From an uncultured Ruminococcus sp. (GTDB taxonomy: Bacteria > Bacillota > Clostridia > Oscillospirales > CAG-272), in NCBI GenBank assembly GCA_902762505.1, contig CACWOQ010000002.1, positions 2,667 to 66,666 on the forward strand: a stretch of DNA of 64,000 nt, in the 5' to 3' direction. The notes beneath the pieces were generated by a model that saw only the letters and a program-made list of their open reading frames with translations, was not told the DNA's origin and did not search any database. Positions 1 to 64,000 of the stretch are shown here, one piece after another (within the stretch, counting starts at the first letter, position 1; the number at the start of each line of letters is the position of its first letter). The position numbers were made by a program, and so were the translations under genes.

Positions 1-1
1 C

Positions 2-1240
2 CGCGCCGATTACGGCATCACCTATGACACGGACGTTCTCCGTCTTATCGACGCGCTCCGCGCACTCGATATTTACGTGTCCGCCGTCGTCATAACACAG
101 TATCTCGAACAGCCGTCCGCCGAGATTTTCAAAAAGAAGCTTGAAATGCGCGGAGAACGCGTATTCATCCACCGCGTTATCAAAGGATATCCGAATGACA
201 TAGATACTATTACGAGCGACAGAGGATACGGCGCCAACGATTTCGTACCCACCACGCGTCCTCTCGTCGTCGTCACTGCTCCCGGACCCGGTTCCGGCAA
301 GCTTGCGACCTGCCTGTCGCAGATATATCACGAGAGAAAGCGCGGAATAAACGCCGGCTACGCGAAATTCGAGACCTTTCCGATCTGGAACCTGCCGCTC
401 AAGCATCCCGTGAATATCGCCTACGAAGCCGCCACCGCCGATCTGTCCGACGTCAATATGATCGACCCGTATCATCTTGAAGCATATAACATAACCACCG
501 TAAACTACAACCGCGACGTTGAGGCGTTCCCGGTCGTACGCAAGATACTGTCGAGGATATCCGGTACGGACGACATCTATAAATCGCCGACGGATATGGG
601 CGTCAATATGGCGGGCTTCTGCATCTGTGACGACGAGGTTTGCCGCGAGGCGTCGAAGCAGGAGGTCATAAGAAGATATTATAAAGCCGTATGCGACTAC
701 AAAAACGGACTCTGCGATCAGAGCGTCGCGTTCCGCTGCGAGGCTCTTATGGAAGAGCTCAACGTTACTAAAATGGACAGAGACGTCGTCCATTACGCGC
801 TTGAAAAAGCAGAGAAGAACGGCGGTCTTCATTGCGTAGCCATCAAGCTGAACGACGGCCACGTCGTGACAGGCAAATCATCGCCGATGATATCAGCCGC
901 TTCCGCCGCTATGATAAACGCGATCAAATACCTCTCCGGCATAGCCGATGATATACATCTTATCTCGCCCGTGGTTCTCGAGCCGATAACCGCGATGAAG
1001 CGTTCCATCGGATCGAAGGCGAGCAAGCTGAACCTGCACGAGGCGCTTATCGCTCTCAGTATCTGCGCGGCGACAAACCCGTCTGTCGCGTACGCTCTGC
1101 AAAAGCTGCCCGAGCTTGAGCATTGCGAAGCTCACTCGACGAAGATGCTCACTCCGAGCGAAGAGGAGTACGTAAAGCGTCTGCACATAAACCTTACGTG
1201 CGAGCCCGAGTTCATTTCAAAAGATCTATATATCAACTGA
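2..1240 (+). CDS. UPF0371/DUF1846-family protein, 5' end outside window
   Basis: Frame 2 is open from the first base (RADYGITYDTDVL... precedes the GTG listed at 77) and ends at TGA 1238-1240. It has a P-loop-like APGPGSGKLAT, and the overall sequence recalls the conserved Firmicute UPF0371 family. Confidence 0.6.
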   Translation, partial: RADYGITYDTDVLRLIDALRALDIYVSAVVITQYLEQPSAEIFKKKLEMRGERVFIHRVIKGYPNDIDTITSDRGYGANDFVPTTRPLVVVTAPGPGSGKLATCLSQIYHERKRGINAGYAKFETFPIWNLPLKHPVNIAYEAATADLSDVNMIDPYHLEAYNITTVNYNRDVEAFPVVRKILSRISGTDDIYKSPTDMGVNMAGFCICDDEVCREASKQEVIRRYYKAVCDYKNGLCDQSVAFRCEALMEELNVTKMDRDVVHYALEKAEKNGGLHCVAIKLNDGHVVTGKSSPMISAASAAMINAIKYLSGIADDIHLISPVVLEPITAMKRSIGSKASKLNLHEALIALSICAATNPSVAYALQKLPELEHCEAHSTKMLTPSEEEYVKRLHINLTCEPEFISKDLYIN

Positions 1241-1262
1241 ATCCGATACAGGTCCCGGTCGT

Positions 1263-2618
1263 TTACCGGGACTTTTCTTTTATCTTTCTTTTCCACGTGC
1301 CGGTCTTGCAGAAGATATACGACATGGCTGACGGGATCACCCAGCCTATGGATATCGCCCACCAGATGCCGTTTTCTCCGATCGCCGAGGCGAGCACGTA
1401 AGACAAAAGAACGCGTAGAAACAGCGACGTGAACGTGCCGGCTGTGAATTCAAGCATCGCGCCGGCTCCGCGAAGGACGCCGTCGGATATGATCTTTAAA
1501 GTCATAAGAACGTAGAAAGGCGTGACTATGCGGATGAAATGAGTGCCCGCCGTTACTGCGCCCCGTATGACTTCGGGCGACGACGTATCAAGAAAAAGAG
1601 TTATAACGGGCTCGGGAAATATCATGAACACGGTCATGACGAAAAGAGATACGGCTTCACCGATCGCAAGACCGGATCTGAATCCGCCTTTGATCCTGTC
1701 AAGCCTGCCGGCGCCGATGTTCTGCGCAGAGTATGAAGATACGGCGTTGCCGACCGTCATACAGCAGTTGATCACGAAAGTGTTCAGTTTTATGCATGAC
1801 GAATAAGCGGCGACGAAGTCGTTTTCAAACGTATTGACCTTTGCCATTATCAGTATGTTTCCGACGGATACGAACGATTGCTGAAGTATGCTCGGTACGG
1901 CGAGGCGCGCCGTTTCAAGGAAAATAGTCAAAGAAAAGGGTTTTCCTCTGACGGTCGGCTCAAATCTTCTCATCCTGATGAGCAGAGCGGCAAGCGCCGC
2001 AACGGAAGCAAACCCCTGACAGATGAACGTCGCCCACGCTACGCCGGAAACGCCCATTTTCAGTTTTATCACGAATAAGGCGTCAAGGATTATATTCGAT
2101 ACGCTCGATATCGCAAGAAAAATGAACGGCGTGGTCGAATCGCCGAGAGCCGAGAACGCCCCGGTACAGGTGTTGTAAGTGAAAAGGAAGATCAGTCCGT
2201 AAATGTAAATATTCAGATACTCGAGCGCGGGCGCCTTTATCGAAGCGTCCGTATTCATAGCGTCGAGAAGCGGAGAAGAGACGAGGACCCCGGCGACGGT
2301 GAATACAGCGGCGAGCGCCGCCATCGAGATCAGCGACGTATATACCGCAGTCTTTGTTTTTTCGTAGTCCCCGGCGCCGAAGTGGTGTGAAATGACGACC
2401 GAGATCCCGATGTTCGAGCCCGTCGCAAACGCCATGAAGAGAAACGTCACCATTCCCGAAACGCCGACAGCGGCAAGCGCGTTGATGTCAACGAACTTGC
2501 CGGCGATTATGAAATCGGCTAAAGTGTACATCTGCTGAAAGATCACCGACGCCAGCATCGGCAGGGTGAATCTTATTATCAGCTTTGACGGTTTTCCCTT
2601 CGTCAGATCGGTAATCAT
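1263..2618 (-). CDS. MATE-family multidrug/oligosaccharide efflux transporter
   Basis: The ~450-aa product is polytopic and hydrophobic, with a typical MATE N-terminus (GKPSKLIIRFTLPMLASVIFQQMYTLAD). The ATG at 2618 is preferred over the TTG at 2627, which lies in the T-tract of the upstream hairpin. Confidence 0.8.
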   Translation of the reverse strand: MITDLTKGKPSKLIIRFTLPMLASVIFQQMYTLADFIIAGKFVDINALAAVGVSGMVTFLFMAFATGSNIGISVVISHHFGAGDYEKTKTAVYTSLISMAALAAVFTVAGVLVSSPLLDAMNTDASIKAPALEYLNIYIYGLIFLFTYNTCTGAFSALGDSTTPFIFLAISSVSNIILDALFVIKLKMGVSGVAWATFICQGFASVAALAALLIRMRRFEPTVRGKPFSLTIFLETARLAVPSILQQSFVSVGNILIMAKVNTFENDFVAAYSSCIKLNTFVINCCMTVGNAVSSYSAQNIGAGRLDRIKGGFRSGLAIGEAVSLFVMTVFMIFPEPVITLFLDTSSPEVIRGAVTAGTHFIRIVTPFYVLMTLKIISDGVLRGAGAMLEFTAGTFTSLFLRVLLSYVLASAIGENGIWWAISIGWVIPSAMSYIFCKTGTWKRKIKEKSR

Positions 2619-2621
2619 ACG

Positions 2622-2650
2622 TAACAAAAGGCTGTCGATAACGGCAGCCC
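2622..2650 (-). terminator. Possible intrinsic terminator after the BMP-like gene
   Basis: On the minus strand, GGCTG-N10-CAGCC is followed by TTTTGTT. The stem is short, so the call is weak. Confidence 0.35.
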
Positions 2651-2662
2651 GGTTTCCTTATT

Positions 2663-3712
2663 TTATTCCGCGGACCCGGAATCGACTTCCGGCAGCTCCG
2701 GCACAGTAATCACGGTTTCGCTTCCGGAGTATACGAATATTCCGTTATCCGCACCGAGATTCTTTACCGTACCCGCGTTGATCTGTCTGCATTCGTTGAT
2801 TACGTCCGCCATGAAGGCTTTAAGCACGGCGTGATCGACGGTTACGCTGAATTCGGCTTTATCGTCCGCAAATATGCTTGCGTATTTTTTGCCCGATGCG
2901 GCGATATACGGTATCGTCAGTTCGTCTCCGATAAGCAGATCCGCGCCGTCTGACGCCTTTTCGATATCGGCTTTAATGACAGATTCAACGGGACCGGATG
3001 AAGTAAGCGTATGCGCGGCTTTGATGCCTTTGTCGGACGCCGCCTTGTCAAGTCCCGTAACGAACGCCTTGGAAGCGGCGTTATCGGCTCCGACGTAGGC
3101 GACTGACGAGAAGCCGTTTTCCGCGGCGTAATATCCGAACAGATAGCCGAACTGACGCGCGTCGAGCACTACAGCCGTAGTCTTTGCGTTGAGAGAAGCG
3201 GCGTTCGATACCTTTGAGCCGGGAACGGTGATGATGACGAATGCGATTTCACCGAATTTTTTCGTTGCATCTTTTACTTCAAGATAAGCGCCGGAAAAGC
3301 TGTCCGACGGCAGAACGATTATTTCGGCTCCGCCCGCCGCCGCAAGCTCAAGCTGCTTTTTTGCCGAAGCCGTGAAGGCGGCGGCATACGGTGTTGAATC
3401 GGTACCCGACGCCTCAGCGGGGGTATAATACTTTATCGCGGCGAGCTTATCGGTCGTCGAGTCATCGTATGTTTTCTTTCTGTATTCTTTAAGAGCCGCC
3501 CAGGCGCCGCCGCTGACCGTGGTCTCTCCGAGAGCCTTGTCCGCGCGTCCGGCGAGCGAATCGCCCTCTGAGAGCGGGAACAGCTCCGTGACCATTGTCA
3601 GTTTATATTTCGTGTCGGTCGATACGGTGTTCGGAGCCGTGCACGAGCAGAGAAGAGCGGATAACGCGATGAAAAGTGAAATGACCGTGATGAGCTTTGC
3701 GTGTTTTTTCAT
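2663..3712 (-). CDS. BMP-family-like (PnrA-like) substrate-binding lipoprotein
   Basis: MKKHAKLITVISLFIALSALLCSC is a lipoprotein signal with a lipobox Cys, and an AAGGA RBS lies 9 nt upstream of the ATG at 3712. The body has a type-I periplasmic-binding-protein pattern resembling BMP/PnrA nucleoside binders, but it is divergent and lacks the classical DDKSFN motif. Confidence 0.5.
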   Translation of the reverse strand: MKKHAKLITVISLFIALSALLCSCTAPNTVSTDTKYKLTMVTELFPLSEGDSLAGRADKALGETTVSGGAWAALKEYRKKTYDDSTTDKLAAIKYYTPAEASGTDSTPYAAAFTASAKKQLELAAAGGAEIIVLPSDSFSGAYLEVKDATKKFGEIAFVIITVPGSKVSNAASLNAKTTAVVLDARQFGYLFGYYAAENGFSSVAYVGADNAASKAFVTGLDKAASDKGIKAAHTLTSSGPVESVIKADIEKASDGADLLIGDELTIPYIAASGKKYASIFADDKAEFSVTVDHAVLKAFMADVINECRQINAGTVKNLGADNGIFVYSGSETVITVPELPEVDSGSAE

Positions 3713-3734
3713 TGGTATGATCCTTGTTTCAATA

Positions 3735-4598
3735 TTATTTTTTTGAAATGACCGGCAGTACGCTCGTACCGTCGAGCTTGTTTTCGATATCGAAGAAATC
3801 GAGCGCGGTGGCGCTGACGTCCGCAAGCGACAGGTCGTCTTCGATCCGAAAAGCGCGTTTAATGCTGCCCGAAAGGACGAGGAACGGTACGTATTCGCGC
3901 GAGCAGCGTTCTCCCGACGGGGAGTTTGAACCGTGAAGTCCCGTTATGATAAGCATATCCTGCGGATTCATGAGCTGTACGAACTTGCTTATCCTTTTGT
4001 CGAAATATGTAAGACTGCGGCACATTGCGGCAACGTCTCCGCTGCTTGAATCGCCGCGCGGTATCGGCAGACCGGCGATACAGATCCCGTCAAAGCTGCT
4101 TCTTATCGCGTCGGCAATGCTGTTGAGGCACTGACGCTGATCACTTTGGGAATCCGTGACGCCCGGAGCTTTCTCGCCGAAAAAGTCTGTGGCGCGTCCG
4201 ATGGTCAATACGTCTTTTCCGTTTGCTCTGATAAGGTCGATAAAGGTCCTCTTGTGATGCGAAAGATGCCTGAACGACGTGCTGTCGATATCCGTGACGG
4301 GAGGCAGCTCTTCTTTTACGATATTGCCCGACAGCTCGAGATATCCTTCGACGGTATCCTTGCCGCGCGATGACGGGGCGCATTGTCCGAAGGCGCCGAA
4401 AACGATGCAGGATCTTCTCCCTACGCCTATGTCGTAGAGATTGAACAATCCGAGATTGCGAAGAAACGGCACGTTGAGCTTACCGTAATCATAGATGGCT
4501 TTGAGTGTGTTCGCTCCGGCGTCGCCGTAATCGGAGGCGTCCGGCGTTTCGCCGATGCCCAGTCCTTCGAGCACGGCGAGAAACAGTCTTTTTTTCAT
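3735..4598 (-). CDS. Phosphopentomutase (DeoB)-like protein, short and divergent
   Basis: The N-terminus LAVLEGLGIGETPDASDYGDAGANTL and SRGKDTVEGYLE match the DeoB core motifs (MDSVGIGEAPDA, STGKDTMTGHWE). The product is only 287 aa against ~390 for DeoB, and several metal-ligand positions appear substituted. An AAGGA RBS is present. Confidence 0.6.
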   Translation of the reverse strand: MKKRLFLAVLEGLGIGETPDASDYGDAGANTLKAIYDYGKLNVPFLRNLGLFNLYDIGVGRRSCIVFGAFGQCAPSSRGKDTVEGYLELSGNIVKEELPPVTDIDSTSFRHLSHHKRTFIDLIRANGKDVLTIGRATDFFGEKAPGVTDSQSDQRQCLNSIADAIRSSFDGICIAGLPIPRGDSSSGDVAAMCRSLTYFDKRISKFVQLMNPQDMLIITGLHGSNSPSGERCSREYVPFLVLSGSIKRAFRIEDDLSLADVSATALDFFDIENKLDGTSVLPVISKK

Positions 4599-4613
4599 GG
4601 CAGAGGTTCCTTA

Positions 4614-5312
4614 TCAGATATGTAAAATGTCTAAGACGGAATAAAGATCGCTGACCGTTATATCCGGCCGGACGGTCCCGTCGCCGTCGTATTTTCCGTT
4701 GGGGTCAAACAAACACGTGTCGATACCGAAAGCTGCTCCTCCGGCGATGTCCGCGGAAAGCGAGTCGCCGAGAACGAGCGCTTCTTCCTTTTTGAATCCC
4801 GGAATATGCGCCGATACGTATTCAAAAAAACGTACGTCCGGTTTGGCGTGGCCAACGTGCTCGGAAATGAAGTATCCGTCGCACATTTTGTCGATCCCGG
4901 ACAGCGAAAGGCGCGGAAGCTGTACGCGCGCCGTACCGTTTGAAATGACGTAAACACCGATTTTGCCGCGGCACCTGCGAAGAAGCTCGTACGCGCCGTC
5001 TGTTACGTATGCCGTCCCGGACAGATTCTTTTCGTACAAAGGCGCGGCGGCGCATCCGTCGGCGTCTATACCGAGGCTTTTGAAGAATCCCGTGAACCTC
5101 GTCCTTATCAGCTCGTCTCTCGTCAGCTCTTTGCGTTCAAGCCGCTTCCAAAGAGAATCGTTGTACGCGGAATACGCAGCCGCTGTCTGTTCGTCGGGGG
5201 TGACTCCGAGTGACGAAAGAGTACGTGAAAGAGCCTCGCGCTCGGATGCTGAAAAATCGAGAAGAGTATTGTCGAGATCCGTCAGAAGGAATCTGTATTT
5301 TTTGTTATTCAT
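4614..5312 (-). CDS. HAD-superfamily hydrolase, YjjG-like pyrimidine 5'-nucleotidase type
   Basis: HAD motifs are present: LLTDLDNTLLDF (motif I), ISNG (motif II) and GDSLSADIAGG (motif IV). Confidence 0.7.
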   Translation of the reverse strand: MNNKKYRFLLTDLDNTLLDFSASEREALSRTLSSLGVTPDEQTAAAYSAYNDSLWKRLERKELTRDELIRTRFTGFFKSLGIDADGCAAAPLYEKNLSGTAYVTDGAYELLRRCRGKIGVYVISNGTARVQLPRLSLSGIDKMCDGYFISEHVGHAKPDVRFFEYVSAHIPGFKKEEALVLGDSLSADIAGGAAFGIDTCLFDPNGKYDGDGTVRPDITVSDLYSVLDILHI

Positions 5313-5528
5313 GCGTTTATTCCGAAATTTTATGCGATGATCGACTTTACGTTATATTATAGTATAACATTTTAAAAACTTTGTGGATAAGAGGCAAACC
5401 CGAGGTGAATCTTGACGAATGTGTCTGTAAAAGATTGATTGACTTAAAATGAACAAGGGTAAAATTAACAAAATATCGCTTTAAAATCATTTTTGATTCA
5501 TTATAATAAAACGCGGAGGTATACGGAA

Positions 5529-6086
5529 ATGAAAAAAGTTGTATTGCTCGGCGATTCGATCAGACTTGTCGGTTACGGAAAAAGATGTGCGGAATTACTC
5601 GGCGACGGTTATGAGACCGTTGGTCCCGAGGATAACGGAAGATTTGTCAAGTATACGCTGAGAGGCGTGCTGTATGAATGGAAACCGATCCTTGAAGGAG
5701 CGGATCTCATACACTGGAACAACGGTCTGTGGGATATTTGCGACCTCGGCGACGGACCATTCACGGATCTTGACGAATATATCAAAAATATGAGACGCGT
5801 AGCGAGGGTCCTGCTCGGATATACGGACAAGGTCATATTCGCAACGACGACGCCCGTGTCACCCAAAATGTGGGGGCACGACATAAACAGGACGATGATG
5901 TACAACAAAGCCGCCGTTGAGGCGCTGTCCGAATACGTCGTCGCCGTAAACGATCTGTTCAGTACCGTAAAAGAGGATACTGAAGGAAATATCTGCGATG
6001 ACCTTTTGCATCTGTCGCCGAAGGGCATCGAGCTTTGCGCCGCGCAAACCGCAGACATTATAAGAAAAACTCTGTCATCGGATTAA
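5529..6086 (+). CDS. SGNH/GDSL-family hydrolase
   Basis: MKKVVLLGDSIR carries the GDS block, followed by a HWNNGLWD block and DxxH near the C-terminus (DDLLHLS). A GGAGG RBS lies at 5514-5518, which favours the ATG at 5529 over 5493. Confidence 0.7.
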   Translation: MKKVVLLGDSIRLVGYGKRCAELLGDGYETVGPEDNGRFVKYTLRGVLYEWKPILEGADLIHWNNGLWDICDLGDGPFTDLDEYIKNMRRVARVLLGYTDKVIFATTTPVSPKMWGHDINRTMMYNKAAVEALSEYVVAVNDLFSTVKEDTEGNICDDLLHLSPKGIELCAAQTADIIRKTLSSD

Positions 6087-6134
6087 AAAAAGCGAAAAAA
6101 TTTGAAAAATCACGCTTTTTTTGCAAAAAAGCAC

Positions 6135-6163
6135 TTGTCAAATCGGGATTTATAGTTTATAAT
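6135..6163 (+). promoter_or_regulatory. Sigma-A-type promoter for the FtsZ-like gene
   Basis: TTGTCA (6135-6140), a 17-nt spacer, then TATAAT (6158-6163). Confidence 0.6.
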
Positions 6164-6208
6164 ATTAGAGAATACTCGGAAACGAATCAAAATGCAGGAG
6201 ATATAAAG

Positions 6209-7141
6209 ATGGCTGATAACGATTTCATGAAGATCACCGTTGCCGGCGTCGGCTGCGGCGGAAACAACTCCGTCTGCCGCGTTGCGGAAGCAAAATCCGG
6301 TGGAATAACTTACTTTGGAATAGACACAGACAGTAAAGCGCTCAGATCAGAAGCCGTGACGCCTGTACACCTCGGCGCGAAGCACGGCAGCGGCAGAGGC
6401 TGCGGCGGCAATCCCGCGCTCGGCAAAGCCTACGCGGAAGAGAATTACAACGATCTTCTCGCGCTGTTCCAGGACACCGTCGTTGCGTTCATCGCCGCGG
6501 GTCTCGGCGGCGGTACCGGATCCGGCGCGGCTCCCGTCGTTGCAAAAGCCGCTCACGAAGCCGGTGCTCTTACAATAGCCGTTGTTACAAAGCCTTTTGC
6601 TTTTGAAGGATCACGCAGGATGGCTGTCGCGGATGCGGGCCTTGAAGAGCTTCGCAAATACGCGGACGCCATAATCATAATCCCGAATGAAAACGTAAAG
6701 AACTCAACTACTCAGAAGATCACGTTCGCAAACGCATTCCGTCTTATTGACGACGTGCTTTGCGAAAGCGTTCTCTCCGTCCTTGAAATACTTACGAAGG
6801 CTATGCTTATCAACATCGATATAGCCGATATAAACGCCGTGCTTCGCAATTCCGGTGATATTTTCATAGGAAACGCGATAGCCGAAGGCAACGACAGATC
6901 CGGCAAGCTCGTCGCAGCTGCGACTGCCAACCCGCTGCTCGAAAAAGGCATGGCTGACGCGAAGGGTATGATCATTTACCTGTCCGCAAACCACAACGTA
7001 TCGCTTGACGAGATCAACGAAATATCCAATAAGATCGCAGAGACGACCGCGCCCGATGCGAATATAATCTGGGGCTTCGATTTTGACGATTCTCTCGGAG
7101 ATATGATAAAGGTATCCATAATAGCGTCAGGAGTCAAATAA
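6209..7141 (+). CDS. FtsZ-family tubulin-like GTPase paralog, core only (310 aa)
   Basis: An AGGAG RBS lies at 6196-6200. The sequence has GVGCGGNNSV, the tubulin signature GLGGGTGSGAAPV, and a T7-loop-like NIDIAD. It aligns end to end with the B. subtilis FtsZ core and stops at VSIIASGVK (equivalent to VTVIATGF), so there is no linker or C-terminal peptide. Confidence 0.85.
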   Translation: MADNDFMKITVAGVGCGGNNSVCRVAEAKSGGITYFGIDTDSKALRSEAVTPVHLGAKHGSGRGCGGNPALGKAYAEENYNDLLALFQDTVVAFIAAGLGGGTGSGAAPVVAKAAHEAGALTIAVVTKPFAFEGSRRMAVADAGLEELRKYADAIIIIPNENVKNSTTQKITFANAFRLIDDVLCESVLSVLEILTKAMLINIDIADINAVLRNSGDIFIGNAIAEGNDRSGKLVAAATANPLLEKGMADAKGMIIYLSANHNVSLDEINEISNKIAETTAPDANIIWGFDFDDSLGDMIKVSIIASGVK

Positions 7142-7154
7142 TAAGTGACAATGA

Positions 7155-7186
7155 AATACGCCTGCTTGATGCGGGCGTATTTTTCA
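7155..7186 (+). terminator. Intrinsic terminator after the FtsZ-like gene
   Basis: ATACGCC-loop-GGCGTAT hairpin followed by TTTTT. Confidence 0.6.
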
Positions 7187-7215
7187 TTTTATCGTATAAA
7201 ATTTCGGAAAAGGTA

Positions 7216-7244
7216 TTGACAAATGCATAAATATGCAGTATAAT
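7216..7244 (+). promoter_or_regulatory. Consensus sigma-A promoter of argGH
   Basis: TTGACA (7216-7221), a 17-nt spacer, then TATAAT (7239-7244), 30 nt upstream of the argG ATG. Confidence 0.75.
7224..7237. promoter_or_regulatory. ARG-box-like palindrome (candidate ArgR/AhrC operator)
   Basis: TGCATA-AA-TATGCA is a perfect 6-2-6 palindrome lying entirely within the argGH promoter spacer. It resembles the TGAAT-N4-ATTCA core of ARG boxes. Confidence 0.45.
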
Positions 7245-7273
7245 ATACGAAAACAGATCCCGGAGGCATAATC

Positions 7274-8506
7274 ATGGATAAAAAAAGCATAAAGAAAGTA
7301 GTTCTTGCATATTCCGGCGGACTTGATACGTCGATAATCATACCGTGGCTCAAGGAAAACTATAATAACTGCGAGGTCATCGCGGTATCCGGCAACGTCG
7401 GTCAGGCGGACGAGCTTGAAGGATTACAGGAAAAAGCGATCAAAACAGGCGCGTCAAAGCTGTACGTGGAGGATCTCACGGAGGAATTCGTTGAGGATTA
7501 TATCATACCGACGGTCCAGGCGGGCGCAAAATACGAAAAATATCTCTTAGGCACGTCGTTTGCGCGTCCGCTTATCGCCAAACGTTTGGTTGAGATCGCG
7601 AAAGCGGAAGGCGCTGACGCGATAGCGCACGGCTGTACCGGAAAAGGCAACGATCAGGTCAGATTCGAGCTCGCGATAAAGCATTTCGCGCCGGATATGA
7701 AGATAATCGCCCCGTGGCGCAAATGGAACATAAAATCGCGTGAAGAAGAAATAGAGTACGCGGAGGCGCACAACGTGCCCCTGAGAATAACGAGGGAGAC
7801 GAACTATTCAAAGGACAAAAACCTGTGGCATCTTTCGCACGAGGGACTTGACCTCGAGGACGCGGGAAACGAACCGGCTTATGAAAAACCCGGCTTTCTT
7901 GAAATGTCGGTATCCCCGCTTGACGCGCCGGACAAACCCGAGTATATAACGCTCGGATTTGAATGCGGAAAGCCCGTTTCGTTCAACGGAGAAAAAATGA
8001 GCGCCAAACAGATCATTCTCAAACTGAATGAGGTCGGCGGCAAAAACGGTATAGGTCTGCTGGATATCATAGAAAACCGTCTTGTCGGCATGAAATGCCG
8101 CGGCGTGTATGAGACCCCGGGCGGAGAGATCCTGTACGCCGCGCACGAATATCTCGAAACGCTGACGCTTGACAAGCTGACGATGCATAAAAAGCAGGAG
8201 CTTGCGATCTCGTTTGCGGAGCTTGTATATAACGGTCTGTGGTTTTCACCTCTGCGTGAAGCCATGTCCGCGTTCTTTACCGCGACGCAGAAGAACGTGA
8301 CCGGCACGGTAAAACTGAAGCTGTATAAAGGGAATATCATAAAAGCCGGCGTTTGGTCAGACAACGCGCTTTATTCTGAGGAGCTTGCGACGTTCGGCGA
8401 GGATAACGTATACGATCAGACGGACGCGACCGGATTCATCAATCTTTTCGGGCTTCCCACAGTCGTACAGGCGAAGGTCAACGCGAAACAGGGGCTGACG
8501 GAATGA
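7274..8506 (+). CDS. argG: Argininosuccinate synthase
   Basis: The 410-aa product has AYSGGLDTS (ATP pyrophosphatase motif), [13 protein letters not shown] and the full-length ArgG pattern. Confidence 0.95.
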
Positions 8507-9873
8507 AGCTGTGGGAAGGAATGACGGACGGTGTGACCGATCCGTGTGCCGAAAGCTTCAATTCGTCTGTATCTTTCGACAAAAGGCTTTATAAACAGGA
8601 TATAACCGGAAGTATCGTGCACGCGCAGATGCTTTGCAAATGCGGAATTATAAACGAAGACGACGCCGAACTCATAACGCACGGATTATCGGGGATAATG
8701 ACGGATATAGAGACCGGCGCGCTGATACCGGACCCGTCATGCGAGGATATCCATACTTTCATCGAACAGACTCTGACGTCAAGGATCGGCGAAGCGGGCA
8801 AACGCCTCCATACTGCGAGAAGCAGAAACGACCAGGTCGCTCAGGATCTGAGGCTGTGGTGCGTTGACGAGATCGATCGGATCTGCGGACTTCTGAAAGA
8901 TCTGATATATAAAACCGCAGAAAAAGCCTTGCAGTACGCAGATGCGATAATGCCGGGATTCACTCATCTTCAACCGGCGCAGCCCGTCACCTTCGGTCAT
9001 CATCTGACGGCGTACGCGATGATGTTTGAGCGTGATATCGACAGGCTGACGGATTGCAGAAAACGCACGAACGTAGCGGTTATAGGCAGCTGCGCGCTCG
9101 CGGGTACGACGTATCGGACGGACCGCGCCTATGAAGCGGGACTGCTTTTTGCAGACGGCGTTTGCAAAAACTCCATTGACGGCGTATCCGACAGGGATTT
9201 TGTGATAGAGCTTCTGTCGTGTCTGTCCGTTATAATGATGCACCTTTCGAGATTCTCGGAAGAAATGATACTCTGGACCTCGGGGCAGTTTTCGTTCGTG
9301 AAGCTGCCGGACGCGTACACGACGGGATCTTCCATCATGCCTCAGAAGAAAAACCCGGATATGGCGGAGCTTTGCCGCGGAAAGACCGGGCGCGTATACG
9401 GAGATCTGTTCGCGGTGCTTACGATGATGAAAGGGCTTCCGCTTGCGTATAATAAGGATATGCAGGAGGATAAAGAATCGCTGTTTGACGCGGCTGACAC
9501 CGTTTGCGCATGCCTCGGTATCTTTGCAAAAATGGTCTGCGGTATGACCGCGGATACGGAAAAAATGGGTGAAGCCGCGTGCAGGGGATTTATAAACGCA
9601 ACGGATCTTGCCGATTATCTTGTGAGGCAGGGACTGCCGTTCCGCGAGGCGTATAAGCTGTGCGGCGGGATTGTATCGTATTGCATCAAAAACGGAAAAA
9701 CGCTCGAGTCTCTTTCGCTTGAAGAATACAAAACGTTTTCGCCCGTGTTTGACGACGGCGTTTATGACGCGATAGATTTAAAAAACTGCGTTTACCGCAG
9801 GATAAGCGAGGGAGGGACCTCGCCGTCGACGGTCGGGAAAAACGCCGTATATCTTATGAAAAAGTACAAATAA
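8503..9873 (+). CDS. argH: Argininosuccinate lyase
   Basis: An ATGA start/stop overlap couples it to argG. It has the fumarate-lyase signature [12 protein letters not shown], plus TARSRNDQV and FTHLQPAQP. Confidence 0.95.
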
Positions 9874-9878
9874 GAATA

Positions 9879-9908
9879 CCGGAGAGGATCTGCCTCTCCG
9901 GCGTTTTA
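9879..9908. terminator. Bidirectional intrinsic terminator (argH / SASP gene)
   Basis: CCGGAGAGG-ATCTG-CCTCTCCGG is a perfect 9-bp stem with U-rich flanks. Confidence 0.75.
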
Positions 9909-9918
9909 TTGCGGGTCG

Positions 9919-10110
9919 TTATCTGGTCTTTATAGAGTTTTCGTAGCTTTCGATCATCTTTTTGACCATCTGACCGCCGATGGAACCGGCCTGCTTGGAG
10001 GTGAGGTCACCGTTGTAGCCGTTTTTCAGGTTGATGCCTAACTCACCGGCGGATTCCATTTTGAAACGGTCGAGCGCATCCTTTGCGCCGGGTACTACGT
10101 GCTTTGCCAT
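9919..10110 (-). CDS. Alpha/beta-type small acid-soluble spore protein
   Basis: The 63-aa product starts at the ATG at 10110: MAKHVVPGAKDALDRFKMESAGELGINL...GSIGGQMVKKMIE, which matches the conserved SASP blocks. A CATAATA element upstream resembles a forespore (sigma-G-type) -10. Confidence 0.85.
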   Translation of the reverse strand: MAKHVVPGAKDALDRFKMESAGELGINLKNGYNGDLTSKQAGSIGGQMVKKMIESYENSIKTR

Positions 10111-10298
10111 AATAATACAGATTCCTTTCGATTTCAATTGTGAGGCGGATCGTGCGATCCGTCCCGTAAGGAAGCCGTTTTTCGGCTCCGAACATATTAT
10201 GTGCATCATATCCGGGTTTATTACAATGTAAATTTTGGAAAATCACTTGATTTTGCAGTCTGCTTTTGGTATAATGCTTTAAAAAGGAGGTAACTGAA

Positions 10299-11540
10299 AT
10301 GAACAAGAGAATACCGTCCGACAGACTGTTGCTCGGAGCATACATACTTCAGCCGTATGCGCAGACCGAAAAACACATAAAAGAACTGAGCGAATGCGGG
10401 ATCGAAATGATCGTCTGCTTTGCGCCGAAGGACAGATCGGTGCTCGATCTGCTTGAAAAATACCACGTCGGCTGCATAATCACGGGGATCCTGCCCGGCT
10501 GGTGGGGCGGAGACGGAACGAAAGCCGGAACGCTGCATGAAAGAAGCCCGATCGAAATCTATGAGAAAAAAGCCGCCGAATTCGTCGACCATCCCGCCGT
10601 GTGGGGAGTTGACATAGGCGACGAGCCGTCCGCGCTTGATTTCGATCATTACGGAAAGATAGCGAGAACGGTTGATCTGTGCTATGAAAATCAGCTTCCT
10701 TATCTGAATCTTTATCCCAACTACGCCTCTGTCGCCGCCAACACGGAGGATCAGACGATGTGTCAGTTAGGCACCGCGACGTATGCGGAGCACATTCAAA
10801 AGTATATTGAAAAGGTGGATCTGCCTTACATAAGCTACGACTTTTATCCGTACTCGCTGCCGGAATCTATAGGCATCGGCAAAATGCTCGATAATTTCAG
10901 AATCGTTGCCGACGCGTGCAGAAAGACCGGGCGTGATTTCTGGTATATCCCTCAGGTGAACGGACTTCATGAAACGGATTTCACAAGCGAGGATATGCTC
11001 AGATACCAGGCGTATATCGCGCTTTGCTACGGAGCGACAGTCATCAACTGGGCTTGCTATACCGGCGGCTGGTGGTGCAACAACGTGCTTGACAAGGAAG
11101 GCAACAAGACAGAGCAGTACGACAAGCTGAAGCATATAAACGAAGAGCTTCGCAGGTTCGGCGAGATATACATGAAGTATAAAAACACGGCGACGTATAT
11201 CACCGGCTTTGAAAACGATCCGTGGTACGGAAAATACGAAGGCGTGGAATGCGTGCGCGAGATCGATACCGGCGCCGTTCGCGGGCTTAAAGCGAGCGGC
11301 GGCAAGCTTGTTGTCGGTCAGATGGTGCACAGGCAGGATAACGGAAAGGTCGCTTTGCTCGTATGCAACGCCTCGGATCCGTACGGCAGAGAGCCTTCGG
11401 AATCGGTCGTAAGCTTCAGCGCGTTCAGACGCTGCGTGAAGGTATACAGCGGCGAAAAGGTAGTCGAGCTTCACCGCGAGGGCGACGAATACTCTTTCAC
11501 CCTCGGATCCGACAGAGCGGTACTTATCACACTTGAATAA
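10299..11540 (+). CDS. Putative TIM-barrel glycoside-hydrolase-like protein (family unassigned)
   Basis: Strong AAAGGAGG RBS. Motifs such as WGVDIGDEPS and PYLNLYPNY...YISYDFYPYS resemble GH42/GH5-like barrels. There is no signal peptide. Confidence 0.4.
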   Translation: MNKRIPSDRLLLGAYILQPYAQTEKHIKELSECGIEMIVCFAPKDRSVLDLLEKYHVGCIITGILPGWWGGDGTKAGTLHERSPIEIYEKKAAEFVDHPAVWGVDIGDEPSALDFDHYGKIARTVDLCYENQLPYLNLYPNYASVAANTEDQTMCQLGTATYAEHIQKYIEKVDLPYISYDFYPYSLPESIGIGKMLDNFRIVADACRKTGRDFWYIPQVNGLHETDFTSEDMLRYQAYIALCYGATVINWACYTGGWWCNNVLDKEGNKTEQYDKLKHINEELRRFGEIYMKYKNTATYITGFENDPWYGKYEGVECVREIDTGAVRGLKASGGKLVVGQMVHRQDNGKVALLVCNASDPYGREPSESVVSFSAFRRCVKVYSGEKVVELHREGDEYSFTLGSDRAVLITLE

Positions 11541-11545
11541 AGAAT

Positions 11546-11579
11546 CCGGAAGGATGAGCTCATCCTTCCGGTATTTTTA
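11546..11579. terminator. Bidirectional intrinsic terminator
   Basis: CCGGAAGGATGAGCTCATCCTTCCGG is a perfect palindrome followed by TATTTTTAT. It lies between convergent genes. Confidence 0.8.
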
Positions 11580-14240
11580 TTTGTTTTTTGCTTTGTGTAC
11601 GGCTCTCTGTATGAGTTTTACCGTCTCGACGATCGGTATCACGAGGATCGCAAGTCCCATTGCTATCACGTATTCGAGCAGGCTTATGGAGGTGAAGCCG
11701 AACGCGCTGTTGAGTCCGGGTATATAAATGACCGCCGTTGTGAGTACAAGGGAAAGAACCATTGCGCCCAGAAGATAATAGTTATGTTTTTTCATTGTGA
11801 AAATTGACTTTCTTACCGTGCGCATATTGAATGAATGGAATATTTCCGCCATCGACATCGTAAGGAACGCCATCGTCATTCCGTCGGGCGAGTCGACAAA
11901 CTCAAAGGCTCCGCCTTCAAGCATATGACCGATCAGATACGCCGCAAACGTAAGGACCGTAACCATCATGCCCTGATAGAGGCAGTCAAAACCGACTCCG
12001 CCGGAGAAAATACCGGATCTCGGATCTCTCGGGGGTCTGTCCATAATATCGCGTTCAGGCATCTCCATTCCGAGCGCAAGTGCGGGGAAGCAGTCGGTTA
12101 TAAGGTTTATCCAGAGCAGATGCACCGGCTTGAGAAGCGTAAAGCCGATCATCGTCGCCGTGAAAACGGAAACGACTTCGCTCAGGTTGGAGGAAAGCAG
12201 GAACTGTATCGCTTTTCTTATATTGTCGTAGATACGTCTGCCTTCTTCAACCGCGGTCACTATCGTGGCGAAGTTGTCGTCCGCCAGGACCATATCGGCA
12301 ACGTTTTTCGTAACGTCGGTACCGGTTATACCCATGCCCACGCCTATGTCGGCGGCTTTGATGGACGGAGCGTCGTTTACGCCGTCGCCCGTCATGGCGG
12401 TGACTCTGCCGAGCGAACGCCACGCGTTGACTATCCTTACCTTATGCTCCGGCTGTACTCTTGCGTATACGGAGTATTTAACAACGTCACGGCTGAACTG
12501 ATCGTCGGAGATCTTGTCAAGCTGCGCGCCCGTGAGAGCCTGCGACGCGTCGGTTATGATGGTCAGCTCCTTTGCGATCGCGACGGCGGTGTTTATGTGG
12601 TCGCCCGTGATCATGATCGGACGGATCCCGGCGCGTCTGCATTCCTCAATGGAGGCTTTGACCTCGGGTCTGACGGGGTCGATCATTCCGTACAGACCGA
12701 TGAAGATAAGATCGTTTTCGATAACGGAGGCTTCCGTATCAGCCGGCATCCGGTCGTATGTTTTATATGCGGCGGAAAGAACGCGCAGGGCGCTGTCGGC
12801 CATGGAGCGGTTCTGCTCGGCGATATCCGCGCGGTCCTGATCGGTAAGCGGGCAAACCGCACCGTTCTTGATGATCCTCGTGCATTTTTTGAGCACTTCG
12901 TCCGGAGCGCCCTTTGTGTACTGTATGAAGGAACCGTCGTTTTCGTGGATCGTGGACATCATCTTGCGCATCGAATCAAAGGGAGCTTCGCCGACGCGTT
13001 TCTGCAATTTGTCATATTCGGTCTTGTTGATACCGAGCTTGTTCGCGTAATTTACGAGAGCGTTTTCGGTAGGCTCGCCTTCAGCTTCGCCGGATTCACC
13101 GATCTGAGCGTCGGAGCAGAGAGCCATTGCCGTGGCAAGCAGCTTGCTCGATGACGTGTATTCGCGTACCACGGTCATCTTGTTCTGCGTGAGCGTGCCG
13201 GTCTTGTCGGAGCAGATGATCTGAGTGCAGCCGAGCGTTTCGACCGCCGTAAGCTTTCTTATGACCGCGTTGCGCTTTGACATTTTCGTGACGCCGATCG
13301 AAAGAACTATGGTGACGACGGTCGCAAGTCCTTCCGGAATAGCCGCGACGGCAAGTGAAACGGCTACCATCAGCATGTTTATAACGGGCTTGAACTGACC
13401 GTCTCTGATCTCGCTTATAAAGTTGCCGTCTTTGAAGACCTGAACCGCGAAGACAATGATGCAGATACCGATAACAAGGTAGGTAAGTATCTTTGAAAGC
13501 TCGCCGAGCTTGATCTGAAGCGGCGTTTTGCCGTCGTCCGCCTTTGTAAGGGCGTCTGCGATCTTACCCATTTCGGTATCCATTCCGGCGGCTGTTATAA
13601 CGGCTTTTCCGTGACCGTAGACGATGGTGGAACCCATGTAGACCATATTCGTACGGTCGCCCAGGGGAACGTTTCCGTCTTCCTTGGCTTTAAGCGTCAT
13701 TACGGTCTTGTTCACGGGAACGGATTCTCCGGTCAGAGCAGATTCCTCAGCCTTCATGGAAGCGCATTCGATGATCCTGGCGTCAGCCGGAACTGAGTCT
13801 CCAGCTTCAAGGACTATCACGTCGCCTACGACGAGATCTTCGCTTTTGATAACTCTCAGAACTCCGTCTCTTATGACCTTTGAAGTCGCGGCGGTCATTT
13901 GCTGTAAAGCTTCGATCGCTTTTTCGGCTTTGCTTTCCTGATAAACTCCGAGCACGGCGTTCAGGATAACGACGACGCCGATGATAATGACGTCCGCGAA
14001 GGATTCCTTCTGTGTGACAGCTATGACGGCTGAGATCACCGCGGCGACGATAAGTATGATTATCATCGGGTCGGCAAGCTGGCGGAAGAACATGTGTACA
14101 AGGGATTCCTTTTTCGCTTCGGCAAGCTTGTTTTTGCCGTTTTTGGCAAGCCTTGCCCCGGCTTCGCTCGTTGAAAGCCCGGCTCTTCCGGTCCCGAGAT
14201 CGGCTAACGTATCGTCGATTTCGTGTAGATAATATTTCAT
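11577..14240 (-). CDS. P2-type (SERCA/PMCA-like) cation-transporting P-type ATPase
   Basis: The 887-aa product has the phosphorylation motif DKTGTLT, the hinge TGDGVNDAP, TGES, and a TM4 PEGL motif (AIPEGLATV). Confidence 0.9.
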   Translation of the reverse strand: MKYYLHEIDDTLADLGTGRAGLSTSEAGARLAKNGKNKLAEAKKESLVHMFFRQLADPMIIILIVAAVISAVIAVTQKESFADVIIIGVVVILNAVLGVYQESKAEKAIEALQQMTAATSKVIRDGVLRVIKSEDLVVGDVIVLEAGDSVPADARIIECASMKAEESALTGESVPVNKTVMTLKAKEDGNVPLGDRTNMVYMGSTIVYGHGKAVITAAGMDTEMGKIADALTKADDGKTPLQIKLGELSKILTYLVIGICIIVFAVQVFKDGNFISEIRDGQFKPVINMLMVAVSLAVAAIPEGLATVVTIVLSIGVTKMSKRNAVIRKLTAVETLGCTQIICSDKTGTLTQNKMTVVREYTSSSKLLATAMALCSDAQIGESGEAEGEPTENALVNYANKLGINKTEYDKLQKRVGEAPFDSMRKMMSTIHENDGSFIQYTKGAPDEVLKKCTRIIKNGAVCPLTDQDRADIAEQNRSMADSALRVLSAAYKTYDRMPADTEASVIENDLIFIGLYGMIDPVRPEVKASIEECRRAGIRPIMITGDHINTAVAIAKELTIITDASQALTGAQLDKISDDQFSRDVVKYSVYARVQPEHKVRIVNAWRSLGRVTAMTGDGVNDAPSIKAADIGVGMGITGTDVTKNVADMVLADDNFATIVTAVEEGRRIYDNIRKAIQFLLSSNLSEVVSVFTATMIGFTLLKPVHLLWINLITDCFPALALGMEMPERDIMDRPPRDPRSGIFSGGVGFDCLYQGMMVTVLTFAAYLIGHMLEGGAFEFVDSPDGMTMAFLTMSMAEIFHSFNMRTVRKSIFTMKKHNYYLLGAMVLSLVLTTAVIYIPGLNSAFGFTSISLLEYVIAMGLAILVIPIVETVKLIQRAVHKAKNK

Positions 14241-14271
14241 TGTATATCCTTTCCTTCGGCGCGCGCATTCT

Positions 14272-14313
14272 CAAAAATATAGAGACTCATACATTGGATA
14301 ATGTATGAGTCTC
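14272..14313 (-). terminator. Leader terminator (riboswitch expression platform)
   Basis: The minus strand reads GAGACUCAUACAU-(6 nt)-AUGUAUGAGUCUC, a perfect 13-bp stem followed by UAUAUUUUUG. It lies 32 nt upstream of the ATPase ATG, and its 5' arm overlaps the 3' strand of the aptamer. Confidence 0.75.
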
Positions 14314-14406
14314 ATTTATACTTTATTCGTACCGACAGGACCAGACGGAAAACCGTCGGCTGTTGACCCTGCCGAAGCGCCTGAGCGCCAAATTACTCCC
14401 TCACTG
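14306..14406 (-). promoter_or_regulatory. yybP-ykoY (Mn2+) riboswitch-like aptamer
   Basis: The minus-strand leader reads UGAG-GGAGUA...GGUCAAC-(ACAGCCGACGG UUUU CCGUCUGGUCCUGU hairpin)-GGUACGAAUAAAGUAU-AAAUGAGACUCA. This reproduces the conserved GGAGUA and GAGAC loops, the GUCAA junction and the ACGAAAGUAU-type hairpin that I recall from the L. lactis/B. subtilis yybP-ykoY RNAs. The closing helix is UGAG/CUCA. Confidence 0.65.
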
Positions 14407-14423
14407 AATATTCGATTATGAGT

Positions 14424-14452
14424 ATTTTATCACTAACGGGATCAAATGTCAA
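14424..14452 (-). promoter_or_regulatory. Sigma-A-type promoter driving the riboswitch leader
   Basis: On the minus strand: TTGACA (14452-14447), a 17-nt spacer, then TAAAAT (14429-14424). Confidence 0.65.
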
Positions 14453-14490
14453 TCGTTTTTTTGCGATTTAAAGAATTATTAACATGACGT

Positions 14491-15864
14491 TTATTTAGCA
14501 AGTATCTTATCCGCAACGTACAGACCGTTCGCGGCTGCCTGCGACAGAGAACGGGTGAAGCCCGCGCCGTCGCCTATCGCGTAGATGCCCTCGGTCCCGT
14601 CAATCTCAAAATCGCTGCAGAGCGGACGCGCCGAGTAGTACTTGCATTCGATACCGTACAGCAGAGTATCGTAGTTCGCCGTCCCTGGGGCGATCTGATC
14701 GAGCGCGTCTATCGTTTCGATGATATTGTCAAGCTGACGCTTAGGCATACAGAGAGAAAGATCTCCGGGGACGGCTTTCAGCGTCGGGCGCGTCGTCGAC
14801 GCGGCTATACGCTTGTCGTCCGAACGTCTGCCGCGGCGCAGGTCTCCGAGACGCTGAACAAGCACCGAGCCTCCGGACATAAGATTCGACAGACTCGCCA
14901 CGTGACGCGCGTATTCTATCGGGTTGTTGAACGGATGTGTGAATTTCATCGTGGCGAGAAGAGCGAAGTTCGTGTTTTTCGTCTTTTTCGCCTCATCGCG
15001 GTACGAGTGACCGTTGACGGTGAGAACGCCGTCCGTATTTTCCATAACGACGGATCCGCGGTCGTTGAAGCAGAACATACGCGTTTTGTCTCCGTACACC
15101 TTTGATCTGTACCAGATCTTGGGCTCGTAGATCTTTTCGGCAAAATCACGCCATATGATCGACGGCAGCTCAACGCGTACGCCTATATCGACCTGATTGT
15201 TTTCGAGCGGGATCCCGTTCTTCTTGCACCATTCGGAGAAGAAGCTCGAGCCTGCGCGTCCGACGGCGACGATTATCCTGTCACCGCGAACCTTGTATTC
15301 GTTTCCGGCGTGGCTGTACGTGACGGTGTGCATCTTCTTGTCGATATCGGATACCGTGGAATTGGTAAGTATCGTTATACGTTCCGAAAGAAAGTCGATG
15401 AGCTTGACCATCGTGTCGTAGTTGGAATCGGTCCCGAGGTGCTTGACCTGCGCCTGCGCCATATGTAGGTCGTATTTGAGGCACAGCTGTTTAAGCTCGT
15501 CGCTCGGCATGAAGCGTTCGGTCGTCGCACCGAAGGAGACGAGTATACTGTCGGCTTTTTCGATATAGTCGATGACCGTCTGTTCGGACATGAATTCCGT
15601 CAGCCAGCCGCCGTATTCAGTCGACACCACGTATTTACCGTCGGAGAAGGCGCCGGCTCCCGCCATGCCTTCCATTATTGCGCAGTTCTTGCAGCGCAGA
15701 CATACGTCGGACGCTTTGGTAAGCATCGGACAGACGCGGTGTCTTATCGCGTTGCCGCGTTCGAGCATACATATTTTCAGCGAAGGGTCGTTTGTTATAA
15801 GCGAATACGCCGACATAAGACCGCCTATTCCTCCGCCTACGATCACAATATCATATCTTTCCAT
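14491..15864 (-). CDS. FAD-dependent oxidoreductase (COG2509-like)
   Basis: The N-terminus has the dinucleotide-binding motif YDIVIVGGGIGG and the C-terminus has IYAIGDGAGFTR. A GGAG RBS is present. Confidence 0.75.
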   Translation of the reverse strand: MERYDIVIVGGGIGGLMSAYSLITNDPSLKICMLERGNAIRHRVCPMLTKASDVCLRCKNCAIMEGMAGAGAFSDGKYVVSTEYGGWLTEFMSEQTVIDYIEKADSILVSFGATTERFMPSDELKQLCLKYDLHMAQAQVKHLGTDSNYDTMVKLIDFLSERITILTNSTVSDIDKKMHTVTYSHAGNEYKVRGDRIIVAVGRAGSSFFSEWCKKNGIPLENNQVDIGVRVELPSIIWRDFAEKIYEPKIWYRSKVYGDKTRMFCFNDRGSVVMENTDGVLTVNGHSYRDEAKKTKNTNFALLATMKFTHPFNNPIEYARHVASLSNLMSGGSVLVQRLGDLRRGRRSDDKRIAASTTRPTLKAVPGDLSLCMPKRQLDNIIETIDALDQIAPGTANYDTLLYGIECKYYSARPLCSDFEIDGTEGIYAIGDGAGFTRSLSQAAANGLYVADKILAK

Positions 15865-15876
15865 TACAATCTCCGT

Positions 15877-16530
15877 TTAAAGTTTATTTTTTCTTATTTT
15901 CTCACGCGTCATACCGGCGTTTTTTATCGCGCGGCTGACGTAAAACTGATCGATTTTCCCGAGGACCTGCTGTCTGCCGAGATCGTGCAGCAGCTTTTCA
16001 AGCTCGGACATATAGATTATATCGTCGTCGCCGGAAAGCGGTATCGCCTCGTCGGACGTGAATATCACCGAAGAATAGATCGGGACCTTGCCGTATCCTG
16101 CGCGTTTAAGCACGGCGTGCACCGCCTGTTTGCTTTTTTCAGCCGTGACAAGCGGGCTTTCGATCTCCGAACGGTCGTCGTCCTTGATGATGACCCATAC
16201 CTCGCCGTCGTCGTTATCTATCCTGCCGCTTTTGTCAAACACGGTGAGTATCAGAACGCCGCCGTTGGTAACGACTATCTCGTCGGCGCGCTGATAGTGA
16301 TGCGTCTTTACCGTCCCCTCGTTCATGACGGGGAAGTAGAGATAAGAGAATACGTTTTTGCGGTATGCGTTGTCAAGCAGAAACGATTTCAGCTCTTCGC
16401 GCGCCGAAAGCCTGCCGCTGTTTCTTGCACGGTTTCTCTGACGGTGATAAAACGAGGAAATCAGAGCCATTATGAGTATCACGGCGGCTCCACCGCCGAG
16501 AATTATCAGGACGACACGCAGAAATTCCAT
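15877..16530 (-). CDS. Membrane-anchored NERD-domain-like protein
   Basis: A GGAGGGAGG RBS lies before the ATG at 16530. There is an N-terminal TM helix, followed by an ADEIVVTNGGVLILTVFDKSG...W...SPL...HAVLK...VIFTS pattern resembling the nuclease-related NERD domain. Confidence 0.5.
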   Translation of the reverse strand: MEFLRVVLIILGGGAAVILIMALISSFYHRQRNRARNSGRLSAREELKSFLLDNAYRKNVFSYLYFPVMNEGTVKTHHYQRADEIVVTNGGVLILTVFDKSGRIDNDDGEVWVIIKDDDRSEIESPLVTAEKSKQAVHAVLKRAGYGKVPIYSSVIFTSDEAIPLSGDDDIIYMSELEKLLHDLGRQQVLGKIDQFYVSRAIKNAGMTREKIRKNKL

Positions 16531-16644
16531 ATTCAGCCTCCCTCCGCAACTCAATTACCGTATTATTATATCATCAATTGCGTGATTTGGCAAGCCCTTT
16601 TTTCATTTTTTTGACTATGCTGCGGCAAAATTATTTGAAAGCTC

Positions 16645-16673
16645 TTGACAAACCGGAATTTTTGTGGTATTAT
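16645..16673 (+). promoter_or_regulatory. Promoter of tRNA-Gly
   Basis: TTGACA (16645-16650), a 17-nt spacer, then TATTAT (16668-16673) with an upstream TG. Confidence 0.6.
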
Positions 16674-16696
16674 ATCTAACGCTGACCGGAATACAC

Positions 16697-16770
16697 GCGG
16701 GTGTAGTTCAGTGGTAGAATACCAGCCTTCCAAGCTGGCTATGTGGGTTCGATTCCCATCACCCGCTCCA
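16697..16770 (+). tRNA. tRNA-Gly (anticodon UCC)
   Basis: It folds as a cloverleaf by hand: acceptor GCGGGTG/CACCCGC, anticodon stem CCAGC/GCTGG with loop CTTCCAA, T-loop TTCGATT, and an encoded CCA. Confidence 0.95.
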
Positions 16771-16774
16771 TAAC

Positions 16775-16800
16775 AAGCCTCGCGCAAGCGAGGCTTTTTC
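16775..16800 (+). terminator. Intrinsic terminator after tRNA-Gly
   Basis: AAGCCTCGC-GCAA-GCGAGGCTT followed by TTTT. Confidence 0.8.
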
Positions 16801-16873
16801 GTTGAAGCAAGGCGCTTCAAAAGTAAAACTCCGTCTTAAAGATAAATAAATCCTTTTAAATGACGAAAAACAC

Positions 16874-16902
16874 TTGTCAAAACGGAAAATATATGATATA
16901 CT
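16874..16902 (+). promoter_or_regulatory. Promoter of the nucleotide-phosphoesterase operon
   Basis: TTGTCA (16874-16879), a 17-nt spacer, then TATACT (16897-16902) with an extended -10 TG at 16894-16895. Confidence 0.6.
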
Positions 16903-16930
16903 TTAAAAAAACGGGATCGGATGATCACAG

Positions 16931-18058
16931 ATGAGAAAATACAGACTTCGCATCGGGCTTGACGTGGATGATATACTTTACGAATGCAATTCGTACGCGC
17001 TCCGTCTGCTGAAAGAAAAGTACGGAAACGCCCCGTCGCTCGATATAAATAATATAACCGGATGGGGACTTCAGGGCAATATTGCCGATGAGAGGATAAA
17101 ATATTTCTCCGATCCGGATTTTGTCGCGTCTCAGCCGCTTTATCCCGGCGCCGCCAGGTTTGTTTCTCAGCTTTGTAAGATCGCCGACGTTTTTTTCGTG
17201 ACCGCGGTCCCGCCCGCCTGCATGACTGCGAGAGCGGAGAGGCTTGCGGCTGATTTTCCGGACGTTCCGCCGGGAAACATACTTATCGGTACGCGCAAGG
17301 ACATAGTGAATCTCGATATTTTGCTTGACGACGGGATACATAATATTTCATCGTCTCAGGCTTCTTATCCCGTGCTTATGCGCCGTCCGTGGAACAACGA
17401 TCTTTCCGGACTTCTTTCCGTGAACACCTATGAGGATTTCATCCACCTCGCCAAAATGGTCGGAAATTCTTTTGTCGGAAAAGTTCCGGATCTTCACAAG
17501 GGCGGAGTGCTTTGCCTCGTCGGCCCGTCCGGTACCGGCAAAACCGAGATCGCCGCGGCTCTGACCGAGGATAAAAGATTTGAAAAACCCGTCACGACGA
17601 CCACCCGTCCGCGAGCCGCGGGCGAAACGAAGAGCGCGTACAGGTTCGTCAGCACCGAGCAGTTCATTAAGCAAAAGGAAAACGGCGAATTCATCGAGAC
17701 TACCGTTTACGGCAAATACTATTTCGGCACGTCCGAAAAACATATCGCGCCGATAGTTGACAGCGGCAGGATCGCCGTGATACCGATTGATATCTGCGGC
17801 GCAGTCACGCTCAAGAACCTTTACGGAGCGAAAGCCGTGCTTGTATTCACCGAGCGGAACAAACGCGACATTTATATGAATATTATAAAACGTCAGATCT
17901 CAGATGAGGACAAGATCAGCCGTATGATGTCGATCGATTTTGAGCTGCGCAATATAGAGCTGTGTGATTTTTCGGTCAATTTTGACTCCGGAACCGAAAA
18001 ATGCGTCGAAAAAATTTATTCCGAATTACATATGAAGAGAGAAAAACGTAATGTTTGA
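16931..18058 (+). CDS. Fusion protein: 5'(3')-deoxyribonucleotidase-like HAD domain + guanylate kinase domain
   Basis: The N-terminal ~180 aa carry RIGLDVDDILYEC (a DxD nucleophile motif of NT5C/YorS-type nucleotidases). The C-terminal ~185 aa carry LVGPSGTGKTE (P-loop), TTTTRPRAAGETKSAYRFVS and EFIETTVYGKYYFGTS, which are the guanylate kinase blocks. Confidence 0.75.
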   Translation: MRKYRLRIGLDVDDILYECNSYALRLLKEKYGNAPSLDINNITGWGLQGNIADERIKYFSDPDFVASQPLYPGAARFVSQLCKIADVFFVTAVPPACMTARAERLAADFPDVPPGNILIGTRKDIVNLDILLDDGIHNISSSQASYPVLMRRPWNNDLSGLLSVNTYEDFIHLAKMVGNSFVGKVPDLHKGGVLCLVGPSGTGKTEIAAALTEDKRFEKPVTTTTRPRAAGETKSAYRFVSTEQFIKQKENGEFIETTVYGKYYFGTSEKHIAPIVDSGRIAVIPIDICGAVTLKNLYGAKAVLVFTERNKRDIYMNIIKRQISDEDKISRMMSIDFELRNIELCDFSVNFDSGTEKCVEKIYSELHMKREKRNV

Positions 18059-18998
18059 AGCTGTAACTGAAGCGATAAGGGAATATGAAACCGTTATCCT
18101 TCATCGCCACTGGTCTCCCGACGGTGACGCGCTCGGCAGTCAGATCGGTTTATACGAGTTCATAAAAGATAATTTCCCTGACAAGAAGGTATATAAAGTC
18201 GGCGACGGCGCGGGCAGATATTCGTTCATGTACGGATCCGTGATGGATGAAATACCGGACGAATACTATAACGGAGCTCTCGCCGTGATCCTCGACAGCG
18301 CGACAGAGGAGCTTGTATCAGACAAGCGTTTCAAGCTCGCCGCCAAGACCGTCAGGATCGACCATCATATCTACTGCGAGACCTTTACCGATATCGAGAT
18401 CGTCGACACGACGTATGAAAGCTGCTGCGGCATGATCGCTCACTTGTGCCGCGAGTCGGGACTTCACCTGTCCAAAACCGCGGCTGAGGCGATATTCACC
18501 GGTATGGTTACTGATTCAGGCAGGTTCAGATACGACAGCACGTCAGCAAGGACGTTTGAGCTTGCCGCGTATCTGATGGAGCACGGCGTAGACTGCAGCT
18601 CCATATATCTGCAGCTGTACAGCTCGGAGCTGTCGTCTGTGCTGCTTCGCGCGTCGTTTTTGTCTAAGATAAAAGTATTTGAAAACAGCTCCGTCGCATA
18701 TATTTACAATACGAAAGAGGAGCTTGAGGCTCTCGGCATATCGGATATTTTCTCCGTATCGCGCGGAATGGTCAACGTGATGGCGGATATAAAGGGAATA
18801 GATATCTGGGTGAATTTCACGGAGGACGGAGAAAAAGTCGTCTGCGAGCTTCGTTCGAGCAAATACAATATCAATCCCGTCGCTACGGCGCACGGAGGCG
18901 GCGGCCATCAGAAAGCCTCCGGCTGTGACGTTGCAGACCGCGAGGAGGCGATGGTCATGCTGAGAGAATTAAAAGCGATATCGGAGCAGAGCGAATGA
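18051..18998 (+). CDS. DHH/DHHA1 phosphoesterase, NrnA-like (copy 1)
   Basis: Motifs HRHWSPDGDALGS, RIDHH and GGGGHQKASG are present. It overlaps the upstream gene by 8 nt. Confidence 0.8.
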   Translation: MFEAVTEAIREYETVILHRHWSPDGDALGSQIGLYEFIKDNFPDKKVYKVGDGAGRYSFMYGSVMDEIPDEYYNGALAVILDSATEELVSDKRFKLAAKTVRIDHHIYCETFTDIEIVDTTYESCCGMIAHLCRESGLHLSKTAAEAIFTGMVTDSGRFRYDSTSARTFELAAYLMEHGVDCSSIYLQLYSSELSSVLLRASFLSKIKVFENSSVAYIYNTKEELEALGISDIFSVSRGMVNVMADIKGIDIWVNFTEDGEKVVCELRSSKYNINPVATAHGGGGHQKASGCDVADREEAMVMLRELKAISEQSE

Positions 18999-19975
18999 AC
19001 GAACAGATCAAAAAACAGATCATAGAGAAAATAGAAGAGTACGGTACGATAATCATAAGCCGTCATTCAAGACCGGACGGAGACGCCGTCGGATCGACTC
19101 TCGGACTTTCGGAAGTCTTGCGCGCGACTTATCCCGAAAAACGCGTATTTCTCGACAACAAGGACAGGTCCGAATACGTTTCGTTTCTCGGAGACGAGGG
19201 CGAGCGTCCGACGGACGGCGATTACACAGACGCGCTCGTAATAGTGCTCGATACCGGAAGCGTGTCGCGTATCGCAAACGACAGATACGACAAAGGCGCG
19301 TATCTTATAAAGATAGATCATCATATATTTGACGAGGATTACGGAGATATCTCGTGGGTCGAGGAAGAAAGATCGTCAGTTTGCGAGATGATCGCGGATC
19401 TTTGCGAGACTTATAAAGACAAACTCAGACTGCCGGTACACGCGGCGGAATGCATATTTACCGGCATGGTCACGGATTCGGGCAGATTCCGTTTCCGCGG
19501 TACGACCGGAGATACAATGAGGCTTGCGGCGTATCTTATGGATCAGGGTATTGATACGGAAACGATCTACGCGCATCTCGGTGCCGACGACATTGAAACT
19601 CTCAGATTCCGCGCCGCGCTTATTTCAAGGATCCAAATGACGGAAAACGGCGTCGCTCATCTTCATATCAGCTCCGCCCTGCGCAAAAGACGCGGGATCA
19701 GCCAGGAGGACGCGAGCAACACCGTATCTTTGATGGAGCATATCAAGGGCAGCCTTATCTGGCTTGCGTTTATCGAAAACGACGACAAAAGCATAAGAGT
19801 CAGACTCCGCTCGCGTTTCGTTACGGTACAGGAGCTTGCGGCGCGCTATCACGGAGGCGGGCACGCCTGCGCGAGCGGCGCGACCGTATACAGTAAAGAA
19901 GAGGCAGAAGCGCTCGTCGCCGAAGCCGACGCGATCTTAGGCGAATTCAAGAAGGAGCACCCCGGTCTGATATGA
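18995..19975 (+). CDS. DHH/DHHA1 phosphoesterase, NrnA-like (copy 2)
   Basis: Motifs SRHSRPDGDAVGS, KIDHH and HGGGHACASG are present. An ATGA overlap couples it to copy 1. Confidence 0.8.
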   Translation: MNEQIKKQIIEKIEEYGTIIISRHSRPDGDAVGSTLGLSEVLRATYPEKRVFLDNKDRSEYVSFLGDEGERPTDGDYTDALVIVLDTGSVSRIANDRYDKGAYLIKIDHHIFDEDYGDISWVEEERSSVCEMIADLCETYKDKLRLPVHAAECIFTGMVTDSGRFRFRGTTGDTMRLAAYLMDQGIDTETIYAHLGADDIETLRFRAALISRIQMTENGVAHLHISSALRKRRGISQEDASNTVSLMEHIKGSLIWLAFIENDDKSIRVRLRSRFVTVQELAARYHGGGHACASGATVYSKEEAEALVAEADAILGEFKKEHPGLI

Positions 19976-20709
19976 AAATCCTTCTGACGAACGACGACGG
20001 CATCAAAGGCGAAGGCCTGAGATATCTCGCCGAATGGTGCGCCGTCATGGGCGACGTTACTGTCGCCGCGCCGAAATTTGAGCAGAGCGGCAGATCGCAG
20101 GGGATCGTGATCAAAGTGCCGTATGAGGTCGTGTTGAGTGCGGAATATGAGGATCTCGGGATCGCGTCATACAGCGTTGACGCGTCGCCCGCCGACTGCG
20201 TCCGCTTCATCGCAGACAGAGTCGGAGTTGACTATGATCTTGTGTTTTCCGGCATCAACAACGGCTTCAACTTAGGTCATGATATCGCTTATTCGGGCAC
20301 GTGCGGAGCGGCTTTTGAAGCGAATTACGCCGGTATCAAAGCAGTATCGTTTTCCACCATCCGCGGCAATACGAAAAAGGCGTCGGAATACCTTCCCGCC
20401 GTATGGAGCTTTATCATAGGAAACGGCTTGCTTGAATACTCCGGTATGCTCAACGTGAATATCCCGGAGGAACCGAAGGGCATTCTTGTTACGGAGCAGG
20501 GCAGAACGTTTTTCCGCGACCATTTCGTCGACGCGGGCGAAAATATGTACAAAGCCGCGGTTTACCTTACCAGAAGCGTGGACGGACCTCTTGATCTGAA
20601 ATATGATACGGACGCCGTGCTCGCCGGGTATTGCTCCGTTACGCCGCTTCTGACGAACAGAACGGATCATGACGCATTGAAAAAAATATCCGAAAGGATC
20701 AAAAAATAA
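19972..20709 (+). CDS. surE: 5'/3'-nucleotidase SurE
   Basis: MKILLTNDDGI and SGINNGFNLGHDIAYSGTCGAAFEA are SurE signature blocks. An ATGA overlap couples it to the upstream gene. Confidence 0.9.
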   Translation: MKILLTNDDGIKGEGLRYLAEWCAVMGDVTVAAPKFEQSGRSQGIVIKVPYEVVLSAEYEDLGIASYSVDASPADCVRFIADRVGVDYDLVFSGINNGFNLGHDIAYSGTCGAAFEANYAGIKAVSFSTIRGNTKKASEYLPAVWSFIIGNGLLEYSGMLNVNIPEEPKGILVTEQGRTFFRDHFVDAGENMYKAAVYLTRSVDGPLDLKYDTDAVLAGYCSVTPLLTNRTDHDALKKISERIKK

Positions 20710-20721
20710 AGGAGAATCATT

Positions 20722-21102
20722 ATGGCTAATTCAAACGGACTTTTTTCTGTCAACGACAGAACTGCCGAGTTTGATCAGAACGACGCTCAGCAGAACAAGG
20801 TGATGGGTATTCTTTCCTATATCGGAATACTCGTACTCATCCCGATCTTTGCCGCCAAGAATTCCAAATTCGCACGCTTCCACGCAAACCAGGGACTTGT
20901 GATCGCGATCTGCGAGATCGCGTCTTACATAGTTCTGTCGCTTCTGCTCGGCAGGATCCCGTACGTCGGAGGAGTCTTCACGTTCATCAACTACCTGCTC
21001 GACGTGTTCCTGCTCGTCCTCTCCATCCTCGGGATCGTATTCTCGGCAAAAGGACAGGCGAAAGAGCTTCCGATCGTCGGAAAGATCAAGATCCTGAAAT
21101 AA
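20722..21102 (+). CDS. Small membrane protein, DUF4870-like
   Basis: The 126-aa product has three predicted TM helices and the motif ARFHANQGL that I recall from DUF4870 proteins. It starts 13 nt after surE. Confidence 0.55.
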   Translation: MANSNGLFSVNDRTAEFDQNDAQQNKVMGILSYIGILVLIPIFAAKNSKFARFHANQGLVIAICEIASYIVLSLLLGRIPYVGGVFTFINYLLDVFLLVLSILGIVFSAKGQAKELPIVGKIKILK

Positions 21103-21104
21103 AA

Positions 21105-21141
21105 GCAAAAAAATCACCCGGTCACACCGGGTGATTTTTTT
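21105..21141. terminator. Bidirectional intrinsic terminator between the two convergent operons
   Basis: An A-run, then ATCACCCGG-TCACA-CCGGGTGAT, then a T-run. Confidence 0.85.
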
Positions 21142-21145
21142 GTAT

Positions 21146-22735
21146 TCAGTGCTTTTTTTTTGCAAGGACTACGGCGCAGCCGACGGATGCGAGCAGAGCG
21201 ACTGCTGCAACGGAAACGGCGGCGTCGGATGTTTCGGGCGAAGGTTCGGGCTTGTCGGCTTTGACGAGCTTGTCGAGCTTGCAGCCCTGATTATACTCAT
21301 ACGTGCCCTTATAATTCTTGAAGGAACCGGTCACGGTGATCGTATCGCCGACTTCGATCTTATCGGCGTCGGTGCCTTCGAGTCTGTAGCACATTACGGG
21401 CTTGTCGTCATGACCTTCAACAACGATCGTTACGGTAACGTTATTGTATTCGGTGCTGAACGGAGTGTCTACCGTCTTAACGACGCCGGTGAGCGTGAAC
21501 GGTCCGGCAAGGGATTCGTTATCCTTGAGAGCGTACAGAGCTTCAAGTATCTCGTCGACGGTCTCGGGAACTTTTTCGTCCTCTTTTTCGGCTATCGTGT
21601 ACGCGTCAAGCGTGCAGTTTGCGTCGAATTCAACGGTGCCGTTGTAATTTTTGAGAATACCCGTGACGGTTATCGTGTCGCCAGATGCGATCTTGTCAAC
21701 GCCGTCAACGCCTTCCTTGTTGATCATGCGGAAGCACTGGACGGGCTTATCTTCAAAACCTTCGACTGCCATTGTTACGGTAACGTTGCCGTATCTTTCG
21801 CTGTATACCGTGTTTACTGCGGTGATCTTACCGGTAAGGGTGTACGTGCCGGGAAGAGCGGCGCCCTGCTCGAGAGCGTACGCAGCGTTCAGTATTTCTT
21901 CGGGCGTAGTGTAGGTGGGCTGCTCGGGCTGTTCAGCTTCGCCCTTCTTATAGGCGATCTCTTTGCAGGCGGCGTCGAACTCGTAAGTATCGTTGTATCT
22001 CTTGAGCTGACCTTCGACCTTTATCGTATCGCCGACAGCGAGCAGAGCGGCGTGCTCGCCTTCAAGACGGAAGCACTGCACGGGCTTGTCGGTCATGTCT
22101 TCGACTATGATCGTGACGGTGACGTTGTTGAATTTTTCGCTGTAAGCGGTATCGACGGATTTGATAACGCCTTCGAGCGTGTAGGGACCGCCGGCGAGAA
22201 ATTCGCCTTTTTCAAGTTTGTAAAGCGCTTCAACGATCTCCTTAGGAGTCTTTGGCGCGGGCTCGGGCTCGGGCTCGGGCTCGGCGGCGCCTTCAAGCGA
22301 GACCGCTATGCTCTTGAATCTGATCTGTTTGCCGGATTCGTTGCTGAACTTGATCTCCTTGGCGCTGCCGGTCCAGTTTCCGGTTCCGTCAAGTACGAAG
22401 CTGCCGGTGTCAGCGGTGACTGCATACGTATACTGGGAAGAACCGTATGTAAAGGTGATGGCTGTGATATTGCTGTCGGCTTTTACGGTAAAGCTGTTGC
22501 CGGCGTAGACTCTGAACGTTCCGTTGTCATAATGCTTCGGAACCAGCGATTCGTTTGTTCCGGCTTCGAAGGTTATCGTAACGCCGTCGCTTGTGACGGT
22601 ACCGATCTCGGCGCCGTCAGCCAGACCGAAATCGTTGGGATTGAACGTTACCGTTTTTGCTTCAGCGTTGACCGCGAGGCAGAGAACTGAAACGGTCATC
22701 ATTATCACCAGCAGAAGTGAGATGATCTTTTTCAT
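21146..22735 (-). CDS. Secreted, C-terminally anchored surface protein with 3 OB-fold-like modules
   Basis: AGGAG RBS, then a signal peptide (MKKIISLLLVIMMTVSVLCLAVNA). Next come a ~120-aa beta-rich N-domain, a (PE)n linker and three ~95-aa modules (TPxEIxxAxYAL..G..L.G.YTLTG.I..V.T.YS..Y.NVTVT..V.G...KPV.C[FY]R......GDTITV.G.LK.Y.GT.E[FY]...C). The C-terminus is a hydrophobic helix plus KKKH. Confidence 0.8.
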   Translation of the reverse strand: MKKIISLLLVIMMTVSVLCLAVNAEAKTVTFNPNDFGLADGAEIGTVTSDGVTITFEAGTNESLVPKHYDNGTFRVYAGNSFTVKADSNITAITFTYGSSQYTYAVTADTGSFVLDGTGNWTGSAKEIKFSNESGKQIRFKSIAVSLEGAAEPEPEPEPAPKTPKEIVEALYKLEKGEFLAGGPYTLEGVIKSVDTAYSEKFNNVTVTIIVEDMTDKPVQCFRLEGEHAALLAVGDTIKVEGQLKRYNDTYEFDAACKEIAYKKGEAEQPEQPTYTTPEEILNAAYALEQGAALPGTYTLTGKITAVNTVYSERYGNVTVTMAVEGFEDKPVQCFRMINKEGVDGVDKIASGDTITVTGILKNYNGTVEFDANCTLDAYTIAEKEDEKVPETVDEILEALYALKDNESLAGPFTLTGVVKTVDTPFSTEYNNVTVTIVVEGHDDKPVMCYRLEGTDADKIEVGDTITVTGSFKNYKGTYEYNQGCKLDKLVKADKPEPSPETSDAAVSVAAVALLASVGCAVVLAKKKH

Positions 22736-24488
22736 TTTAAACTCCTTGATTTATGCAAAATTATTTGACTATAGTGCATCCGTTGTCAAATTCGTACGTA
22801 TCGTTATATCTCTTCAGGTTGCCTTTGACGGTGATAGTATCGCCGACTTTGATCGTATCGGCGCCGTCACCCTTGAGACGGTAGCAGGTAACGGGATAAT
22901 CGTCAAGTCCGTCGCATACTATAACAACGGTGACGTTGTTGTATCCGCTGTCGTAAGGCGTGGGGATGGAGGTGATCTTGCCGGTCAGAGTGAACGGACC
23001 GCCTTCGAGCGCCTCGTTTTTGTTGAGCGCATACAGCGCTTTTACGATCTGTTCCGGAGTCTCAAGCTTCGGCGCGGTATTCTCGGAGACGAAATCGATC
23101 TTGTCGAGCGTGCAGCCTGCGTCGAATTCGACCGTGCCGTTGTAATTCTTGAGCTTGCCGGTAACGGTTATTTTGTCGTTCTTCTTGACTTTGTCCGCAT
23201 CGGTGCCCTTCATACGGAAGCACTGTATCGGCTTGTCTTCGCAGCCTTCAACGGCGATCGTAACGGTCACGTTCTTGAATTCGTCGCTGTACGGGGTGTT
23301 GACGGACGTTACCGTGCCGGAAAGAGTCCACGTTCCGTCAAGTGCCTTGTCCTTTGCGAGAGCGTACGCCGCTTCGACTATTTCCTTCGGAGTCTTTTCG
23401 ACAGGCTGAGTATCTTCTTTCTTTGTCGTGGTTTCCTCTTTGGTCGTGTCGGCGGGGGCGGCGGATGACTCGACCTTGACAAGCTCGCAGCCCTCCATGA
23501 ACTCGTACGTGCCCTTATAGTTCTTCAGGCCGCCTTTTACGGTGATCGTATCGCCGGCTTTTATCGTATCGACGCCGGTACCTTTCAGACGGTAGCACAT
23601 AACGGGCTTGTCTTCGAAGCCCTTGACTTTGATCGTTACGGTCACGTTTTTGTACTGATCGCTGTAAGCGGTGTCGACATTGGAGATCTCGCCTGTCAGC
23701 GTGTAGCTTCCTTCGATCGTTTCGCTGTCTTTCAGAGCGTAGAGCGCGTTGATGATCTTTTCGGGAGTGTCAAGCTCGGGGGATCCGGGCGTCGACGCCG
23801 ATTCGGTGCCGGACGCCTCGTCTGTCGTTGCATCGGAGGGGTCGGATACGGAATTGATTTTGACTATCGTGCAGCCGGCGTCGTATTCATACGTATCTTT
23901 GTATCTTTTCAGATAGCCGCTGACGGTTATGTTGTCGCCTGTCTTGATCGTGTCCGCGCCGTCGCCCTTAAGGCGGTAGCACGTTACGGGATATTCGTCA
24001 AAGCCTTCAACAACGATAACTACGGTCACGTTGTTGAAACCGGCGTCGTAAGGAGTGGGAACGTCGGTGATGGTACCGGTCAGCTCGTAGGGACCGCCGT
24101 CGACCGCTTCATCCGCGTTCAGCGCGTACAGAGCTTTAAGGATCTGTTCGGGCGTCTCGAGCTTCGGCGACGTGTCCTCGGCTACGAAGTCGATGCTGTC
24201 GAGAGTGCAGCCGCTGTCGAATTCGACGGTGCCGCTGTAATTCTTGATCTTACCGGTAACGGTGATCTTGTCGTTTTTCTTTATTGTGTCGGCGCCCTCG
24301 CCCTTGAGGCGGTAGCACTGTATCGGTTTGTCTTCCTTGCCGTCCACCGCGATCGTTACGGTTACGTTGTTGTATTCGGCGCTGAAAGGCGTATTTACCG
24401 CGATTATCGTTCCGGACAGGGTGTACGTTCCGTCAAGAGCCTCGCCGGGGGCGAGCTCGTAAGCGGCTTCAAGCACGTCGGTAGGAAC
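21269..24488 (-). repeat. Eight in-frame copies of a ~285-bp coding module spread over two genes
   Basis: Module boundaries were read from the translations: 24488-24192, 24158-23859, 23771-23472, 23393-23097 and 23063-22764 in the 716-aa gene, and 22249-21269 (three modules) in the 529-aa gene. The units 23859-24488 and 22764-23393 align at the nucleotide level with an offset of about 1.09 kb. Confidence 0.85.
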
Positions 24489-24911
24489 TTTGACGACGTA
24501 TTTGAATTCAATGTCCTTGGAAAGTCCGCCGTTTGAGACGGTACCTTTTACGGTGAATTCGGATCCGTTGACAGCCTCGGGTCCGATTACGACCTTCACG
24601 CTGTCGTTTTCAGAGGGTTCTACGGTGATCTTACCGTCCGCGCCTTCGACGACCCAGTCGATATCAAAGTCAAAGCCTTCGTGATCAATAAGCTTCGTGG
24701 GAAGCGTGAAGGGAGCTGATACGGTGTTTTTGAGTCCGGGCTTGTTGTATTCGTAAACAACTGCCGCGGCGCTGTCAACGATATCCTGCGTTATCGTTTT
24801 GACGCCGGGGTCGGCGGCTGCCGTCGTATCGTCGCCTTGACCGTTATTGCACGCGGCAAGCGATGATACGAACATGAACAAGACCAGGATCAGAGCCAGT
24901 CCTTTTTTCAT
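22761..24911 (-). CDS. Surface lipoprotein with 5 OB-fold-like modules
   Basis: AGGAG RBS and a lipoprotein signal (LVLFMFVSSLAAC). A small Ig-like N-domain is followed by five copies of the same ~95-aa module as in the downstream gene. Modules 1-2 and 4-5 are a duplicated pair. Confidence 0.8.
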   Translation of the reverse strand: MKKGLALILVLFMFVSSLAACNNGQGDDTTAAADPGVKTITQDIVDSAAAVVYEYNKPGLKNTVSAPFTLPTKLIDHEGFDFDIDWVVEGADGKITVEPSENDSVKVVIGPEAVNGSEFTVKGTVSNGGLSKDIEFKYVVKVPTDVLEAAYELAPGEALDGTYTLSGTIIAVNTPFSAEYNNVTVTIAVDGKEDKPIQCYRLKGEGADTIKKNDKITVTGKIKNYSGTVEFDSGCTLDSIDFVAEDTSPKLETPEQILKALYALNADEAVDGGPYELTGTITDVPTPYDAGFNNVTVVIVVEGFDEYPVTCYRLKGDGADTIKTGDNITVSGYLKRYKDTYEYDAGCTIVKINSVSDPSDATTDEASGTESASTPGSPELDTPEKIINALYALKDSETIEGSYTLTGEISNVDTAYSDQYKNVTVTIKVKGFEDKPVMCYRLKGTGVDTIKAGDTITVKGGLKNYKGTYEFMEGCELVKVESSAAPADTTKEETTTKKEDTQPVEKTPKEIVEAAYALAKDKALDGTWTLSGTVTSVNTPYSDEFKNVTVTIAVEGCEDKPIQCFRMKGTDADKVKKNDKITVTGKLKNYNGTVEFDAGCTLDKIDFVSENTAPKLETPEQIVKALYALNKNEALEGGPFTLTGKITSIPTPYDSGYNNVTVVIVCDGLDDYPVTCYRLKGDGADTIKVGDTITVKGNLKRYNDTYEFDNGCTIVK

Positions 24912-24932
24912 TATTCTACTCCTGATTCTATA

Positions 24933-26303
24933 TTATTGAGATATGATCTCGCAGTCGGCAAGCGTGAACAGCTTGAGCTGCGGGTTGCCGTTAAAGAAAG
25001 TCACTATGCCGGAGCAATTCAGAGTCTTGCCGCGGAAATAATCCTCCGTTACGGTAGAGCCGTCTTCCGCGGTGAGCTTAACCGTGCGTACCGTTACGGT
25101 CTTGCCGTCGGCGGAACGGCAGGTAAGCGTCATCGCTCCGTCGCTCTGCGTTGTGCTTTGCGTAGTATATATGCTTGTTACGGTGAGGTTTTCAAGACGG
25201 ACGAGAACGTTTTCAAGCGTTTCGTTGTTGTTTATATCGTCAGCCGAAATAAGCACGGGTTCGGTTTTAACGTCTTTTTCGAGGATCTTCGTGTCGTCGT
25301 CGGTCGGATTGATGAGCGAGAACGACAGACCGGATATCTGAAATCCGAAGTTTTCGTTATCGTCGGCGGTGCCGGTTATGAGAAGTCTGTAACCGGGGAT
25401 GAGGAATTTCGGCGCAAGCGAGGCGTAGCCGCCGTAAACGTACACACCGTAATACTGCTGAGTATCCTCGTCGAAAGACTGAACGTAGATGCCGCCGCCG
25501 CTCTCTTTTGTAACGACGCCTTCAAATCTTACTTTGGTCGCGTTATAACTGCTCTTGTTGAGCACAAGCGATTTGATCGAAAGCTCGACTGCGGATCCGT
25601 AATAGAAAAGCGGGTCCTTTTTGCCGGAATAGAGGTTTATCTTTTCCGTTCTCGCGCTTGTCAGCGCGTTCATTGCGGTAGTGCCGTAACGGGTCGACGA
25701 GGTGCTTTTGCCCATTGCGAGACCGTCGGCTAAGATCTCGATATTGAGATTGCGCCACGTTTCGCTGTCCTTCGGCCTGTACCAGACCCAGGCGAGATAT
25801 CTGTCGCCCGTGGAATCGAGTACGGCGGAGCCTTCCTCGTTGCTTTCAAGCACTATTTCAGCAGCATCCTGAAGCTTTGACTTCGTATATCTGGATGCCG
25901 GTTTACCCCACGGCTCGACCTTGCCGGTCGATTCCGGAGTGTCTATCGCAAGGAATCTGACCTTGATGATCTCGGTGCGGGTGTAATTCCAAAAATGCAC
26001 AGTGTCGCCGTCGATGAACTGCTCAACGGTCACGAGACCTCTGCCGGTCTTGTTGAAGTCGTTTTGAATGTCGGAGGTTTTCAGCGTCTCCATCGCTCCG
26101 AAGTCGGGCAGGGAGGGATCTCTTACGTATTCCCATACGCCTTCGTCTCCGCCGCCTTCGTCGGTTTCGGGTATGGTCACGTCACCGGTGACGGTCCCGT
26201 CGGACGGGGCGTCCCGTCTGCACGAGCCGAGCACCGCCGTAAGAGATACGACGGTGATCAGCGCGAGCATAAGGGATAATATTTTTAATATATCCTTTTT
26301 CAT
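24933..26303 (-). CDS. Secreted lipoprotein: staphylococcal-nuclease (SNase/thermonuclease) domain + C-terminal OB-fold-like domains
   Basis: The lipobox is TAVLGSC. SNase motifs are present: IDGDTVHF, KVRFLAIDTPES (Arg, Ca-binding Asp-Thr and catalytic Glu positions) and GDRYLAWVWY (second Arg). The C-terminal ~190 aa show OB-like patterns (VRFEGVVT...GIYVQ..., LVRLENLTVT...). Confidence 0.8.
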   Translation of the reverse strand: MKKDILKILSLMLALITVVSLTAVLGSCRRDAPSDGTVTGDVTIPETDEGGGDEGVWEYVRDPSLPDFGAMETLKTSDIQNDFNKTGRGLVTVEQFIDGDTVHFWNYTRTEIIKVRFLAIDTPESTGKVEPWGKPASRYTKSKLQDAAEIVLESNEEGSAVLDSTGDRYLAWVWYRPKDSETWRNLNIEILADGLAMGKSTSSTRYGTTAMNALTSARTEKINLYSGKKDPLFYYGSAVELSIKSLVLNKSSYNATKVRFEGVVTKESGGGIYVQSFDEDTQQYYGVYVYGGYASLAPKFLIPGYRLLITGTADDNENFGFQISGLSFSLINPTDDDTKILEKDVKTEPVLISADDINNNETLENVLVRLENLTVTSIYTTQSTTQSDGAMTLTCRSADGKTVTVRTVKLTAEDGSTVTEDYFRGKTLNCSGIVTFFNGNPQLKLFTLADCEIISQ

Positions 26304-26309
26304 AAAACG

Positions 26310-27764
26310 TTACTGGTTGAGCGTTACGCAGCGGTTGTAAGCGTCAACGAAAAGCTGCTTGAGCTCATCCTGCGTCGCCGTGGAGGCGGCGGAAATGTAA
26401 GCGACGAGAAGCTTGCCGACCTCGTCACGGGCGTCGGAAGAGCCTATGAACGCCGGGGACGTGAAGTAAGCGCTTTCCTGTTCCATACAGATCTTGGCGG
26501 AAAGAGCCGCGATGCCGTCCTTCGTCATGTTTGCGCCGCTCAGGAATTCCTTGTAAGCGTCAAGCTCGAAAGCGGATTTGAGAACGGGAACGTAACCGGA
26601 CGCCATGGAGAATTCAGCCTGGAATTCGGGGGAGGTGAGTAAGAATTTGAGGAATATCCACGCCGCGTCGTTGACGGTCTGATCCTTCTGCTTGAGCATG
26701 GTGATCGAAGGACCCTGAGAGATGACCTTCTTGTTGGAGGCGTCAGCCTGCGGGATGGTTGCGATACCTACCTCGAACGGATAAGATCCGTTATCGCTCT
26801 TGGCGGGGCACTGATAAGTCGCGCCGGCGGAAGAACCGATCGAAATGTAGGAATGGATGACCTTGCCTTCTTCGTTTGCCGTGGTGTTGGTGAAAAGACC
26901 GGAGGTGTAGCCGCCGTAGATCGCCTGAGTGGTCATGAGACCGTTCTGGCACCAGCCGCGGAATTTTTCGCAGAACTCGATATTCTGCTCATTGTTGAAC
27001 AGGAAGCGGTCCTGAACCTTGTCGACAGCCTGGGTGTACGGGGTCTTGAGCTGTTCGGTCATCGTGATGAACCAGTTAGCCTCTGAGTCGTATCCGAGCG
27101 GGATGCTGGTGGGTTCGATCTCTTTTATCTTTTTAATGACGTATTCGACGGAGGTGTCGTCGGTGGCGCCGGTGGAGAACCAGTGATCCGGAACTTTAAG
27201 ACCGTTGTTGTCGAAGAACGTCTTGTTGTAGTACATGACCTCGGTCGACTTGGAGAAGGGGAGCGAGTACATTTTGGACGTGTCGCCGAACTGCTGACCC
27301 TCGGCGTAGTAACCGGCGATGAAATCGTCTATCTGAGCCTGAGTGAGACCGACCGTCTCGTCGTTGATGTATTCGTTGAGGTCAACGACCTTCTTACTGC
27401 GGAGGTAAGTTGCGACGTGGTCCGGATAGCAGTACGCGAGAGCCGGCTGTTTGCCAGCCTGCAGCTCGGTGATGACCTGGTCGCGAACGTCGTCGTAACC
27501 GCCGATCGTCTGCTGGTCGATCGTGATGTTCGGGTATACCTTGTTGAATTCGGCGATGTACTTTACGAGAACGTCGCTGAGGTTTTTACCCATCGTGTGA
27601 TAGAAAGTGACGGTAACGTCACCGGTGGGAATGCTATGGGTCGTTTTGCTTCCCTGGCTGCCGGAGTCGTCCGGATTGTTACTGCCGTCGTTGTTATTGC
27701 AGGCGGTAAGGAATCCGCAGACGAGCATGCAGACGAGAAGCATCAAAGCAATAAATTTTTTCAT
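26310..27764 (-). CDS. ABC transporter substrate-binding lipoprotein, family-1 (sugar/CUT1-type)
   Basis: AGGAG RBS and lipobox GFLTAC. The 484-aa product has the typical extracellular solute-binding family 1 layout (VTFYHTMG..., ...YSLPFSKSTEVMYYNK...). Its stop is only 6 nt before the nuclease start. Confidence 0.8.
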   Translation of the reverse strand: MKKFIALMLLVCMLVCGFLTACNNNDGSNNPDDSGSQGSKTTHSIPTGDVTVTFYHTMGKNLSDVLVKYIAEFNKVYPNITIDQQTIGGYDDVRDQVITELQAGKQPALAYCYPDHVATYLRSKKVVDLNEYINDETVGLTQAQIDDFIAGYYAEGQQFGDTSKMYSLPFSKSTEVMYYNKTFFDNNGLKVPDHWFSTGATDDTSVEYVIKKIKEIEPTSIPLGYDSEANWFITMTEQLKTPYTQAVDKVQDRFLFNNEQNIEFCEKFRGWCQNGLMTTQAIYGGYTSGLFTNTTANEEGKVIHSYISIGSSAGATYQCPAKSDNGSYPFEVGIATIPQADASNKKVISQGPSITMLKQKDQTVNDAAWIFLKFLLTSPEFQAEFSMASGYVPVLKSAFELDAYKEFLSGANMTKDGIAALSAKICMEQESAYFTSPAFIGSSDARDEVGKLLVAYISAASTATQDELKQLFVDAYNRCVTLNQ

Positions 27765-27830
27765 TGAATGATCTCCTTTATTATATTCTTGCTCTGTATT
27801 GAAATCCTCTGTGTTGAGGTATTTGCCGGG

Positions 27831-28757
27831 TCAACCCTTGATCCCGCTGCGTGATACTCCGCGCATGATGTATTTGCGCAGGAACACGAAGACGAGGAAC
27901 AACGGGATGGATACGATGGTGACGGCAGCCATCTGAGCCGGGTAGTTCGTTTCGCCGAATTCATCGGTGAAGCTCGCTCCGCGCAGACCGTTGGTGATCA
28001 ACTGGTGAGCCGCGTCGTTGGCGACGAGCCTCGGCCAGATGTACGCGTTCCAGGCGCCCATCATTTTCAATATCGTTATCGTTATGATAGTGGAGACGGA
28101 GAGAGGAAGCATTACCTTCCAAAGGTATTTGAAATCGCTTGTGCCGTCGACCTTGGCGGCGAGATACAGCTCGTTCGGGATCTGCATGAAGGTCTGACGG
28201 AGCAGATAGATGTAGAAGACCGAGACAAGCATCGGGAAGATCAGTACCGCGAACGTGTTCGTGATGTCGAACGCCTCGACAGGCTCGGATACGAATGGCA
28301 GACGACCCGATACGGTGAGGTAGTTCGTGATCGTGTACAGCTCGCCGGGGACCATCATCGTCGCCATGAGCAGACCGAACATAAGGTTCCTGCCCTTGAA
28401 CTGAAGTCTCGCGAACGCGAAAGCGCTGAAAACGGTCACGATAAGCGAGAGCACCGTGGAAACTACGCCGACAAACATCGTATGGGCGAACAGATCCATA
28501 AGGTTTGCTTTGCTGAACGCCGTCACGAAGTTTTCAAAAACGAAATTCTGCGGCCAGAGCGTCGGCACGTTGGCGCGGTATTCGTCCATCGTCTTGAATG
28601 ACGAGATTATCATCCAGTAGAACGGGAATATGACGATTATCGCCATAATGCCGAGGAAAAGATACGTAATCGTATAACGGATTATTTTAGAAGTGCGCTG
28701 CGATGCCTTGACGGATTCAACGTTGACTTCTTTTACAGCATTGTTAAATTCAGCCAT
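27831..28757 (-). CDS. ABC transporter permease (MalG-like)
   Basis: The product has six TM segments and an EAA-type loop (ELYLAAKVDGTSDFKYLWKVMLPL). The ATG at 28757 is preferred over the TTG at 28769. Confidence 0.85.
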   Translation of the reverse strand: MAEFNNAVKEVNVESVKASQRTSKIIRYTITYLFLGIMAIIVIFPFYWMIISSFKTMDEYRANVPTLWPQNFVFENFVTAFSKANLMDLFAHTMFVGVVSTVLSLIVTVFSAFAFARLQFKGRNLMFGLLMATMMVPGELYTITNYLTVSGRLPFVSEPVEAFDITNTFAVLIFPMLVSVFYIYLLRQTFMQIPNELYLAAKVDGTSDFKYLWKVMLPLSVSTIITITILKMMGAWNAYIWPRLVANDAAHQLITNGLRGASFTDEFGETNYPAQMAAVTIVSIPLFLVFVFLRKYIMRGVSRSGIKG

Positions 28758-28765
28758 GACGCACC

Positions 28766-29743
28766 TCAATAATGTACTTTCTTCTTACTGACGTAGCCGT
28801 TTATCGCGGTGACTATCAGTATGATGCCGAACAGTATGAGCGAAGCGGCGGAGGCGTTGCCGGAGTTGCTTTTCGGCAGCATGTTGTAAACGTAACCGAC
28901 GAGCGTGTTCATCTGACCGTTTCCGCCCGGACCCATTCCGTCTCCGAATATACCTACGATACTGGAGTATTCCTTGAATCCGCCGATGAAGGACGTTATG
29001 ATGACGTACGCAAGCATCGGGGAAACGAGCGGGATGGTTATGCGGAAGAACGTGCGGATCTTTGAGGTACCGTCGATCTTCGCGGCTTCATAATACTGTT
29101 TGTTGACGTTCTGCAGTCCGCCCAAAAGTACGAGTATCTTGAACGGTATCGCGTTCCAGATGATGTACGTGCAGACAACGAACATGTTAGCGCCCCAGGA
29201 GGAACCGACGTTGACGAAGTTGATCGGCTCTATCCCGAATATTCCTATTATGTTGTTGATTATACCCTGAGTCTGTATAAGGTCGCCGAGACCAACGCGG
29301 GTGAACATGGCGTTGAAGACCATGCCTATCGCTATGGAGTTGGTGACGTAGGGAAGGAAGAACACCGTTTGCAGGAATTTCTGCAGCGGTTTGATCGAGT
29401 TCAGCGCAACGGCGATGAGGAGAGCGAGAGTCGTTGAGATCGGAACGGTTATTACGCAGAGCAGAAGCGTGTTTTTGAGGCACAGCTTGAAGTCGACGTA
29501 ATTGATGACCGTTTTGAAGTTTTCGATACCGATCGTGAACTTCTCGCCGCCGACGATCGCAAGACCGTTGTAACCGTTGAGAAACGCCATTCTGAACGTG
29601 TTCAGGAGCGGATAGAAGGAGAAGATTATGAGAAGTATGAGCGCGGGGGACAGGTAAAGCCAGCCTTTGAACTGATTCTTTACGTCTATGTTGTCGGACA
29701 CGGCGCGCAGCTTCTTCTTTTTCACAGCCTTTTCTTTACTCAT
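28766..29743 (-). CDS. ABC transporter permease (MalF-like)
   Basis: The EAA loop is YYEAAKIDGTSKIRTFFRITIPL. A GAGGTG RBS lies before the ATG at 29743 (MSKEKAVKKKK...). Confidence 0.85.
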   Translation of the reverse strand: MSKEKAVKKKKLRAVSDNIDVKNQFKGWLYLSPALILLIIFSFYPLLNTFRMAFLNGYNGLAIVGGEKFTIGIENFKTVINYVDFKLCLKNTLLLCVITVPISTTLALLIAVALNSIKPLQKFLQTVFFLPYVTNSIAIGMVFNAMFTRVGLGDLIQTQGIINNIIGIFGIEPINFVNVGSSWGANMFVVCTYIIWNAIPFKILVLLGGLQNVNKQYYEAAKIDGTSKIRTFFRITIPLVSPMLAYVIITSFIGGFKEYSSIVGIFGDGMGPGGNGQMNTLVGYVYNMLPKSNSGNASAASLILFGIILIVTAINGYVSKKKVHY

Positions 29744-29753
29744 ACGGACCACC

Positions 29754-30848
29754 TCAGAACCTGATTCTTTCGCCGGTTTCGTTGTTGAATATGAAGACCT
29801 TGTTTCTCTTGAGATCAAAGCGGACGACGTTGTTTTCGCCGGGCGTCACTCTTATGTCGGCGTCGATTATGGCGCGTACGCTCGGCTTGCGGGAAGCGGA
29901 GTTTTCGAAAACGACCGAGCAGTCGCGTCCCATGACCTCTATGTTGACAAGCTTTCCGGTGAGCTTGCCGGACTCGCTCGGTACGAATCCCTCGGGGCGG
30001 ACGCCGACCGCGACTTCGCCGTCGGGCGCGTCAACGTCCATGACGGCGTCTTCGCCGATGAACAGTTTGCCGTGATCGACGCGTCCGTCGAAGGTGTTGA
30101 TCGGAGGCGTGCCGAGGAACTGCGCGACGAACAGGTTGCCGGGATCGTCGTATACGCTCTGCGGTTCGCCGATCTGTTGAACGACGCCTTCCTTCATAAC
30201 GACGATCATATCGGAGATGCTCATCGCCTCTTCCTGGTCGTGAGTTACGAAAACGGTGGTAACGCCTGTCTCGCGCTGGATCCTCCTGATCTCTTCACGC
30301 GTCTGCAGACGCAGGCGCGCGTCGAGGTTGGACAGCGGCTCGTCGAGAAGAAGTACTCTCGGCGTTTTTACGAGCGCTCTCGCGATTGCGACGCGCTGCT
30401 GCTGACCGCCGGAAAGCTCGCTCGGCTTTCTGTCCATCAGCTCGCCGATCTGAACGAGGTCGGCTGCGTGCTGCGCACGGTCAAGCATTTCCTCTTTGGT
30501 GAGCTTTTCTTCACCCTTGAGGTTTTGAAGAGGGAAGAGGATGTTCTGCTTTACCGTAAGGTGCGGATAAAGCGCGTAATTCTGGAAAACAAGACCTACA
30601 CCGCGGTGCTCGGGTTCGAGTGACGTTACGTCTTTGTCTCCGAAAAGGATCTTTCCGCTCGTGGGCTTCTGCAGACCGCTTATCATGTAAAGCGTTGTGC
30701 TTTTGCCGCATCCGGAGGGACCGAGCAGACCTATGAGCTTGCCGTCCGGTATCTCGATATCGAGATCGTTAACGGCTACGACTTCCTCGCCGCTTTTTTT
30801 GTTTCTGCTGGGGAAGCTCTTCGTGAGATGTTGTAATGTGATTCTCAT
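29754..30848 (-). CDS. ABC transporter ATP-binding protein (MsmX/MalK/UgpC-like)
   Basis: It has Walker A GPSGCGKST, the signature LSGGQQQRVAIARAL and Walker B LLLDEPLSNLD, plus a C-terminal regulatory/TOBE-like domain. An AGGAG RBS is present. Confidence 0.9.
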   Translation of the reverse strand: MRITLQHLTKSFPSRNKKSGEEVVAVNDLDIEIPDGKLIGLLGPSGCGKSTTLYMISGLQKPTSGKILFGDKDVTSLEPEHRGVGLVFQNYALYPHLTVKQNILFPLQNLKGEEKLTKEEMLDRAQHAADLVQIGELMDRKPSELSGGQQQRVAIARALVKTPRVLLLDEPLSNLDARLRLQTREEIRRIQRETGVTTVFVTHDQEEAMSISDMIVVMKEGVVQQIGEPQSVYDDPGNLFVAQFLGTPPINTFDGRVDHGKLFIGEDAVMDVDAPDGEVAVGVRPEGFVPSESGKLTGKLVNIEVMGRDCSVVFENSASRKPSVRAIIDADIRVTPGENNVVRFDLKRNKVFIFNNETGERIRF

Positions 30849-30864
30849 ACCGTCTCCTATGCGT

Positions 30865-31674
30865 TTATTTATTTTCAGGTAAATCTACGTTTACCGTCGT
30901 GCCTTTATACGGATCGTACGCGGCGGAAGATTCTGCCGCTTTCTTTTCATATTCGTCGCGCTCGGCTTCTGTCTTGAATATTCGCTGACTTGCCCAGTCA
31001 ACCACGACCGTGTCGGCGAGGACGTCGTGCAGAAGCAGACTTCCGCGGCTTTTTATAAGCGTTACAAGCTCTGCTATGGCAAATACAGCCAACAGTATAA
31101 GCCCGAAAACGCCGGTGACTCCGGAAAAGGAGGTCACGATAACGGCGGCGGGAAGCGCGGCTTCAAGTGTGCCTTTGCCTACAACGCCGCGAACGAAAAG
31201 CACCGGTCTGCTTATTTGAGTGCAGCCGGTGCGCATTACACCGAGCCCGAAAAGAAGCTTACCGGGAGTCCTTCCGTCGCCCGTGAAGGCGGGGATAAGA
31301 AACTCAAGTAAGAGCGCCGATATCACGATGCCCGCGGCGAATATCGAAAACGATATTGCGTAAGAGGTCCTTATCGCGGCGTTCGCCTCTTCATCTGCGT
31401 TTGCCGCGGCGACCGCCGCCTCGTATACCGATCTTTCCTGCTCGGATAATTTGTAGTATTCTTCGCGCGTCATTTTCGCGGTCTCGCTGAATGACACGCC
31501 GTATTCTTCTTCGTATCTGTGTATGATCTGTTGATACTTTTCGTTATAGGAATCCACGTTGAGAATGCTTGACATAAGAAGATAAAGGCCCGCGGTAAGT
31601 ATGGCGGCGATTATTATATCGCAGAGAAACGCAAAAATGCGTTTACTGTATGGCGCCTTCTGTACGTCAGTCAT
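30865..31674 (-). CDS. RDD-family membrane protein
   Basis: KRIFAFLCDIIIAAIL and TPGKLLFGLGV are typical of RDD domains. A GAGGT RBS 8 nt before the ATG at 31674 makes it the preferred start over 31710. Confidence 0.6.
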   Translation of the reverse strand: MTDVQKAPYSKRIFAFLCDIIIAAILTAGLYLLMSSILNVDSYNEKYQQIIHRYEEEYGVSFSETAKMTREEYYKLSEQERSVYEAAVAAANADEEANAAIRTSYAISFSIFAAGIVISALLLEFLIPAFTGDGRTPGKLLFGLGVMRTGCTQISRPVLFVRGVVGKGTLEAALPAAVIVTSFSGVTGVFGLILLAVFAIAELVTLIKSRGSLLLHDVLADTVVVDWASQRIFKTEAERDEYEKKAAESSAAYDPYKGTTVNVDLPENK

Positions 31675-31727
31675 CAACGGATACCTCATAACGGAAAGAT
31701 TTTGACACAATACGACTTATTATATTC

Positions 31728-31756
31728 AGTATAACAAAAATAAAATGTGATGTCAA
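31728..31756 (-). promoter_or_regulatory. Sigma-A-type promoter of the RDD-ABC-nuclease-OB operon
   Basis: On the minus strand: TTGACA (31756-31751), a 17-nt spacer, then TATACT (31733-31728). Confidence 0.65.
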
Positions 31757-31903
31757 GGGTTTTTTATAAGCCGTGTTTAAAGAATTTTTAAATACATTTT
31801 TGCGCGCGTGATATATTACAGCCGGATTTCGGCTGAAAATAAAGCACTGTCAGCGGCAAACGGCGAGTTAAAATTGAAGACACAAATTTTTAATAATATT
31901 GTG

Positions 31904-31932
31904 TTGATTAAAAAGCCCCTATTGTGTATAAT
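31904..31932 (+). promoter_or_regulatory. Promoter of the tRNA-Arg/tRNA-His pair
   Basis: TTGATT (31904-31909), a 17-nt spacer, then TATAAT (31927-31932). Confidence 0.55.
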
Positions 31933-31963
31933 ACACAAGCACCGTTTAAAAAAACGTGTGTAT

Positions 31964-32040
31964 GTACCCTTAGCTCAGCAGGATAGAGCAACTGCCTTCT
32001 AAGCAGTAGGTCGCCGGTTCGAATCCGTCAGGGTACGCCA
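31964..32040 (+). tRNA. tRNA-Arg (anticodon UCU)
   Basis: Acceptor GTACCCT/AGGGTAC, D-arm GCTC...GAGC, anticodon stem ACTGC/GCAGT with loop CTTCTAA, T-loop TTCGAAT, and an encoded CCA. There is one C-U mismatch in the T-stem. Confidence 0.9.
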
Positions 32041-32043
32041 TAT

Positions 32044-32121
32044 GGTGGATATAGCACAGCTGGTTAGCGCGTCAGGTTGTGGCCCTGAAGGTCGCCGGTT
32101 CGAATCCGACTATCCACCCCA
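32044..32121 (+). tRNA. tRNA-His (anticodon GUG) with encoded G-1
   Basis: An extra 5' G pairs with discriminator C73 (G-GTGGATA...TATCCAC-C-CCA). The anticodon stem is TCAGG/CCTGA with loop TTGTGGC. Confidence 0.9.
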
Positions 32122-32123
32122 GA

Positions 32124-32151
32124 AAAAGGACTTGCATTGCAAGTCCTTTTT
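32124..32151 (+). terminator. Intrinsic terminator after tRNA-His
   Basis: GGACTTGC-ATT-GCAAGTCC followed by TTTTT. Confidence 0.8.
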
Positions 32152-32152
32152 C

Positions 32153-32284
32153 AATGAAGTCGCCCTCTTACGAGGGCTAATGAAGGAATGAAGACGCTGA
32201 CGCTAATGAAGACGCTCCCTGCGGTCGCTAATTAAGGAGCGGGGCGACTTCGCTTCATTAGGCGCTTTGAGCCGTCTTCATTAG
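32153..32284. repeat. Array of seven copies of the motif (CT)AATGAAG(ACGC) in both orientations
   Basis: Forward copies lie at 32153-32159, 32177-32185, 32187-32197 and 32203-32215, with the variant CTAATTAAGG at 32228-32237. Reverse copies lie at 32253-32261 and 32273-32284. There is also a long-range inverted pair, GAAGTCGCCC (32156-32165) / GGGCGACTTC (32242-32251). Confidence 0.8.
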
Positions 32285-32492
32285 TTCCCGTTCTCTCATT
32301 TCTCCCGTTCTCTTGATTAAGTCACAATTTATCTCGACGAGCAGACGTATAAATCCCTCGACGCCGACTGCGCCTCGATCCGCGTAATGCTCATCGCCTC
32401 GATCAATGCGTCGAAAGAGAATAGCCGAGGTTGAAAAATTTACATCTTTCTGCTATAATGAACTCAACAAATCTGGATTTGGAGAGGTGAAA

Positions 32493-32741
32493 ATGGATCA
32501 GAGAATAATCAGCGCACATAATTTTTGCACAAATAATAAACCTATGCTTTTACATGACAACAAATGCGGATGCTTTTTCTGCTTGTCTATATTTGCTCCT
32601 TCTGAAATCAACGAGTGGATTGAAGACACAAAGGGGACAGCTCTTTGCCCGTACTGCGGTATTGACTCTGTCATTGGAGAGAGTTCCGGATATCCGATAA
32701 CAAAAGCATTTTTATCAAAGATGAAAGAATACTGGTTTTGA
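32493..32741 (+). CDS. Small Cys-rich (CxC..C ... CPxC) zinc-ribbon-like protein of unknown function
   Basis: A GGAGAGGTG RBS lies before the ATG at 32493. The 82-aa product carries CGCFFC...CPYCG. By eye the local AT content is clearly higher than in the flanking genes. Confidence 0.55.
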   Translation: MDQRIISAHNFCTNNKPMLLHDNKCGCFFCLSIFAPSEINEWIEDTKGTALCPYCGIDSVIGESSGYPITKAFLSKMKEYWF

Positions 32742-33071
32742 ATCGACAAATTCCGGCTTGTCGAAATAAAGACGCATCTATTCTGCACGTTTGCAAGTGG
32801 CGAACTGCATCTAAAATGTACATTTGCTTTTCGCCGAAATGCCCGAAAAAGCCGGTTTTTTATGGGAATGCATCTAAATTGATCGTCACGCTCATTTTTC
32901 AATGATGTTTGCCCTGTCGGGCAAATGATGTGCGCTTCGCGCAGTTAAAAGGCGAACAGAGTATCACTACAGCGGACTATCGCGCCGTCAGCGCCGCAAA
33001 AAAACGCTTGACAAACAAACTGTTATATGATATGATAAGAACGTCACAAACAGCAAAATGTGAGGTGCCGT

Positions 33072-33764
33072 ATGAATAATAACGAAAACAGCATTTATTA
33101 CGAATGCATGATCACGGTCGACGCCGACCACATGAAAAAAACTCTGACGTCGCCCGTCAATCAGCCGATGAAGACAGCCATAATATTGAATTATATCGCT
33201 TTCGCCGTCTTGACCGTGTTCGGCGCCGCAATACTGCTTGTCCCCGCGCTGATCCGTAATCTGAGCGGCATGCGCGCATTTATTCCTTCGGGGATATTAG
33301 CTCTGATCCTCGCGATCTATCAGATACTTAAATTTCCGGCTGTATACGGTGCCATACAGTTCAAACGCTGTGCAAAGGGCAGAAAACAGTTCGCCTGCCG
33401 TCTCAGATTCGACGGGGAAAAGATCGTATCCGACGACGAAACCGGTGATATCAGATCATACTATTACTCAAATATCACGGGAGTCTATGAGAACGACGAA
33501 GCGTTCAATCTTCTGATAGACAACGCCGTTCTCCTCCGCGTACCGAAGACCTCTTTCGTGTTTGGAGACCCCGTATCTTTCGGCGGGTTTATCCGTTCCG
33601 TTTACGCGCCGCAGAAGTATTCGGCAAAACGCTTTAATACGGGCAACGTGATGGTCATTATTGCCGTCGTCGTTTTCTTCTTATTACTTTGTTTTCAGCT
33701 TTTCCTGGTATTCGTGGATGCGTTTTTAGTGCTGCATGAGGATTATCATCTGCTTATGTTGTAA
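33072..33764 (+). CDS. YcxB-like membrane protein
   Basis: A GAGGTG RBS lies before the ATG at 33072. Two TM helices are followed by a soluble domain ending ...FNLLIDNAVLLRVPKTSF, as in YcxB-family proteins, and there is an extra C-terminal TM segment. Confidence 0.5.
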   Translation: MNNNENSIYYECMITVDADHMKKTLTSPVNQPMKTAIILNYIAFAVLTVFGAAILLVPALIRNLSGMRAFIPSGILALILAIYQILKFPAVYGAIQFKRCAKGRKQFACRLRFDGEKIVSDDETGDIRSYYYSNITGVYENDEAFNLLIDNAVLLRVPKTSFVFGDPVSFGGFIRSVYAPQKYSAKRFNTGNVMVIIAVVVFFLLLCFQLFLVFVDAFLVLHEDYHLLML

Positions 33765-33770
33765 AAATAA

Positions 33771-33811
33771 CCGTGTGACCGGGTCATGTTTCCGGTCACA
33801 CGGCTTTTTTT
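33771..33811. terminator. Bidirectional intrinsic terminator (YcxB-like gene / clpB)
   Basis: CCGTGTGACCGG-N9-CCGGTCACACGG is a perfect 12-bp stem with an A-run before it and a T-run after it. Confidence 0.85.
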
Positions 33812-36389
33812 ATTTGATTACAAGCTCTCCGTCACAGACGTCGACCGTGAGAGTATCCCCGGGCGCCGGATCGTCGCGGATGATCTTTTCCGCGGCGAGC
33901 GTTTCGACGTGCGACTGCAGATATCTCTTCAAGGGTCTTGCGCCGAACGCCGGATCGTAGCCGTGATCGATAACGAACTGCTTTGCGTCGTCCGTAAGCG
34001 TCAGCTTCAGCTGCTTTTCCTCGAGCCTCTTCGAAATGCCCGCGAGGAGCAGATCTATGATCTTATACATATTCTCACGCGTAAGCGGCTTGTAGAATAT
34101 GATCTCGTCGAGCCTGTTGAGGAATTCCGGGCGGAAGCTGCGGCGGAGCAGCGCGTTTACGCCGTCCCTCGCCTCATCCGATATCTCCCCGTTCCGGTCA
34201 ATACCGTCGAGTATAATATCGGAGCCGAGGTTGGACGTGAGGATTATGATCGTATTCTTCATATCGACCGTTCTGCCCTGACTGTCCGTGATCCTGCCGT
34301 CGTCAAGCACCTGCAGCAGTACGTTGAAAACGTCCGGGTGCGCTTTTTCTATTTCATCGAAAAGCACTACGGAATAAGGCTTTCTCCTTACAGCCTCGGT
34401 AAGCTGACCGCCCTCGTCGTATCCAACGTATCCGGGAGGCGCTCCGATAAGACGCGATACGGAGAATTTTTCCATATATTCGCTCATATCGATCCTGATC
34501 ATGGCGCGTTCGTCGTCGAAAAGCGCCTCCGCGAGAGCCTTTGCAAGCTCCGTTTTACCGACGCCGGTGGGACCGAGGAAGAGGAAAGAACCGATAGGTC
34601 TGTTCGGGTCCGATATTCCCGCACGCGAGCGGAGTATCGCCTGACTTACCTTGCGTACAGCTTCATCCTGCCCGACGACGCGCTTGTGAAGGATATCGTC
34701 AAGATGCAGAAGCTTCGATTTTTCGCTTTCCATAAGCTTTGAAACGGGGATGCCGGTCCAGCGAGAGACGATCTTCGCGATCTCCTCCTCGGTGACCTTG
34801 TCACGCAGGAAGGATTTTTCCTTGCCGTCCGACGCTTCTTTTTCCGCCGCTTCAAGCTCAGACCTGAGCTTCGGCAGCGTGGAGTATTTCAACTCGGCGG
34901 CTTTTTCAAGATCGTATCTGTTTTGCGCGGCTTCGATCTGCGCCTGTGTCGCCTCGATCTTTTCGCGCAGAGACTGCAGTTTTCCGATGCCAGCCTTCTC
35001 GTTTTCCCAGCGCGCTTTCATTTCGTTGAACTCGTCGCGTTCACGCGATATCTCAGCCTTGATCTCTTCAAGTCTGGATTGAGACAGCTTGTCCGTCTCC
35101 TTTGAAAGCGCCGCGACCTCTATTTCATGCTGCATGATCTTACGCGAGATCTCGTCCATTTCGGTCGGCATGGAGTTCATTTCCGTCTTTATCAGCGCGC
35201 ACGCCTCGTCGACCAGGTCTATCGCCTTGTCCGGCAGGAACCTGTCGGAAATGTATCTGTCGGAGAGGACCGCGGCGGAAATCAGAGCGTTGTCCTGGAT
35301 CTTTACGCCGTGGTATACCTCGTATCTTTCCTTGAGACCGCGAAGTATCGTTATCGTATCCTCGACGGACGGCTGCTCTACAAGTACCGTCTGGAAACGT
35401 CTTTCAAGCGCCGGATCCTTTTCGATGTATTTTCTGTATTCGTCAAGCGTCGTCGCACCGATGCAGTGGAGCTCGCCGCGGGCAAGCATAGGCTTCAGCA
35501 GGTTTCCGGCGTCCATCGAGCCCTCGGTCTTGCCGGCGCCGACAACCGTGTGAAGCTCGTCTATGAACATAATTATCTTGCCGTCCGATTTTTTCACTTC
35601 GTTCAGCACGGCTTTCAGACGCTCTTCGAATTCACCTCTGTATTTCGCGCCGGCGATCAGCGCGCCCATGTCGAGCGAGAATATCGTCCTGTCCTTCAGA
35701 TTGTCCGGCACGTCGCCGCGGACGATACGCAGAGCCAGCCCTTCGGCGATCGCCGTTTTGCCGACGCCCGGCTCGCCTATAAGGCACGGGTTGTTTTTCG
35801 TTTTACGCGAGAGTATGCGGATAACGCGCCTTATCTCGTCGTCACGCCCTATTACAGGGTCGAGCTTGCGCTCGCGCGCGAGCTTTACAAGGTCCTGACC
35901 GTATTTTTCAAGCGCCTGATACTGATCCTCCGGCGTTTCGCTTGTGACTCTGCTGTTTCCTCTAATGTTTTTGAGAGCGGAGAGGAATTCGTTTTCCGTT
36001 ATGTCATAAGTTCTGAATAACTGTTTGAGCTTGTCGTCAGGATGCTTCAGCATACCCATGAAAAGATGCTCGACGGATACGTATTCGTCGTTCATCTGCT
36101 GAGCCTTCTTTTCCGCTTCGTCAAGCGCCGCCGACAGCTCGGACTGCATATATAACTGCCCGCCCGACTGCTTCGGAAGCGATTGCAGAGCGGTGAGGAC
36201 GGAATTTTCAAAAGAGCTGTTGTCCACGTTCATTGAGCGCAGAATCTGAGGCAGAAGCGCGTTTTCCTGCGTTAAAAGAGCGTATAAAAGATGTATTTCG
36301 GTAAGCTCCGGATTGCCGTATTCACGCGCGCAGTTCTGCGCAGACTGCACGGCGTTCACGCTTTTCTCGGTCAATTTATTGTAGTTCAT
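33810..36389 (-). CDS. clpB: ATP-dependent chaperone ClpB
   Basis: The ~859-aa product from the ATG at 36389 ([10 protein letters not shown]) has two AAA+ modules ([10 protein letters not shown] and [10 protein letters not shown] Walker A motifs), a long coiled-coil middle domain and a Clp_N repeat. Confidence 0.95.
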
Positions 36390-36417
36390 ATATATTCTCC
36401 TTTCGGTAACACTCAAA

Positions 36418-36444
36418 TTAGCACTCTATACATCCAAGTGCTAA
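36418..36444 (-). promoter_or_regulatory. CIRCE element (HrcA operator)
   Basis: TTAGCACTC-TATACATCC-AAGTGCTAA compared with the consensus TTAGCACTC-N9-GAGTGCTAA gives 17/18 matches in the arms. It lies between the -10 and the clpB RBS. Confidence 0.85.
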
Positions 36445-36447
36445 CAT

Positions 36448-36476
36448 ACTATACCACATAAAACCGGATTTGTCAA
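36448..36476 (-). promoter_or_regulatory. Sigma-A-type promoter of clpB
   Basis: On the minus strand: TTGACA (36476-36471), a 17-nt spacer, then TATAGT (36453-36448). Confidence 0.75.
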
Positions 36477-36479
36477 TAC

Positions 36480-36838
36480 CTTTACGAAAAAATCTGAAAA
36501 AATCTTAAATTCAAGCAGATAAGGGTGTCGAGTGATAAAAAACGAGCGAGCAATGCCCGCCCGATATAATTTGAAGATAAAGAGTGAAGACGAACTCCCT
36601 CAGTCAGCTTACGTGAACCCCCAACGCTCTCAAGTTCGCGTCGGGGAACCCCTACCGCTGACAGCTCCCTCCAAGAGGGCGCCTTTCCGCACATGCCTCC
36701 CTCGATGAGGCAGCGAAGCGGGGGCGCGGTAGTGAATGACAGTCCGGTGGACTGTCAGAGCCGCGACCTGACCGAGCCCGCAGGCGAGACGGTGGCTTGC
36801 GCATCGCGCGAGACGGAAGGAGTTGTTTAAAATTCTGT
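36480..36838. other. GC-rich non-coding block with internal hairpins and short direct repeats
   Basis: No ORF here has an RBS. The block contains a 9-bp hairpin TGACAGTCC-GGT-GGACTGTCA (36737-36757), GCGAGACGG twice (36784-36792 and 36808-36816) and CTCCCTC three times. Its composition differs from the adjacent AT-rich intergenic DNA. Confidence 0.5.
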
Positions 36839-37099
36839 TTACCTTATCCCCGGGTTTTCTTCCCGATATCCGGTATACGCTTCATAAAATTCCCGTAAGG
36901 TATCGGCGGATATAACGCCTTTTTCGTAAGCTGCGTCTATTCCTTCTATCAGAGTATCATTTTTTATAATAAGAAATTTGTTGCCGTTGGAATTCTCGAA
37001 AGTATATCCTGCGACGGTTTCCTTCCATGCCTCTGCGTCTCCGTACTCCATTATACCGATATAAACGCCGTCAGCCACATCTTTTTTTGATTTTGTCAA
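36839..37099 (-). CDS. Orphan single-module ORF related to the repeats of the upstream membrane protein (possibly a remnant)
   Basis: The 86-aa product matches the module consensus of the 476-aa protein (..AGYTFENSNGNKFLII..D..I.GIDAAYEKGVISADTLREFYEAY). However, it has a TTG start, no SD, and lies directly behind a terminator. Confidence 0.35.
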   Translation of the reverse strand: MTKSKKDVADGVYIGIMEYGDAEAWKETVAGYTFENSNGNKFLIIKNDTLIEGIDAAYEKGVISADTLREFYEAYTGYREENPGIR

Positions 37100-37121
37100 T
37101 ATTCTGGCTGTTATAATCGCA

Positions 37122-37157
37122 GATACAAAACTCCGGTGCGATTTTTTCGCGCCGGAG
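37122..37157 (-). terminator. Intrinsic terminator after the anti-sigma-like gene
   Basis: The minus strand reads CTCCGGCGCGA-AAAAA-TCGCACCGGAG (an 11-bp stem with one mismatch) followed by TTTTGT. Confidence 0.7.
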
Positions 37158-37173
37158 CGGTAAAGCCTTACTG

Positions 37174-38604
37174 TTATTGATTTATATATCTGTTATACAC
37201 CTCGTACAGCCGCGCGGCCTCGTCATCCGTAAGATTTGCGTGTGACGCGTCGTATATTTTTCCGTCGTCATACACCCAAAGCGTGTTGCCGTTTTTGTAT
37301 TTGAATTTATAACCTTTTATATCGACATCCATACTTTCATAATCGGCTGACGGCTCGTCGTATACGCTGTATAGCACGGCGTATTTTTTATCGGATAATC
37401 TATAACAGAAATCTATATAAACGTAACTGTTGTAAAGCGTTTTTGAGAAATTGCCGCTTTTGTTGTCCGCCTCGTCTTTTCCGTTCAGATAATCCGTGAT
37501 ACATCTGTAAAGCAAAGAGACCGTCTCATTGTTATACGTTTCTCTGTACTTGTTTTTGCACGCTTTGAAGATGTTCAGCGCGTCGTCGTCGCTTATGAGA
37601 CCTCTGTTATAAGCAGTCTCCGCACCGTAGAAAATATCGTCGCCTGACAGGACTATTATTTTTTCATATAGTGCACCTTCTCCTGCAATTTCTCCGACGA
37701 TTATCGGATAACCTCCGGCGACGTCGATGTGCTGAAACTTGCTGTTCGGAATGACCCAGAAAACGTTATTCAGCCTTGCCGCGTATTTGCTGTCCGACAG
37801 CTTTACGCAAAACTCTATGACGCCGCCGGTATTTGATTTGTCCCTCAGATAATTATCAAACAGTTTTTTCAGCTCCTCAGCTTTATCTTTATTTGTTATA
37901 TTATCCGTTTCGTTAAAATATAGAACGTAGTCTTCTTCTGGAGGTATTCCAAAAGTTCCGGATGCTTCATCCGTTTCTTTATAACTATAGAAAATGTTTA
38001 TATTTATAAATTCATTATATGCGTGATATACTTGGGACAGCTCCTCGTCGTTTATCAGCTTTTCATCATAATAAGCGTTATAGAGGCGATGTTCCGCGCC
38101 GTCGGCGGCGTTAACGAAAATAAGCCCGTAACCCGCCGGATAATAAAAGTGGTAAGCGCCTATATACTCCTCGTCGGGACCGGCGGGATAATCCACGCCG
38201 TACGTCTTTACCTCTAAAACGTAATTATCGCCTACGTTGATACAGAAATATATATTTCTTAAATCGTCTTTATAATAGGACTTTCCGTCTTTTGCGTAAT
38301 ATACCTTTTTGTTATCGCTCAGCATAAGGCATTTTTTAGCGGCGGAGAGCAGATCGGGCGCGGTATCTGTTATGGGGTCTGTAATATCGCTTTGCGTTCC
38401 CGCCGGATCGGTCTTTGATATTACGTTTTTATATGATATAACCCAGACCGCACCGATAACGGCGACGGCGAAGACCGCCGCGGCGACGGTTCTTATAATA
38501 CTGAATACTCTTTTTTTATCCTCCGTATTGCGGCTATTCTCGGCTGATTTTACGTATTTATCGTCAATTTTGCCGATGGCGGACAACAGGTCTCTGCTTT
38601 TCAT
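37174..38604 (-). CDS. Single-pass membrane protein with three ~110-aa extracytoplasmic repeat modules (putative anti-sigma/partner of the ECF sigma)
   Basis: An ATGA overlap couples it to the sigma gene. The short cytoplasmic N-terminus (DLLSAIGKIDDKYVKSAE) is typical of partners encoded after clostridial ECF sigmas. There is one TM helix (VAAAVFAVAVIGAVWVI), followed by three related modules. Confidence 0.6.
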   Translation of the reverse strand: MKSRDLLSAIGKIDDKYVKSAENSRNTEDKKRVFSIIRTVAAAVFAVAVIGAVWVISYKNVISKTDPAGTQSDITDPITDTAPDLLSAAKKCLMLSDNKKVYYAKDGKSYYKDDLRNIYFCINVGDNYVLEVKTYGVDYPAGPDEEYIGAYHFYYPAGYGLIFVNAADGAEHRLYNAYYDEKLINDEELSQVYHAYNEFININIFYSYKETDEASGTFGIPPEEDYVLYFNETDNITNKDKAEELKKLFDNYLRDKSNTGGVIEFCVKLSDSKYAARLNNVFWVIPNSKFQHIDVAGGYPIIVGEIAGEGALYEKIIVLSGDDIFYGAETAYNRGLISDDDALNIFKACKNKYRETYNNETVSLLYRCITDYLNGKDEADNKSGNFSKTLYNSYVYIDFCYRLSDKKYAVLYSVYDEPSADYESMDVDIKGYKFKYKNGNTLWVYDDGKIYDASHANLTDDEAARLYEVYNRYINQ

Positions 38605-39164
38605 ACAAGCCCTCCCTTTATCAGATTTTCTTTCAGTTTTTTGCGTACGTTTGATAAAATTGCTCTGACGTTGTTTTCCTCAATTCCCGTCATATCGGAG
38701 ATTTTGCGCACCGGATACGCGTGATAATAGCGCAGAACGAATATATCGCGCTGTTTTTTCGGCAGCTTCTTCAAAAAGCCGTTTATCGCCGCCACGACGT
38801 CGCTTTCTATATAGACTTCCTCCGCGCTTTTTTCCGTCAGTACCTCGTCAAGCTCGTCGAGCAGCAGCGCCGCCTCGCCTCCGCCGCGTTTTTCCGCCGT
38901 GTCCTTACGCAGTCTGCCGACCGATATGTTCCGTACTATACGGCATAAAAACGCGCCGAGTGAACGGGGCTTTTCCGGCGGTATGCTGTTCCACGCGGCA
39001 AGATACGTGTCGGAAACACATTCCTCGGCGTCGCGGCTGTCGTTTAAAATCCGCATTGAAACGGCTTTGCACATATCGCCGTATTTATTCGCCGTCTGTA
39101 CCAGCGCCGACTCGTCGCGTTTGAAGTATAACGCCACTATTTCACTGTCCTGCAATATGCTCAC
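38601..39164 (-). CDS. ECF-type RNA polymerase sigma-70 family factor
   Basis: It has a region 2 pattern (DAEECVSDTYLAAWNSIP) and a region 4 HTH (QRDIFVLRYYHAYPVRKISDMTGIEENNVRAILSNVRKKL). The true start may be the TTG at 39155, 8 nt after GGAGG, rather than the GTG at 39164. Confidence 0.85.
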   Translation of the reverse strand: MSILQDSEIVALYFKRDESALVQTANKYGDMCKAVSMRILNDSRDAEECVSDTYLAAWNSIPPEKPRSLGAFLCRIVRNISVGRLRKDTAEKRGGGEAALLLDELDEVLTEKSAEEVYIESDVVAAINGFLKKLPKKQRDIFVLRYYHAYPVRKISDMTGIEENNVRAILSNVRKKLKENLIKGGLV

Positions 39165-39223
39165 CTCCTTTGCCTTTCACTTATACTGTCGTAAAAATAA
39201 AGAAAAACGCAAGCAAAAACTTT

Positions 39224-39259
39224 AAAAAAACTTTCCGGCGCGGAAAAATACCGCGCCGG
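39224..39259 (-). terminator. Intrinsic terminator after the large glycoside hydrolase gene
   Basis: CCGGCGCGG-N7-CCGCGCCGG is a perfect 9-bp stem followed on the minus strand by AAAGTTTTTTT. Confidence 0.8.
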
Positions 39260-39273
39260 CAGGAAATATAAAC

Positions 39274-42200
39274 TTATTTTACCGTTTTTACGGTAAGAGC
39301 GCCCAAATGCTCCGGAATCAGATTATAATCGTCCGTCCAGGAGTCGCCGCCGGTAACGAAGTGACCGGGACCGTACGCACCGTGGAATAAGGGGACGAGA
39401 TGGAGCGGTCCGAACGTGTTCCTTCTCGTGCCGACGAGCGTTACCTCGATGTCGGCTCCGGACCTGACTTCATCTGTTATATCCGCCTCGTACGGCTCCC
39501 ACGCGAGGACCTTGCCGCATACCTTTACGAGACCGCCTGCGTACTTGTCGGCTTTGAGGATGATCCTCTCGCCGTCATTCGGCTGCTCGAACCTTCCGTT
39601 CGGTATGGTGTAGGTCACACAACCGGTGTAAAACGGCATCGAGTAGTCGTACATATCGGAAAAACCGATCTTGTCGGGCAGAGAAGTGAGCGTTCTCTTG
39701 TGTCCGTCAAGCTTCACGCCGAAATTGCCGATCAGATAAAGCGATTCGATATTAGTCGTACGCATGAAGGAGACTTTTACATTGACTTTGTTTGTGCCGT
39801 ATTTCAGCGCGTCCTTCGGAACGGGCATTTTCTTCAAGCAGTTGTCTATATAAAAGTCGTTTTTATCGGGGCAGGAAAGCGCGACGCCGTTTATCGAATA
39901 TGCGTTGTATTCGGGTCGTTCGCCGCACAAGAACACGTCGCCCACGGGCATTTTTTCGATATCGAACGTGTATTCAAGCTCGATATCGCCGTAGATCTTC
40001 TTATCGTGGAGCTTTGCATACCACGGCTGAAGCATCTCGCCGCCGCGGTGCTCGATACCAAAGTGATCCCTGACTTTTTGGTCGATCTTCAGCGATTCAG
40101 CCTCGCCGGAATACTCGCCGCCGGCGGTTCTCCACCTTGCAAAGTCGAGCACGCAAACCTGCGGCTCGTCGCACGAATATTCAAATTCGCCGTCTATTTC
40201 ATAGTCTTTTACGGTCTCCGGCTCCTTGGGAAGATCTTTTACGTCGTGATCGCGGCTCAGTACCACCATGGCGGATCCCGCCGCCTCGAGCTGCAGCTGA
40301 AATACGATGCCGTTTTCGGATCTGTGATAAGGGACAGCGTAACGCTCGCCCGTTTCAAGCGACCAGAGCTGCGGCTCGTATCCGTCACCGACGGTCATTG
40401 TGACGCTGACGGTCCCCGCCGCGGTCTCGCGGTTCGTGTTGAGAAATGCCGCTATATAAATATCGGATCCTTCGTCGTATCTTACCTGTGTAAATACGTC
40501 GCCGCACGCGCCGTTTTCGTTGTTTACGGCAACGGTGTGTATACCGATCACGTTCCGTAACGTACTTACGATGTCTTTCTCTTCAAACGGGACTTTTATA
40601 CATCCGGATGCGAGCTGCGCGGGCTCGTCGGAGAGAACAGCGTCAACGTACGCGGGTACGTCGCCCGCGAATACGATCTTGCCGCCCGCGTCCCTGAATT
40701 CCTTCAGTATTTTCAGCGTAGTCGGTCTGACAGTTATCATACCGGATACGATGACCGTCTTATAAGACGCCTCGCCCACGTGAAGTATCGCGCCGTCGGC
40801 GGTCTTTTCGACCGTTGTGCGCGGTATCATCATCTGCTCCTCGCCGTAGTCGAAATCTATATGATTTCTGATGAGGATATTGAACAGCTTCTGATAAGCC
40901 GCCTCCGTCTCGTGAGCGAGCGGGGAAACGGGAGATATCCACTGCGCCCATCCGAGATACGCTCTGCACCAGATGCTTTCTATCGGATTGATGACAAGCA
41001 CGTCACAGAGCGGCTTGCCCTGCTGCATCATAAGACCGAAGCGGGCAAAATACGTTTCGACGAACGAGTAATCCTTATACCACGGTGACTGATGGAGTAT
41101 GCTCGCCGGATAGTCGCGCTTTGATTCGCCCTCCATCGTGTACCACGACAGATGCTGGCAGCGCAGGTTTATGCCGAAAAGCGCCTGCCAGTCGCCGACA
41201 GCCTTGTGCGAACGCAGATTGAACTGCCAGCCCGTACAGCCGTAAAGCTCGGACAAAAGCCATTTTTTGCCGACCTGACGCGCCGCGGAAGCGAGCTGCT
41301 TCACGACCCAGTAACAGCGGTTGCCCTCCGACAAAAGATCTATTCCGGGATATCCCATGAATTCGTAATTGCGCATGAGCGAGCCGTTCGGAACGGTCTG
41401 ATTCGTCAGCGAATCCTCGTGGAGAACGTGACCGGTGAAGATCATGTTGTTTTTTTCGCACCAGTCGTTTATACGCTTCATGAAACGCTCGACGAAAAGA
41501 TTGCACGCAAGATCGAAATAGTTGAGCTTTACGGGGCTTACCGCCGCGCCGTCCTTCTGATAAAACAGCTCGGGAATCCTTGAGAAGAGGTCATACCCGT
41601 AACGTGCTTTGAATTCTTCAAACAGATCGTCCGTGTAAGCCGTGGCGCAGGAAATGATACCGTCGTGCTCGGAACGGTTGTCCATCGCGTGACCTCTGTG
41701 AGGCTCGTCCGTGAAGATGCCTTTTATACTCCTGCCGATCCTGTCTCCGCAGCGTTTTTTGTACTCTTCATGAGTAATTTCGATGAATTTGTCAACGGCT
41801 TTCGTGCTCATCGTATCTATGTAGGTCGTGCCGTTGTAGTTGCTGTTCGGCGTGTCGGGTATTATACGGAACTGCAGAATTTTTCTGTCCTTTACGTTCT
41901 TTACGTCATCGGGATCTATCCTGTCGTACGCTCCGAGCTTCAGCCCGTCAAGCTCCGCCGAGAAAACGGCGAGCTCGTCTTCTTTGTGCTCGTATTTTTC
42001 GGGCGAGGATTCAAAAACGTAAAGCGATTTCATCCTGTACTGCGGATCGACGGTTACCTTTCCGCCGGCGCTTCCGGAGGGCCAGCGGTCTTCGTCGTAA
42101 AGCCATGACTGCATACCGAGCTTTTCGCCGTAGTCAGCCGTCTTGTTGATCAGATCAAACCATTCGTCGCCGAGATATTCGGTTATAAGACCCGCGCGGC

Positions 42201-42357
42201 TGTGCATGAAATAGCCGCCGAGCCCCATTTCCTTCATAACGTCGACCTGGCGCTGAAGCTCCTTTTCTTCCAGCTCGCCGTTCCAGCTCCAGAACGGCTT
42301 GCCGCGGTATTCCGCGCCGGGCGCGGTGAATACGCTGATTAGTTCTTTTTTATTCAT
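39274..42357 (-). CDS. Large cytoplasmic glycoside-hydrolase-like protein (family not assignable by eye)
   Basis: The 1027-aa product has an AGGAG RBS and no signal peptide. The N-terminal GKPFWSWNGELEEKELQRQVDVMKEMGLGGYFMHSRAGL motif is one I recall from large multidomain glycosidases, possibly GH106/GH2-like. Confidence 0.5.
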   Translation of the reverse strand: MNKKELISVFTAPGAEYRGKPFWSWNGELEEKELQRQVDVMKEMGLGGYFMHSRAGLITEYLGDEWFDLINKTADYGEKLGMQSWLYDEDRWPSGSAGGKVTVDPQYRMKSLYVFESSPEKYEHKEDELAVFSAELDGLKLGAYDRIDPDDVKNVKDRKILQFRIIPDTPNSNYNGTTYIDTMSTKAVDKFIEITHEEYKKRCGDRIGRSIKGIFTDEPHRGHAMDNRSEHDGIISCATAYTDDLFEEFKARYGYDLFSRIPELFYQKDGAAVSPVKLNYFDLACNLFVERFMKRINDWCEKNNMIFTGHVLHEDSLTNQTVPNGSLMRNYEFMGYPGIDLLSEGNRCYWVVKQLASAARQVGKKWLLSELYGCTGWQFNLRSHKAVGDWQALFGINLRCQHLSWYTMEGESKRDYPASILHQSPWYKDYSFVETYFARFGLMMQQGKPLCDVLVINPIESIWCRAYLGWAQWISPVSPLAHETEAAYQKLFNILIRNHIDFDYGEEQMMIPRTTVEKTADGAILHVGEASYKTVIVSGMITVRPTTLKILKEFRDAGGKIVFAGDVPAYVDAVLSDEPAQLASGCIKVPFEEKDIVSTLRNVIGIHTVAVNNENGACGDVFTQVRYDEGSDIYIAAFLNTNRETAAGTVSVTMTVGDGYEPQLWSLETGERYAVPYHRSENGIVFQLQLEAAGSAMVVLSRDHDVKDLPKEPETVKDYEIDGEFEYSCDEPQVCVLDFARWRTAGGEYSGEAESLKIDQKVRDHFGIEHRGGEMLQPWYAKLHDKKIYGDIELEYTFDIEKMPVGDVFLCGERPEYNAYSINGVALSCPDKNDFYIDNCLKKMPVPKDALKYGTNKVNVKVSFMRTTNIESLYLIGNFGVKLDGHKRTLTSLPDKIGFSDMYDYSMPFYTGCVTYTIPNGRFEQPNDGERIILKADKYAGGLVKVCGKVLAWEPYEADITDEVRSGADIEVTLVGTRRNTFGPLHLVPLFHGAYGPGHFVTGGDSWTDDYNLIPEHLGALTVKTVK

Positions 42358-42393
42358 ATTAACTCCTGTTTCAAACGCTTATGTACCGCGTTG

Positions 42394-43899
42394 TTATTTC
42401 AGTTTTTCGAAGCTTTCGATCAGCTTTTTGAGCGCCTTTTCAACAGCCTTTGAATTCTTTTTGTTGACGGAGGCTATCTCGTTGCTGCCTTTCTTTACCA
42501 TGTTCCTCATCTGCGAATACATATTGGCGACCGCAGATTCCTCAGCCATATAGCCTATATCGCAGGCGCGGTTTGCAAAGATGATCGGAAGCATATCGAA
42601 AGACTCGGCGTCGCGTGCGCCTTTCGTCTTCAGAGATTTTTCGTAATACGCCGGGGTAAGTATTTTTTTGCCTTCGACCGCGAGAGCCTGCGTGATCATG
42701 CCGGCGCGTTCGAGCCTCTGCTGATTGCCCTTAAGGTTGCTCATTATCATCGCGCAGAGGGTGACTGCCGCGACGGAATGCGTTGTGTAATCCTTCTGAT
42801 TTTCATCAAACTTCGGGCAGGGGATTATACCGTAGTCGGTCTCCATTTCGCGCAGTCTTATCGCGCACTGCATGACTTCGGAATAAAACAGCGCTCTGTC
42901 TTCTTCAAACATCGCCTGAGCGAGCAGATGGACCGCCGGGTTGACGTTCGAGAAATCGTGGCAGTCGAACGTGACCTTGTTCTGTGAATAATAAATACTT
43001 ATGATCTTGTCGATTATAGCGGAATTGCGTTCGTTGTTGAAATTGAGATAGGGTATATCGTCGTTGTCCTTGAGTATGATCCTGCCGCCGGCGGCGTAGA
43101 ACAGACCCTGTATGAAGTCGATCGTCGTGGCGATACCGAATTTATCCTTTTCGTCGGGCTTGGCGTCGTTGTTGAGATCCTCGTAGAAGTCCTTTGACAG
43201 CTCAAGCAGCTTGTCAAACGTCCATTTTCCTTCTTTTACGAGACCGTAAATATCGAGGTCGAGATTGTTTGCAAGCTTTTTATTGAACATCATGACCCAC
43301 GTAGCGTCGTTGTCCATCGTCGTTATCTCACCCGTTGCGAAATAATTGATGTTTCCGATGGACGACTGAGACAGATACGACTGATCCCATACTTCGCTTT
43401 CAAGATCGATATACGGTACCTCTTCGAGGTTGCAGAGATAACCGCTCTGCGCAAGCGTGTATGCGTTTGACATTACCTGCATGACAAGGTCGTATTCCAT
43501 GTCGTTCGACGTTATGTCTCTCTTGACAAGCGCGCCGATGCCGCCGCGCGTGGCGTCCTTGTTGAGCGTTATCTTAACGCCGAATTTTTCTTCGATCAAA
43601 GACATTCTTCTGAAAACGGCGGAGATCACGGGATCGTCGCTGTCGTTTTCGGCAAAGAAGTCCTTGCATTCCCATTCATTGTCGCCGACGCCGGGGCAAA
43701 GAATGGTAAAGGTTTCGTTCTGATAAGGTATTTCGGGTACGAAATACGTTTCTTCTGCCTCAGTCACCTCTTCGACTGCGGTTACCGTGTCGTCGGTCGA
43801 CGAAGAGGCGCCGGGCGTACCCGCCGCACATCCCGCCGCGGCGGAGACAGCCATCGCCAGGATAAGCGCAAATACGGTGATACGTATAAGATTCTTCAT
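42394..43899 (-). CDS. Large extracellular solute-binding lipoprotein (sugar ABC type), no adjacent permeases
   Basis: The lipobox is AAAGCAAG. The 501-aa product has the layout of the LplA/YtcQ-like large sugar binders. It lies 36 nt upstream of the glycosidase gene on the same strand. Confidence 0.65.
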   Translation of the reverse strand: MKNLIRITVFALILAMAVSAAAGCAAGTPGASSSTDDTVTAVEEVTEAEETYFVPEIPYQNETFTILCPGVGDNEWECKDFFAENDSDDPVISAVFRRMSLIEEKFGVKITLNKDATRGGIGALVKRDITSNDMEYDLVMQVMSNAYTLAQSGYLCNLEEVPYIDLESEVWDQSYLSQSSIGNINYFATGEITTMDNDATWVMMFNKKLANNLDLDIYGLVKEGKWTFDKLLELSKDFYEDLNNDAKPDEKDKFGIATTIDFIQGLFYAAGGRIILKDNDDIPYLNFNNERNSAIIDKIISIYYSQNKVTFDCHDFSNVNPAVHLLAQAMFEEDRALFYSEVMQCAIRLREMETDYGIIPCPKFDENQKDYTTHSVAAVTLCAMIMSNLKGNQQRLERAGMITQALAVEGKKILTPAYYEKSLKTKGARDAESFDMLPIIFANRACDIGYMAEESAVANMYSQMRNMVKKGSNEIASVNKKNSKAVEKALKKLIESFEKLK

Positions 43900-44070
43900 T
43901 CTGGAAAAGATCCTTTCGTTTTTTTTTACATTCTATCACACATACGACCCGATGTCAATAATTTTTCCCCAATAAGATAAATGTAAAATTTTATCACGCG
44001 CCCTTTATTTCTTAACATTATTTCACTATAATAGAGAAGGATAATTATATTATGACGAGGATACGTGTAA

Positions 44071-46053
44071 ATGCCAAAGAAAACGATATCAAACGACGAT
44101 ATAACTCAACTTAAAGGGGCTGACAGAATAAGGCTCAAGCCGGGCGTTATGCTCGGATCCGACGGTATCGACGCCGTCATTCAGACCGTGTTCGAGATCG
44201 TTTCCAACTCGATCGACGAAGCGAAGGAGGGATACGGCGATCTTATAAATATAACTCTTTTCAAAGACGACTCGGTCGAGGTCGAGGACTTCGGACGCGG
44301 CATCCCGCTCGACTTCAACAACAAGGAACAGAGATATAACTGGGAGCTTATATTCTGCGAGCTTTACGCCGGCGGAAAATACAACAACAATTCCGATTCC
44401 GGAAACTATCAGTTCGCCATAGGCACGAACGGACTCGGCGCCTGCGCCACGCAGTACACAAGCGAATATATGAACGTGAGATCGTACCGTGACGGTGTGA
44501 TCTATTCGATTGATTTCAAAGAAGGCTACGCCACGGGTGAGCTTCAGCGCACCGAAATGCCGCGCAAGGAAAAGCGCACCGGAACTGTGATCAAATGGAG
44601 ACCGGACCTCAAGGTCTTCACGGATATAAAGATCCCGCGCGATACGCTGACGGATATAATCAGAAAACAGGCGATAGTCAACGCCGGGCTGCGCTTCCGT
44701 CTCAGATACGAGCAGGAGGACGGTTCGTTTGAAGAGCATGAATATTACTATGAGGAAGGCATCAGAGAATATCTGAGGGAGCTTGCGCGCGACAGCATGA
44801 TCACTCAGCCCGTATTCTGGCAGAGCGAGGGCTCCGGACGCGACCGCGAGGACAAACCGGATTATAAAGTCAAATTTGAGCTGACGTTCTGCTTCACGAA
44901 AGGAGTCGGGGCGCTTCAGTGCTTCCACAACTCGAGTTTTCTTGAAAACGGCGGTTCGCCCGAAAAAGCGGTTAGAATGGCTTTTACCTCCGCGATCGAC
45001 AAATATGCGAAGACGGTGGGCAAGGCGAAGGCGGATATGAAGATACCTTTTTCGGACATCGCGGATTCGCTCGTGATCATCGTAAACAGCTTTTCGACGT
45101 ACTGCAGCTATGAGAACCAGACAAAGAAGTCTATAAACAACAAGTTCATATATGAATTCCTGAACAACTATATAAAACGGAATCTCGAGATATATTTTCT
45201 CGAAAAACCGAACGAAGCCGACGCGCTTTACAAGCAGATAATCATCAACAAAAAGAGCAGAGAGGCGGCTGAGGCGGCGAGGGCGAATATCGTAAAAGAG
45301 CTTGCTCCCGCAAGTGCGGATATAACGAAGCGCGTTGAAAAATTCGTTGACTGCCGCTCGCGCGACCCGAAGGAAAGGGAGCTTTTCATAGTTGAGGGCG
45401 ACTCGGCTCTGAGCTCCTGCAAGCTCGCACGCGACGCGAACTTCCAGGCTGTCATGCCGGTACGCGGAAAAACGCTCAACTGCCTGAAAAGCACGGATGC
45501 GAAGATACTGCAAAGCCAGATAATAATGGATCTCGTCAAGGTCTTAGGCTGCGGCGCCGAGATCAAAGCCGGCAAAAAAGGAGAATCCGCGTTCAACATC
45601 GGGAATCTCAGATTTCACAAGATAATAATCTGCACCGACGCCGACGTCGACGGCTTCCAGATCAGAACGCTCATACTCACGATGTTTTACAGACTCCTGC
45701 CGACGCTTATATCCGAAGGCTATATTTATATCGCCGAGTCGCCTCTGTATGAAATAACCTGCGGCAAGGACACGGAGTTTGCATACGACGACAATGAAAA
45801 GGCGGAGATCCTCAAAAAGTACGAGGGCAAAAAGGTATCCATCCAGCGCAGTAAGGGACTCGGCGAAAACGAGCCCGATATGATGAAGCTGACGACGATG
45901 TCGCCCGCTACGCGCAGACTGATAAGGATCCAGCCCTGCAACGCAGAGGAAACGTACGAGATGTTCGACACGCTGCTCGGAAACAACCTCGAGGGCAGAA
46001 AGGAATTCATCTCCAATCACAGCGAGGAATACTATCAGGACGCTGATATCTGA
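44071..46053 (+). CDS. parE: Type IIA DNA topoisomerase subunit B (ParE/GyrB-like, divergent)
   Basis: The GHKL ATPase block is EIVSNSIDEA...DFGRGIPLD. The Toprim block is FIVEGDSA and ICTDADVDG. The product is 660 aa. Confidence 0.8.
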   Translation: MPKKTISNDDITQLKGADRIRLKPGVMLGSDGIDAVIQTVFEIVSNSIDEAKEGYGDLINITLFKDDSVEVEDFGRGIPLDFNNKEQRYNWELIFCELYAGGKYNNNSDSGNYQFAIGTNGLGACATQYTSEYMNVRSYRDGVIYSIDFKEGYATGELQRTEMPRKEKRTGTVIKWRPDLKVFTDIKIPRDTLTDIIRKQAIVNAGLRFRLRYEQEDGSFEEHEYYYEEGIREYLRELARDSMITQPVFWQSEGSGRDREDKPDYKVKFELTFCFTKGVGALQCFHNSSFLENGGSPEKAVRMAFTSAIDKYAKTVGKAKADMKIPFSDIADSLVIIVNSFSTYCSYENQTKKSINNKFIYEFLNNYIKRNLEIYFLEKPNEADALYKQIIINKKSREAAEAARANIVKELAPASADITKRVEKFVDCRSRDPKERELFIVEGDSALSSCKLARDANFQAVMPVRGKTLNCLKSTDAKILQSQIIMDLVKVLGCGAEIKAGKKGESAFNIGNLRFHKIIICTDADVDGFQIRTLILTMFYRLLPTLISEGYIYIAESPLYEITCGKDTEFAYDDNEKAEILKKYEGKKVSIQRSKGLGENEPDMMKLTTMSPATRRLIRIQPCNAEETYEMFDTLLGNNLEGRKEFISNHSEEYYQDADI

Positions 46054-46075
46054 AACGGGACGGTAAATACTGATT

Positions 46076-48313
46076 ATGGCAAAAAAGAAAAAAACACTGG
46101 ATCAACAGCCTCTTCCCGAGGCGGAGATAAAGGATCAGCTCATCGTCGATACGCTTGAAACGAACTATATGCCGTACGCAATGAGCGTTATACTCAGCCG
46201 CGCTATACCGGAAATCGACGGCTTCAAGCCGGCGCACAGAAAGCTTCTTTATACAATGTATAAAATGGGGCTGCTTGACGGTCCGAGAACGAAATCCGCG
46301 AACGTCTGCGGCGAGACCATGAAGCTCAATCCCCACGGCGACGCGTCGATATACGATACCATGGTCCGGCTTACACGCGCAAACGAGGCGCTGCTGCACC
46401 CGTTCGTAGACTCGAAGGGTACGTTCGGCAAGCAGTACAGCCGTGACCTCGCGCCAGCCGCCTCGCGTTACACCGAATGCAAGCTTGCGCCCATCTGCCG
46501 AGAGGTCTTAGGCGGCATAAACAAGGACGCGGTCGAAATGGTCGACAACTACGACGGATCGATGAAGGAGCCGATCCTCATGCCGACGGCTTTTCCGAAC
46601 ATCCTCGTTTCGGCAAACTCCGGCATAGCTGTCGGTATGGCGACTAACATCTGCTCGTTCAATCTTTCGGAGATATGCGACGGAACGATCGAGCTTCTGA
46701 AAAATCCCAAGACCTCACCCGACAGGCTTCTCGATATCGTCAAAGGTCCGGATTTCCCGCTCGGAGGACTTCTCTTGTACGACAGAGAAAAGCTCAGAAC
46801 GATTTACGAGACGGGGATCGGCTCGTTCACTCTGCGCTCGAAATACGTGTACGACAAGGAAAACAACTGCATTGACGTTTTGCAGATACCATACTCCACC
46901 TCGATCGAGAAAATAATCGAGGAAGTGACAAAAGGCGTCGCCGACGGCAAGATAAAAGAGCTTACCGATATACGCGACGAGATCGGATATGAAGGCTTCC
47001 GTCTTACTCTCGATCTGAAACGCGGCACCGATCCGGAGAAGCTTATGGCAAAGCTGTTCAGGATAACGTCGCTGCAGGATTCGTTTGCGTGCAACTTCAA
47101 CGTGATCATCGACAAAAAGCCGATGGTGCTCGGCGTGAACGACATACTTCTCGAATGGATCAGATTCCGCATGGGCTGCGTCAAACGCGAGCTCGAATTC
47201 GATCTTAAAACGAAGAGGGACAAGCTTCATCTGCTGCTCGGACTCGGAAAAATACTGCTCGATATCGACAAAGCGATAGCGATAGTCAGAGGAACGGAGA
47301 AGGAAGCCGACGTCGTGCCCAACCTGCAGAAGGCTTTCGACCTAACCGAGATACAGGCGGAGTACGTCGCGGAAATCAAGCTCAGATATCTGAACCGCGA
47401 GTATATTCTGAACAGGGTAAAGGAAATATCCGCGCTCCAGTCTGAAATCGCGGATCTTGAGGATACGATCAAAAGCGACAAGCGCATCAAGGACGTTATA
47501 ATAAAACAGCTGAACGAGATCAAGAAAAAATACGGTATTCCGAGACGCACGGAAATACTGTACGATTCCTCCGATCTTCCCGAATACAAGCCGGACGAGG
47601 AGGTCGATAACTTCAATCTCTGCGCGGTGTTCACAAAGCAGGGCTTCTTCAAAAAGATACCGCTTACGTCGCTGAGAAACGGCGAGAACCATCTGTTGAA
47701 GGACGGGGATTATATACTCTGCCGCGAGAATTCGGATAATACTAAATCCGTCATATTTTTGTCGGATATGGGACAGATGTACCGCGCAAGGCTTTCCGAT
47801 TTCAAATCGAGCAAAGCGTCGGATCTGGGCGACTACGTTCCCGCCAAGCTCGGCTTTGACGAGGGTGAAAAAGCCGTGTACATGAAAGTCGTCGACAAGT
47901 ATGAGGACACGCATAATCTCGTGTACATATTTGAAAACGGCAAGGGCATAAAGGTGCCGATGTCGGCTTACGAGACGAAAGGCAACAGAAAAAAACTGAC
48001 CGGCGCGTACTCGACAAAATCGCCGCTTGTCGCCGCGTTCTACGAGGAAGAGCCGTTCAATATCGCCATGGTATCTGACGGCAAGCGCGCGATCATGTTT
48101 TCAACAAAGCTTATACCCGTAAAGCCCACGAGGACCGCCGGCGGAGTTACGCTGTTCTCGCTGAAAAAGGGACAGGTTATCGCAGCCGCTTTCCGCGAAG
48201 CCGATTCGCCTTACGATAATATAGGCAAATACAGAAAGATCAAGCTCCCGGCGACAGGTTCGCTGTTGGACGAGTTCGATATAAACGCACAACAGGTCAA
48301 AATGGATATATGA
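46076..48313 (+). CDS. parC: Type IIA DNA topoisomerase subunit A (ParC/GyrA-like, divergent)
   Basis: DGFKPAHRKLLY, NPHGDASIYDTMVRLTR and the active-site tyrosine context AASRYTECKL are present. No GyrA-box (QRRGGKG) was seen, which favours a topo-IV-like role. Confidence 0.8.
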   Translation: MAKKKKTLDQQPLPEAEIKDQLIVDTLETNYMPYAMSVILSRAIPEIDGFKPAHRKLLYTMYKMGLLDGPRTKSANVCGETMKLNPHGDASIYDTMVRLTRANEALLHPFVDSKGTFGKQYSRDLAPAASRYTECKLAPICREVLGGINKDAVEMVDNYDGSMKEPILMPTAFPNILVSANSGIAVGMATNICSFNLSEICDGTIELLKNPKTSPDRLLDIVKGPDFPLGGLLLYDREKLRTIYETGIGSFTLRSKYVYDKENNCIDVLQIPYSTSIEKIIEEVTKGVADGKIKELTDIRDEIGYEGFRLTLDLKRGTDPEKLMAKLFRITSLQDSFACNFNVIIDKKPMVLGVNDILLEWIRFRMGCVKRELEFDLKTKRDKLHLLLGLGKILLDIDKAIAIVRGTEKEADVVPNLQKAFDLTEIQAEYVAEIKLRYLNREYILNRVKEISALQSEIADLEDTIKSDKRIKDVIIKQLNEIKKKYGIPRRTEILYDSSDLPEYKPDEEVDNFNLCAVFTKQGFFKKIPLTSLRNGENHLLKDGDYILCRENSDNTKSVIFLSDMGQMYRARLSDFKSSKASDLGDYVPAKLGFDEGEKAVYMKVVDKYEDTHNLVYIFENGKGIKVPMSAYETKGNRKKLTGAYSTKSPLVAAFYEEEPFNIAMVSDGKRAIMFSTKLIPVKPTRTAGGVTLFSLKKGQVIAAAFREADSPYDNIGKYRKIKLPATGSLLDEFDINAQQVKMDI

Positions 48314-48320
48314 GGTTAAT

Positions 48321-48893
48321 ATGAGTAAAAAGATCGAGTTAATCAAAAAAGCCGCGGCGGCTGTAATAATGCTTACCGTGCTTATGACCACTATGGCGTT
48401 CGGCGTTACGGAGGAGTATTCGACCGAAACGGATCCGCTCGTTTCGCTGTCGTATATCAACGGCGTTGTTATCCCGGATCTTGAAAAATACGTGGACGAC
48501 AAGGTAAACAACGTATCCGCGGAGCAGATCGCGGCGGAGCTTCTCGGCAACGAGGAATTCCGTCAGTACGTTTCATCGGTCGTTTCATCAATGTCATCCG
48601 GCAGTCAGGGCGCGGCGTCCGGCACGGAGTTCATCACTCTGAAACTGTCGGCGGGGAAACGTATAATCGCCGGAGGCAAATGCGAGCTTATCCTCCGTTC
48701 GGGAAAAGCCGCCGTCATATCTTCGGGCAACGGCGCCGTCAAGGATCTTTCCGCCGATAAGACACTCGGCAATGGAGACGGAGTCGTTACCGGCAATTTC
48801 ATCGAGATATCGTATTCGGACGGCTCCGGTATCGCCGTGCTGCAATCAAACACCGAGATACTGATAAGGGGTGAGTTTACCGTTGGCGAATAA
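48321..48893 (+). CDS. Hypothetical membrane-anchored/secreted protein
   Basis: GAGGT RBS, an N-terminal hydrophobic anchor, and a Gly/Ser-rich beta-type C-terminal region. I recognise no family. Confidence 0.5.
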   Translation: MSKKIELIKKAAAAVIMLTVLMTTMAFGVTEEYSTETDPLVSLSYINGVVIPDLEKYVDDKVNNVSAEQIAAELLGNEEFRQYVSSVVSSMSSGSQGAASGTEFITLKLSAGKRIIAGGKCELILRSGKAAVISSGNGAVKDLSADKTLGNGDGVVTGNFIEISYSDGSGIAVLQSNTEILIRGEFTVGE

Positions 48894-50811
48894 GAAAAAG
48901 AACAACGACAGTAAAACCACGATCATCGTGCGCGTGGTCTGTATAATCCTTGCGCTGCTTATGCTCGGCGGCGTGCTCGCGGCGGCGATAATGACTGCTC
49001 ACGGAGCTGAAGTCGATACGGGAACCGAGCAGACGGCGCCCGAAACAGACAGGGAGCCTTTGTTCTCGGCTGACGATTATATGATCCGCGTCGGTATATC
49101 TTTTCGTGACGGAACGCTTGACAGCCACAGGATACGCACCAAAAACGGCGCGCCGGGCTTTGATCTGTACCGCACGACGACGTCGAATGAACTGCTGTAT
49201 ATCTGGACGCTTGAGAATCCCGACGTATCAGTATCCGAGACCGGGAACCTGAGACGCAGAACGGACGGCAGCGGCAACGGGCAGTGGACGTATTACGCTT
49301 CACAGTCGAACACCGTTTCGGGCGGTTATCATCTGCAGCTTTCATATGAATATGAAAAAAGAGACGAGGCGGCGGGAATGCTCGAAACGCTTGCCGGAGC
49401 TGCCGCGGCGCTCGACGTTCCGATATATCCCGCTTATATTGACGGAACGTACCGCATAAGAGCGGGCGCTTACGTATCGGAGGAGCAGGCTGAATCGGAA
49501 AAAGCGGCGATAGAAGAAGCCGTGGGAACCGAATGCACGGTCGTTTCACCGACCGCGACGTCCGTTACTGTGCTCGATCATATGACGGGGACGGTCCTGT
49601 TCGATTTCGATATGTCGGCGCAGAAATACGGTCTCGGCCTTTACTGTCTCGATAACGACGGAAAAAAAGATTATATCAACACCGTAACCGGATATTATTA
49701 CGACGGCGTTATGGAATTCCGAAGGTACAAAACGTCCGACGTTGACGGCGTAACGATGATGCTTATTTCGGATCTTGAAACTTACGTCATCCAGGTCGTG
49801 CCGTGGGAAATATACAACTCGTGGCCGGCGGAGACGATGAAAGCGTTTTCCATCTGCGCCCGGACCTTTGCGATAGCGAACAGTCACGAACGCGCAAAGC
49901 ACAAAGCGTATGACTGCGACGTCTGCAATACGAGCGACTGTCAGGTCTGCAAAGGCTTTGACCGCGTGAACGACAACGTGATAAAAGGAGTTCGCGATAC
50001 CGAGGGACAGATCCTTTTGTGCGACGGAAAAACGATCACGACGTATTACACGGATCTCGGCGGCGGAAGCATGGCTGCGGCGCACGAGGTCTGGAATATG
50101 GATCCTTGCAAATATCTCGTAGGTCAAATGACGCCGTGGGAGGATCTTACCGTCAGCAAATACGGAAACTGGAGCTTCACGGCGACGCCTGCGGAGCTGC
50201 TTGAAAAGGCGAGAAACGCGGGCTATACGCAGCTGAAGGGCGCCGTCGCCGATATACGCATCAACAGGCTTTGCGAGAATTCGACGTACGTTTATTCGAT
50301 CACGATAACGGATACGTACGGAACGTCGGTTACGATCAACAGAACGCGCAACGTCAGAGGCGCGCTTTCCGGTCTTATGTACGCCGCAAACTTTGTAATC
50401 GAGCATAACGGCAAAATCGACGACGGAACGAACACGTCCGTTAAAGAGACGATCACCGGGATATACGTTATGACGCAGAACGGCATAAAGATGATAGACG
50501 GAGAAGAGCGCATAAACGTGATCACCGATAACGGGATCAAGCAGCAGTACCTGCCGGAAAGGCTATGGATAAAAACGTCCTCATCGCTTGTGTCTCAGAC
50601 CGTGCTTATGAAGACGGAGCAGGTGATCGGGGGAGGCGGATCGTCGCAGTCGAATTTTACTTTCATCGGTCACGGCAACGGTCACGGCGTCGGGGCGAGT
50701 CAGTGGGGCTGCAAGGATCTCGGGCTTCAGGGATACAAATACGATCAGATACTTTATACGTATTTCCCGCATACCGCGCTTGCGATGTATAAGGACTATC
50801 TCTCATATTGA
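48871..50811 (+). CDS. SpoIID/LytB-domain protein with SPOR-like domain
   Basis: The product has a signal anchor and a SPOR-like YRIRAGAYVSEEQAESEKAAIEE. The SpoIID block is VVPWEIYNSWPAETMKAFSICARTFA...CNTSDCQVCKG. The start position (GTG at 48871) is uncertain. Confidence 0.7.
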   Translation: MSLPLANKKKNNDSKTTIIVRVVCIILALLMLGGVLAAAIMTAHGAEVDTGTEQTAPETDREPLFSADDYMIRVGISFRDGTLDSHRIRTKNGAPGFDLYRTTTSNELLYIWTLENPDVSVSETGNLRRRTDGSGNGQWTYYASQSNTVSGGYHLQLSYEYEKRDEAAGMLETLAGAAAALDVPIYPAYIDGTYRIRAGAYVSEEQAESEKAAIEEAVGTECTVVSPTATSVTVLDHMTGTVLFDFDMSAQKYGLGLYCLDNDGKKDYINTVTGYYYDGVMEFRRYKTSDVDGVTMMLISDLETYVIQVVPWEIYNSWPAETMKAFSICARTFAIANSHERAKHKAYDCDVCNTSDCQVCKGFDRVNDNVIKGVRDTEGQILLCDGKTITTYYTDLGGGSMAAAHEVWNMDPCKYLVGQMTPWEDLTVSKYGNWSFTATPAELLEKARNAGYTQLKGAVADIRINRLCENSTYVYSITITDTYGTSVTINRTRNVRGALSGLMYAANFVIEHNGKIDDGTNTSVKETITGIYVMTQNGIKMIDGEERINVITDNGIKQQYLPERLWIKTSSSLVSQTVLMKTEQVIGGGGSSQSNFTFIGHGNGHGVGASQWGCKDLGLQGYKYDQILYTYFPHTALAMYKDYLSY

Positions 50812-50824
50812 AAAAACAGGCATA

Positions 50825-50905
50825 GCGTTGTACTTCGTAAGGAAGTACAACGCAGCTAAATTCGCCGCGGGCGGCGAGCTAAATTATGCTCCGCATAGCT
50901 AAATT
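50825..50905. repeat. Three direct copies of AGCTAAATT, each preceded by a short palindrome
   Basis: AGCTAAATT occurs at 50854-50862, 50877-50885 and 50897-50905. The preceding palindromes are GCGTTGTACTT...AAGTACAACGC (50825-50853), CGCCGCGGGCGGCG (50863-50876) and ATGCTCCGCAT (50886-50896). Confidence 0.8.
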
Positions 50906-50911
50906 TGCTGC

Positions 50912-50980
50912 TGAAAGAAAATAACCCACTATGACACTTTCTCTGATTGAAAGATGTCAAAGTGGGTTAGTTTCTTCTTT
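50912..50980. terminator. Bidirectional terminator-like long hairpin (SpoIID-like gene / Nudix gene)
   Basis: The outer stem is AACCCACT...AGTGGGTT (50923-50930 / 50961-50968), with an inner imperfect stem. An A-rich run precedes it and a T-rich run follows. Confidence 0.55.
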
Positions 50981-51007
50981 ACGTAGCCTCTCCCTACCAC
51001 TGTTTTT

Positions 51008-51478
51008 TCAATAGTATTTTATGTCGAAGCCCGTATCGTCGTCGTCCGTGTACTTGCCGAACGCTTCGCTTATATTCCCGTCAAGGAATACGGGCAGGTA
51101 CTCTGCGATCCTGTTGTTTTCCTTCGCGTTTTTTATGTCGTCAAGCTTCATGAAGAATACTTCGCCTTCATCTGTACCGGGAATAAGCGTCCCGCTGTAA
51201 TTACACGTTCTGTACGTGTAAACCATGTATTTTTTACCGCTGTCGACGTTGTGCCAGTGTATGATCCCGCAGAATTGCAGATCGGTCACGTCAAGTCCGG
51301 TTTCCTCCTTAGCCTCGCGCACCGCGCTTTCATACGCGCTCTCGCCCGGCTCGAGATGACCTCCCGGAAAAGAGATGCCGCACCAGCTTATCTTTCTGTT
51401 TATCACTACGGCGGAGTCTGTATCTCTGTCGTATATCATTATCATATTCGTATGTTCCGTATCACAGCTTCTTGACAT
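51008..51478 (-). CDS. NUDIX hydrolase (MutT-like)
   Basis: The Nudix box is GGHLEPGESAYESAVREAKEETGL. A GGAGG RBS lies 6 nt before the ATG. Confidence 0.85.
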   Translation of the reverse strand: MSRSCDTEHTNMIMIYDRDTDSAVVINRKISWCGISFPGGHLEPGESAYESAVREAKEETGLDVTDLQFCGIIHWHNVDSGKKYMVYTYRTCNYSGTLIPGTDEGEVFFMKLDDIKNAKENNRIAEYLPVFLDGNISEAFGKYTDDDDTGFDIKYY

Positions 51479-51595
51479 AAAAGCCTCCGTATTTTCGTTT
51501 AAAATATTTTATACCGGTGAAAGGCAAATTTCAAGATATATATTGCAATTTTTTTCAGTTTTTGATATAATGAAAAAAAACACCGGAGGGGTTTT

Positions 51596-53356
51596 ATGAT
51601 CGACGAAAAAACACTGTACGACAAAATATACGCCTGCTGGCTCGGAAAGAATATCGGCGGAACGCTCGGCGGACCTGTTGAAGGCAGGATGGAGGCGATG
51701 GATATCAAATGGTATCCCGTGCTTTCGGAAAACGGAGCGCTCCCGAACGACGACCTCGATCTTCAGCTCGTCAATCTTCACGTCCTCCAGGCTAAAGGCG
51801 CCGCCATCACCGCGGACGATATAGCCGAAGCGTGGCGTGAAAACGTGTTTTTCCCGTTTGACGAATACGGAGCGGCGACAACGAATATGAGAATGGGCTT
51901 CAAGCCGCCGTTTTCCGGCGCTTTTGACAACGTGTTCACCGATTGCATGGGCTCGCCGATCCGCTCGGAGATATGGGCGGCGGTATGCGCCGGTGATCCG
52001 GAGCTTGCGGCAAGTCTCGCTGTACGCGACGCCGTGGTCGATCACGCGGGAGGCGAAGGCGTAAACGGAGAGATCTTCAACGCCGCGCTTCAGGCGAAAG
52101 CGTACGTGTGCGACGATATCGAAATACTGATCGGATCCGCGCTCGCCTGCATCCCCCGGCAGAGCCGCGTTTATAAAGCCGTATCGTACGCGCTTGAGCT
52201 TTTCCGCGAGGGCAGGACTCTGCCCGAGGCGAGAGAGCTTATACTCGGTGCGTTCGGCTCTCCCAACTTTACGAACGCGCCTCAGAATATTGCCTTCGGT
52301 ATTTGCGGAATACTCTGGGGCAAAGATTTTGAAGACGCGATACTGAAGACAGTAAATCTCGGATACGATACCGACTGCACGGTCGCCACAGCCGCGGCAA
52401 CGCTCGGTATAATGTACGGTACGTCATACATACCCGAAAAATGGAGCAAGCCGATAGGCGAAAAAATAACCGTGTCGGATATGATAAAAGGAATAAACGC
52501 CCCCGCGGATCTTGACGCGCTTACCCGTGAGTCGATCAGAATATATAAAATGCTCAAATACGCCGACCGCGACGCAATAATAGCGGCGACGCCGTCGTGC
52601 ACGGACGCGGGCTATCAGCTTTATACGCTGACGTCGGATCAGAAGTCGGGCGTATACGCAAGGATGCGTTATCTTGACGGTCCGACGTGCTCGCCCGACC
52701 ACGACTGCCGCGTCAGATTCGAGATAACGAACAACAACACCTTCAAATGGAGACTCAAAGCAGATCTTATTTGTCCCGATGATCTGTATTGCAGCGATAC
52801 GGCGGACGTTACGGTTATGCCGAATGAAACGTCGACCGTCGAGTTCACCGTAAAAGCGTCCGCTATGCCGAAGGTCAGATATTGCAGGGTATGTCTGCGG
52901 CTGACCAGGATAAACGACGGATCCGTGTGGAGCGAATACAGACTTCCTTTTACGGTCCTGCGTCCGAACGTATGGCGTATAAACGGCGTCGAAAAGTATT
53001 TCCCGCATTCAAGCGTCACCCTTGACGGAAACGCCGGCGAATGGGTATGTGAAACAACGGTATGGGAGCCGCAGGCAAGAAAGACGACCGTCATCTGCAA
53101 CGGCGAAAACCCGATCAAGCTTGAGCTTGACGGAAAAGTCCTGTTTGATTCGGAAGAAACGCTTTTCCTGCCCGCGTATCACCGCTCACCTGCCGGGCAG
53201 AGAGCAGAGCTTATGCTTGAAGCCGGTGATCACAAAGTAAAGGTCACCGTGAAAAACAACGGCAAAGCGCCAATGTTCTATTTCTCGTGCAACGCGACGC
53301 GCGAGGTCTCGGAGCCCGGGAATAATTATATGCACATTGAAGACGTTCTGAAATGA
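51596..53356 (+). CDS. ADP-ribosylglycohydrolase-family protein with ~250-aa C-terminal beta-rich extension
   Basis: ARH-family blocks are present: ACWLGKNIGGTLGGPVEG, DDLDLQL and GYDTDCTVATAAATLGIMYG. The C-terminal half has no family I recognise. Confidence 0.7.
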   Translation: MIDEKTLYDKIYACWLGKNIGGTLGGPVEGRMEAMDIKWYPVLSENGALPNDDLDLQLVNLHVLQAKGAAITADDIAEAWRENVFFPFDEYGAATTNMRMGFKPPFSGAFDNVFTDCMGSPIRSEIWAAVCAGDPELAASLAVRDAVVDHAGGEGVNGEIFNAALQAKAYVCDDIEILIGSALACIPRQSRVYKAVSYALELFREGRTLPEARELILGAFGSPNFTNAPQNIAFGICGILWGKDFEDAILKTVNLGYDTDCTVATAAATLGIMYGTSYIPEKWSKPIGEKITVSDMIKGINAPADLDALTRESIRIYKMLKYADRDAIIAATPSCTDAGYQLYTLTSDQKSGVYARMRYLDGPTCSPDHDCRVRFEITNNNTFKWRLKADLICPDDLYCSDTADVTVMPNETSTVEFTVKASAMPKVRYCRVCLRLTRINDGSVWSEYRLPFTVLRPNVWRINGVEKYFPHSSVTLDGNAGEWVCETTVWEPQARKTTVICNGENPIKLELDGKVLFDSEETLFLPAYHRSPAGQRAELMLEAGDHKVKVTVKNNGKAPMFYFSCNATREVSEPGNNYMHIEDVLK

Positions 53357-54600
53357 AGATAAAAATGATAAAAGCGGACGCGGCGGATATTCTGTCGCGT
53401 CCTCCGATAAAGCACGAAAGACCGAAAAAACAGTCAAAACTGCTGAGAGCCGTTGTTTCGGCGGCGTCAAAAAAAGAGCTTTCCGATACGGAATTTACAT
53501 ACGACGGCAAAGGGTTTGATCAGCTCGGCAAAAGACCTTGTCTCGTGCTTATGAATCATTCCTGCTTTCTCGATCTGAAAGCGGCTTTCAGAATGATCAA
53601 ACGGCCGTTCAGCATCGTATGCACGTCCGACGGATTTGTCGGAAAACCGTCTCTTATGTATTCTCTCGGATGCATACCGACGGAAAAATTCGTACCGGAC
53701 TATTCACTTGTCAGAGATATAAAATTCGCTTTGAACAAGCTCGGGCAGTCCGTGCTTATGTACCCGGAGGCGAGCTATTCGTTCGACGGGACGGCGACGC
53801 CTCTGCCGGACAGCGTCGGCGCGCTTATAAAGCTGCTGAAAGTCCCTGTCGTCACCGTGATAACTCACGGCGCGTTCCTGCACGATCCGCTTTATAACGG
53901 TTTAAGACTCAGACGTGTCAAAGTGACCGCGGATACCGATCTTACTTTCACACAGGACAGCATTTCAAAAATGACGGCGGATGAGATAAACGCGGTACTG
54001 AAAGACAGATTCTCGTTCAACGCGTTTGAAGAGCAGAGAAATAATAAGATCGCCGTTACGGAGGATTTCCGGGCGATCGGGCTTGAACGCGTGCTGTACA
54101 AATGCCCCGTTTGCAAATGCGAAGGCGGAATTAAAGGCGACGGAACGGAAGTTAAATGCACCTGCGGCGCGTCGTGGACTTTGTCGGAATACGGCGAGCT
54201 CGTATCCGATCGCGGCATCACGACGGTGCCCGAATGGTTTGCATGGGAGCGCGAGCAGGTAAGAAAAGAAATACTGTCAGACGAATACGGACTCGATATC
54301 GAGGTCGAAATCGGGATCATGACGGACGTGAAAGCGATATACGACGTAGGGCGGGGAAGACTGACGCATGACAAAAACGGTTTCGTTCTGAAAACGGCGG
54401 ACGGTAAGGAGATCTTTAAACAGTCTCCCGTTTACTCTTACAGCGTTTATTCCGATTACTTTTGGTATGAGATCGCGGATATGGTCTGTATAGGGGACAG
54501 GAATAAGCTGTTTTACTGTTTTCCCGTCGATAAAACGGTCCCCGTCGCAAAAATAAGACTCGCTGCGGAAGAGCTTTACAAGCTGAATAAGAAGAAATAA
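53353..54600 (+). CDS. Lysophospholipid (PlsC-like) acyltransferase-family protein with Cys4 zinc-ribbon insert
   Basis: An ATGA overlap couples it to the upstream gene. It has the HX4D motif (NHSCFLD), a YPEASYS block, and CPVCKC...CTCG. Confidence 0.6.
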   Translation: MKIKMIKADAADILSRPPIKHERPKKQSKLLRAVVSAASKKELSDTEFTYDGKGFDQLGKRPCLVLMNHSCFLDLKAAFRMIKRPFSIVCTSDGFVGKPSLMYSLGCIPTEKFVPDYSLVRDIKFALNKLGQSVLMYPEASYSFDGTATPLPDSVGALIKLLKVPVVTVITHGAFLHDPLYNGLRLRRVKVTADTDLTFTQDSISKMTADEINAVLKDRFSFNAFEEQRNNKIAVTEDFRAIGLERVLYKCPVCKCEGGIKGDGTEVKCTCGASWTLSEYGELVSDRGITTVPEWFAWEREQVRKEILSDEYGLDIEVEIGIMTDVKAIYDVGRGRLTHDKNGFVLKTADGKEIFKQSPVYSYSVYSDYFWYEIADMVCIGDRNKLFYCFPVDKTVPVAKIRLAAEELYKLNKKK

Positions 54601-54626
54601 AAAAAGCGCCGACACGGCGCTTTTTT
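54600..54626. terminator. Bidirectional intrinsic terminator
   Basis: An A-run, then GCGCCG-ACA-CGGCGC, then a T-run. Confidence 0.8.
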
Positions 54627-54630
54627 AATG

Positions 54631-55053
54631 TCAGTTGATTTCGATCCTGTGGGACTTCGGAAGCTCTTCCTTCTTCTTGGGGAGAGTGAGCGTCAGAACA
54701 CCGTTTTCGTGCTTTGCGGTGATAGACGAAGCGTCAACCTCGGAAATGTTGAAACTGCGGGAGACGGTGCCATAGTAACGTTCGCGTCTGATATAGCCCT
54801 CTTTTTTGTCTTCCTCGTTTGTTTCGTTGTGCTTTTCCGCGGATATCGTAAGGATATCGTCATTCACTTCGACGTTGATCTCGTCTCTGTTGTAGCCCGG
54901 AAGCTCGGCTTCGATGACGTAGCTGTCGCCCGTGTCTCTGATGTCGGTCTTGATCGATAACTGTCCTTCATCGTTGAAGAAGGCTTTCTGCAGCGATCTG
55001 AATTCCTTGAAAGGATCATATCCGTTTTTCTTATATGAAGTTATACCGTACAT
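54631..55053 (-). CDS. Hsp20/alpha-crystallin small heat-shock protein
   Basis: The 140-aa product has the alpha-crystallin domain pattern (DIRDTGDSYVIEAELPGYNRDEINVEV...LTISAE...FNI...I.A...NGVLTLTLPK). A GAGGT RBS is present. Confidence 0.9.
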   Translation of the reverse strand: MYGITSYKKNGYDPFKEFRSLQKAFFNDEGQLSIKTDIRDTGDSYVIEAELPGYNRDEINVEVNDDILTISAEKHNETNEEDKKEGYIRRERYYGTVSRSFNISEVDASSITAKHENGVLTLTLPKKKEELPKSHRIEIN

Positions 55054-55158
55054 AATAAATACCTCTTCTTTCCGGGAATCTGTTTCCCTTTTGTTTGACT
55101 ATATCATACACCGCATTTGTTAAATACGCAATACAAATGTGTTTCATAATTGTAAAAA

Positions 55159-55185
55159 CTGGCACTATAAGACTGAGAGTGCTAA
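55159..55185. promoter_or_regulatory. CIRCE-like element upstream of hsp20
   Basis: CTGGCACTA-TAAGACTGA-GAGTGCTAA. On the hsp20 strand the first arm reads as a perfect TTAGCACTC. The other arm has 3 mismatches to consensus. Confidence 0.5.
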
Positions 55186-55263
55186 AAATATATTATAAAA
55201 CACAGAAAATCACAAGATAATCGGAAATATATCAATTGCACCTGTGCCGAATACATAATAAAA

Positions 55264-55290
55264 TTAGCACTATAAGAAAAAGAGAGATAA
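55264..55290. promoter_or_regulatory. Second, more degenerate CIRCE-like 27-mer
   Basis: TTAGCACTA-TAAGAAAAA-GAGAGATAA has 3 arm mismatches. It is identical to the 55159 element at 20 of 27 positions. Confidence 0.35.
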
Positions 55291-55362
55291 TTTGTCGAAT
55301 GCCGCTTTCGGTGATACGTTCATATAATAAAACGTAGGCAATAAATAAAGGGAGAGCTTTAA

Positions 55363-56139
55363 ATGGAGATATTCAGCGTATCACACCCGGTCTTATCCGG
55401 TCTGATCGCAACTGTTTTTACATATGCCGTGACGGCGCTTGGCGCGTCGTTCGTGTTCTTTTTCAGAAGTATAAACAGAAGAGCGCTCGATCTTATGCTC
55501 GGTTTTGCTGCCGGCGTTATGACGGCGGCTTCATACTGGTCGCTTCTTGCGCCGTCGATCGAGCTTTTATCCGGCTCGGGATACAAGGAGTGGCTTCTGC
55601 CGTCGGCTGGGTTTCTTTCCGGCGGTTTATTCGTGATTTTATCAGACGCTTTTATGGATAAAGCGCACGCGTGCAGAGACTCTGCGTCAAAGAGATCCTT
55701 CATGCTCGCGTCTGCCGTAACGGCGCATAACATACCGGAGGGCCTCGCCGTCGGCGTGGCTTTCGGCTCACTTTCCGCGGGTCAGACGTCGTTTGCCGGC
55801 GCTGCGATGCTTGCGCTCGGGATAGGACTTCAGAATTTTCCCGAGGGGATGTGTGTTTCCGTTCCTTTATATCTTTCAGGGAAAAGCCGCGCAAAAAGCT
55901 TTTTTGCTGGTCAGGCTTCAGGAATCGTTGAGCCTGTCGCCGGTGTTCTCGGAGCGCTGTTCGCCGTAACGGCGAAATCGTTTTTGCCGGCGGCATTGTC
56001 GTTTTCGGGCGGAGCGATGATCGCCGTCGTTTGCTCGGAGCTGATACCGGAGGCGTTTCTCGGAAGCAAACGCACGGCGCTTGCCGGCGTTATCTGCGGA
56101 TTCGTACTGATGATGGCGCTTGACGTTGCGCTCGGATGA
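55363..56139 (+). CDS. ZIP-family (ZupT-like) divalent metal transporter
   Basis: The 258-aa polytopic product has HNIPEGLAVG and LQNFPEGM motifs typical of ZIP/ZupT. Confidence 0.85.
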   Translation: MEIFSVSHPVLSGLIATVFTYAVTALGASFVFFFRSINRRALDLMLGFAAGVMTAASYWSLLAPSIELLSGSGYKEWLLPSAGFLSGGLFVILSDAFMDKAHACRDSASKRSFMLASAVTAHNIPEGLAVGVAFGSLSAGQTSFAGAAMLALGIGLQNFPEGMCVSVPLYLSGKSRAKSFFAGQASGIVEPVAGVLGALFAVTAKSFLPAALSFSGGAMIAVVCSELIPEAFLGSKRTALAGVICGFVLMMALDVALG

Positions 56140-56170
56140 AAAAAGCCGCATCAACTGATGCGGCTTTTTT
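56139..56170. terminator. Bidirectional intrinsic terminator (ZIP gene / gap)
   Basis: An A-run, then GCCGCATCA-AC-TGATGCGGC, then a T-run. Confidence 0.85.
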
Positions 56171-56179
56171 ATCGCTTTA

Positions 56180-57250
56180 TTATTTGAGTTCTGCGAAATA
56201 TTTGATCGTTCTGACCATCTGAGAGGTGTAGGAGTTTTCGTTGTCATACCACGAAACGACCTGTACCTGATAGGTGTCGTCGTCGATCTTCTGGACCATG
56301 GTCTGGTTCGCGTCGAACAGAGAACCGTAGGTCATACCGATAACGTCGGAGGAAACGAGCTTTTCGGTGGTGTAGCCGAAGGATTCGGAGGACTGAGCCT
56401 TCATAGCTTCGTTGATGGCTTCCTTTGTAACATCTTTGCCTTTAACGACGGCGACGAGAATGGTGGTGGAACCGGTAACTACCGGAACTCTCTGAGCGGA
56501 ACCGATGAGCTTGCCGTTGAGTTCGGGAATTACGAGACCGATCGCTTTTGCGGCGCCGGTGGAGTTCGGAACGATGTTGGCAGCGCCTGCGCGTGCTCTC
56601 TGAAGGTCGCCTTTTCTGTGCGGACCGTCAAGGATCATCTGGTCGCCGGTATAAGCGTGAACGGTCGTCATGATGCCGGAAACGATCGGGAACGAGTCGT
56701 TCAGAGCCTTAGCCATGGGAGCGAGGCAGTTGGTGGTGCAGGAAGCGGCGGATATGATCTTGTCCTCAGGAGTGAGAATGTTGTTGTTTACGTTGTAAAC
56801 GATGGTCGGAAGGTCGTTGCCCGCGGGAGCGGAGATGACGACTTTCTTGGCGCCTGCGTCGATATGAGCCTGAGCCTTGGCTTTGCTGGTATAGAAGCCG
56901 GTGCATTCAAGAACAACGTCTACTCTGAGCTTTTTCCAGGGGAGGTTGGCAGCCTTGGGTTCTGCGTAGATGGTGATCTCTTTGCCGTCTACGGTGATGG
57001 AACCGGGCTTTACAACGGTCTTGCCGTCTTCTGCGTATTCGGGCTCTTTGGAGCTGACGGTGTGCTTGTTCTCACCGATGACGCCGCAGTAACCTTTCTG
57101 AGCGGTATCGTATTTAAGGAGCTGAGCGAGCATTGCAGGGCTGGTGAGGTCGTTGATGGCGACTACGGTGTAGCCCTTGGCGCCGAACATCTGACGGAAC
57201 GCAAGGCGTCCGATTCTGCCGAAACCGTTGATTGCAACTCTTACTGACAT
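56180..57250 (-). CDS. gap: Type I glyceraldehyde-3-phosphate dehydrogenase
   Basis: INGFGRIGR (NAD-binding), the active site SCTTNCLAP and WYDNE near the C-terminus. A GGAGG RBS is present. Confidence 0.95.
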
Positions 57251-57393
57251 ATTGAAAAATCCTCCAAAATATATATTTTATGTTTTTCAAGTCATTATAT
57301 ATCAGCCGGCGGATTTTTTCAATATCATTTTTGTTAAGTAAAAAAGAACTATTCCGTATTTTTAGTAAAAACAAGAGTACAACTCTGCCGGAC

Positions 57394-57422
57394 TTGACAA
57401 AACAGCGCCGGTATGCTATAAT
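57394..57422 (+). promoter_or_regulatory. Consensus sigma-A promoter with extended -10
   Basis: TTGACA (57394-57399), a 17-nt spacer, then TGC-TATAAT (57414-57422). Confidence 0.7.
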
Positions 57423-57450
57423 AGGAAAACCAAAAAAGGAGATGAACGAT

Positions 57451-57960
57451 ATGAAATATACTTCCGCCGAAGCGGCAAAACTGTTAAGAAAACTGACGGA
57501 GGAGAAAAGCGCCATACTTGAACTCGAGAGTCAGAGCAAGGAATTCGTCGCCTCCCTGGGCGAAGACGTTGAGAGCATAAAGCCCGAATACGATTACAAA
57601 CAGACTCAGATAAAACTGGATGCAGTGGAAAAGAAGATAAGAACGGTCAAACACGCGATCAATCTTTTCAACGCAACGCACACCGTCCCCGGCTTCAATA
57701 TGACTGTGGATGAGATGCTTGTTTACATCCCGATGCTTACCGAACGCAGGAACAAGCTCGCCGAGATGAAGAGCAAGCTTCCCAAGACGCGCGATCAGTC
57801 CGACTTCGGCAGGAACAGCAATATCATTGATTACAGATATGCAAACTATGAGATCGACGCGGCGGCGTCAGATTTTGAGCGTATATCGGACGAGCTTTCA
57901 CGCGCACAGCTTGCGCTTGACAAACTGAACGGTTCGGAAACGTTTGAAATTGAGATTTAA
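57451..57960 (+). CDS. Hypothetical coiled-coil protein (169 aa)
   Basis: The spacing of the GGAG RBS favours the ATG at 57451 (MKYTSAEAAKLL...). The sequence is heptad-rich and I recognise no family. Confidence 0.5.
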   Translation: MKYTSAEAAKLLRKLTEEKSAILELESQSKEFVASLGEDVESIKPEYDYKQTQIKLDAVEKKIRTVKHAINLFNATHTVPGFNMTVDEMLVYIPMLTERRNKLAEMKSKLPKTRDQSDFGRNSNIIDYRYANYEIDAAASDFERISDELSRAQLALDKLNGSETFEIEI

Positions 57961-57973
57961 TTATTTCCCGGTG

Positions 57974-58124
57974 CGGACAGGATCCTTTTTCTCATTTTGA
58001 GAGCTTTGAAAAAATTCCGTTCGGGTACAACGTTACGGTATTCCGTTATTCCTTTTTTGTTATTGCATAACGACACGGTACACAGTTTGCGTTAATAAGG
58101 AATATGTATTTCGGATCCTGTCCG
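57974..58124. repeat. Perfect 12-bp inverted repeat bracketing 127 bp
   Basis: CGGACAGGATCC (57974-57985) and GGATCCTGTCCG (58113-58124). The interior is AT-rich with CCGTT/ACGG submotifs. Confidence 0.7.
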
Positions 58125-58187
58125 TACGAAAGCTCCGCGGGGTCTGGGGCACGGTTTTGATCCCGTACTTTGATATAACAGCTGAAA

Positions 58188-58226
58188 CAGGCTGACAAAC
58201 GTTTTTGTTTGTCAGCCTGCTTTGCG
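58188..58226. terminator. Terminator hairpin downstream of the aconitase-family gene
   Basis: CAGGCTGACAAAC-GTTTTT-GTTTGTCAGCCTG is a perfect 13-bp stem. Confidence 0.7.
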
Positions 58227-58240
58227 GTATAAGGATCATA

Positions 58241-60469
58241 TCATCTGCTGCCGCAGCTGTTGATAAGGCATCCGGACAATATGATCTTTCTTTCCTCCGC
58301 CGTAAGCGGCGGAAGCTTGAGTGCAAGCTTTTCCGTTGTTTTATCTCTTCTTATGATCATGCCCGTGATATCGGATACGCCGTTCTCGACGGCTTTTTTT
58401 ATATTCCCGATATAGATCACGTCGCCCGTGTTTAAAGCAGGGAACGTTTCCGACGCGTACGTGAACGGAAGCATGCCCCAGTTTATAAGGTTGCTTCTGT
58501 ACCGCTTCGTAGCATAATCGACGCAGATGTTTGCTATCCCTCCGAGAACACGCTGACAGGACGCCGCCTGTTCGCGTGCGGAGCCGTCGCCCGGGCGCAG
58601 AGAAACTACGGCGGAGCCTATCTGAGTTCGCTCGGCGTCGGGCTTGAAGCCGAGCGCCCCGGTCACGAAACCGTATACGCCGGAGAAGACGTCGCCGCCG
58701 CCGGATCTTGATTCTTCTGCCGCTCTTATTTTTTTTGCGATACCGACGTATTCAGGGACTTTGCGCGACAACGTGAATTCGGCGAGCTTGTAAGGATTTG
58801 ACCTGTACGACGACGTTTCGCCCGACGGGATAAGCTCATCTGTCGTCGTGACCGGGTCGGATATCGTCGCCGCCACTTCTATAAGAACGTTGTCGTGAAG
58901 CGCGGGGATGACGGGCCAGTCAGCGATCCCGGGACCGTATTTCAGCTCCGCTTCGGGCTTCGCTTTGCCGTAGCCGTAATAAACGCGGTTCCTGTAAGGC
59001 GCGTCGTCATATTTATATTCATATTTATTATATCTGACGTCAAGCTCGGTCGCCGCGGTCAATCTGCCGCCGTTTACGGCTGTCGCCGCAATACTGCGCG
59101 CGTCCATAAGGGCGACGGCGGCAAACTGTCCGCTGCCGGGCTTGCTGCCCTCTCTGTTCGGAAAATTGCGCGTTGAATGACGTATTGAAAGAGAACCGTC
59201 TGACGGAACGTCTCCGGCGCCGAAGCAGGGACCGCAGAACGCCGTGCGAAGCGTCACGCCCGCCGACAGCAAATCAGTGGCGACACCGTTCCGCATAAGC
59301 TGTAAATACGCAGGCTGGCTTGCCGGATACGCCGATAACGAGAATTCGCCGCAGCCGGTGCTTTTGCCGCGGAGTATATCGGCGGCGGCGCAAAGATTGT
59401 CGAACGTGCCGCCCGTGCAGCCCGCTATGACGCCCTGATCGACGTGAAGCCGTCCGTCAGAGATCTTTTTGCTTATATGATAATCCTTTGCGCCGAGATT
59501 CTCTGACGCGTAGATTTCGACCTCGCGAAGTATATCAGCCGCGTTTTCGTTGAAATATCCGATCGTAAAAGCGTTGCTCGGATGGAACGGCAGCGCGATC
59601 ATCGGTTCAAGCGAAGACAGATCGATCTCGACCGCTCCGTCGTAATATGCGCCCGGCTGAGGCGCAAGCTTTTTGTATTCGTGACATCTGCCGTGCAGAG
59701 CGAGATATTCCTCGGTGAGACAGTCCGTCTCCCAGACGGACGAAAGACAAGCCGTTTCGGTCGTCATAACGTCGATGCCGTTTCTGTATTCCATCGGCAG
59801 GGAGCTTATGCCGTCGCCTATGAATTCGAGCACCGCGTTTTTTACAAATCCCGATTTGAACACGGAACCGATCAACGCTATTGCCGCGTCGTGCGGACCT
59901 ACGCCCGGCGCCGGCTTTCCTTTGAGAAGCACGGCGATTATACGCGGCATATCGATATCATACGTCATATTGACGAGCTGCTTGACAAGCTCCGGACCGC
60001 CTTCGCCGACCGCGAGAGTTCCGAGAGCGCCGTATCTTGTGTGAGAATCGGAGCCGATTATCATTTTTCCGCATCCGGCGTAGTTTTCGCGCATATAAGC
60101 GTGAATAACGGATTCGTGAGCGGGGACGAATTCACCCCCGTATTTTACGCAGGCGGAAAGACCGAATCTGTGGTCGTCTTCATTTATCGTGCCGCCTACG
60201 GCGCATAACGAATTATGGCAGTTTGTCAGAACGTACGGGATCGGGAATTCGCGCAGCGCGCCGGTCGCCCGCGCCGACTGTATGATGCCGACGTACGTTA
60301 TGTCGTGAGACGCCATGGCGTCGAATTTTATCCTGAGCTTGTCACCGCCGGATACGCTGTGAGCTTTCAGTATCCCGTAAGATATGGTTTTGCATTTTGC
60401 CGACGCGTCGTCCGAACGGACAAGTCTGCCGTTTTCATATTTAACGCCGTGTTCGTGTAATTCAATCAT
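58241..60469 (-). CDS. Aconitase-superfamily hydratase (aconitate hydratase-like)
   Basis: It has IGSDSHT, the Fe-S ligand context AFCGPCFGAG, RNFPNREG, and a swivel-domain end (GSAREQAASCQ). The ATG at 60469 overlaps the upstream stop by 8 nt. Confidence 0.8.
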   Translation of the reverse strand: MIELHEHGVKYENGRLVRSDDASAKCKTISYGILKAHSVSGGDKLRIKFDAMASHDITYVGIIQSARATGALREFPIPYVLTNCHNSLCAVGGTINEDDHRFGLSACVKYGGEFVPAHESVIHAYMRENYAGCGKMIIGSDSHTRYGALGTLAVGEGGPELVKQLVNMTYDIDMPRIIAVLLKGKPAPGVGPHDAAIALIGSVFKSGFVKNAVLEFIGDGISSLPMEYRNGIDVMTTETACLSSVWETDCLTEEYLALHGRCHEYKKLAPQPGAYYDGAVEIDLSSLEPMIALPFHPSNAFTIGYFNENAADILREVEIYASENLGAKDYHISKKISDGRLHVDQGVIAGCTGGTFDNLCAAADILRGKSTGCGEFSLSAYPASQPAYLQLMRNGVATDLLSAGVTLRTAFCGPCFGAGDVPSDGSLSIRHSTRNFPNREGSKPGSGQFAAVALMDARSIAATAVNGGRLTAATELDVRYNKYEYKYDDAPYRNRVYYGYGKAKPEAELKYGPGIADWPVIPALHDNVLIEVAATISDPVTTTDELIPSGETSSYRSNPYKLAEFTLSRKVPEYVGIAKKIRAAEESRSGGGDVFSGVYGFVTGALGFKPDAERTQIGSAVVSLRPGDGSAREQAASCQRVLGGIANICVDYATKRYRSNLINWGMLPFTYASETFPALNTGDVIYIGNIKKAVENGVSDITGMIIRRDKTTEKLALKLPPLTAEERKIILSGCLINSCGSR

Positions 60470-62279
60470 TTTTTTGACCTTTTTCCGTTTTGAGAATCGT
60501 ATGACCAAGCGGCGGCACGGTGACCGTGTCTGTGTCGTATCCCGTGAATATTTCCGCCGTACTGTCGTTTGCGTTGCAGATAAGAGTATGTGATCCGCGT
60601 GTTATTATAAGAATACCGTCCGCCGCGTATCTTACCCCGGGCTCGCCGCTGAATTCCTTACGCTGATGCAGAAGCGACGATATGCGCGACATAATGTTTT
60701 TGTCCTCGCGTCCCCACGGATAAGGCATCCTGTTGAATGGATCCCTGTATCCCTGCATTCCCGCCTCGTCGCCGTAGTATACGGAAACGATGCCGGGCAG
60801 AAAGCAGAGAACCGAAAACGCAAGGATAAGGCGTTTGCAGGCAAGCTCGTATGATGCGCCGTCCATCCTTTTGTTTACAAGCGCGGAGCCCGGGAGCCCT
60901 GAGCCGTCCTCACCGCCGAGAACAGTCATGATCCTTTCCGTGTCGTGCGAGCCGAGAAAATTCATAAGATACGGTCTGACGCTTCCCGGATAATGGTGTT
61001 TTATAACGGAGAGCACAGACGTGAGTGTGTCGGTCGAGCCGGTTTTTACGTATTCGATAACAGCCTGCCTCAACGGATAATCCATGACGGAATCGAGCTG
61101 AGCGTGACTGAAATAATGTCTTCTTTTACCGTAGGATATTTTATTTGACGCGTCCTCCCATACCTCGCCTATAATCAGCGAACCGGGCTTTTCATCATTG
61201 GCGGCTGCTCTGATCCCGTCGAGCATGTGCTCGGAAAGCTCGTCGGCAACGTCAAGTCTGTACCCGTCGGCTCCCATGCGCAAATACCTGCGGATAACGC
61301 CGTTTTGACCGCATATCAGATCGTGTACGGCGGGCTCGTCCTGATTGAGCCTCGGAAGCGATTTTACGCCCCACCAGCATTCATAATCATCCGGCCACGT
61401 TCTGAAATTGTACCAGCTGCGGTAAGGCGAGGCGGGATCGCTGTAAGCGCCGTTTCCGTATTTGCCGGGCTTGTCAAAATAAACGCTTTTGTCGCCCGTG
61501 TGATTGAATACGCCGTCGATTATTACCTTCATACCGAGGCCGTGCGCTCTTTGACATAAGTAAACGAACGCTTCGTCTCCGCCGATACAGCCGTCGACCT
61601 TCATATAGTCACCTACGTCATAACGGTGATTTGAAAACGCTTCAAACACGGGCGAAAGGTAAATGACGTTGAAGCCGAGAGATTTTATATGCTCAAGCTC
61701 TGCGGCTATTCCGTACAGATCGCCGCCGAAAAACGTGTTGTTGTCCATTTCCATTCCGGGATATTCCGTATATTCCGGAACGCCGTTGTCCCAGTCTTCG
61801 ACGTATTTTGCGTCTTCCCGGATAATGAATTTTCCGCTGCGCCTGTATCTGTCGATAAAGATCTGATACATCGCGGCGTTTTTGAAGTCAGGATCCGGTA
61901 TACCGTATTCTTCCGTGAAAAGGAGCTGGAACCTTCCGCAGACGCCGGCGTTTTCGCGCAGCTGACCGTGAAGCTCGTCACCGGTGCTGTGCACGAAATA
62001 AACTCCGTCCGCCGTATTTATACGGAAGGTGACGTAATATAACCCCGGATCGCCCGAAAACCGGGTGACGAATCTGTCGTAATCGCCTTCGATCCCGTCA
62101 AAATGCGATTCGTATTCGGCGTCGGCGCCGGTCTCGTCGCAGTATACCGACATGACGGCTTCGTATGCGCAGATTATGCGGGAGATCAGAAGGACACAGT
62201 TATCATTGTCACGAATGAACATAACGGGTCTGTCCGGCACGAGCGCCCCCGCTTCAACGTTCCCCTCAAGGGTGATCAT
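60462..62279 (-). CDS. GH13 alpha-glucosidase/neopullulanase-like enzyme
   Basis: The four conserved GH13 regions are present: VIIDGVFNHTG, GYRLDVADEL, IGEVWEDA and FLGSHDTERI. Confidence 0.85.
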   Translation of the reverse strand: MITLEGNVEAGALVPDRPVMFIRDNDNCVLLISRIICAYEAVMSVYCDETGADAEYESHFDGIEGDYDRFVTRFSGDPGLYYVTFRINTADGVYFVHSTGDELHGQLRENAGVCGRFQLLFTEEYGIPDPDFKNAAMYQIFIDRYRRSGKFIIREDAKYVEDWDNGVPEYTEYPGMEMDNNTFFGGDLYGIAAELEHIKSLGFNVIYLSPVFEAFSNHRYDVGDYMKVDGCIGGDEAFVYLCQRAHGLGMKVIIDGVFNHTGDKSVYFDKPGKYGNGAYSDPASPYRSWYNFRTWPDDYECWWGVKSLPRLNQDEPAVHDLICGQNGVIRRYLRMGADGYRLDVADELSEHMLDGIRAAANDEKPGSLIIGEVWEDASNKISYGKRRHYFSHAQLDSVMDYPLRQAVIEYVKTGSTDTLTSVLSVIKHHYPGSVRPYLMNFLGSHDTERIMTVLGGEDGSGLPGSALVNKRMDGASYELACKRLILAFSVLCFLPGIVSVYYGDEAGMQGYRDPFNRMPYPWGREDKNIMSRISSLLHQRKEFSGEPGVRYAADGILIITRGSHTLICNANDSTAEIFTGYDTDTVTVPPLGHTILKTEKGQKND

Positions 62280-64000
62280 AATACGGGCTTGATGTGCCAG
62301 ATGCCGTCGGCGTATTCACGAACGGAACGGTCCGACGAGAATATGCCGGACGCTGAGATGTTGTCAACGCTCATCTCAGCCCACAGCTTCGGGTCGCCGT
62401 GGTCGGCGTCCATCCTGCCGTGCGCCTCGCAATATGAGGAGAAGTCGGCAAAGCACATATAAGGATCGGGCACGCCGTTGGAATAAAGCAGATAATTTGA
62501 AAAATCTGAAAAGCTCTGTCCGCAAAAGCCGCGGTCAAGAGTTTTGATAACGCCGCGAAGCTTATCGGATCTCGAATAAAACTCTGAAGAAGAGTACCCG
62601 GACGCCCAAAGAGAGTCGACCTCACTGTCGCGCAGACCGAACAGATAGAACGATCTGCCGCCGAGCTGTTCATACATTTCAACGTTCGCGCCGTCGTAAG
62701 TACCGATCGTCACGGCTCCGTTCATCATCAGCTTCATGTTTCCCGTGCCGCTCGCCTCTTTTCCGGCAAGAGAGATCTGCTCCGAGATCTCCGCGGCGGG
62801 GATCAGCTTTTCCGCGAGGGAAACGCAGTAGTTTTCAAGAAAAACAACGGACAGCTTATCCTTCATCTCGGGGCGGGAGGCGATATCGCGCGAAAGGTAA
62901 GATATAAGCTTTATGATCTGTTTCGCGTGGTAATAGCCCGGCGCGGCTTTCGCCGAGAATATGAAAGTGCGCGGCGTCATTTTCTTTGAAGGATCTTCAA
63001 GGATCTCGTTATATATCGATATGATCCTCAATACGTTGAGCAGCTGGCGTTTATACTCGTGCATTCGCTTGATATGAACGTCGAACAGAGTATCCGGGTC
63101 GATTGTTACTCCCTTTTCCTGACGCGCGTATTCCGCAAGTCTGCGCTTGTTGGCCGTTTTTATGTCATTGATACGCTGCAGGACGGAGTTGTCTTCTCTG
63201 AACTTCGAAAAGTCGGACAGAAGCTCCGGCTTGTTCCTGTATTCCGGACCGATACAGTCGTCAAGCAGGGAGGCGAGCTCTTTGTTTGAATAAAGGAGCC
63301 ACCTTCTGTGATCGATCCCGTTTGTCACGTTTCTGAATTTTTCAGGAGTGTCTGCGTAAAAGTCGGAGAATACGGTGTTTTTGAGTATTTCCGTGTGGAG
63401 CGCCGAAACGCCGTTGACCGTATGGGAGCCGACAACGGAAAGATTAGCCATTCTGACGGTGTAATCGCCGACGATCGACATCCTGCCTATCCTGTCGCCC
63501 GGGTATCCTTTTGCGCGCAGTCCGTCGCAGAAGCGGCGGTTTATCTCGCAGATAATGGAATAAATGCGCGGCAGCTTGAGCTTGAAAAGATCCTCGCGCC
63601 AGGCTTCGAGCGCTTCGGGCATGACGGTGTGATTGGTGTAAGAGATCGTCCTCGTCGTGATATCCCACGCCTTTTCCCAGCTGTAATCGCATTCGTCAAG
63701 GAGCAGTCTCATAAGCTCCGCTACGCACATGGCGGGATGAGTGTCGTTTATATGTATCGCGGCGAATTCGGGAAGATCGTCCGCAGTTCCGTGCGCTTCG
63801 AGATGATCGTGGAGTATGTTCTGCAGCGCGGCGGAGACAAGGAAATACTGCTGTGTAAGTCTTAAAAGCTTGCCCGCGTCATGGTCGTCGGACGGGTACA
63901 GCACCTTTGATATAAGCTCGGCGTTTGTGCTTTCTTCGAGCGCTTTGAGATACTTGCCCTGAGAAAAAGCCTTCATGTCGAAGTTCTTGAAATCACGCGC
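62276..64000 (-). CDS. glgP: Glycogen/alpha-glucan phosphorylase, N-terminus outside window
   Basis: The frame stays open to base 64000 (ARDFKNFD precedes the listed Met). The PLP-lysine block EASGTGNMKLMMNGA and INDTHP are present. An ATGA overlap couples it to the GH13 gene. Confidence 0.9.
   Translation of the reverse strand, partial: ARDFKNFDMKAFSQGKYLKALEESTNAELISKVLYPSDDHDAGKLLRLTQQYFLVSAALQNILHDHLEAHGTADDLPEFAAIHINDTHPAMCVAELMRLLLDECDYSWEKAWDITTRTISYTNHTVMPEALEAWREDLFKLKLPRIYSIICEINRRFCDGLRAKGYPGDRIGRMSIVGDYTVRMANLSVVGSHTVNGVSALHTEILKNTVFSDFYADTPEKFRNVTNGIDHRRWLLYSNKELASLLDDCIGPEYRNKPELLSDFSKFREDNSVLQRINDIKTANKRRLAEYARQEKGVTIDPDTLFDVHIKRMHEYKRQLLNVLRIISIYNEILEDPSKKMTPRTFIFSAKAAPGYYHAKQIIKLISYLSRDIASRPEMKDKLSVVFLENYCVSLAEKLIPAAEISEQISLAGKEASGTGNMKLMMNGAVTIGTYDGANVEMYEQLGGRSFYLFGLRDSEVDSLWASGYSSSEFYSRSDKLRGVIKTLDRGFCGQSFSDFSNYLLYSNGVPDPYMCFADFSSYCEAHGRMDADHGDPKLWAEMSVDNISASGIFSSDRSVREYADGIWHIKPVL

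Follow-up and report, generated by a model that had tools for sequence, protein, structure and literature searches.

What could be the role of two operons that converge on a single terminator, one encoding a surface nuclease together with an ABC importer and the other a set of intracellular phosphoesterases? Such an island of about 15 kb (positions 16874-31756) is found in the window analysed here, a stretch of 64,000 nucleotides from an uncultured rumen Clostridia genome. Module A, on the minus strand, starts with genes for an RDD membrane protein and a UgpC/MalK-type ATPase, which are followed by those for a pair of permeases, a lipoprotein that binds solutes, an SNase lipoprotein and two surface proteins with five and three OB-fold repeats, respectively; in module B, on the plus strand, a gene for a fusion of NT5C and guanylate-kinase domains precedes those for a pair of NrnA-like DHH/DHHA1 enzymes and for SurE. 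The preliminary description of this DNA interpreted the pair as a salvage pathway, and this interpretation is largely supported: probably, the two modules together serve the use of extracellular nucleic acids. The analysis establishes which genes are present, that their catalytic residues are conserved, the topology signals of the proteins, the folds of the binding protein and the OB repeats, and the conserved linkage of the modules; we infer the substrates, the succession of the steps and the joint expression of the modules. Gene calls, Pfam searches and sequence inspection located all the previously described gene elements in their places, and the same 13 genes, with identical gene calls, are present in an independently assembled rumen metagenome contig of 100.6 kb (L161).

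The intrinsic terminator that is common to both operons occupies the whole 43-bp gap between their stop codons and forms a perfect bidirectional hairpin of 17-18 bp, flanked by an A7 run and, on the opposite side, by a T7 run. Described earlier at 21105-21141, it is indeed present, at 21106-21142, and folds strongly on both strands (dG -26.9 kcal/mol on the plus strand and -26.6 kcal/mol on the minus strand; z about -7.4, with 0 of 200 shuffled sequences equally stable). Each operon is preceded by a promoter-like site with an extended -10 element, namely TTGTCA-17-TATACT plus a TG extension for module B (16874-16902, plus strand) and TTGACA-17-TATACT plus a TG extension for module A (31728-31756, minus strand); a search for a shared operator or riboswitch upstream of both operons found none.

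The nuclease and importer operon

The first gene of module A, which holds this position in all 53 loci with at least 6 kb of upstream sequence, encodes the RDD-family membrane protein (30865-31674; this and all following module A genes are on the minus strand; Pfam RDD, E 2e-8). It is followed by the ABC ATPase of the MalK/UgpC type (29754-30848; ABC_tran, E 8e-38, with weak C-terminal matches to OB_MalK and CysA_C) and two permeases assigned to the Pfam family BPD_transp_1 (28766-29743 and 27831-28757, with gene calls of 325 aa and 308 aa in L161). Together with the RDD protein, the ATPase and the permeases would make up a CUT1-type importer.

So what would this transporter import? The cognate lipoprotein (26310-27764; lipobox LTAC; Pfam SBP_bac_8/1) belongs to the UgpB/dinucleotide-binding (U3GBP) type of solute-binding proteins. 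In a PDB sequence search, the 7C0x series comes out on top (E 7e-18), followed by UgpB, and the AF2 model of the lipoprotein (pLDDT 88.7) yields the same order in a Foldseek comparison, with 7C0L as the top match (E 6e-27, TM 0.84) and UgpB next. The title of the 7C0L entry reads 'dinucleotide-binding protein ... bound to uridylyl-3'-5'-phospho-guanosine'. Of the eight residues that carry mutations in the crystals of the 7C0x series, HMMER alignment places seven in the lipoprotein (as Y90, Y113, D115, S173, S311, Y317 and Q350), whereas the eighth, Y224, falls outside the alignment; the mapped pocket residues are mostly identical or conservatively replaced, and six of them are invariant among 28 members of the binding-protein family, the overall identity to the dinucleotide-binding protein being about 21%. 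The best solved relative thus is a dinucleotide-binding ABC protein, which supports the salvage chemistry. UgpB itself is a phosphate-ester binder, and, judging by sequence alone, the lipoprotein may bind ligands of the UgpB type (glycerophosphodiesters).

This low identity and the placement of the lipoprotein in the sugar/UgpB (CUT1) class leave room for a different scenario, which we consider quite unlikely, in which module A imports a non-nucleotide substrate (a sugar or glycerophosphodiesters), the activity of the SNase and the OB-fold proteins is confined to the outside of the cell, for instance to defense or to the remodelling of biofilm or eDNA, and module B performs housekeeping functions (turnover of nanoRNA, c-di-AMP and nucleotides), the link between the modules being loose or nonexistent. 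NrnA-type enzymes are, indeed, housekeeping enzymes in Firmicutes, and some lineages have the DHH pair but no nuclease operon nearby. It would then be hard to see why a dinucleotide-bound protein is the top match of the lipoprotein by both sequence and fold, and why the SNase gene directly follows the binding-protein gene in 53 of the 53 loci, where the complete order RDD-ATPase-permease-permease-SBP-SNase is conserved.

The SNase (thermonuclease) is itself a lipoprotein (24933-26303; an alternative start at 26270 yields 445 aa), with a beta-rich C-terminal domain of about 220 aa appended to the nuclease domain (Pfam SNase, E 7e-10). The catalytic and Ca2+-binding residues are all present (D98, D100, T101, R116, D121, T122, E124 and R168) and are invariant across 17 homologues, except for D121, which is replaced by N in six of these. 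The search for SNase homologues yielded more than 1200, and one related island (L048) encodes an additional secreted nuclease. Downstream of the SNase lie the genes for a 716-aa lipoprotein (22761-24911; lipobox LAAC; Pfam tRNA_anti-codon, E 1e-14), in which five OB-fold repeats of about 100 aa were delimited, and for a secreted 529-aa protein (21146-22735; tRNA_anti-codon OB-fold, E 1e-10), which consists of a signal peptide, an N-terminal beta-rich domain, three OB-fold repeats of about 100 aa, recognized as repeat units and by AF2 and Foldseek, and a C-terminal membrane anchor. One repeat of the 716-aa protein was modelled by AF2 as a helix and a five-stranded barrel (pLDDT 94.7), with the LysRS anticodon-binding OB domain, RPA and Stn1 as the top Foldseek matches, and the OB-repeat proteins show weak NCBIfam matches to the ExeM/NucH model. 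These observations are compatible with the following scheme. The OB-repeat proteins, anchored by lipid or membrane segment, would keep DNA or RNA attached to the cell surface; the SNase would cut it to short products that carry a 5'-OH and a 3'-phosphate (3'-mononucleotides, dinucleotides, short oligomers); and the binding protein would deliver the still phosphorylated fragments to the importer for uptake. Pfam annotation of the island genes reveals no extracellular phosphatase or nucleotidase, which fits the import of phosphorylated products.

The cytoplasmic phosphoesterase operon

The first gene of module B (16931-18058; all module B genes are on the plus strand) encodes a 375-aa fusion of an N-terminal NT5C-type 5'(3')-deoxyribonucleotidase of the HAD superfamily (Pfam NT5C, E 6e-14) with a C-terminal domain of the guanylate-kinase type (Guanylate_kin, E 5e-20), in which the P-loop and most of the GMP-site residues align with yeast guanylate kinase (1gky); its score against the NCBIfam Gmk equivalog is 84.5, under the cut-off of 160. 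Homologues of the fusion are widespread and annotated 'hypothetical protein', and its gene takes different positions around the island while staying adjacent to it. SurE, encoded at 19972-20709, is a 5'/3'-nucleotidase by family (Pfam SurE, E 2.7e-40); it matches the NCBIfam SurE models with E 1e-43, yet remains under their equivalog cut-offs. Both the SurE and the NT5C families have documented 3'-nucleotidase activity.

Between these genes lies the pair DHH1 (18051-18998) and DHH2 (18995-19975), both recognized by Pfam, with B. subtilis NrnA as the best match (PDB 5j21; E 1.7e-55 and 1.1e-63, respectively); both proteins retain all catalytic residues of NrnA and score under the NrnA equivalog cut-off. 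The two share 38% identity and differ in the 5'-phosphate-binding patch. DHH2 has the canonical RxRxR and GGGH motifs, and RxRxR is kept in 89 of 89 orthologues; in DHH1, the patch is changed to VxExR, lacking the equivalents of R262 and R264 of NrnA, with Glu in place of R264, and the (L/V..)xExR signature is kept in 119 of 119 orthologues. The same signatures occur in DHH pairs that are not linked to the island and, accordingly, are not island-specific. No signal peptide can be read from the sequences of SurE, DHH1, DHH2 or the NT5C fusion. None of the island proteins reaches an NCBIfam equivalog cut-off, so that the exact activities of the enzymes are uncertain. The last gene of the operon, for a small membrane protein of 126 aa (20722-21102), has no tblastn match in 160 related loci and probably lies outside the functional unit.

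In the proposed scheme, short oligomers, once imported, would be cleaved by the two differentiated DHH/DHHA1 enzymes, phosphates would be removed inside the cell by SurE and the NT5C domain, and the guanylate-kinase-type domain would return a product to the nucleotide pool. The preliminary description had presented this chemistry as coherent; the part that concerns uptake is borne out by the dinucleotide-type relative of the binding protein, whereas the fit of NrnA to the SNase products is less neat than was stated. A 5'-phosphate is required by B. subtilis NrnA, which fails to bind dinucleotides with a 5'-OH (ApA, GpG) and is a weak pAp phosphatase (PMC5593865, PMC9757072); given that SNase products have no 5'-phosphate, a canonical NrnA is not a direct fit to them.

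The same set of parts could, in principle, serve phosphate scavenging as the main purpose, with SurE, NT5C and the DHH enzymes freeing Pi, and nucleosides and bases being by-products or a source of carbon and nitrogen. Phosphatase or phosphodiesterase domains are found in three of the four module B proteins, and the importer and its binding protein, with UgpB as the second-best match, resemble Ugp, which serves E. coli under phosphate starvation. We nevertheless regard this as a rather unlikely main purpose: no Pho-box-like operator or regulator is visible in the sequence upstream of the operons, the rumen usually is not phosphate-limited, and the guanylate-kinase-type domain, along with a nucleoside hydrolase or UPRTase near some islands, points to re-use of nucleosides and bases. 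Phosphate release overlaps with nucleotide salvage and is compatible with it.

Linkage of the two modules in relatives

The preliminary description had suggested looking at related genomes, where unlinked operons would speak against a joint pathway. What we find instead is linkage that is frequent but not universal. Starting from the SNase, 40 species-level genomes have flanking DNA of sufficient length; in 31 of these the DHH pair is located downstream of the SNase operon, in convergent orientation, and SurE is there too in 30, whereas about 20% of the SNase operons have no DHH pair inside 10 kb; starting from the DHH pair, the SNase and the binding protein are encoded within 10 kb in 9 of 13 dereplicated lineages, and the remaining four, including one abundant human-gut lineage, have no nuclease or importer nearby, all these counts being drawn mostly from related uncultured Clostridia and hence not phylogenetically independent. 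By our estimate, chance would place a single unrelated gene no more than 10 kb away in far fewer than 1% of genomes 2-3 Mb in size.

Could the pairing, then, be nothing but inherited synteny, carried over without function in one Clostridia clade? The phylogenetic dependence of the counts is what this explanation has in its favor, and we deem it highly improbable, considering that SNase identity drops to 37-45% across the linked loci, that the order and orientation of the modules vary between lineages while their adjacency is kept, that the genes flanking the island are not conserved, and that islands occur in Spirochaetota MAGs (L036, L037), a complete one being present in Sphaerochaeta (L036), in a different phylum. 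Related islands are also found in gut MAGs labelled 'Mollicutes' and 'Bacilli' (L009, L010, L041). At least four gene arrangements, such as that of L168, retain the adjacency, and in one of them, that of L096, the modules are fused into a single co-directional cluster of 11 genes, with the DHH2 stop at 11960, the RDD start at 11969 (an 8-bp gap) and one strong terminator at the far end. That adjacency outlasts these rearrangements and the fusion while flanking genes turn over also argues against the import of a non-nucleotide substrate with a loose link to module B. Such recurrent pairing in many gut and rumen bacteria suggests one pathway that feeds on extracellular DNA or RNA.

Comparison with known systems

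The closest precedents for the island are the SNase–ABC operons of Mycoplasma and the DNA-utilisation loci of Bacteroidales. In the former (M. agalactiae P80-MAG_5040-MAG_5050-5070, M. hyopneumoniae Mhp379, M. genitalium MG_186 and M. pneumoniae Mpn133), a surface SNase lipoprotein is co-transcribed with a binding-protein-like lipoprotein, a sugar-type ABC ATPase and two permeases, and import of nucleic-acid precursors has been proposed. This parts list is that of module A, the likeness being one of gene content; the island differs in its gene order, with RDD always first and the SNase following the binding protein, in the multi-repeat OB-fold proteins encoded after the nuclease, and in the linked cytoplasmic module, the M. 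agalactiae paper reporting no conserved genes downstream of the transporter. The DHH pair has a counterpart in M. bovis, where two adjacent stand-alone DHH/DHHA1 genes of divergent specificity (Mbov_0328/0327) are needed for nucleotide recycling and their loss is rescued by NMPs or nucleosides (PMC7373297, the text of which contains no occurrence of 'ABC transporter').

The Bacteroidales ddbABCDEF loci, which are needed to metabolise exogenous DNA, combine a dedicated transporter with nucleases that are secreted or located at the surface and with a surface protein that putatively binds the substrate (PMC12478041, which mentions neither Firmicutes nor Clostridia nor ABC transporters). The overall logic and the gut habitat are like those of the island, whereas the transporter is a TonB-dependent (SusC/D-like) one of the outer membrane, the nucleases are of other families, and these loci have neither an ABC importer nor a linked NrnA/SurE module. 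The closest solved protein, the dinucleotide-binding ABC protein of Thermus thermophilus (PDB 7C0F, 7C0K and 7C0L; Chandravanshi et al., 2021, as cited in PMC12718374), is about 80 residues shorter than the binding protein of the island, which is a lipoprotein with a predicted ligand.

The transporter belongs to the CUT1 type and is Ugp-like, and in its cytoplasmic phosphodiesterase logic the island is reminiscent of UgpQ; the binding protein scores 83.6 bits against the UgpB equivalog, far under the cut-off of 411. In B. subtilis YhcR, OB folds occur together with an SNase domain. As in the island, YhcR and the ExeM/NucH-type nucleases bring OB-fold nucleic-acid-binding domains and a nuclease together at the cell surface, but within one polypeptide, whereas the island places its OB repeats on separate proteins. 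In YhcR, these domains are further joined to a 5'-nucleotidase domain, so that nucleosides are made outside the cell, whereas the nucleotidases of the island are cytoplasmic. The island would follow the Ugp-like logic of importing first and hydrolysing inside, as opposed to extracellular dephosphorylation followed by nucleoside uptake.

Linkage of the two modules across genomes

The island (window 16874-31756) consists of 13 genes in two convergent operons that are bounded by promoter-like sites at 16874 (+) and 31756 (-). The plus-strand operon (module B) encodes a 375-aa fusion of an NT5C-type 5'(3')-deoxyribonucleotidase with a guanylate-kinase-type domain (NT5C-GK, 16931-18058), a pair of DHH/DHHA1 proteins, DHH1 (315 aa, 18051-18998) and DHH2 (326 aa, 18995-19975), and SurE, and a small membrane protein of 126 aa lies on the same strand. 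The minus-strand operon (module A) encodes a membrane protein of the RDD family, an ABC ATPase of the MalK/UgpC type with two permeases, a 484-aa solute-binding lipoprotein (SBP, 26310-27764), a 456-aa SNase lipoprotein, and a pair of secreted proteins (716 and 529 aa) with similarity to a nucleic-acid-binding OB-fold family. The pairing of convergent operons noticed in the preliminary description is confirmed, and the bidirectional terminator that it assigned to both of them is real: a perfect hairpin (21106-21142), with a run of A7 on one side and T7 on the other, fills nearly all of the 43 bases between the last stop codons and folds strongly on both strands (dG = -26.9 kcal/mol on the plus strand and -26.6 on the minus strand; z about -7.4). 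Within module A, the intergenic gaps are small and a single terminator is visible. A 100.6-kb contig from a separately assembled rumen metagenome (L161) carries the island too, with identical gene calls, which places the window in an uncultured lineage of rumen Clostridia. The 126-aa membrane protein was considered as a member of the unit and rejected, given that tblastn detected its homologues in none of the 160 related loci.

Could the pairing of the two modules be simply a matter of inherited synteny? We approached the linkage from both sides. Starting from the SNase, we used a profile to retrieve 80 loci with 10 kb of flanking DNA from contigs representing one genome per species, and mapped homologues of the 13 window proteins in them by tblastn. 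The order RDD-ATPase-permease-permease-SBP-SNase is retained in all 53 loci with enough upstream DNA, and where the DNA extends 8 kb or more beyond the SNase gene on its downstream side (40 loci), DHH1 and DHH2 are encoded on the opposite strand in 31 cases, 30 of which include SurE as well; in one further locus, the DHH genes are co-directional with the SNase operon, and in another, SurE is found at the very edge of the fetched DNA. The linkage persists at SNase identities of 37-45% and extends to metagenome-assembled genomes (MAGs) labelled Oscillospiraceae, Lachnospiraceae, Christensenellales, Candidatus Scatosoma, Faecousia and Sphaerochaeta; the SNase and SurE genes are 1.4 to 9.1 kb apart, a spread that reflects the variable surface-protein cargo between them. 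For the reverse approach, metagenome contigs were searched with a profile of DHH1, which resulted in 56 lineages (90% identity); 13 of them had at least 8 kb on both sides, and in nine of these 13 both SNase and SBP lie within 10 kb of the DHH gene. The preliminary description had named unlinked modules in relatives as the outcome that would speak against a joint salvage pathway; from either side, the modules turn out to be linked in most cases.

The arrangement of the linked modules is far from uniform. Besides the convergent form seen in the window, there is a fully co-directional one, SurE-like, NT5C-GK, DHH1, DHH2, RDD, ATPase, permeases, SBP, SNase and OB (L096, L108 and L159), in which, at L096, only 8 bp separate the DHH2 stop from the RDD start and the sole strong terminator follows the last gene; one in which the nuclease/importer operon is followed by DHH1-DHH2-SurE on the same strand (L115); and one in which DHH1-DHH2-SurE-RDD-...-SNase-OB are co-directional and NT5C-GK is divergent (L168). 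The position of NT5C-GK varies more generally, at either end of the island or transcribed divergently, and in three of the four contexts sampled from NT5C-GK homologues this gene adjoined the island. Given that architecture differs between lineages and that the island's neighbours in the window hardly ever accompany it in other genomes, inherited synteny has to be rejected as the cause of the pairing. The two modules stay adjacent through rearrangement, fusion into one transcription unit and turnover of their surroundings, and they are adjacent in a second phylum as well; such a pattern is the classic mark of functional coupling and supports the view of the island as a conserved functional neighbourhood. 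The island is found in hundreds of uncultured Clostridia as well as in Sphaerochaeta and gut Mollicutes-like MAGs, and related islands occur in MAGs of gut Mollicutes and Bacilli (L009, L010 and L041).

The fused arrangements imply co-transcription in the species that possess them. The two promoters in the window are alike in that each consists of an A-tract, TTGxCA, a 17-nt spacer and TG-n-TATACT. When the two promoter regions were compared for common words and inverted repeats that might form a shared operator, only generic promoter features were found in common, so that the promoters offer no evidence of co-regulation, which we only infer for the convergent arrangement. An Rfam scan of the whole window for riboswitches and leader RNAs returned three tRNAs only.

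These tRNA genes lie just beyond the two ends of the island, tRNA-Gly(tcc) at 16697-16770 (+) and tRNA-Arg(tct) and tRNA-His(gtg) at 31964-32040 and 32045-32121 (+), which, taken together with the non-conserved flanking protein genes, raises the question of whether the island is mobile as a unit. Among the flanking genes that are not conserved beside the island elsewhere are those for a membrane protein with a nuclease-related domain (NERD; 15877-16554, -) and for a large Clp_N/AAA chaperone that is ClpB-like by its Pfam domains (33810-36416, -). Opposite the OB-repeat and SNase genes, there are antisense ORFs of up to 519 aa (21131-22690, 22593-23468 and 24936-25733, all +), which we take to be shadow ORFs rather than genes, considering their odd composition and lack of family matches.

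Surface proteins and the binding protein of the importer

By sequence inspection, lipoboxes are present in the SBP, the SNase and one of the OB proteins; the second OB protein combines a signal peptide with an anchor at the C-terminus, and signal peptides are absent from all four module-B enzymes. The SNase combines the Pfam SNase domain with a signal peptide bearing the lipobox cysteine, and retains the Ca2+-binding and catalytic residues of staphylococcal nuclease (D98, D100, T101, R116, D121, T122, E124 and R168), which are invariant in 17 homologues with identities down to 40%, except that D121 is replaced by N in six of the 17. Nucleases of this type leave 5'-OH and 3'-phosphate ends, the products being 3'-mononucleotides and dinucleotides. 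At one locus (L048:13690-16173, +), an additional secreted DNA/RNA non-specific endonuclease (Endonuclea_NS_2), which also contains a dockerin domain and Ada-type zinc-binding repeats, is encoded between SNase and SurE.

The two OB-repeat proteins contain five and three copies, respectively, of a unit of about 100 aa, with 46-77% identity between units. An AlphaFold model of one unit (pLDDT 94.7) consists of an N-terminal helix followed by a five-stranded barrel and, of the structures solved so far, most closely resembles the anticodon-binding OB domain of lysyl-tRNA synthetase, RPA and Stn1. Judging from this model, the repeats are predicted to be nucleic-acid-binding OB folds displayed in multiple copies on the cell surface. 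In the 716-aa lipoprotein (22761-24911, -), the units occupy aa 138-239, 250-351, 378-479, 503-604 and 615-716, and each contains two invariant cysteines; the highest identities are those between units 1 and 4 (70%) and between units 2 and 5 (77%), compared with about 50% for the other pairs, which indicates block duplication of a two-unit segment.

The best sequence match of the SBP in the PDB is the 7C0x series (E 7e-18), followed by Escherichia coli UgpB, and the AlphaFold model (pLDDT 88.7) finds the same entries by Foldseek (7C0L, E 6e-27, TM 0.84), ahead of UgpB complexes with glycerol phosphate and glycerophosphocholine. The titles of the 7C0x entries, as given by Foldseek, describe a 'dinucleotide-binding protein of ABC transporter endogenously bound to uridylyl-3'-5'-phospho-guanosine'; this is the Thermus thermophilus protein U3GBP. 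Eight residues were mutated in the crystal series, and seven of these fall within the HMMER alignment to the SBP (Y224 lies outside): Y56, S127, Y246 and Q274 correspond to the identical residues Y90, S173, Y317 and Q350 of the window protein, and F79, N81 and T240 correspond to Y113, D115 and S311. Six of the seven mapped positions are invariant among 28 family members. Thus, over the seven mappable residues, the SBP shares both the fold and the ligand-pocket residues of the dinucleotide-bound structure, and this conservation makes the pocket look fitted to a phosphate ester of the nucleotide or dinucleotide kind. We infer that the ligand is a phosphate ester of this type, the identity to the dinucleotide binder being about 21%. 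The SBP scores 83.6 bits against the UgpB equivalog model NF008211, compared to a cut-off of 411. Over its N-terminal half, it also resembles the NCBIfam model 'P68 family surface lipoprotein', weakly and below threshold (NF045826, E 3.6e-14), which may hint at a link to mycoplasma-type surface lipoproteins. The nucleoside-binding lipoprotein P48 of Mycoplasma, which was considered for comparison, probably belongs to a different family of binding proteins (Bmp/PnrA-type) from the SBP.

Cytoplasmic enzymes and a proposed import-then-trim route

All module-B proteins score below the NCBIfam equivalog cut-offs for their families; they are family members whose exact activity is uncertain. SurE scores 138.6 bits against the Pfam gathering cut-off of 22.1 and has the N-terminal NDDG motif but falls below all NCBIfam SurE equivalog cut-offs (for example, 120.9 against 135.1 for TIGR00087). 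Both the SurE and the NT5C ('5'(3')-deoxyribonucleotidase') families include 3'-nucleotidase activity. The guanylate-kinase-type domain fused to NT5C retains the P-loop (GPSGTGKT) and most GMP-site residues, which align with yeast S34, R38, Y50, E69, Y78, S80 and D100, and scores 84.5 bits against a Gmk equivalog cut-off of 160; one possibility is that it re-phosphorylates a salvage product. The fusion family is widespread (1641 matches), under the names 'hypothetical protein' at NCBI and 'guanylate kinase' at JGI. In two loci, other genes of nucleotide metabolism are found near NT5C-GK, namely a nucleoside hydrolase gene (IU_nuc_hydro; L168:12816-13736, +) at about 2 kb or less and a uracil phosphoribosyltransferase gene (L167:16315-16944, +) at about 5 kb or less.

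For both DHH1 and DHH2, the best match is NrnA of Bacillus subtilis (E 1.7e-55 and 1.1e-63, respectively), with only 38% identity between the two; both align over their full length to 5j21, with conservation of H20, D24, D26, D80, H103, H104, D156 and the GGGH-xx-ASG motif, and the NrnA catalytic residues are invariant within the DHH1 alignment. With 239.9 and 223.7 bits against the NrnA equivalog cut-off of 350 (NF053633), they are classed here as NrnA-like proteins rather than as NrnA equivalogs. The preliminary description had taken NrnA chemistry to fit the SNase products, which does not hold as simply as stated: NrnA of B. subtilis does not bind ApA or GpG, which lack the 5'-phosphate, and is a poor pAp phosphatase (PMC5593865, PMC9757072). 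In the complex of NrnA with pAp, the 5'-phosphate is held by R262, R264 and R266 (PMC5593865, PMC9757072). This R-x-R-x-R patch is kept in DHH2 (RVRLR in the window; 89 of 89 orthologues), whereas DHH1 has VCELR at aa 264-268 and V/L-x-E-x-R in all 119 orthologues, that is, two arginines are lost and the charge is reversed exactly at the 5'-phosphate site. The loss of these arginines makes DHH1 a candidate for the handling of 5'-OH fragments. The difference between the two patches persists in lineages in which the pair adjoins no nuclease operon, and the xExR signature had to be rejected as a marker of island-linked copies, given that unlinked DHH pairs carry it too. At one locus without SNase (L128:4787-9858, -), a different CUT1 ABC system is divergent from DHH1-DHH2-SurE and consists of a 534-aa binding lipoprotein (27% identical to the window SBP), two permeases, a 251-aa lipoprotein without a Pfam match and an FRG-domain protein.

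How might these components work together? No extracellular phosphatase is encoded in the island, and with the nuclease and the SBP outside and the nucleotidases inside, the simplest reading is that phosphorylated fragments would be imported first and then trimmed in the cytoplasm. Such a route would follow the logic of the Ugp system, which the island transporter resembles. We consider this mechanism as a whole to be probable, and the NrnA step is its weak point. A far more specific version would combine the first Gram-positive ABC importer dedicated to phosphorylated nucleic-acid fragments (3'-nucleotides and dinucleotides), DHH1 as a novel subclass of NrnA, adapted to the 5'-OH/3'-phosphate products of SNase-type enzymes by the exchange of its 5'-phosphate-binding arginines for a hydrophobic residue and a glutamate, and conversion by NT5C-GK of the resulting 3'-phosphorylated (deoxy)nucleotides into usable 5'-nucleotides. 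That all three parts hold jointly seems rather unlikely; if they did, abundant uncultured Clostridia of the rumen and gut would have a hitherto undescribed route for feeding on extracellular DNA and RNA.

Relation to known systems

The rumen and gut are rich in extracellular DNA and RNA. A dedicated locus for DNA utilisation became known only recently, in 2025, from Bacteroidales, and is based on an outer-membrane transporter of the TonB-dependent type; the paper mentions no Firmicutes, Clostridia or ABC transporters (PMC12478041). These ddb loci are anchored by the TonB-dependent transporter DdbC/D, whereas the island has none and encodes an ABC importer instead. The island is therefore not a member of the ddb family, although by analogy it would work like a DNA-utilisation locus.

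The Gram-positive precedent has so far been confined to the genome-reduced mycoplasmas. Mycoplasma SNase lipoproteins (Mhp379, MAG_5040, MG_186 and Mpn133) are encoded with a binding-protein-like lipoprotein and a sugar-type ABC transporter, all of which are co-transcribed in M. agalactiae, and delivery of nucleic-acid precursors has been proposed for these systems. Compared by gene content, module A has the same surface SNase lipoprotein with conserved residues and the same co-directional sugar-type ABC ATPase, two permeases and binding-protein-like lipoprotein, kept in each of the 53 loci, so that the Mycoplasma operons appear to be its clear precedent. Nothing conserved was reported downstream of the transporter in the Mycoplasma work. 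M. bovis depends on a tandem pair of DHH/DHHA1 proteins to recycle nucleotides, according to a paper that leaves ABC transporters unmentioned (PMC7373297). In the literature, of which our coverage was incomplete so that this amounts to absence of evidence only, we did not find a Clostridia-type island joining OB-repeat capture proteins, SNase, a U3GBP-like importer and the set of two NrnA-like proteins, SurE and NT5C-GK.

The island suggests a general Gram-positive solution: OB-fold capture at the surface, SNase, an ABC importer with a binding protein similar to a dinucleotide binder, and a trimming module in the cytoplasm whose genes are linked to the rest. It makes experimentally approachable the question of a bacterial import of phosphorylated oligonucleotides, the role of the second NrnA paralogue and that of the widespread NT5C-GK fusion. 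The island is a form of nuclease-coupled uptake of nucleic-acid breakdown products, which is itself already known; the novelty lies in the putative importer of dinucleotides or 3'-nucleotides, the differentiation within the NrnA pair, the as yet uncharacterised fusion of NT5C and GK, and the surface proteins with their multiple OB folds.

Follow-up and report, generated by a model that had tools for sequence, protein, structure and literature searches.

Secreted bacterial nucleases can work together with extracellular OB-fold modules of the PF01336 kind, which occur in one to a few tandem copies in YhcR (B. subtilis), SWAN (S. sanguinis) and ExeM/NucH (Shewanella). SWAN has a YhcR-like OB fold (PMC4118848; CDD cd04486 as cited there), and loss of the YhcR-like OB region of ExeM by deletion almost abolishes nuclease activity (PMC6085458). 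In Mycoplasma, surface SNase lipoproteins (Mhp379, MAG_5040, Mpn133 and MHO_0730) adjoin ABC-transporter operons thought to import nucleotides (PMC9740415), and in Thermus the dinucleotide U3G is reported as the ligand of a CUT1 binding protein (PMC12718374, citing Chandravanshi 2021).

Here, we describe the repeat architecture, fold and genomic setting of two adjacent genes, A and B, in a 64-kb stretch of DNA (hereafter the window) from an uncultured Ruminococcus sp. Like the OB modules of YhcR, SWAN and ExeM, those of A and B are predicted to be extracellular and belong with PF01336. In contrast to the three nucleases, the modules lie here on separate non-catalytic proteins, three to five per array and as many as 13 in homologues. 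A conserved helix at the N-terminus of the module and two conserved cysteines also set them apart, and their partner is an SNase whose gene comes just before the arrays; the likeness rests on a weak match to the NCBIfam model NF033681, on names, on fusions and on gene context.

Eight OB modules in two adjacent genes

The open reading frame listing places A (716 aa) and B (529 aa) side by side on the minus strand, and together they hold exactly eight OB modules of about 97-101 aa each, five in A and three in B:

22761..24911, minus strand: gene A, a 716-aa lipoprotein with signal MKKGLALILVLFMFVSSLAAC, an N-terminal domain of about 100 aa and five OB modules reaching the C-terminus
24207-24497, minus strand: module A1 (aa 139-235)
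23871-24161, minus strand: module A2 (aa 251-347)
23487-23777, minus strand: module A3 (aa 379-475), the copy chosen for the structure model
23112-23402, minus strand: module A4 (aa 504-600), paralogue of A1 (70% aa, 75% nt)
22776-23066, minus strand: module A5 (aa 616-712), paralogue of A2 (76% aa, 75% nt)
21146..22735, minus strand: gene B, whose product starts with a type-I signal peptide and a beta-sandwich domain, continues through an (EP)n linker into three OB modules and ends in a sorting signal
22280..22657, minus strand: N-terminal domain of B (aa 27-152), a confident beta-sandwich
21965-22255, minus strand: module B1 (aa 161-257)
21614-21916, minus strand: module B2 (aa 274-374), with a 4-aa insertion
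21281-21571, minus strand: module B3 (aa 389-485)
21149..21280, minus strand: C-terminal tail of B (SPETSD motif, hydrophobic helix, KKKH)

Alignment of the eight modules gave 23 invariant columns, both cysteines included, at a mean column identity of 67%. Module-to-module identity is 48-76% for protein and 60-75% for DNA, against 43% in an out-of-register control. A search of all six translated frames of the window with an HMM of the module returned the same eight copies, and no ninth was found anywhere in its 64 kb. The preliminary description of this DNA had counted eight copies over two genes, which the alignment and the window-wide search bear out, and the mapped coordinates show that its span of 21269-24488 was essentially right.

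Its extracellular placement of the modules agrees with the export signals. The product of A carries a lipobox (LAAC), and that of B has a signal peptide and a tail in which SPETSD is followed by a transmembrane segment and KKKH; homologues bear PxTGD, a transmembrane segment and K/R, a sortase-type sorting signal. A lipobox-like signal is present in 98 of 120 homologues, and a PxTG(D)-type tail in 33 of the 248 retrieved homologues scanned (P0082-P0329). Both proteins are thus predicted to be exported and surface-anchored. The N-terminal beta-sandwich of B matched no Pfam family and weakly resembles CBM-like jelly rolls.

These layouts bear on an alternative that we regard as unlikely, in which the OB repeats are passive, rigid, ligand-free beads that span the wall and only hold another part in place, such as a fused enzyme or the domain at the N-terminus of either protein. 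B has the classic order of head, stalk and anchor (beta-sandwich, three modules, sorting signal). The modules of B, between the beta-sandwich head and the wall anchor, thus occupy a stalk position, which counts against capture by this protein. In lipoprotein A and most of the 98 lipobox-bearing homologues, however, the modules extend to the C-terminus, away from the lipid anchor, so that the array has nothing to project.

A divergent OB fold from a large, unnamed subfamily

The AF2 model of A3 (pLDDT 97.6) consists of a helix (residues 4-12) followed by a five-stranded closed OB barrel with strands at 19-38, 43-50, 53-64, 76-86, and 89-92 plus 97-101. Its top PDB matches by Foldseek are RPA32 and the N-terminal OB domains of LysRS; the LysRS anticodon-binding domain, the closest solved fold, matched at E 3.6e-4 (TMq 0.65), and RPA32 reached only TMq 0.53. 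In class IIb LysRS (6kab, 5vl1) this domain likewise places a helix before a five-stranded OB barrel (TMq 0.60-0.65) and falls into PF01336, but it shares 11-18% identity with the modules and is cytoplasmic, single-copy and part of an enzyme. Across the PDB and a viral library, the Foldseek matches were mostly nucleic-acid OB domains (LysRS, RPA32, SSB, and the OB domains of ligase and RecD), with a few OB folds of other function (Potempin A, CcmE).

As whole proteins, A (54.5 bits) and B (41.7 bits) both score above the Pfam PF01336 gathering threshold of 27 bits, and most homologues bear a precomputed match to this family. Single modules stay below that score (best 23.3 bits, E 6.4e-5); seven of the eight are detected at E<=0.1, and the match spans residues 26-94 only, leaving the N-terminal helix and the last strand outside. 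A comparison of the module profile with PDB chains, solved OB proteins among them, gave no significant sequence match, the best being RPA70 at E 0.13. The ExeM/NucH model NF033681 was matched weakly in its OB region (E 3.1e-5 and 1.4e-4), over model positions ~40-130 only and at ~21-23 bits against a full-length cut-off of 300 bits. The module is a divergent member of the nucleic-acid-binding OB-fold group (PF01336), and its fold is not new.

The subfamily is large and unnamed. Searched against 1.84 billion proteins, the module profile found 3258 cluster representatives at E<=1e-3, of which 566 still pass at E<=1e-30, so the repeat is not a chance feature. It has no dedicated family model or name, and those homologues that carry a descriptive name are all 'hypothetical' or bear a generic label; JGI calls two homologues 'DNA/RNA endonuclease YhcR...'. 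The helix and OB-like barrel foreseen in the preliminary description are supported by the model and by the LysRS and RPA32 matches. Its tie to the OB folds of surface nucleases gains support from the NF033681 matches and the YhcR names, and from the upstream SNase and the Endonuclease I fusions described below. Its 'new-looking' holds in part: the module lacks a family model and name of its own and single copies fall under the PF01336 cut-off, but the whole proteins pass it.

A match to a carbohydrate-binding or adhesin family, which had been named as refuting, was found in neither Pfam nor NCBIfam for either protein or for single modules, and no sugar-binding OB fold was among the structural neighbours in the PDB and viral library. 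Both results weigh against a glycan or cell-wall binder, in which the OB fold would hold an oligosaccharide and tether the proteins to polysaccharide or to their own wall. The CBM-like look of the N-terminal domain of B is in keeping with such a binder, which we nonetheless find improbable.

Conserved residues, cysteines and the age of the repeats

Across 1041 modules, many polar and aromatic positions are 85-100% conserved, a level that exceeds the needs of a spacer. Conserved aromatic and basic positions, assumed to be exposed at the surface, include Y/F61-R62-K64 and K84-N85-Y86 as well as Y/W37 and Y41 (between the first two strands). The same 1041 modules are acidic (median pI 4.5, only 5% above 7), which would suit a stalk; such acidity is unusual for nucleic-acid binders and counts against a binding role. 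All secreted proteins of the operon are acidic, including the SNase (pI 4.6).

The two cysteines lie in strand 3 and just before the last strand, positions that are neighbours in the OB barrel topology, and each is ~90-93% conserved. Both are present in 871 of the 1041 modules, the first only in 92, the second only in 67 and neither in 11. The losses are uncoupled (odds ratio 1.55, p = 0.23) and so indicate no obligate disulfide, and the replacements (A/V/L/F at the first site, S/A/T/G at the second) are those that would be expected at buried small positions.

Within gene A, the pair A1-A2 matches the pair A4-A5, exactly 1095 nt away, over a gap-free 627 nt with 75% nucleotide identity (protein identity 70% for A1/A4 and 76% for A2/A5), and the 15-aa linkers between the modules are homologous as well (TLDSIDFVAEDTSPK versus TLDKIDFVSENTAPK). 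This two-module duplication is old, not recent: dS between the units is 0.97, orthologues at only 76-77% identity retain the same five modules with positional orthology, and the longest identical in-register run is 13 nt. A dN/dS of 0.185 shows that both copies are under selection. The sole exact repeat of at least 20 nt within A and B is a short (EP)n linker repeat.

The duplication at an offset of about 1.09 kb had therefore been recognised correctly, but the recent expansion and potential for recombination drawn from it, like the disulfide or metal site proposed for the cysteines, do not survive these results. The conservation and proximity of the two cysteines, and a copy number that differs widely over the family, would fit a redox- or metal-binding pair in a recently expanded, recombination-prone locus; set against the uncoupled losses, the buried-type substitutions, the high dS, the retained five-module layout and the short identical runs, such a locus is very improbable.

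The arrays close a predicted nuclease and transporter operon

A and B come last among the eight genes of a predicted operon (RDD, ATPase, two permeases, binding lipoprotein, SNase, A, B) that is bracketed by a predicted promoter and terminator and faces a convergent set of genes for nucleotide processing:

31728..31756, minus strand: promoter-like site, the best of the region (TTGACA-17-TATACT, TG-extended), upstream of the RDD gene
30865..31710, minus strand: RDD-family membrane protein, whose gene opens the predicted operon
29754..30848, minus strand: ABC ATPase (UgpC/MalK-like)
27831..29818, minus strand: two ABC permeases, one UgpE-like and one UgpA-like, of which the upstream one has an uncertain start
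26310..27764, minus strand: substrate-binding lipoprotein of a Ugp-like (CUT1) ABC importer
24933..26303, minus strand: SNase-family lipoprotein nuclease with an OB/DUF5689-like C-terminal half, 21 nt upstream of gene A
21106..21142, minus strand: intrinsic terminator with a 17-bp stem directly 3' of gene B, bidirectional, between the convergent gene sets
16931..20709, plus strand: convergent genes for cytoplasmic nucleotide processing (an NT5C-guanylate kinase fusion, two NrnA-like DHH/DHHA1 proteins and the 5'/3'-nucleotidase SurE)

The SNase scores 39.8 bits against PF00565, and its catalytic residues are intact, with D-G-D-T, R, D-T-P-E and R in register with those of S. aureus SNase. All four transporter parts have UgpB/A/E/C as their best matches. 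Among solved structures, the binding lipoprotein comes closest to the Thermus 7c0f/7c0v series (E 7e-18), which we take to be the U3G-binding protein, and then to UgpB; these matches extend over mainly the N-terminal lobe and stay far below the NCBIfam equivalog cut-offs. It also matches the model of the Mycoplasma P68 lipoprotein (E 3.6e-14). With these matches and its Ugp-like permeases and ATPase, the importer resembles the organophosphate CUT1 branch of the Thermus thermophilus U3G-binding protein and UgpB. The coupling of a Ca2+-type SNase lipoprotein with intact catalytic residues to an ABC importer recalls Mycoplasma, where nucleotide uptake is proposed; in contrast to those operons, for which the available excerpt mentions no OB-array proteins (PMC9740415), the locus in the window adds the arrays, two NrnA-like proteins and SurE, in walled Clostridia.

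Rigid linkage of nuclease and array across related loci

Among 78 genome loci found through the module, an SNase lies within 10 kb in 51, a substrate-binding protein in 46 and SurE/DHH in 36-37; these are the closest relatives only, from related MAGs, and are thus not independent. In 50 of the 51 SNase-bearing loci, an OB-array reading frame starts less than 400 nt downstream of the SNase on the same strand, with SNase identity across those loci down to 34%. The first four loci inspected (L001, L004, L005 and L006) all have the order RDD-ABC-SBP-SNase-OB array facing SurE-DHH-DHH. So nearly obligate a pair would be unexpected for a generic spacer. Further genes accompany the array in L086 (two 5'-nucleotidases, PNP_UDP_1, DeoC, PHP) and in L085 (Endonuclease_NS, an HD protein, an LTD-OB protein). 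Of 29 long homologues, 3 combine OB arrays with Endonuclease_1 in one fused protein.

Nuclease and salvage genes are absent from 16 of the 78 loci, where the neighbours are mostly unannotated and one is a cohesin protein. A few homologues join the modules to CBM26, X25, dockerin, choline-binding or lectin-type domains, so the module also serves surface proteins without an obvious nucleic-acid role. Such unrelated partners, together with a module number that varies from 3 to 13 per homologue, are what a stalk would allow, and the combinations with starch-binding, X25, dockerin, ricin-type or F5/8-type C domains and the cohesin protein next to one paralogous locus lend something to glycan binding. 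The conserved genomic partners, however, are nucleases and nucleotide-salvage enzymes, not glycoside hydrolases.

Tight pairing with the SNase would also be compatible with arrays that dock proteins, binding the SNase, the binding lipoprotein or each other in a surface complex or to regulate the nuclease, and not the substrate. Multivalency fits a scaffold, and since the SNase has its own OB/DUF5689-like half, substrate binding could already be provided. We give this little credence: the SNase lacks a cohesin/dockerin-like partner motif, and the Endonuclease I fusions unite the array and a catalytic domain in a single protein, in the manner of YhcR and ExeM, whose OB region is taken to bind substrate.

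A model for nucleic-acid capture at the cell surface

Gene context is the main clue to function. From the position of the arrays, directly behind a secreted nuclease in a conserved transporter operon, we infer that the modules bind nucleic acid, and we lean towards reading A and B as surface-tethered, non-catalytic OB arrays that capture it outside the cell for scavenging. In this sequence of events, whose order and whose transporter substrate are likewise proposed from context, the polyvalent arrays would catch extracellular DNA or RNA at the cell surface; the adjacent Ca2+-type SNase would cleave the captured polymer to 3'-phosphorylated mono-, di- and oligonucleotides; the Ugp-like importer would bring in these organophosphates; and the NrnA-like phosphoesterases, SurE and the nucleotidase/kinase fusion would complete salvage in the cytoplasm.

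A broader proposal, which we advance tentatively, is that the arrays are the substrate-capture subunits of an undescribed 'nucleic-acid utilisation locus' widespread in gut and rumen Oscillospirales, in which OB lipoproteins capture, an SNase lipoprotein cuts, a Ugp-like importer is specialised for di- and oligonucleotides, and NrnA paralogues and SurE finish. In the polysaccharide utilisation loci of Bacteroidota, SusE and SusF are non-catalytic, glycan-binding lipoproteins of tandem modules that stand beside a surface hydrolase and an importer and hold polymer at the surface. The parallel is an analogy only; the A and B arrays differ in fold, phylum, envelope and presumed polymer, and no homology is implied.

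Diet, shed host cells and lysed microbes all bring nucleic acids into the gut, where these offer phosphorus, nitrogen and carbon in rich supply, and their harvest by the abundant, mostly uncultured Oscillospirales and other Clostridia is largely undescribed. Because the module is small and its predicted structure has very high confidence, it lends itself readily to binding and structural studies. Should the arrays bind no nucleic acid, the family would still be among the commoner unnamed extracellular repeat modules of gut Clostridia. If the proposal is true, the locus gives a testable parts list for capture, cleavage, import and cytoplasmic finishing, offers a candidate importer of di- and oligonucleotides, and makes an SNase gene followed by an OB-array gene a genomic marker for annotating thousands of 'hypothetical' metagenome surface proteins. 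The nucleic-acid utilisation locus would then be a Gram-positive, nucleic-acid counterpart of the polysaccharide utilisation locus.

An array of eight modules in two surface-protein genes

Two adjoining minus-strand genes in the region, A and B, carry all copies of a repeat of about 97–101 amino acids, hereafter the OB module. Alignment of the eight repeats gave 23 invariant columns and a mean column identity of 67%, and a module HMM run against a six-frame translation of the whole window recovered the same eight copies and none besides, so the eight modules and their coordinates in the preliminary description are correct. The locus comprises the following features:

16931–18058 (+): 5'(3')-deoxyribonucleotidase (NT5C) domain fused to a guanylate kinase (GK) domain
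18051–20709 (+): two NrnA-like DHH/DHHA1 genes, then SurE
20722–21102 (+): 126-aa multi-pass membrane protein
21106–21142: terminator after B
21146–22735 (−): gene B, 529 aa, modules B1–B3
21149–21280 (−): C-terminus of B
22258–22284: CGGGCT hexanucleotide repeat (+ strand)
22280–22657 (−): N-terminal domain of B (aa 27–152)
22761–24911 (−): gene A, 716-aa lipoprotein, modules A1–A5
24933–26303 (−): staphylococcal-nuclease-type (SNase) lipoprotein
24933–25610 (−): C-terminal half of the SNase lipoprotein (aa 231–456)
26310–27764 (−): binding lipoprotein of an ABC importer
26310–30848 (−): all four importer parts
30865–31710 (−): RDD-family membrane protein
31964–32118 (+) and 16697–16767 (+): three tRNA genes, two in tandem and diverging from the operon promoter region

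A lipoprotein signal (…SSLAAC) opens protein A; a low-complexity linker and a domain of ~100 aa follow, and after them five modules reach the last residues (…GCTIVK, then stop). Gene B starts 25 nt downstream of A and encodes a type-I signal peptide, an N-terminal domain of ~125 aa, an EPEPEPEP linker, three modules and a tail in which SPETSD is followed by a hydrophobic helix and KKKH. The linker is encoded by the hexanucleotide repeat, a possible slippage site.

The N-terminal domain of B, predicted to be a beta-sandwich (pLDDT 96.2), belongs to no Pfam family, and Foldseek returned weak likeness to CBM-like jelly rolls (TMq 0.5–0.57; a GH84 N-domain, a pectate-lyase CBM and Ruminococcus flavefaciens 5fu5). 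A homologue search with this domain alone gave no matches, and homologous domains were taken instead from among 329 retrieved homologues of the array proteins. Sixteen of the 329 carry it at the N-terminus, 13 of these with a C-terminal sorting signal, and in one (P0318) it is internal. In homologues the sorting signal consists of PxTGD, a hydrophobic helix and a K/R tail; B and its closest orthologues (P0163, P0218 and P0236) have a variant, PxTSD (SPETSD/SPDTSD), in which Ser replaces the usual Gly.

The higher-order duplication described within A is real: an ungapped alignment of A1–A2 with A4–A5 (offset 1095 nt) spans 627 nt and shows 75% nucleotide identity, against 43% in an out-of-register control, and their inter-module linkers are homologous as well. 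The further proposal of a recent expansion with potential for recombination is not borne out at this locus. Nei-Gojobori comparison of the two units gave dS = 0.97, dN = 0.18 and dN/dS = 0.185; the orthologues P0083 and P0084, only 76–77% identical to A, keep all five modules with position-by-position orthology; and the longest identical in-register run between the units is 13 nt, whereas RecA-type recombination depends on identity over some tens of base pairs. By these results the duplication is old, not recent. The only exact direct repeat of at least 20 nt in A or B is the hexanucleotide repeat of the EP linker. More distant relatives (P0102, P0105 and P0123) contain the unduplicated unit, and module number ranges from 3 to 13 across the whole family.

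Fold and conservation of the module

Module A3 was modelled with AlphaFold2 from 36 diverse modules; the prediction (mean pLDDT 97.6, pTM 0.89) consists of an N-terminal helix (residues 4–12) followed by a beta-barrel. The top Foldseek matches in the PDB were OB domains of lysyl-tRNA synthetases, namely the N-terminal ones that bind the anticodon (E 3.6e-4, TMq up to 0.65, 11–18% identity), followed by the OB domains of RPA32 and CcmE, in agreement with the helix and OB-like barrel originally proposed. Searching viral folds in BFVD yielded only generic OB folds (LysRS, tRNA_anti-like, SSB, ligase and RecD). At the sequence level, whole A and B exceed the PF01336 gathering score of 27 (54.5 and 41.7 bits, respectively); single modules reach 23.3 bits at best, the matched part lacking the helix and the last strand. 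In NCBIfam, the ExeM/NucH nuclease model was matched weakly over its OB region, and the eight-module profile found nothing below E 0.1 among PDB sequences. The module thus represents a divergent subfamily that has no name but belongs to a known fold and clan. It is not a new fold, and its description as new-looking was only partly right.

Over 1041 modules the two cysteines are conserved at 93% and 90%. Both are present in 871 modules, only the first in 92, only the second in 67 and neither in 11, and their losses are not significantly coupled (odds ratio 1.55, p = 0.23). A, V, L or F takes the place of the first, and S, A, T or G that of the second. Because the losses are independent and the replacements are of a buried type, the suggested site is unlikely to be an obligate disulfide or a shared metal site; modules that retain both cysteines may still form a disulfide.

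The subfamily is large. At E≤1e-3 we found 3258 representatives of 50%-identity clusters, 566 of them at E≤1e-30, and protein A as query found more than 1000 proteins; where homologues have descriptive names, these are 'hypothetical protein' or a generic label. The eight-module alignment led to 78 genome loci, every one in a metagenome-assembled genome from Clostridia of the gut or rumen ('Ruminococcus sp.' RUG bins, Oscillospiraceae, Lachnospiraceae, Faecousia, Pelethomonas and Anaerotruncus). Gene A is identical in an ENA metagenome scaffold (STEW19-1_SAMEA5383803 scaffold_260), the nearest genome bin is RUG12346 (90% module identity), and the PLSDB plasmids contain no tblastn match to protein A. 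Long homologues (P0235, P0221 and P0318) have an extra repeated region of ~150 aa with its own conserved pattern (G.AY...K....G...G.Y..TT.....A.DV..E...GG...Y), which has no Pfam match in most members.

A predicted operon with a nuclease and an importer

Directly upstream of A, across a 21-nt gap, lies the gene for the 456-aa SNase-domain lipoprotein (PF00565), whose catalytic residues align with staphylococcal nuclease. Its C-terminal half is OB/DUF5689-like, perhaps with one or two further domains (PF18942 at E 8e-5, below cut-off). The topology of this half looks similar to that of the module, but the profile comparison was not significant (E 0.032, probability 1.6%) and gives no evidence that the two are homologous. 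Further upstream, separated by 6 to 66 nt or overlapping, follow the binding lipoprotein, two permeases and the ATPase of an ABC importer, and then the RDD-family gene. The RDD gene is immediately preceded by the best promoter-like site in the region, and B is followed by a bidirectional terminator, a 17-bp perfect stem between A-runs and T-runs that separates the OB-array operon from the SurE side; we thus predict that the eight genes are transcribed as one unit. Upstream of the operon there is no riboswitch and no other Rfam element. The RDD gene, first in the operon, occupies that position in 34 of the 78 related loci.

Converging on the same terminator are the NT5C–GK fusion, the two NrnA-like genes (240 and 224 bits; equivalog cut-off 350) and SurE. 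The 126-aa membrane protein after SurE has no Pfam or NCBIfam match; its counterpart in the related locus L001 has a weak precomputed match to MamF_MmsF. The family-scanned flanking genes belong to nuclease, transport and nucleotide-salvage functions and none to competence, and we set aside a competence-type DNA receptor.

All four importer parts match Ugp (glycerol-3-phosphate/phosphodiester) models best, as UgpB, UgpA, UgpE and UgpC, at scores far below the equivalog cut-offs. For the binding lipoprotein, which also matches the Mycoplasma P68 lipoprotein model, the closest solved structures are the Thermus thermophilus 7c0f/7c0v series (E 7e-18), just before UgpB. We take these 7c0x entries to be the Thermus protein that binds uridylyl-3'-5'-phosphoguanosine. 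A 2025 PNAS article, citing Chandravanshi et al., FEBS J 2021, places that protein beside UgpB in the CUT1 family (PMC12718374). The Ugp-like parts and the Thermus/UgpB-like binding protein make it plausible that the importer takes up phosphorylated nuclease products, with di-/oligonucleotides or other organophosphates as candidate substrates.

Recurrence of the locus

In all four loci first inspected (48–100% identity), the RDD–ABC–SNase–OB-array operon faces the SurE/DHH genes. Of the 78 module-found loci, the numbers with a tblastn match within 10 kb are 51 for the SNase, 46 for the binding protein, 38–39 for the permeases and ATPase, 34 for RDD and 36–37 for SurE and the two DHH genes; contig ends truncate many of the other loci. 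In all but one of the 51 SNase-bearing loci (50 of 51), the start of an OB-array ORF follows the SNase gene on the same strand within less than 400 nt, with SNase identity down to 34%. The NT5C–GK fusion recurs beside the same locus in other genomes (L004, L086 and nine of the 78 loci) and is replaced by thymidine kinase in L005.

Locus L086 (1–24687) looks like a complete DNA-catabolic island: its array is fused to Endonuclease I in a 2228-aa protein, and it also encodes two Metallophos/5'-nucleotidase proteins, a nucleoside phosphorylase (PNP_UDP_1), DeoC, PHP and two NT5C–GK fusions. Another locus, L085, adds Endonuclease_NS, a lamin-tail-domain–OB protein and an HD phosphohydrolase.

A possible role in nucleic-acid capture

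We propose that A and B serve as non-catalytic arrays, tethered to the surface, whose nucleic-acid-type OB modules would keep extracellular DNA or RNA close to the SNase lipoprotein. The products of the SNase would enter the cell through the Ugp-like importer, and the NrnA paralogues, SurE and nucleotide kinases would complete their processing. Individual parts of this locus have parallels: ExeM nuclease activity requires a YhcR-like OB region (PMC6085458), a YhcR-like OB fold occurs in SWAN (PMC4118848), Izemoplasma is reported to have a gene cluster for DNA degradation that includes a thermonuclease and ABC transporters (PMC8397711), and Mycoplasma SNase lipoproteins lie beside ABC operons that are proposed to import nucleotides (PMC9740415).

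The arrays could instead be stalks, bind glycans or scaffold proteins. The modules are acidic (median pI 4.5), but this is not decisive, since acidity runs through the whole secreted set (SNase pI 4.6, binding protein 4.65, both N-terminal domains acidic too). Sixteen of the 78 loci are paralogous copies without salvage genes, their neighbors mostly unannotated and in one case a cohesin protein; a few homologues join modules to CBM26, X25, dockerin, choline-binding or lectin-type domains; and B has a head–stalk–anchor layout. Against mere spacers, the array in A and most lipoprotein homologues is distal to the anchor and ends the protein, and polar and aromatic positions are strongly conserved (Y/W37, Y41, N43, Y/F61, R62 and K84-N85-Y86), which suggests that the arrays bear a ligand. 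On these grounds the three alternatives jointly keep a sizeable probability that stays short of even, and we lean, with modest confidence, towards nucleic-acid capture; we are far surer of the fold and of the family to which the module is assigned.

Secreted nucleases with attached OB folds were known before; our literature search found no account of A, B or the operon in Clostridia. What is new is a distinct, very common unnamed subfamily with an N-terminal helix and two conserved cysteines, its deployment as a multi-copy array on separate non-catalytic surface proteins, and its near-obligate pairing with an SNase in a Ugp-like ABC operon facing two NrnA-like genes and SurE. Specialists will find neither the fold nor the general idea surprising, but the conserved locus offers a direct way to test whether uncultured gut Clostridia scavenge nucleic acids.
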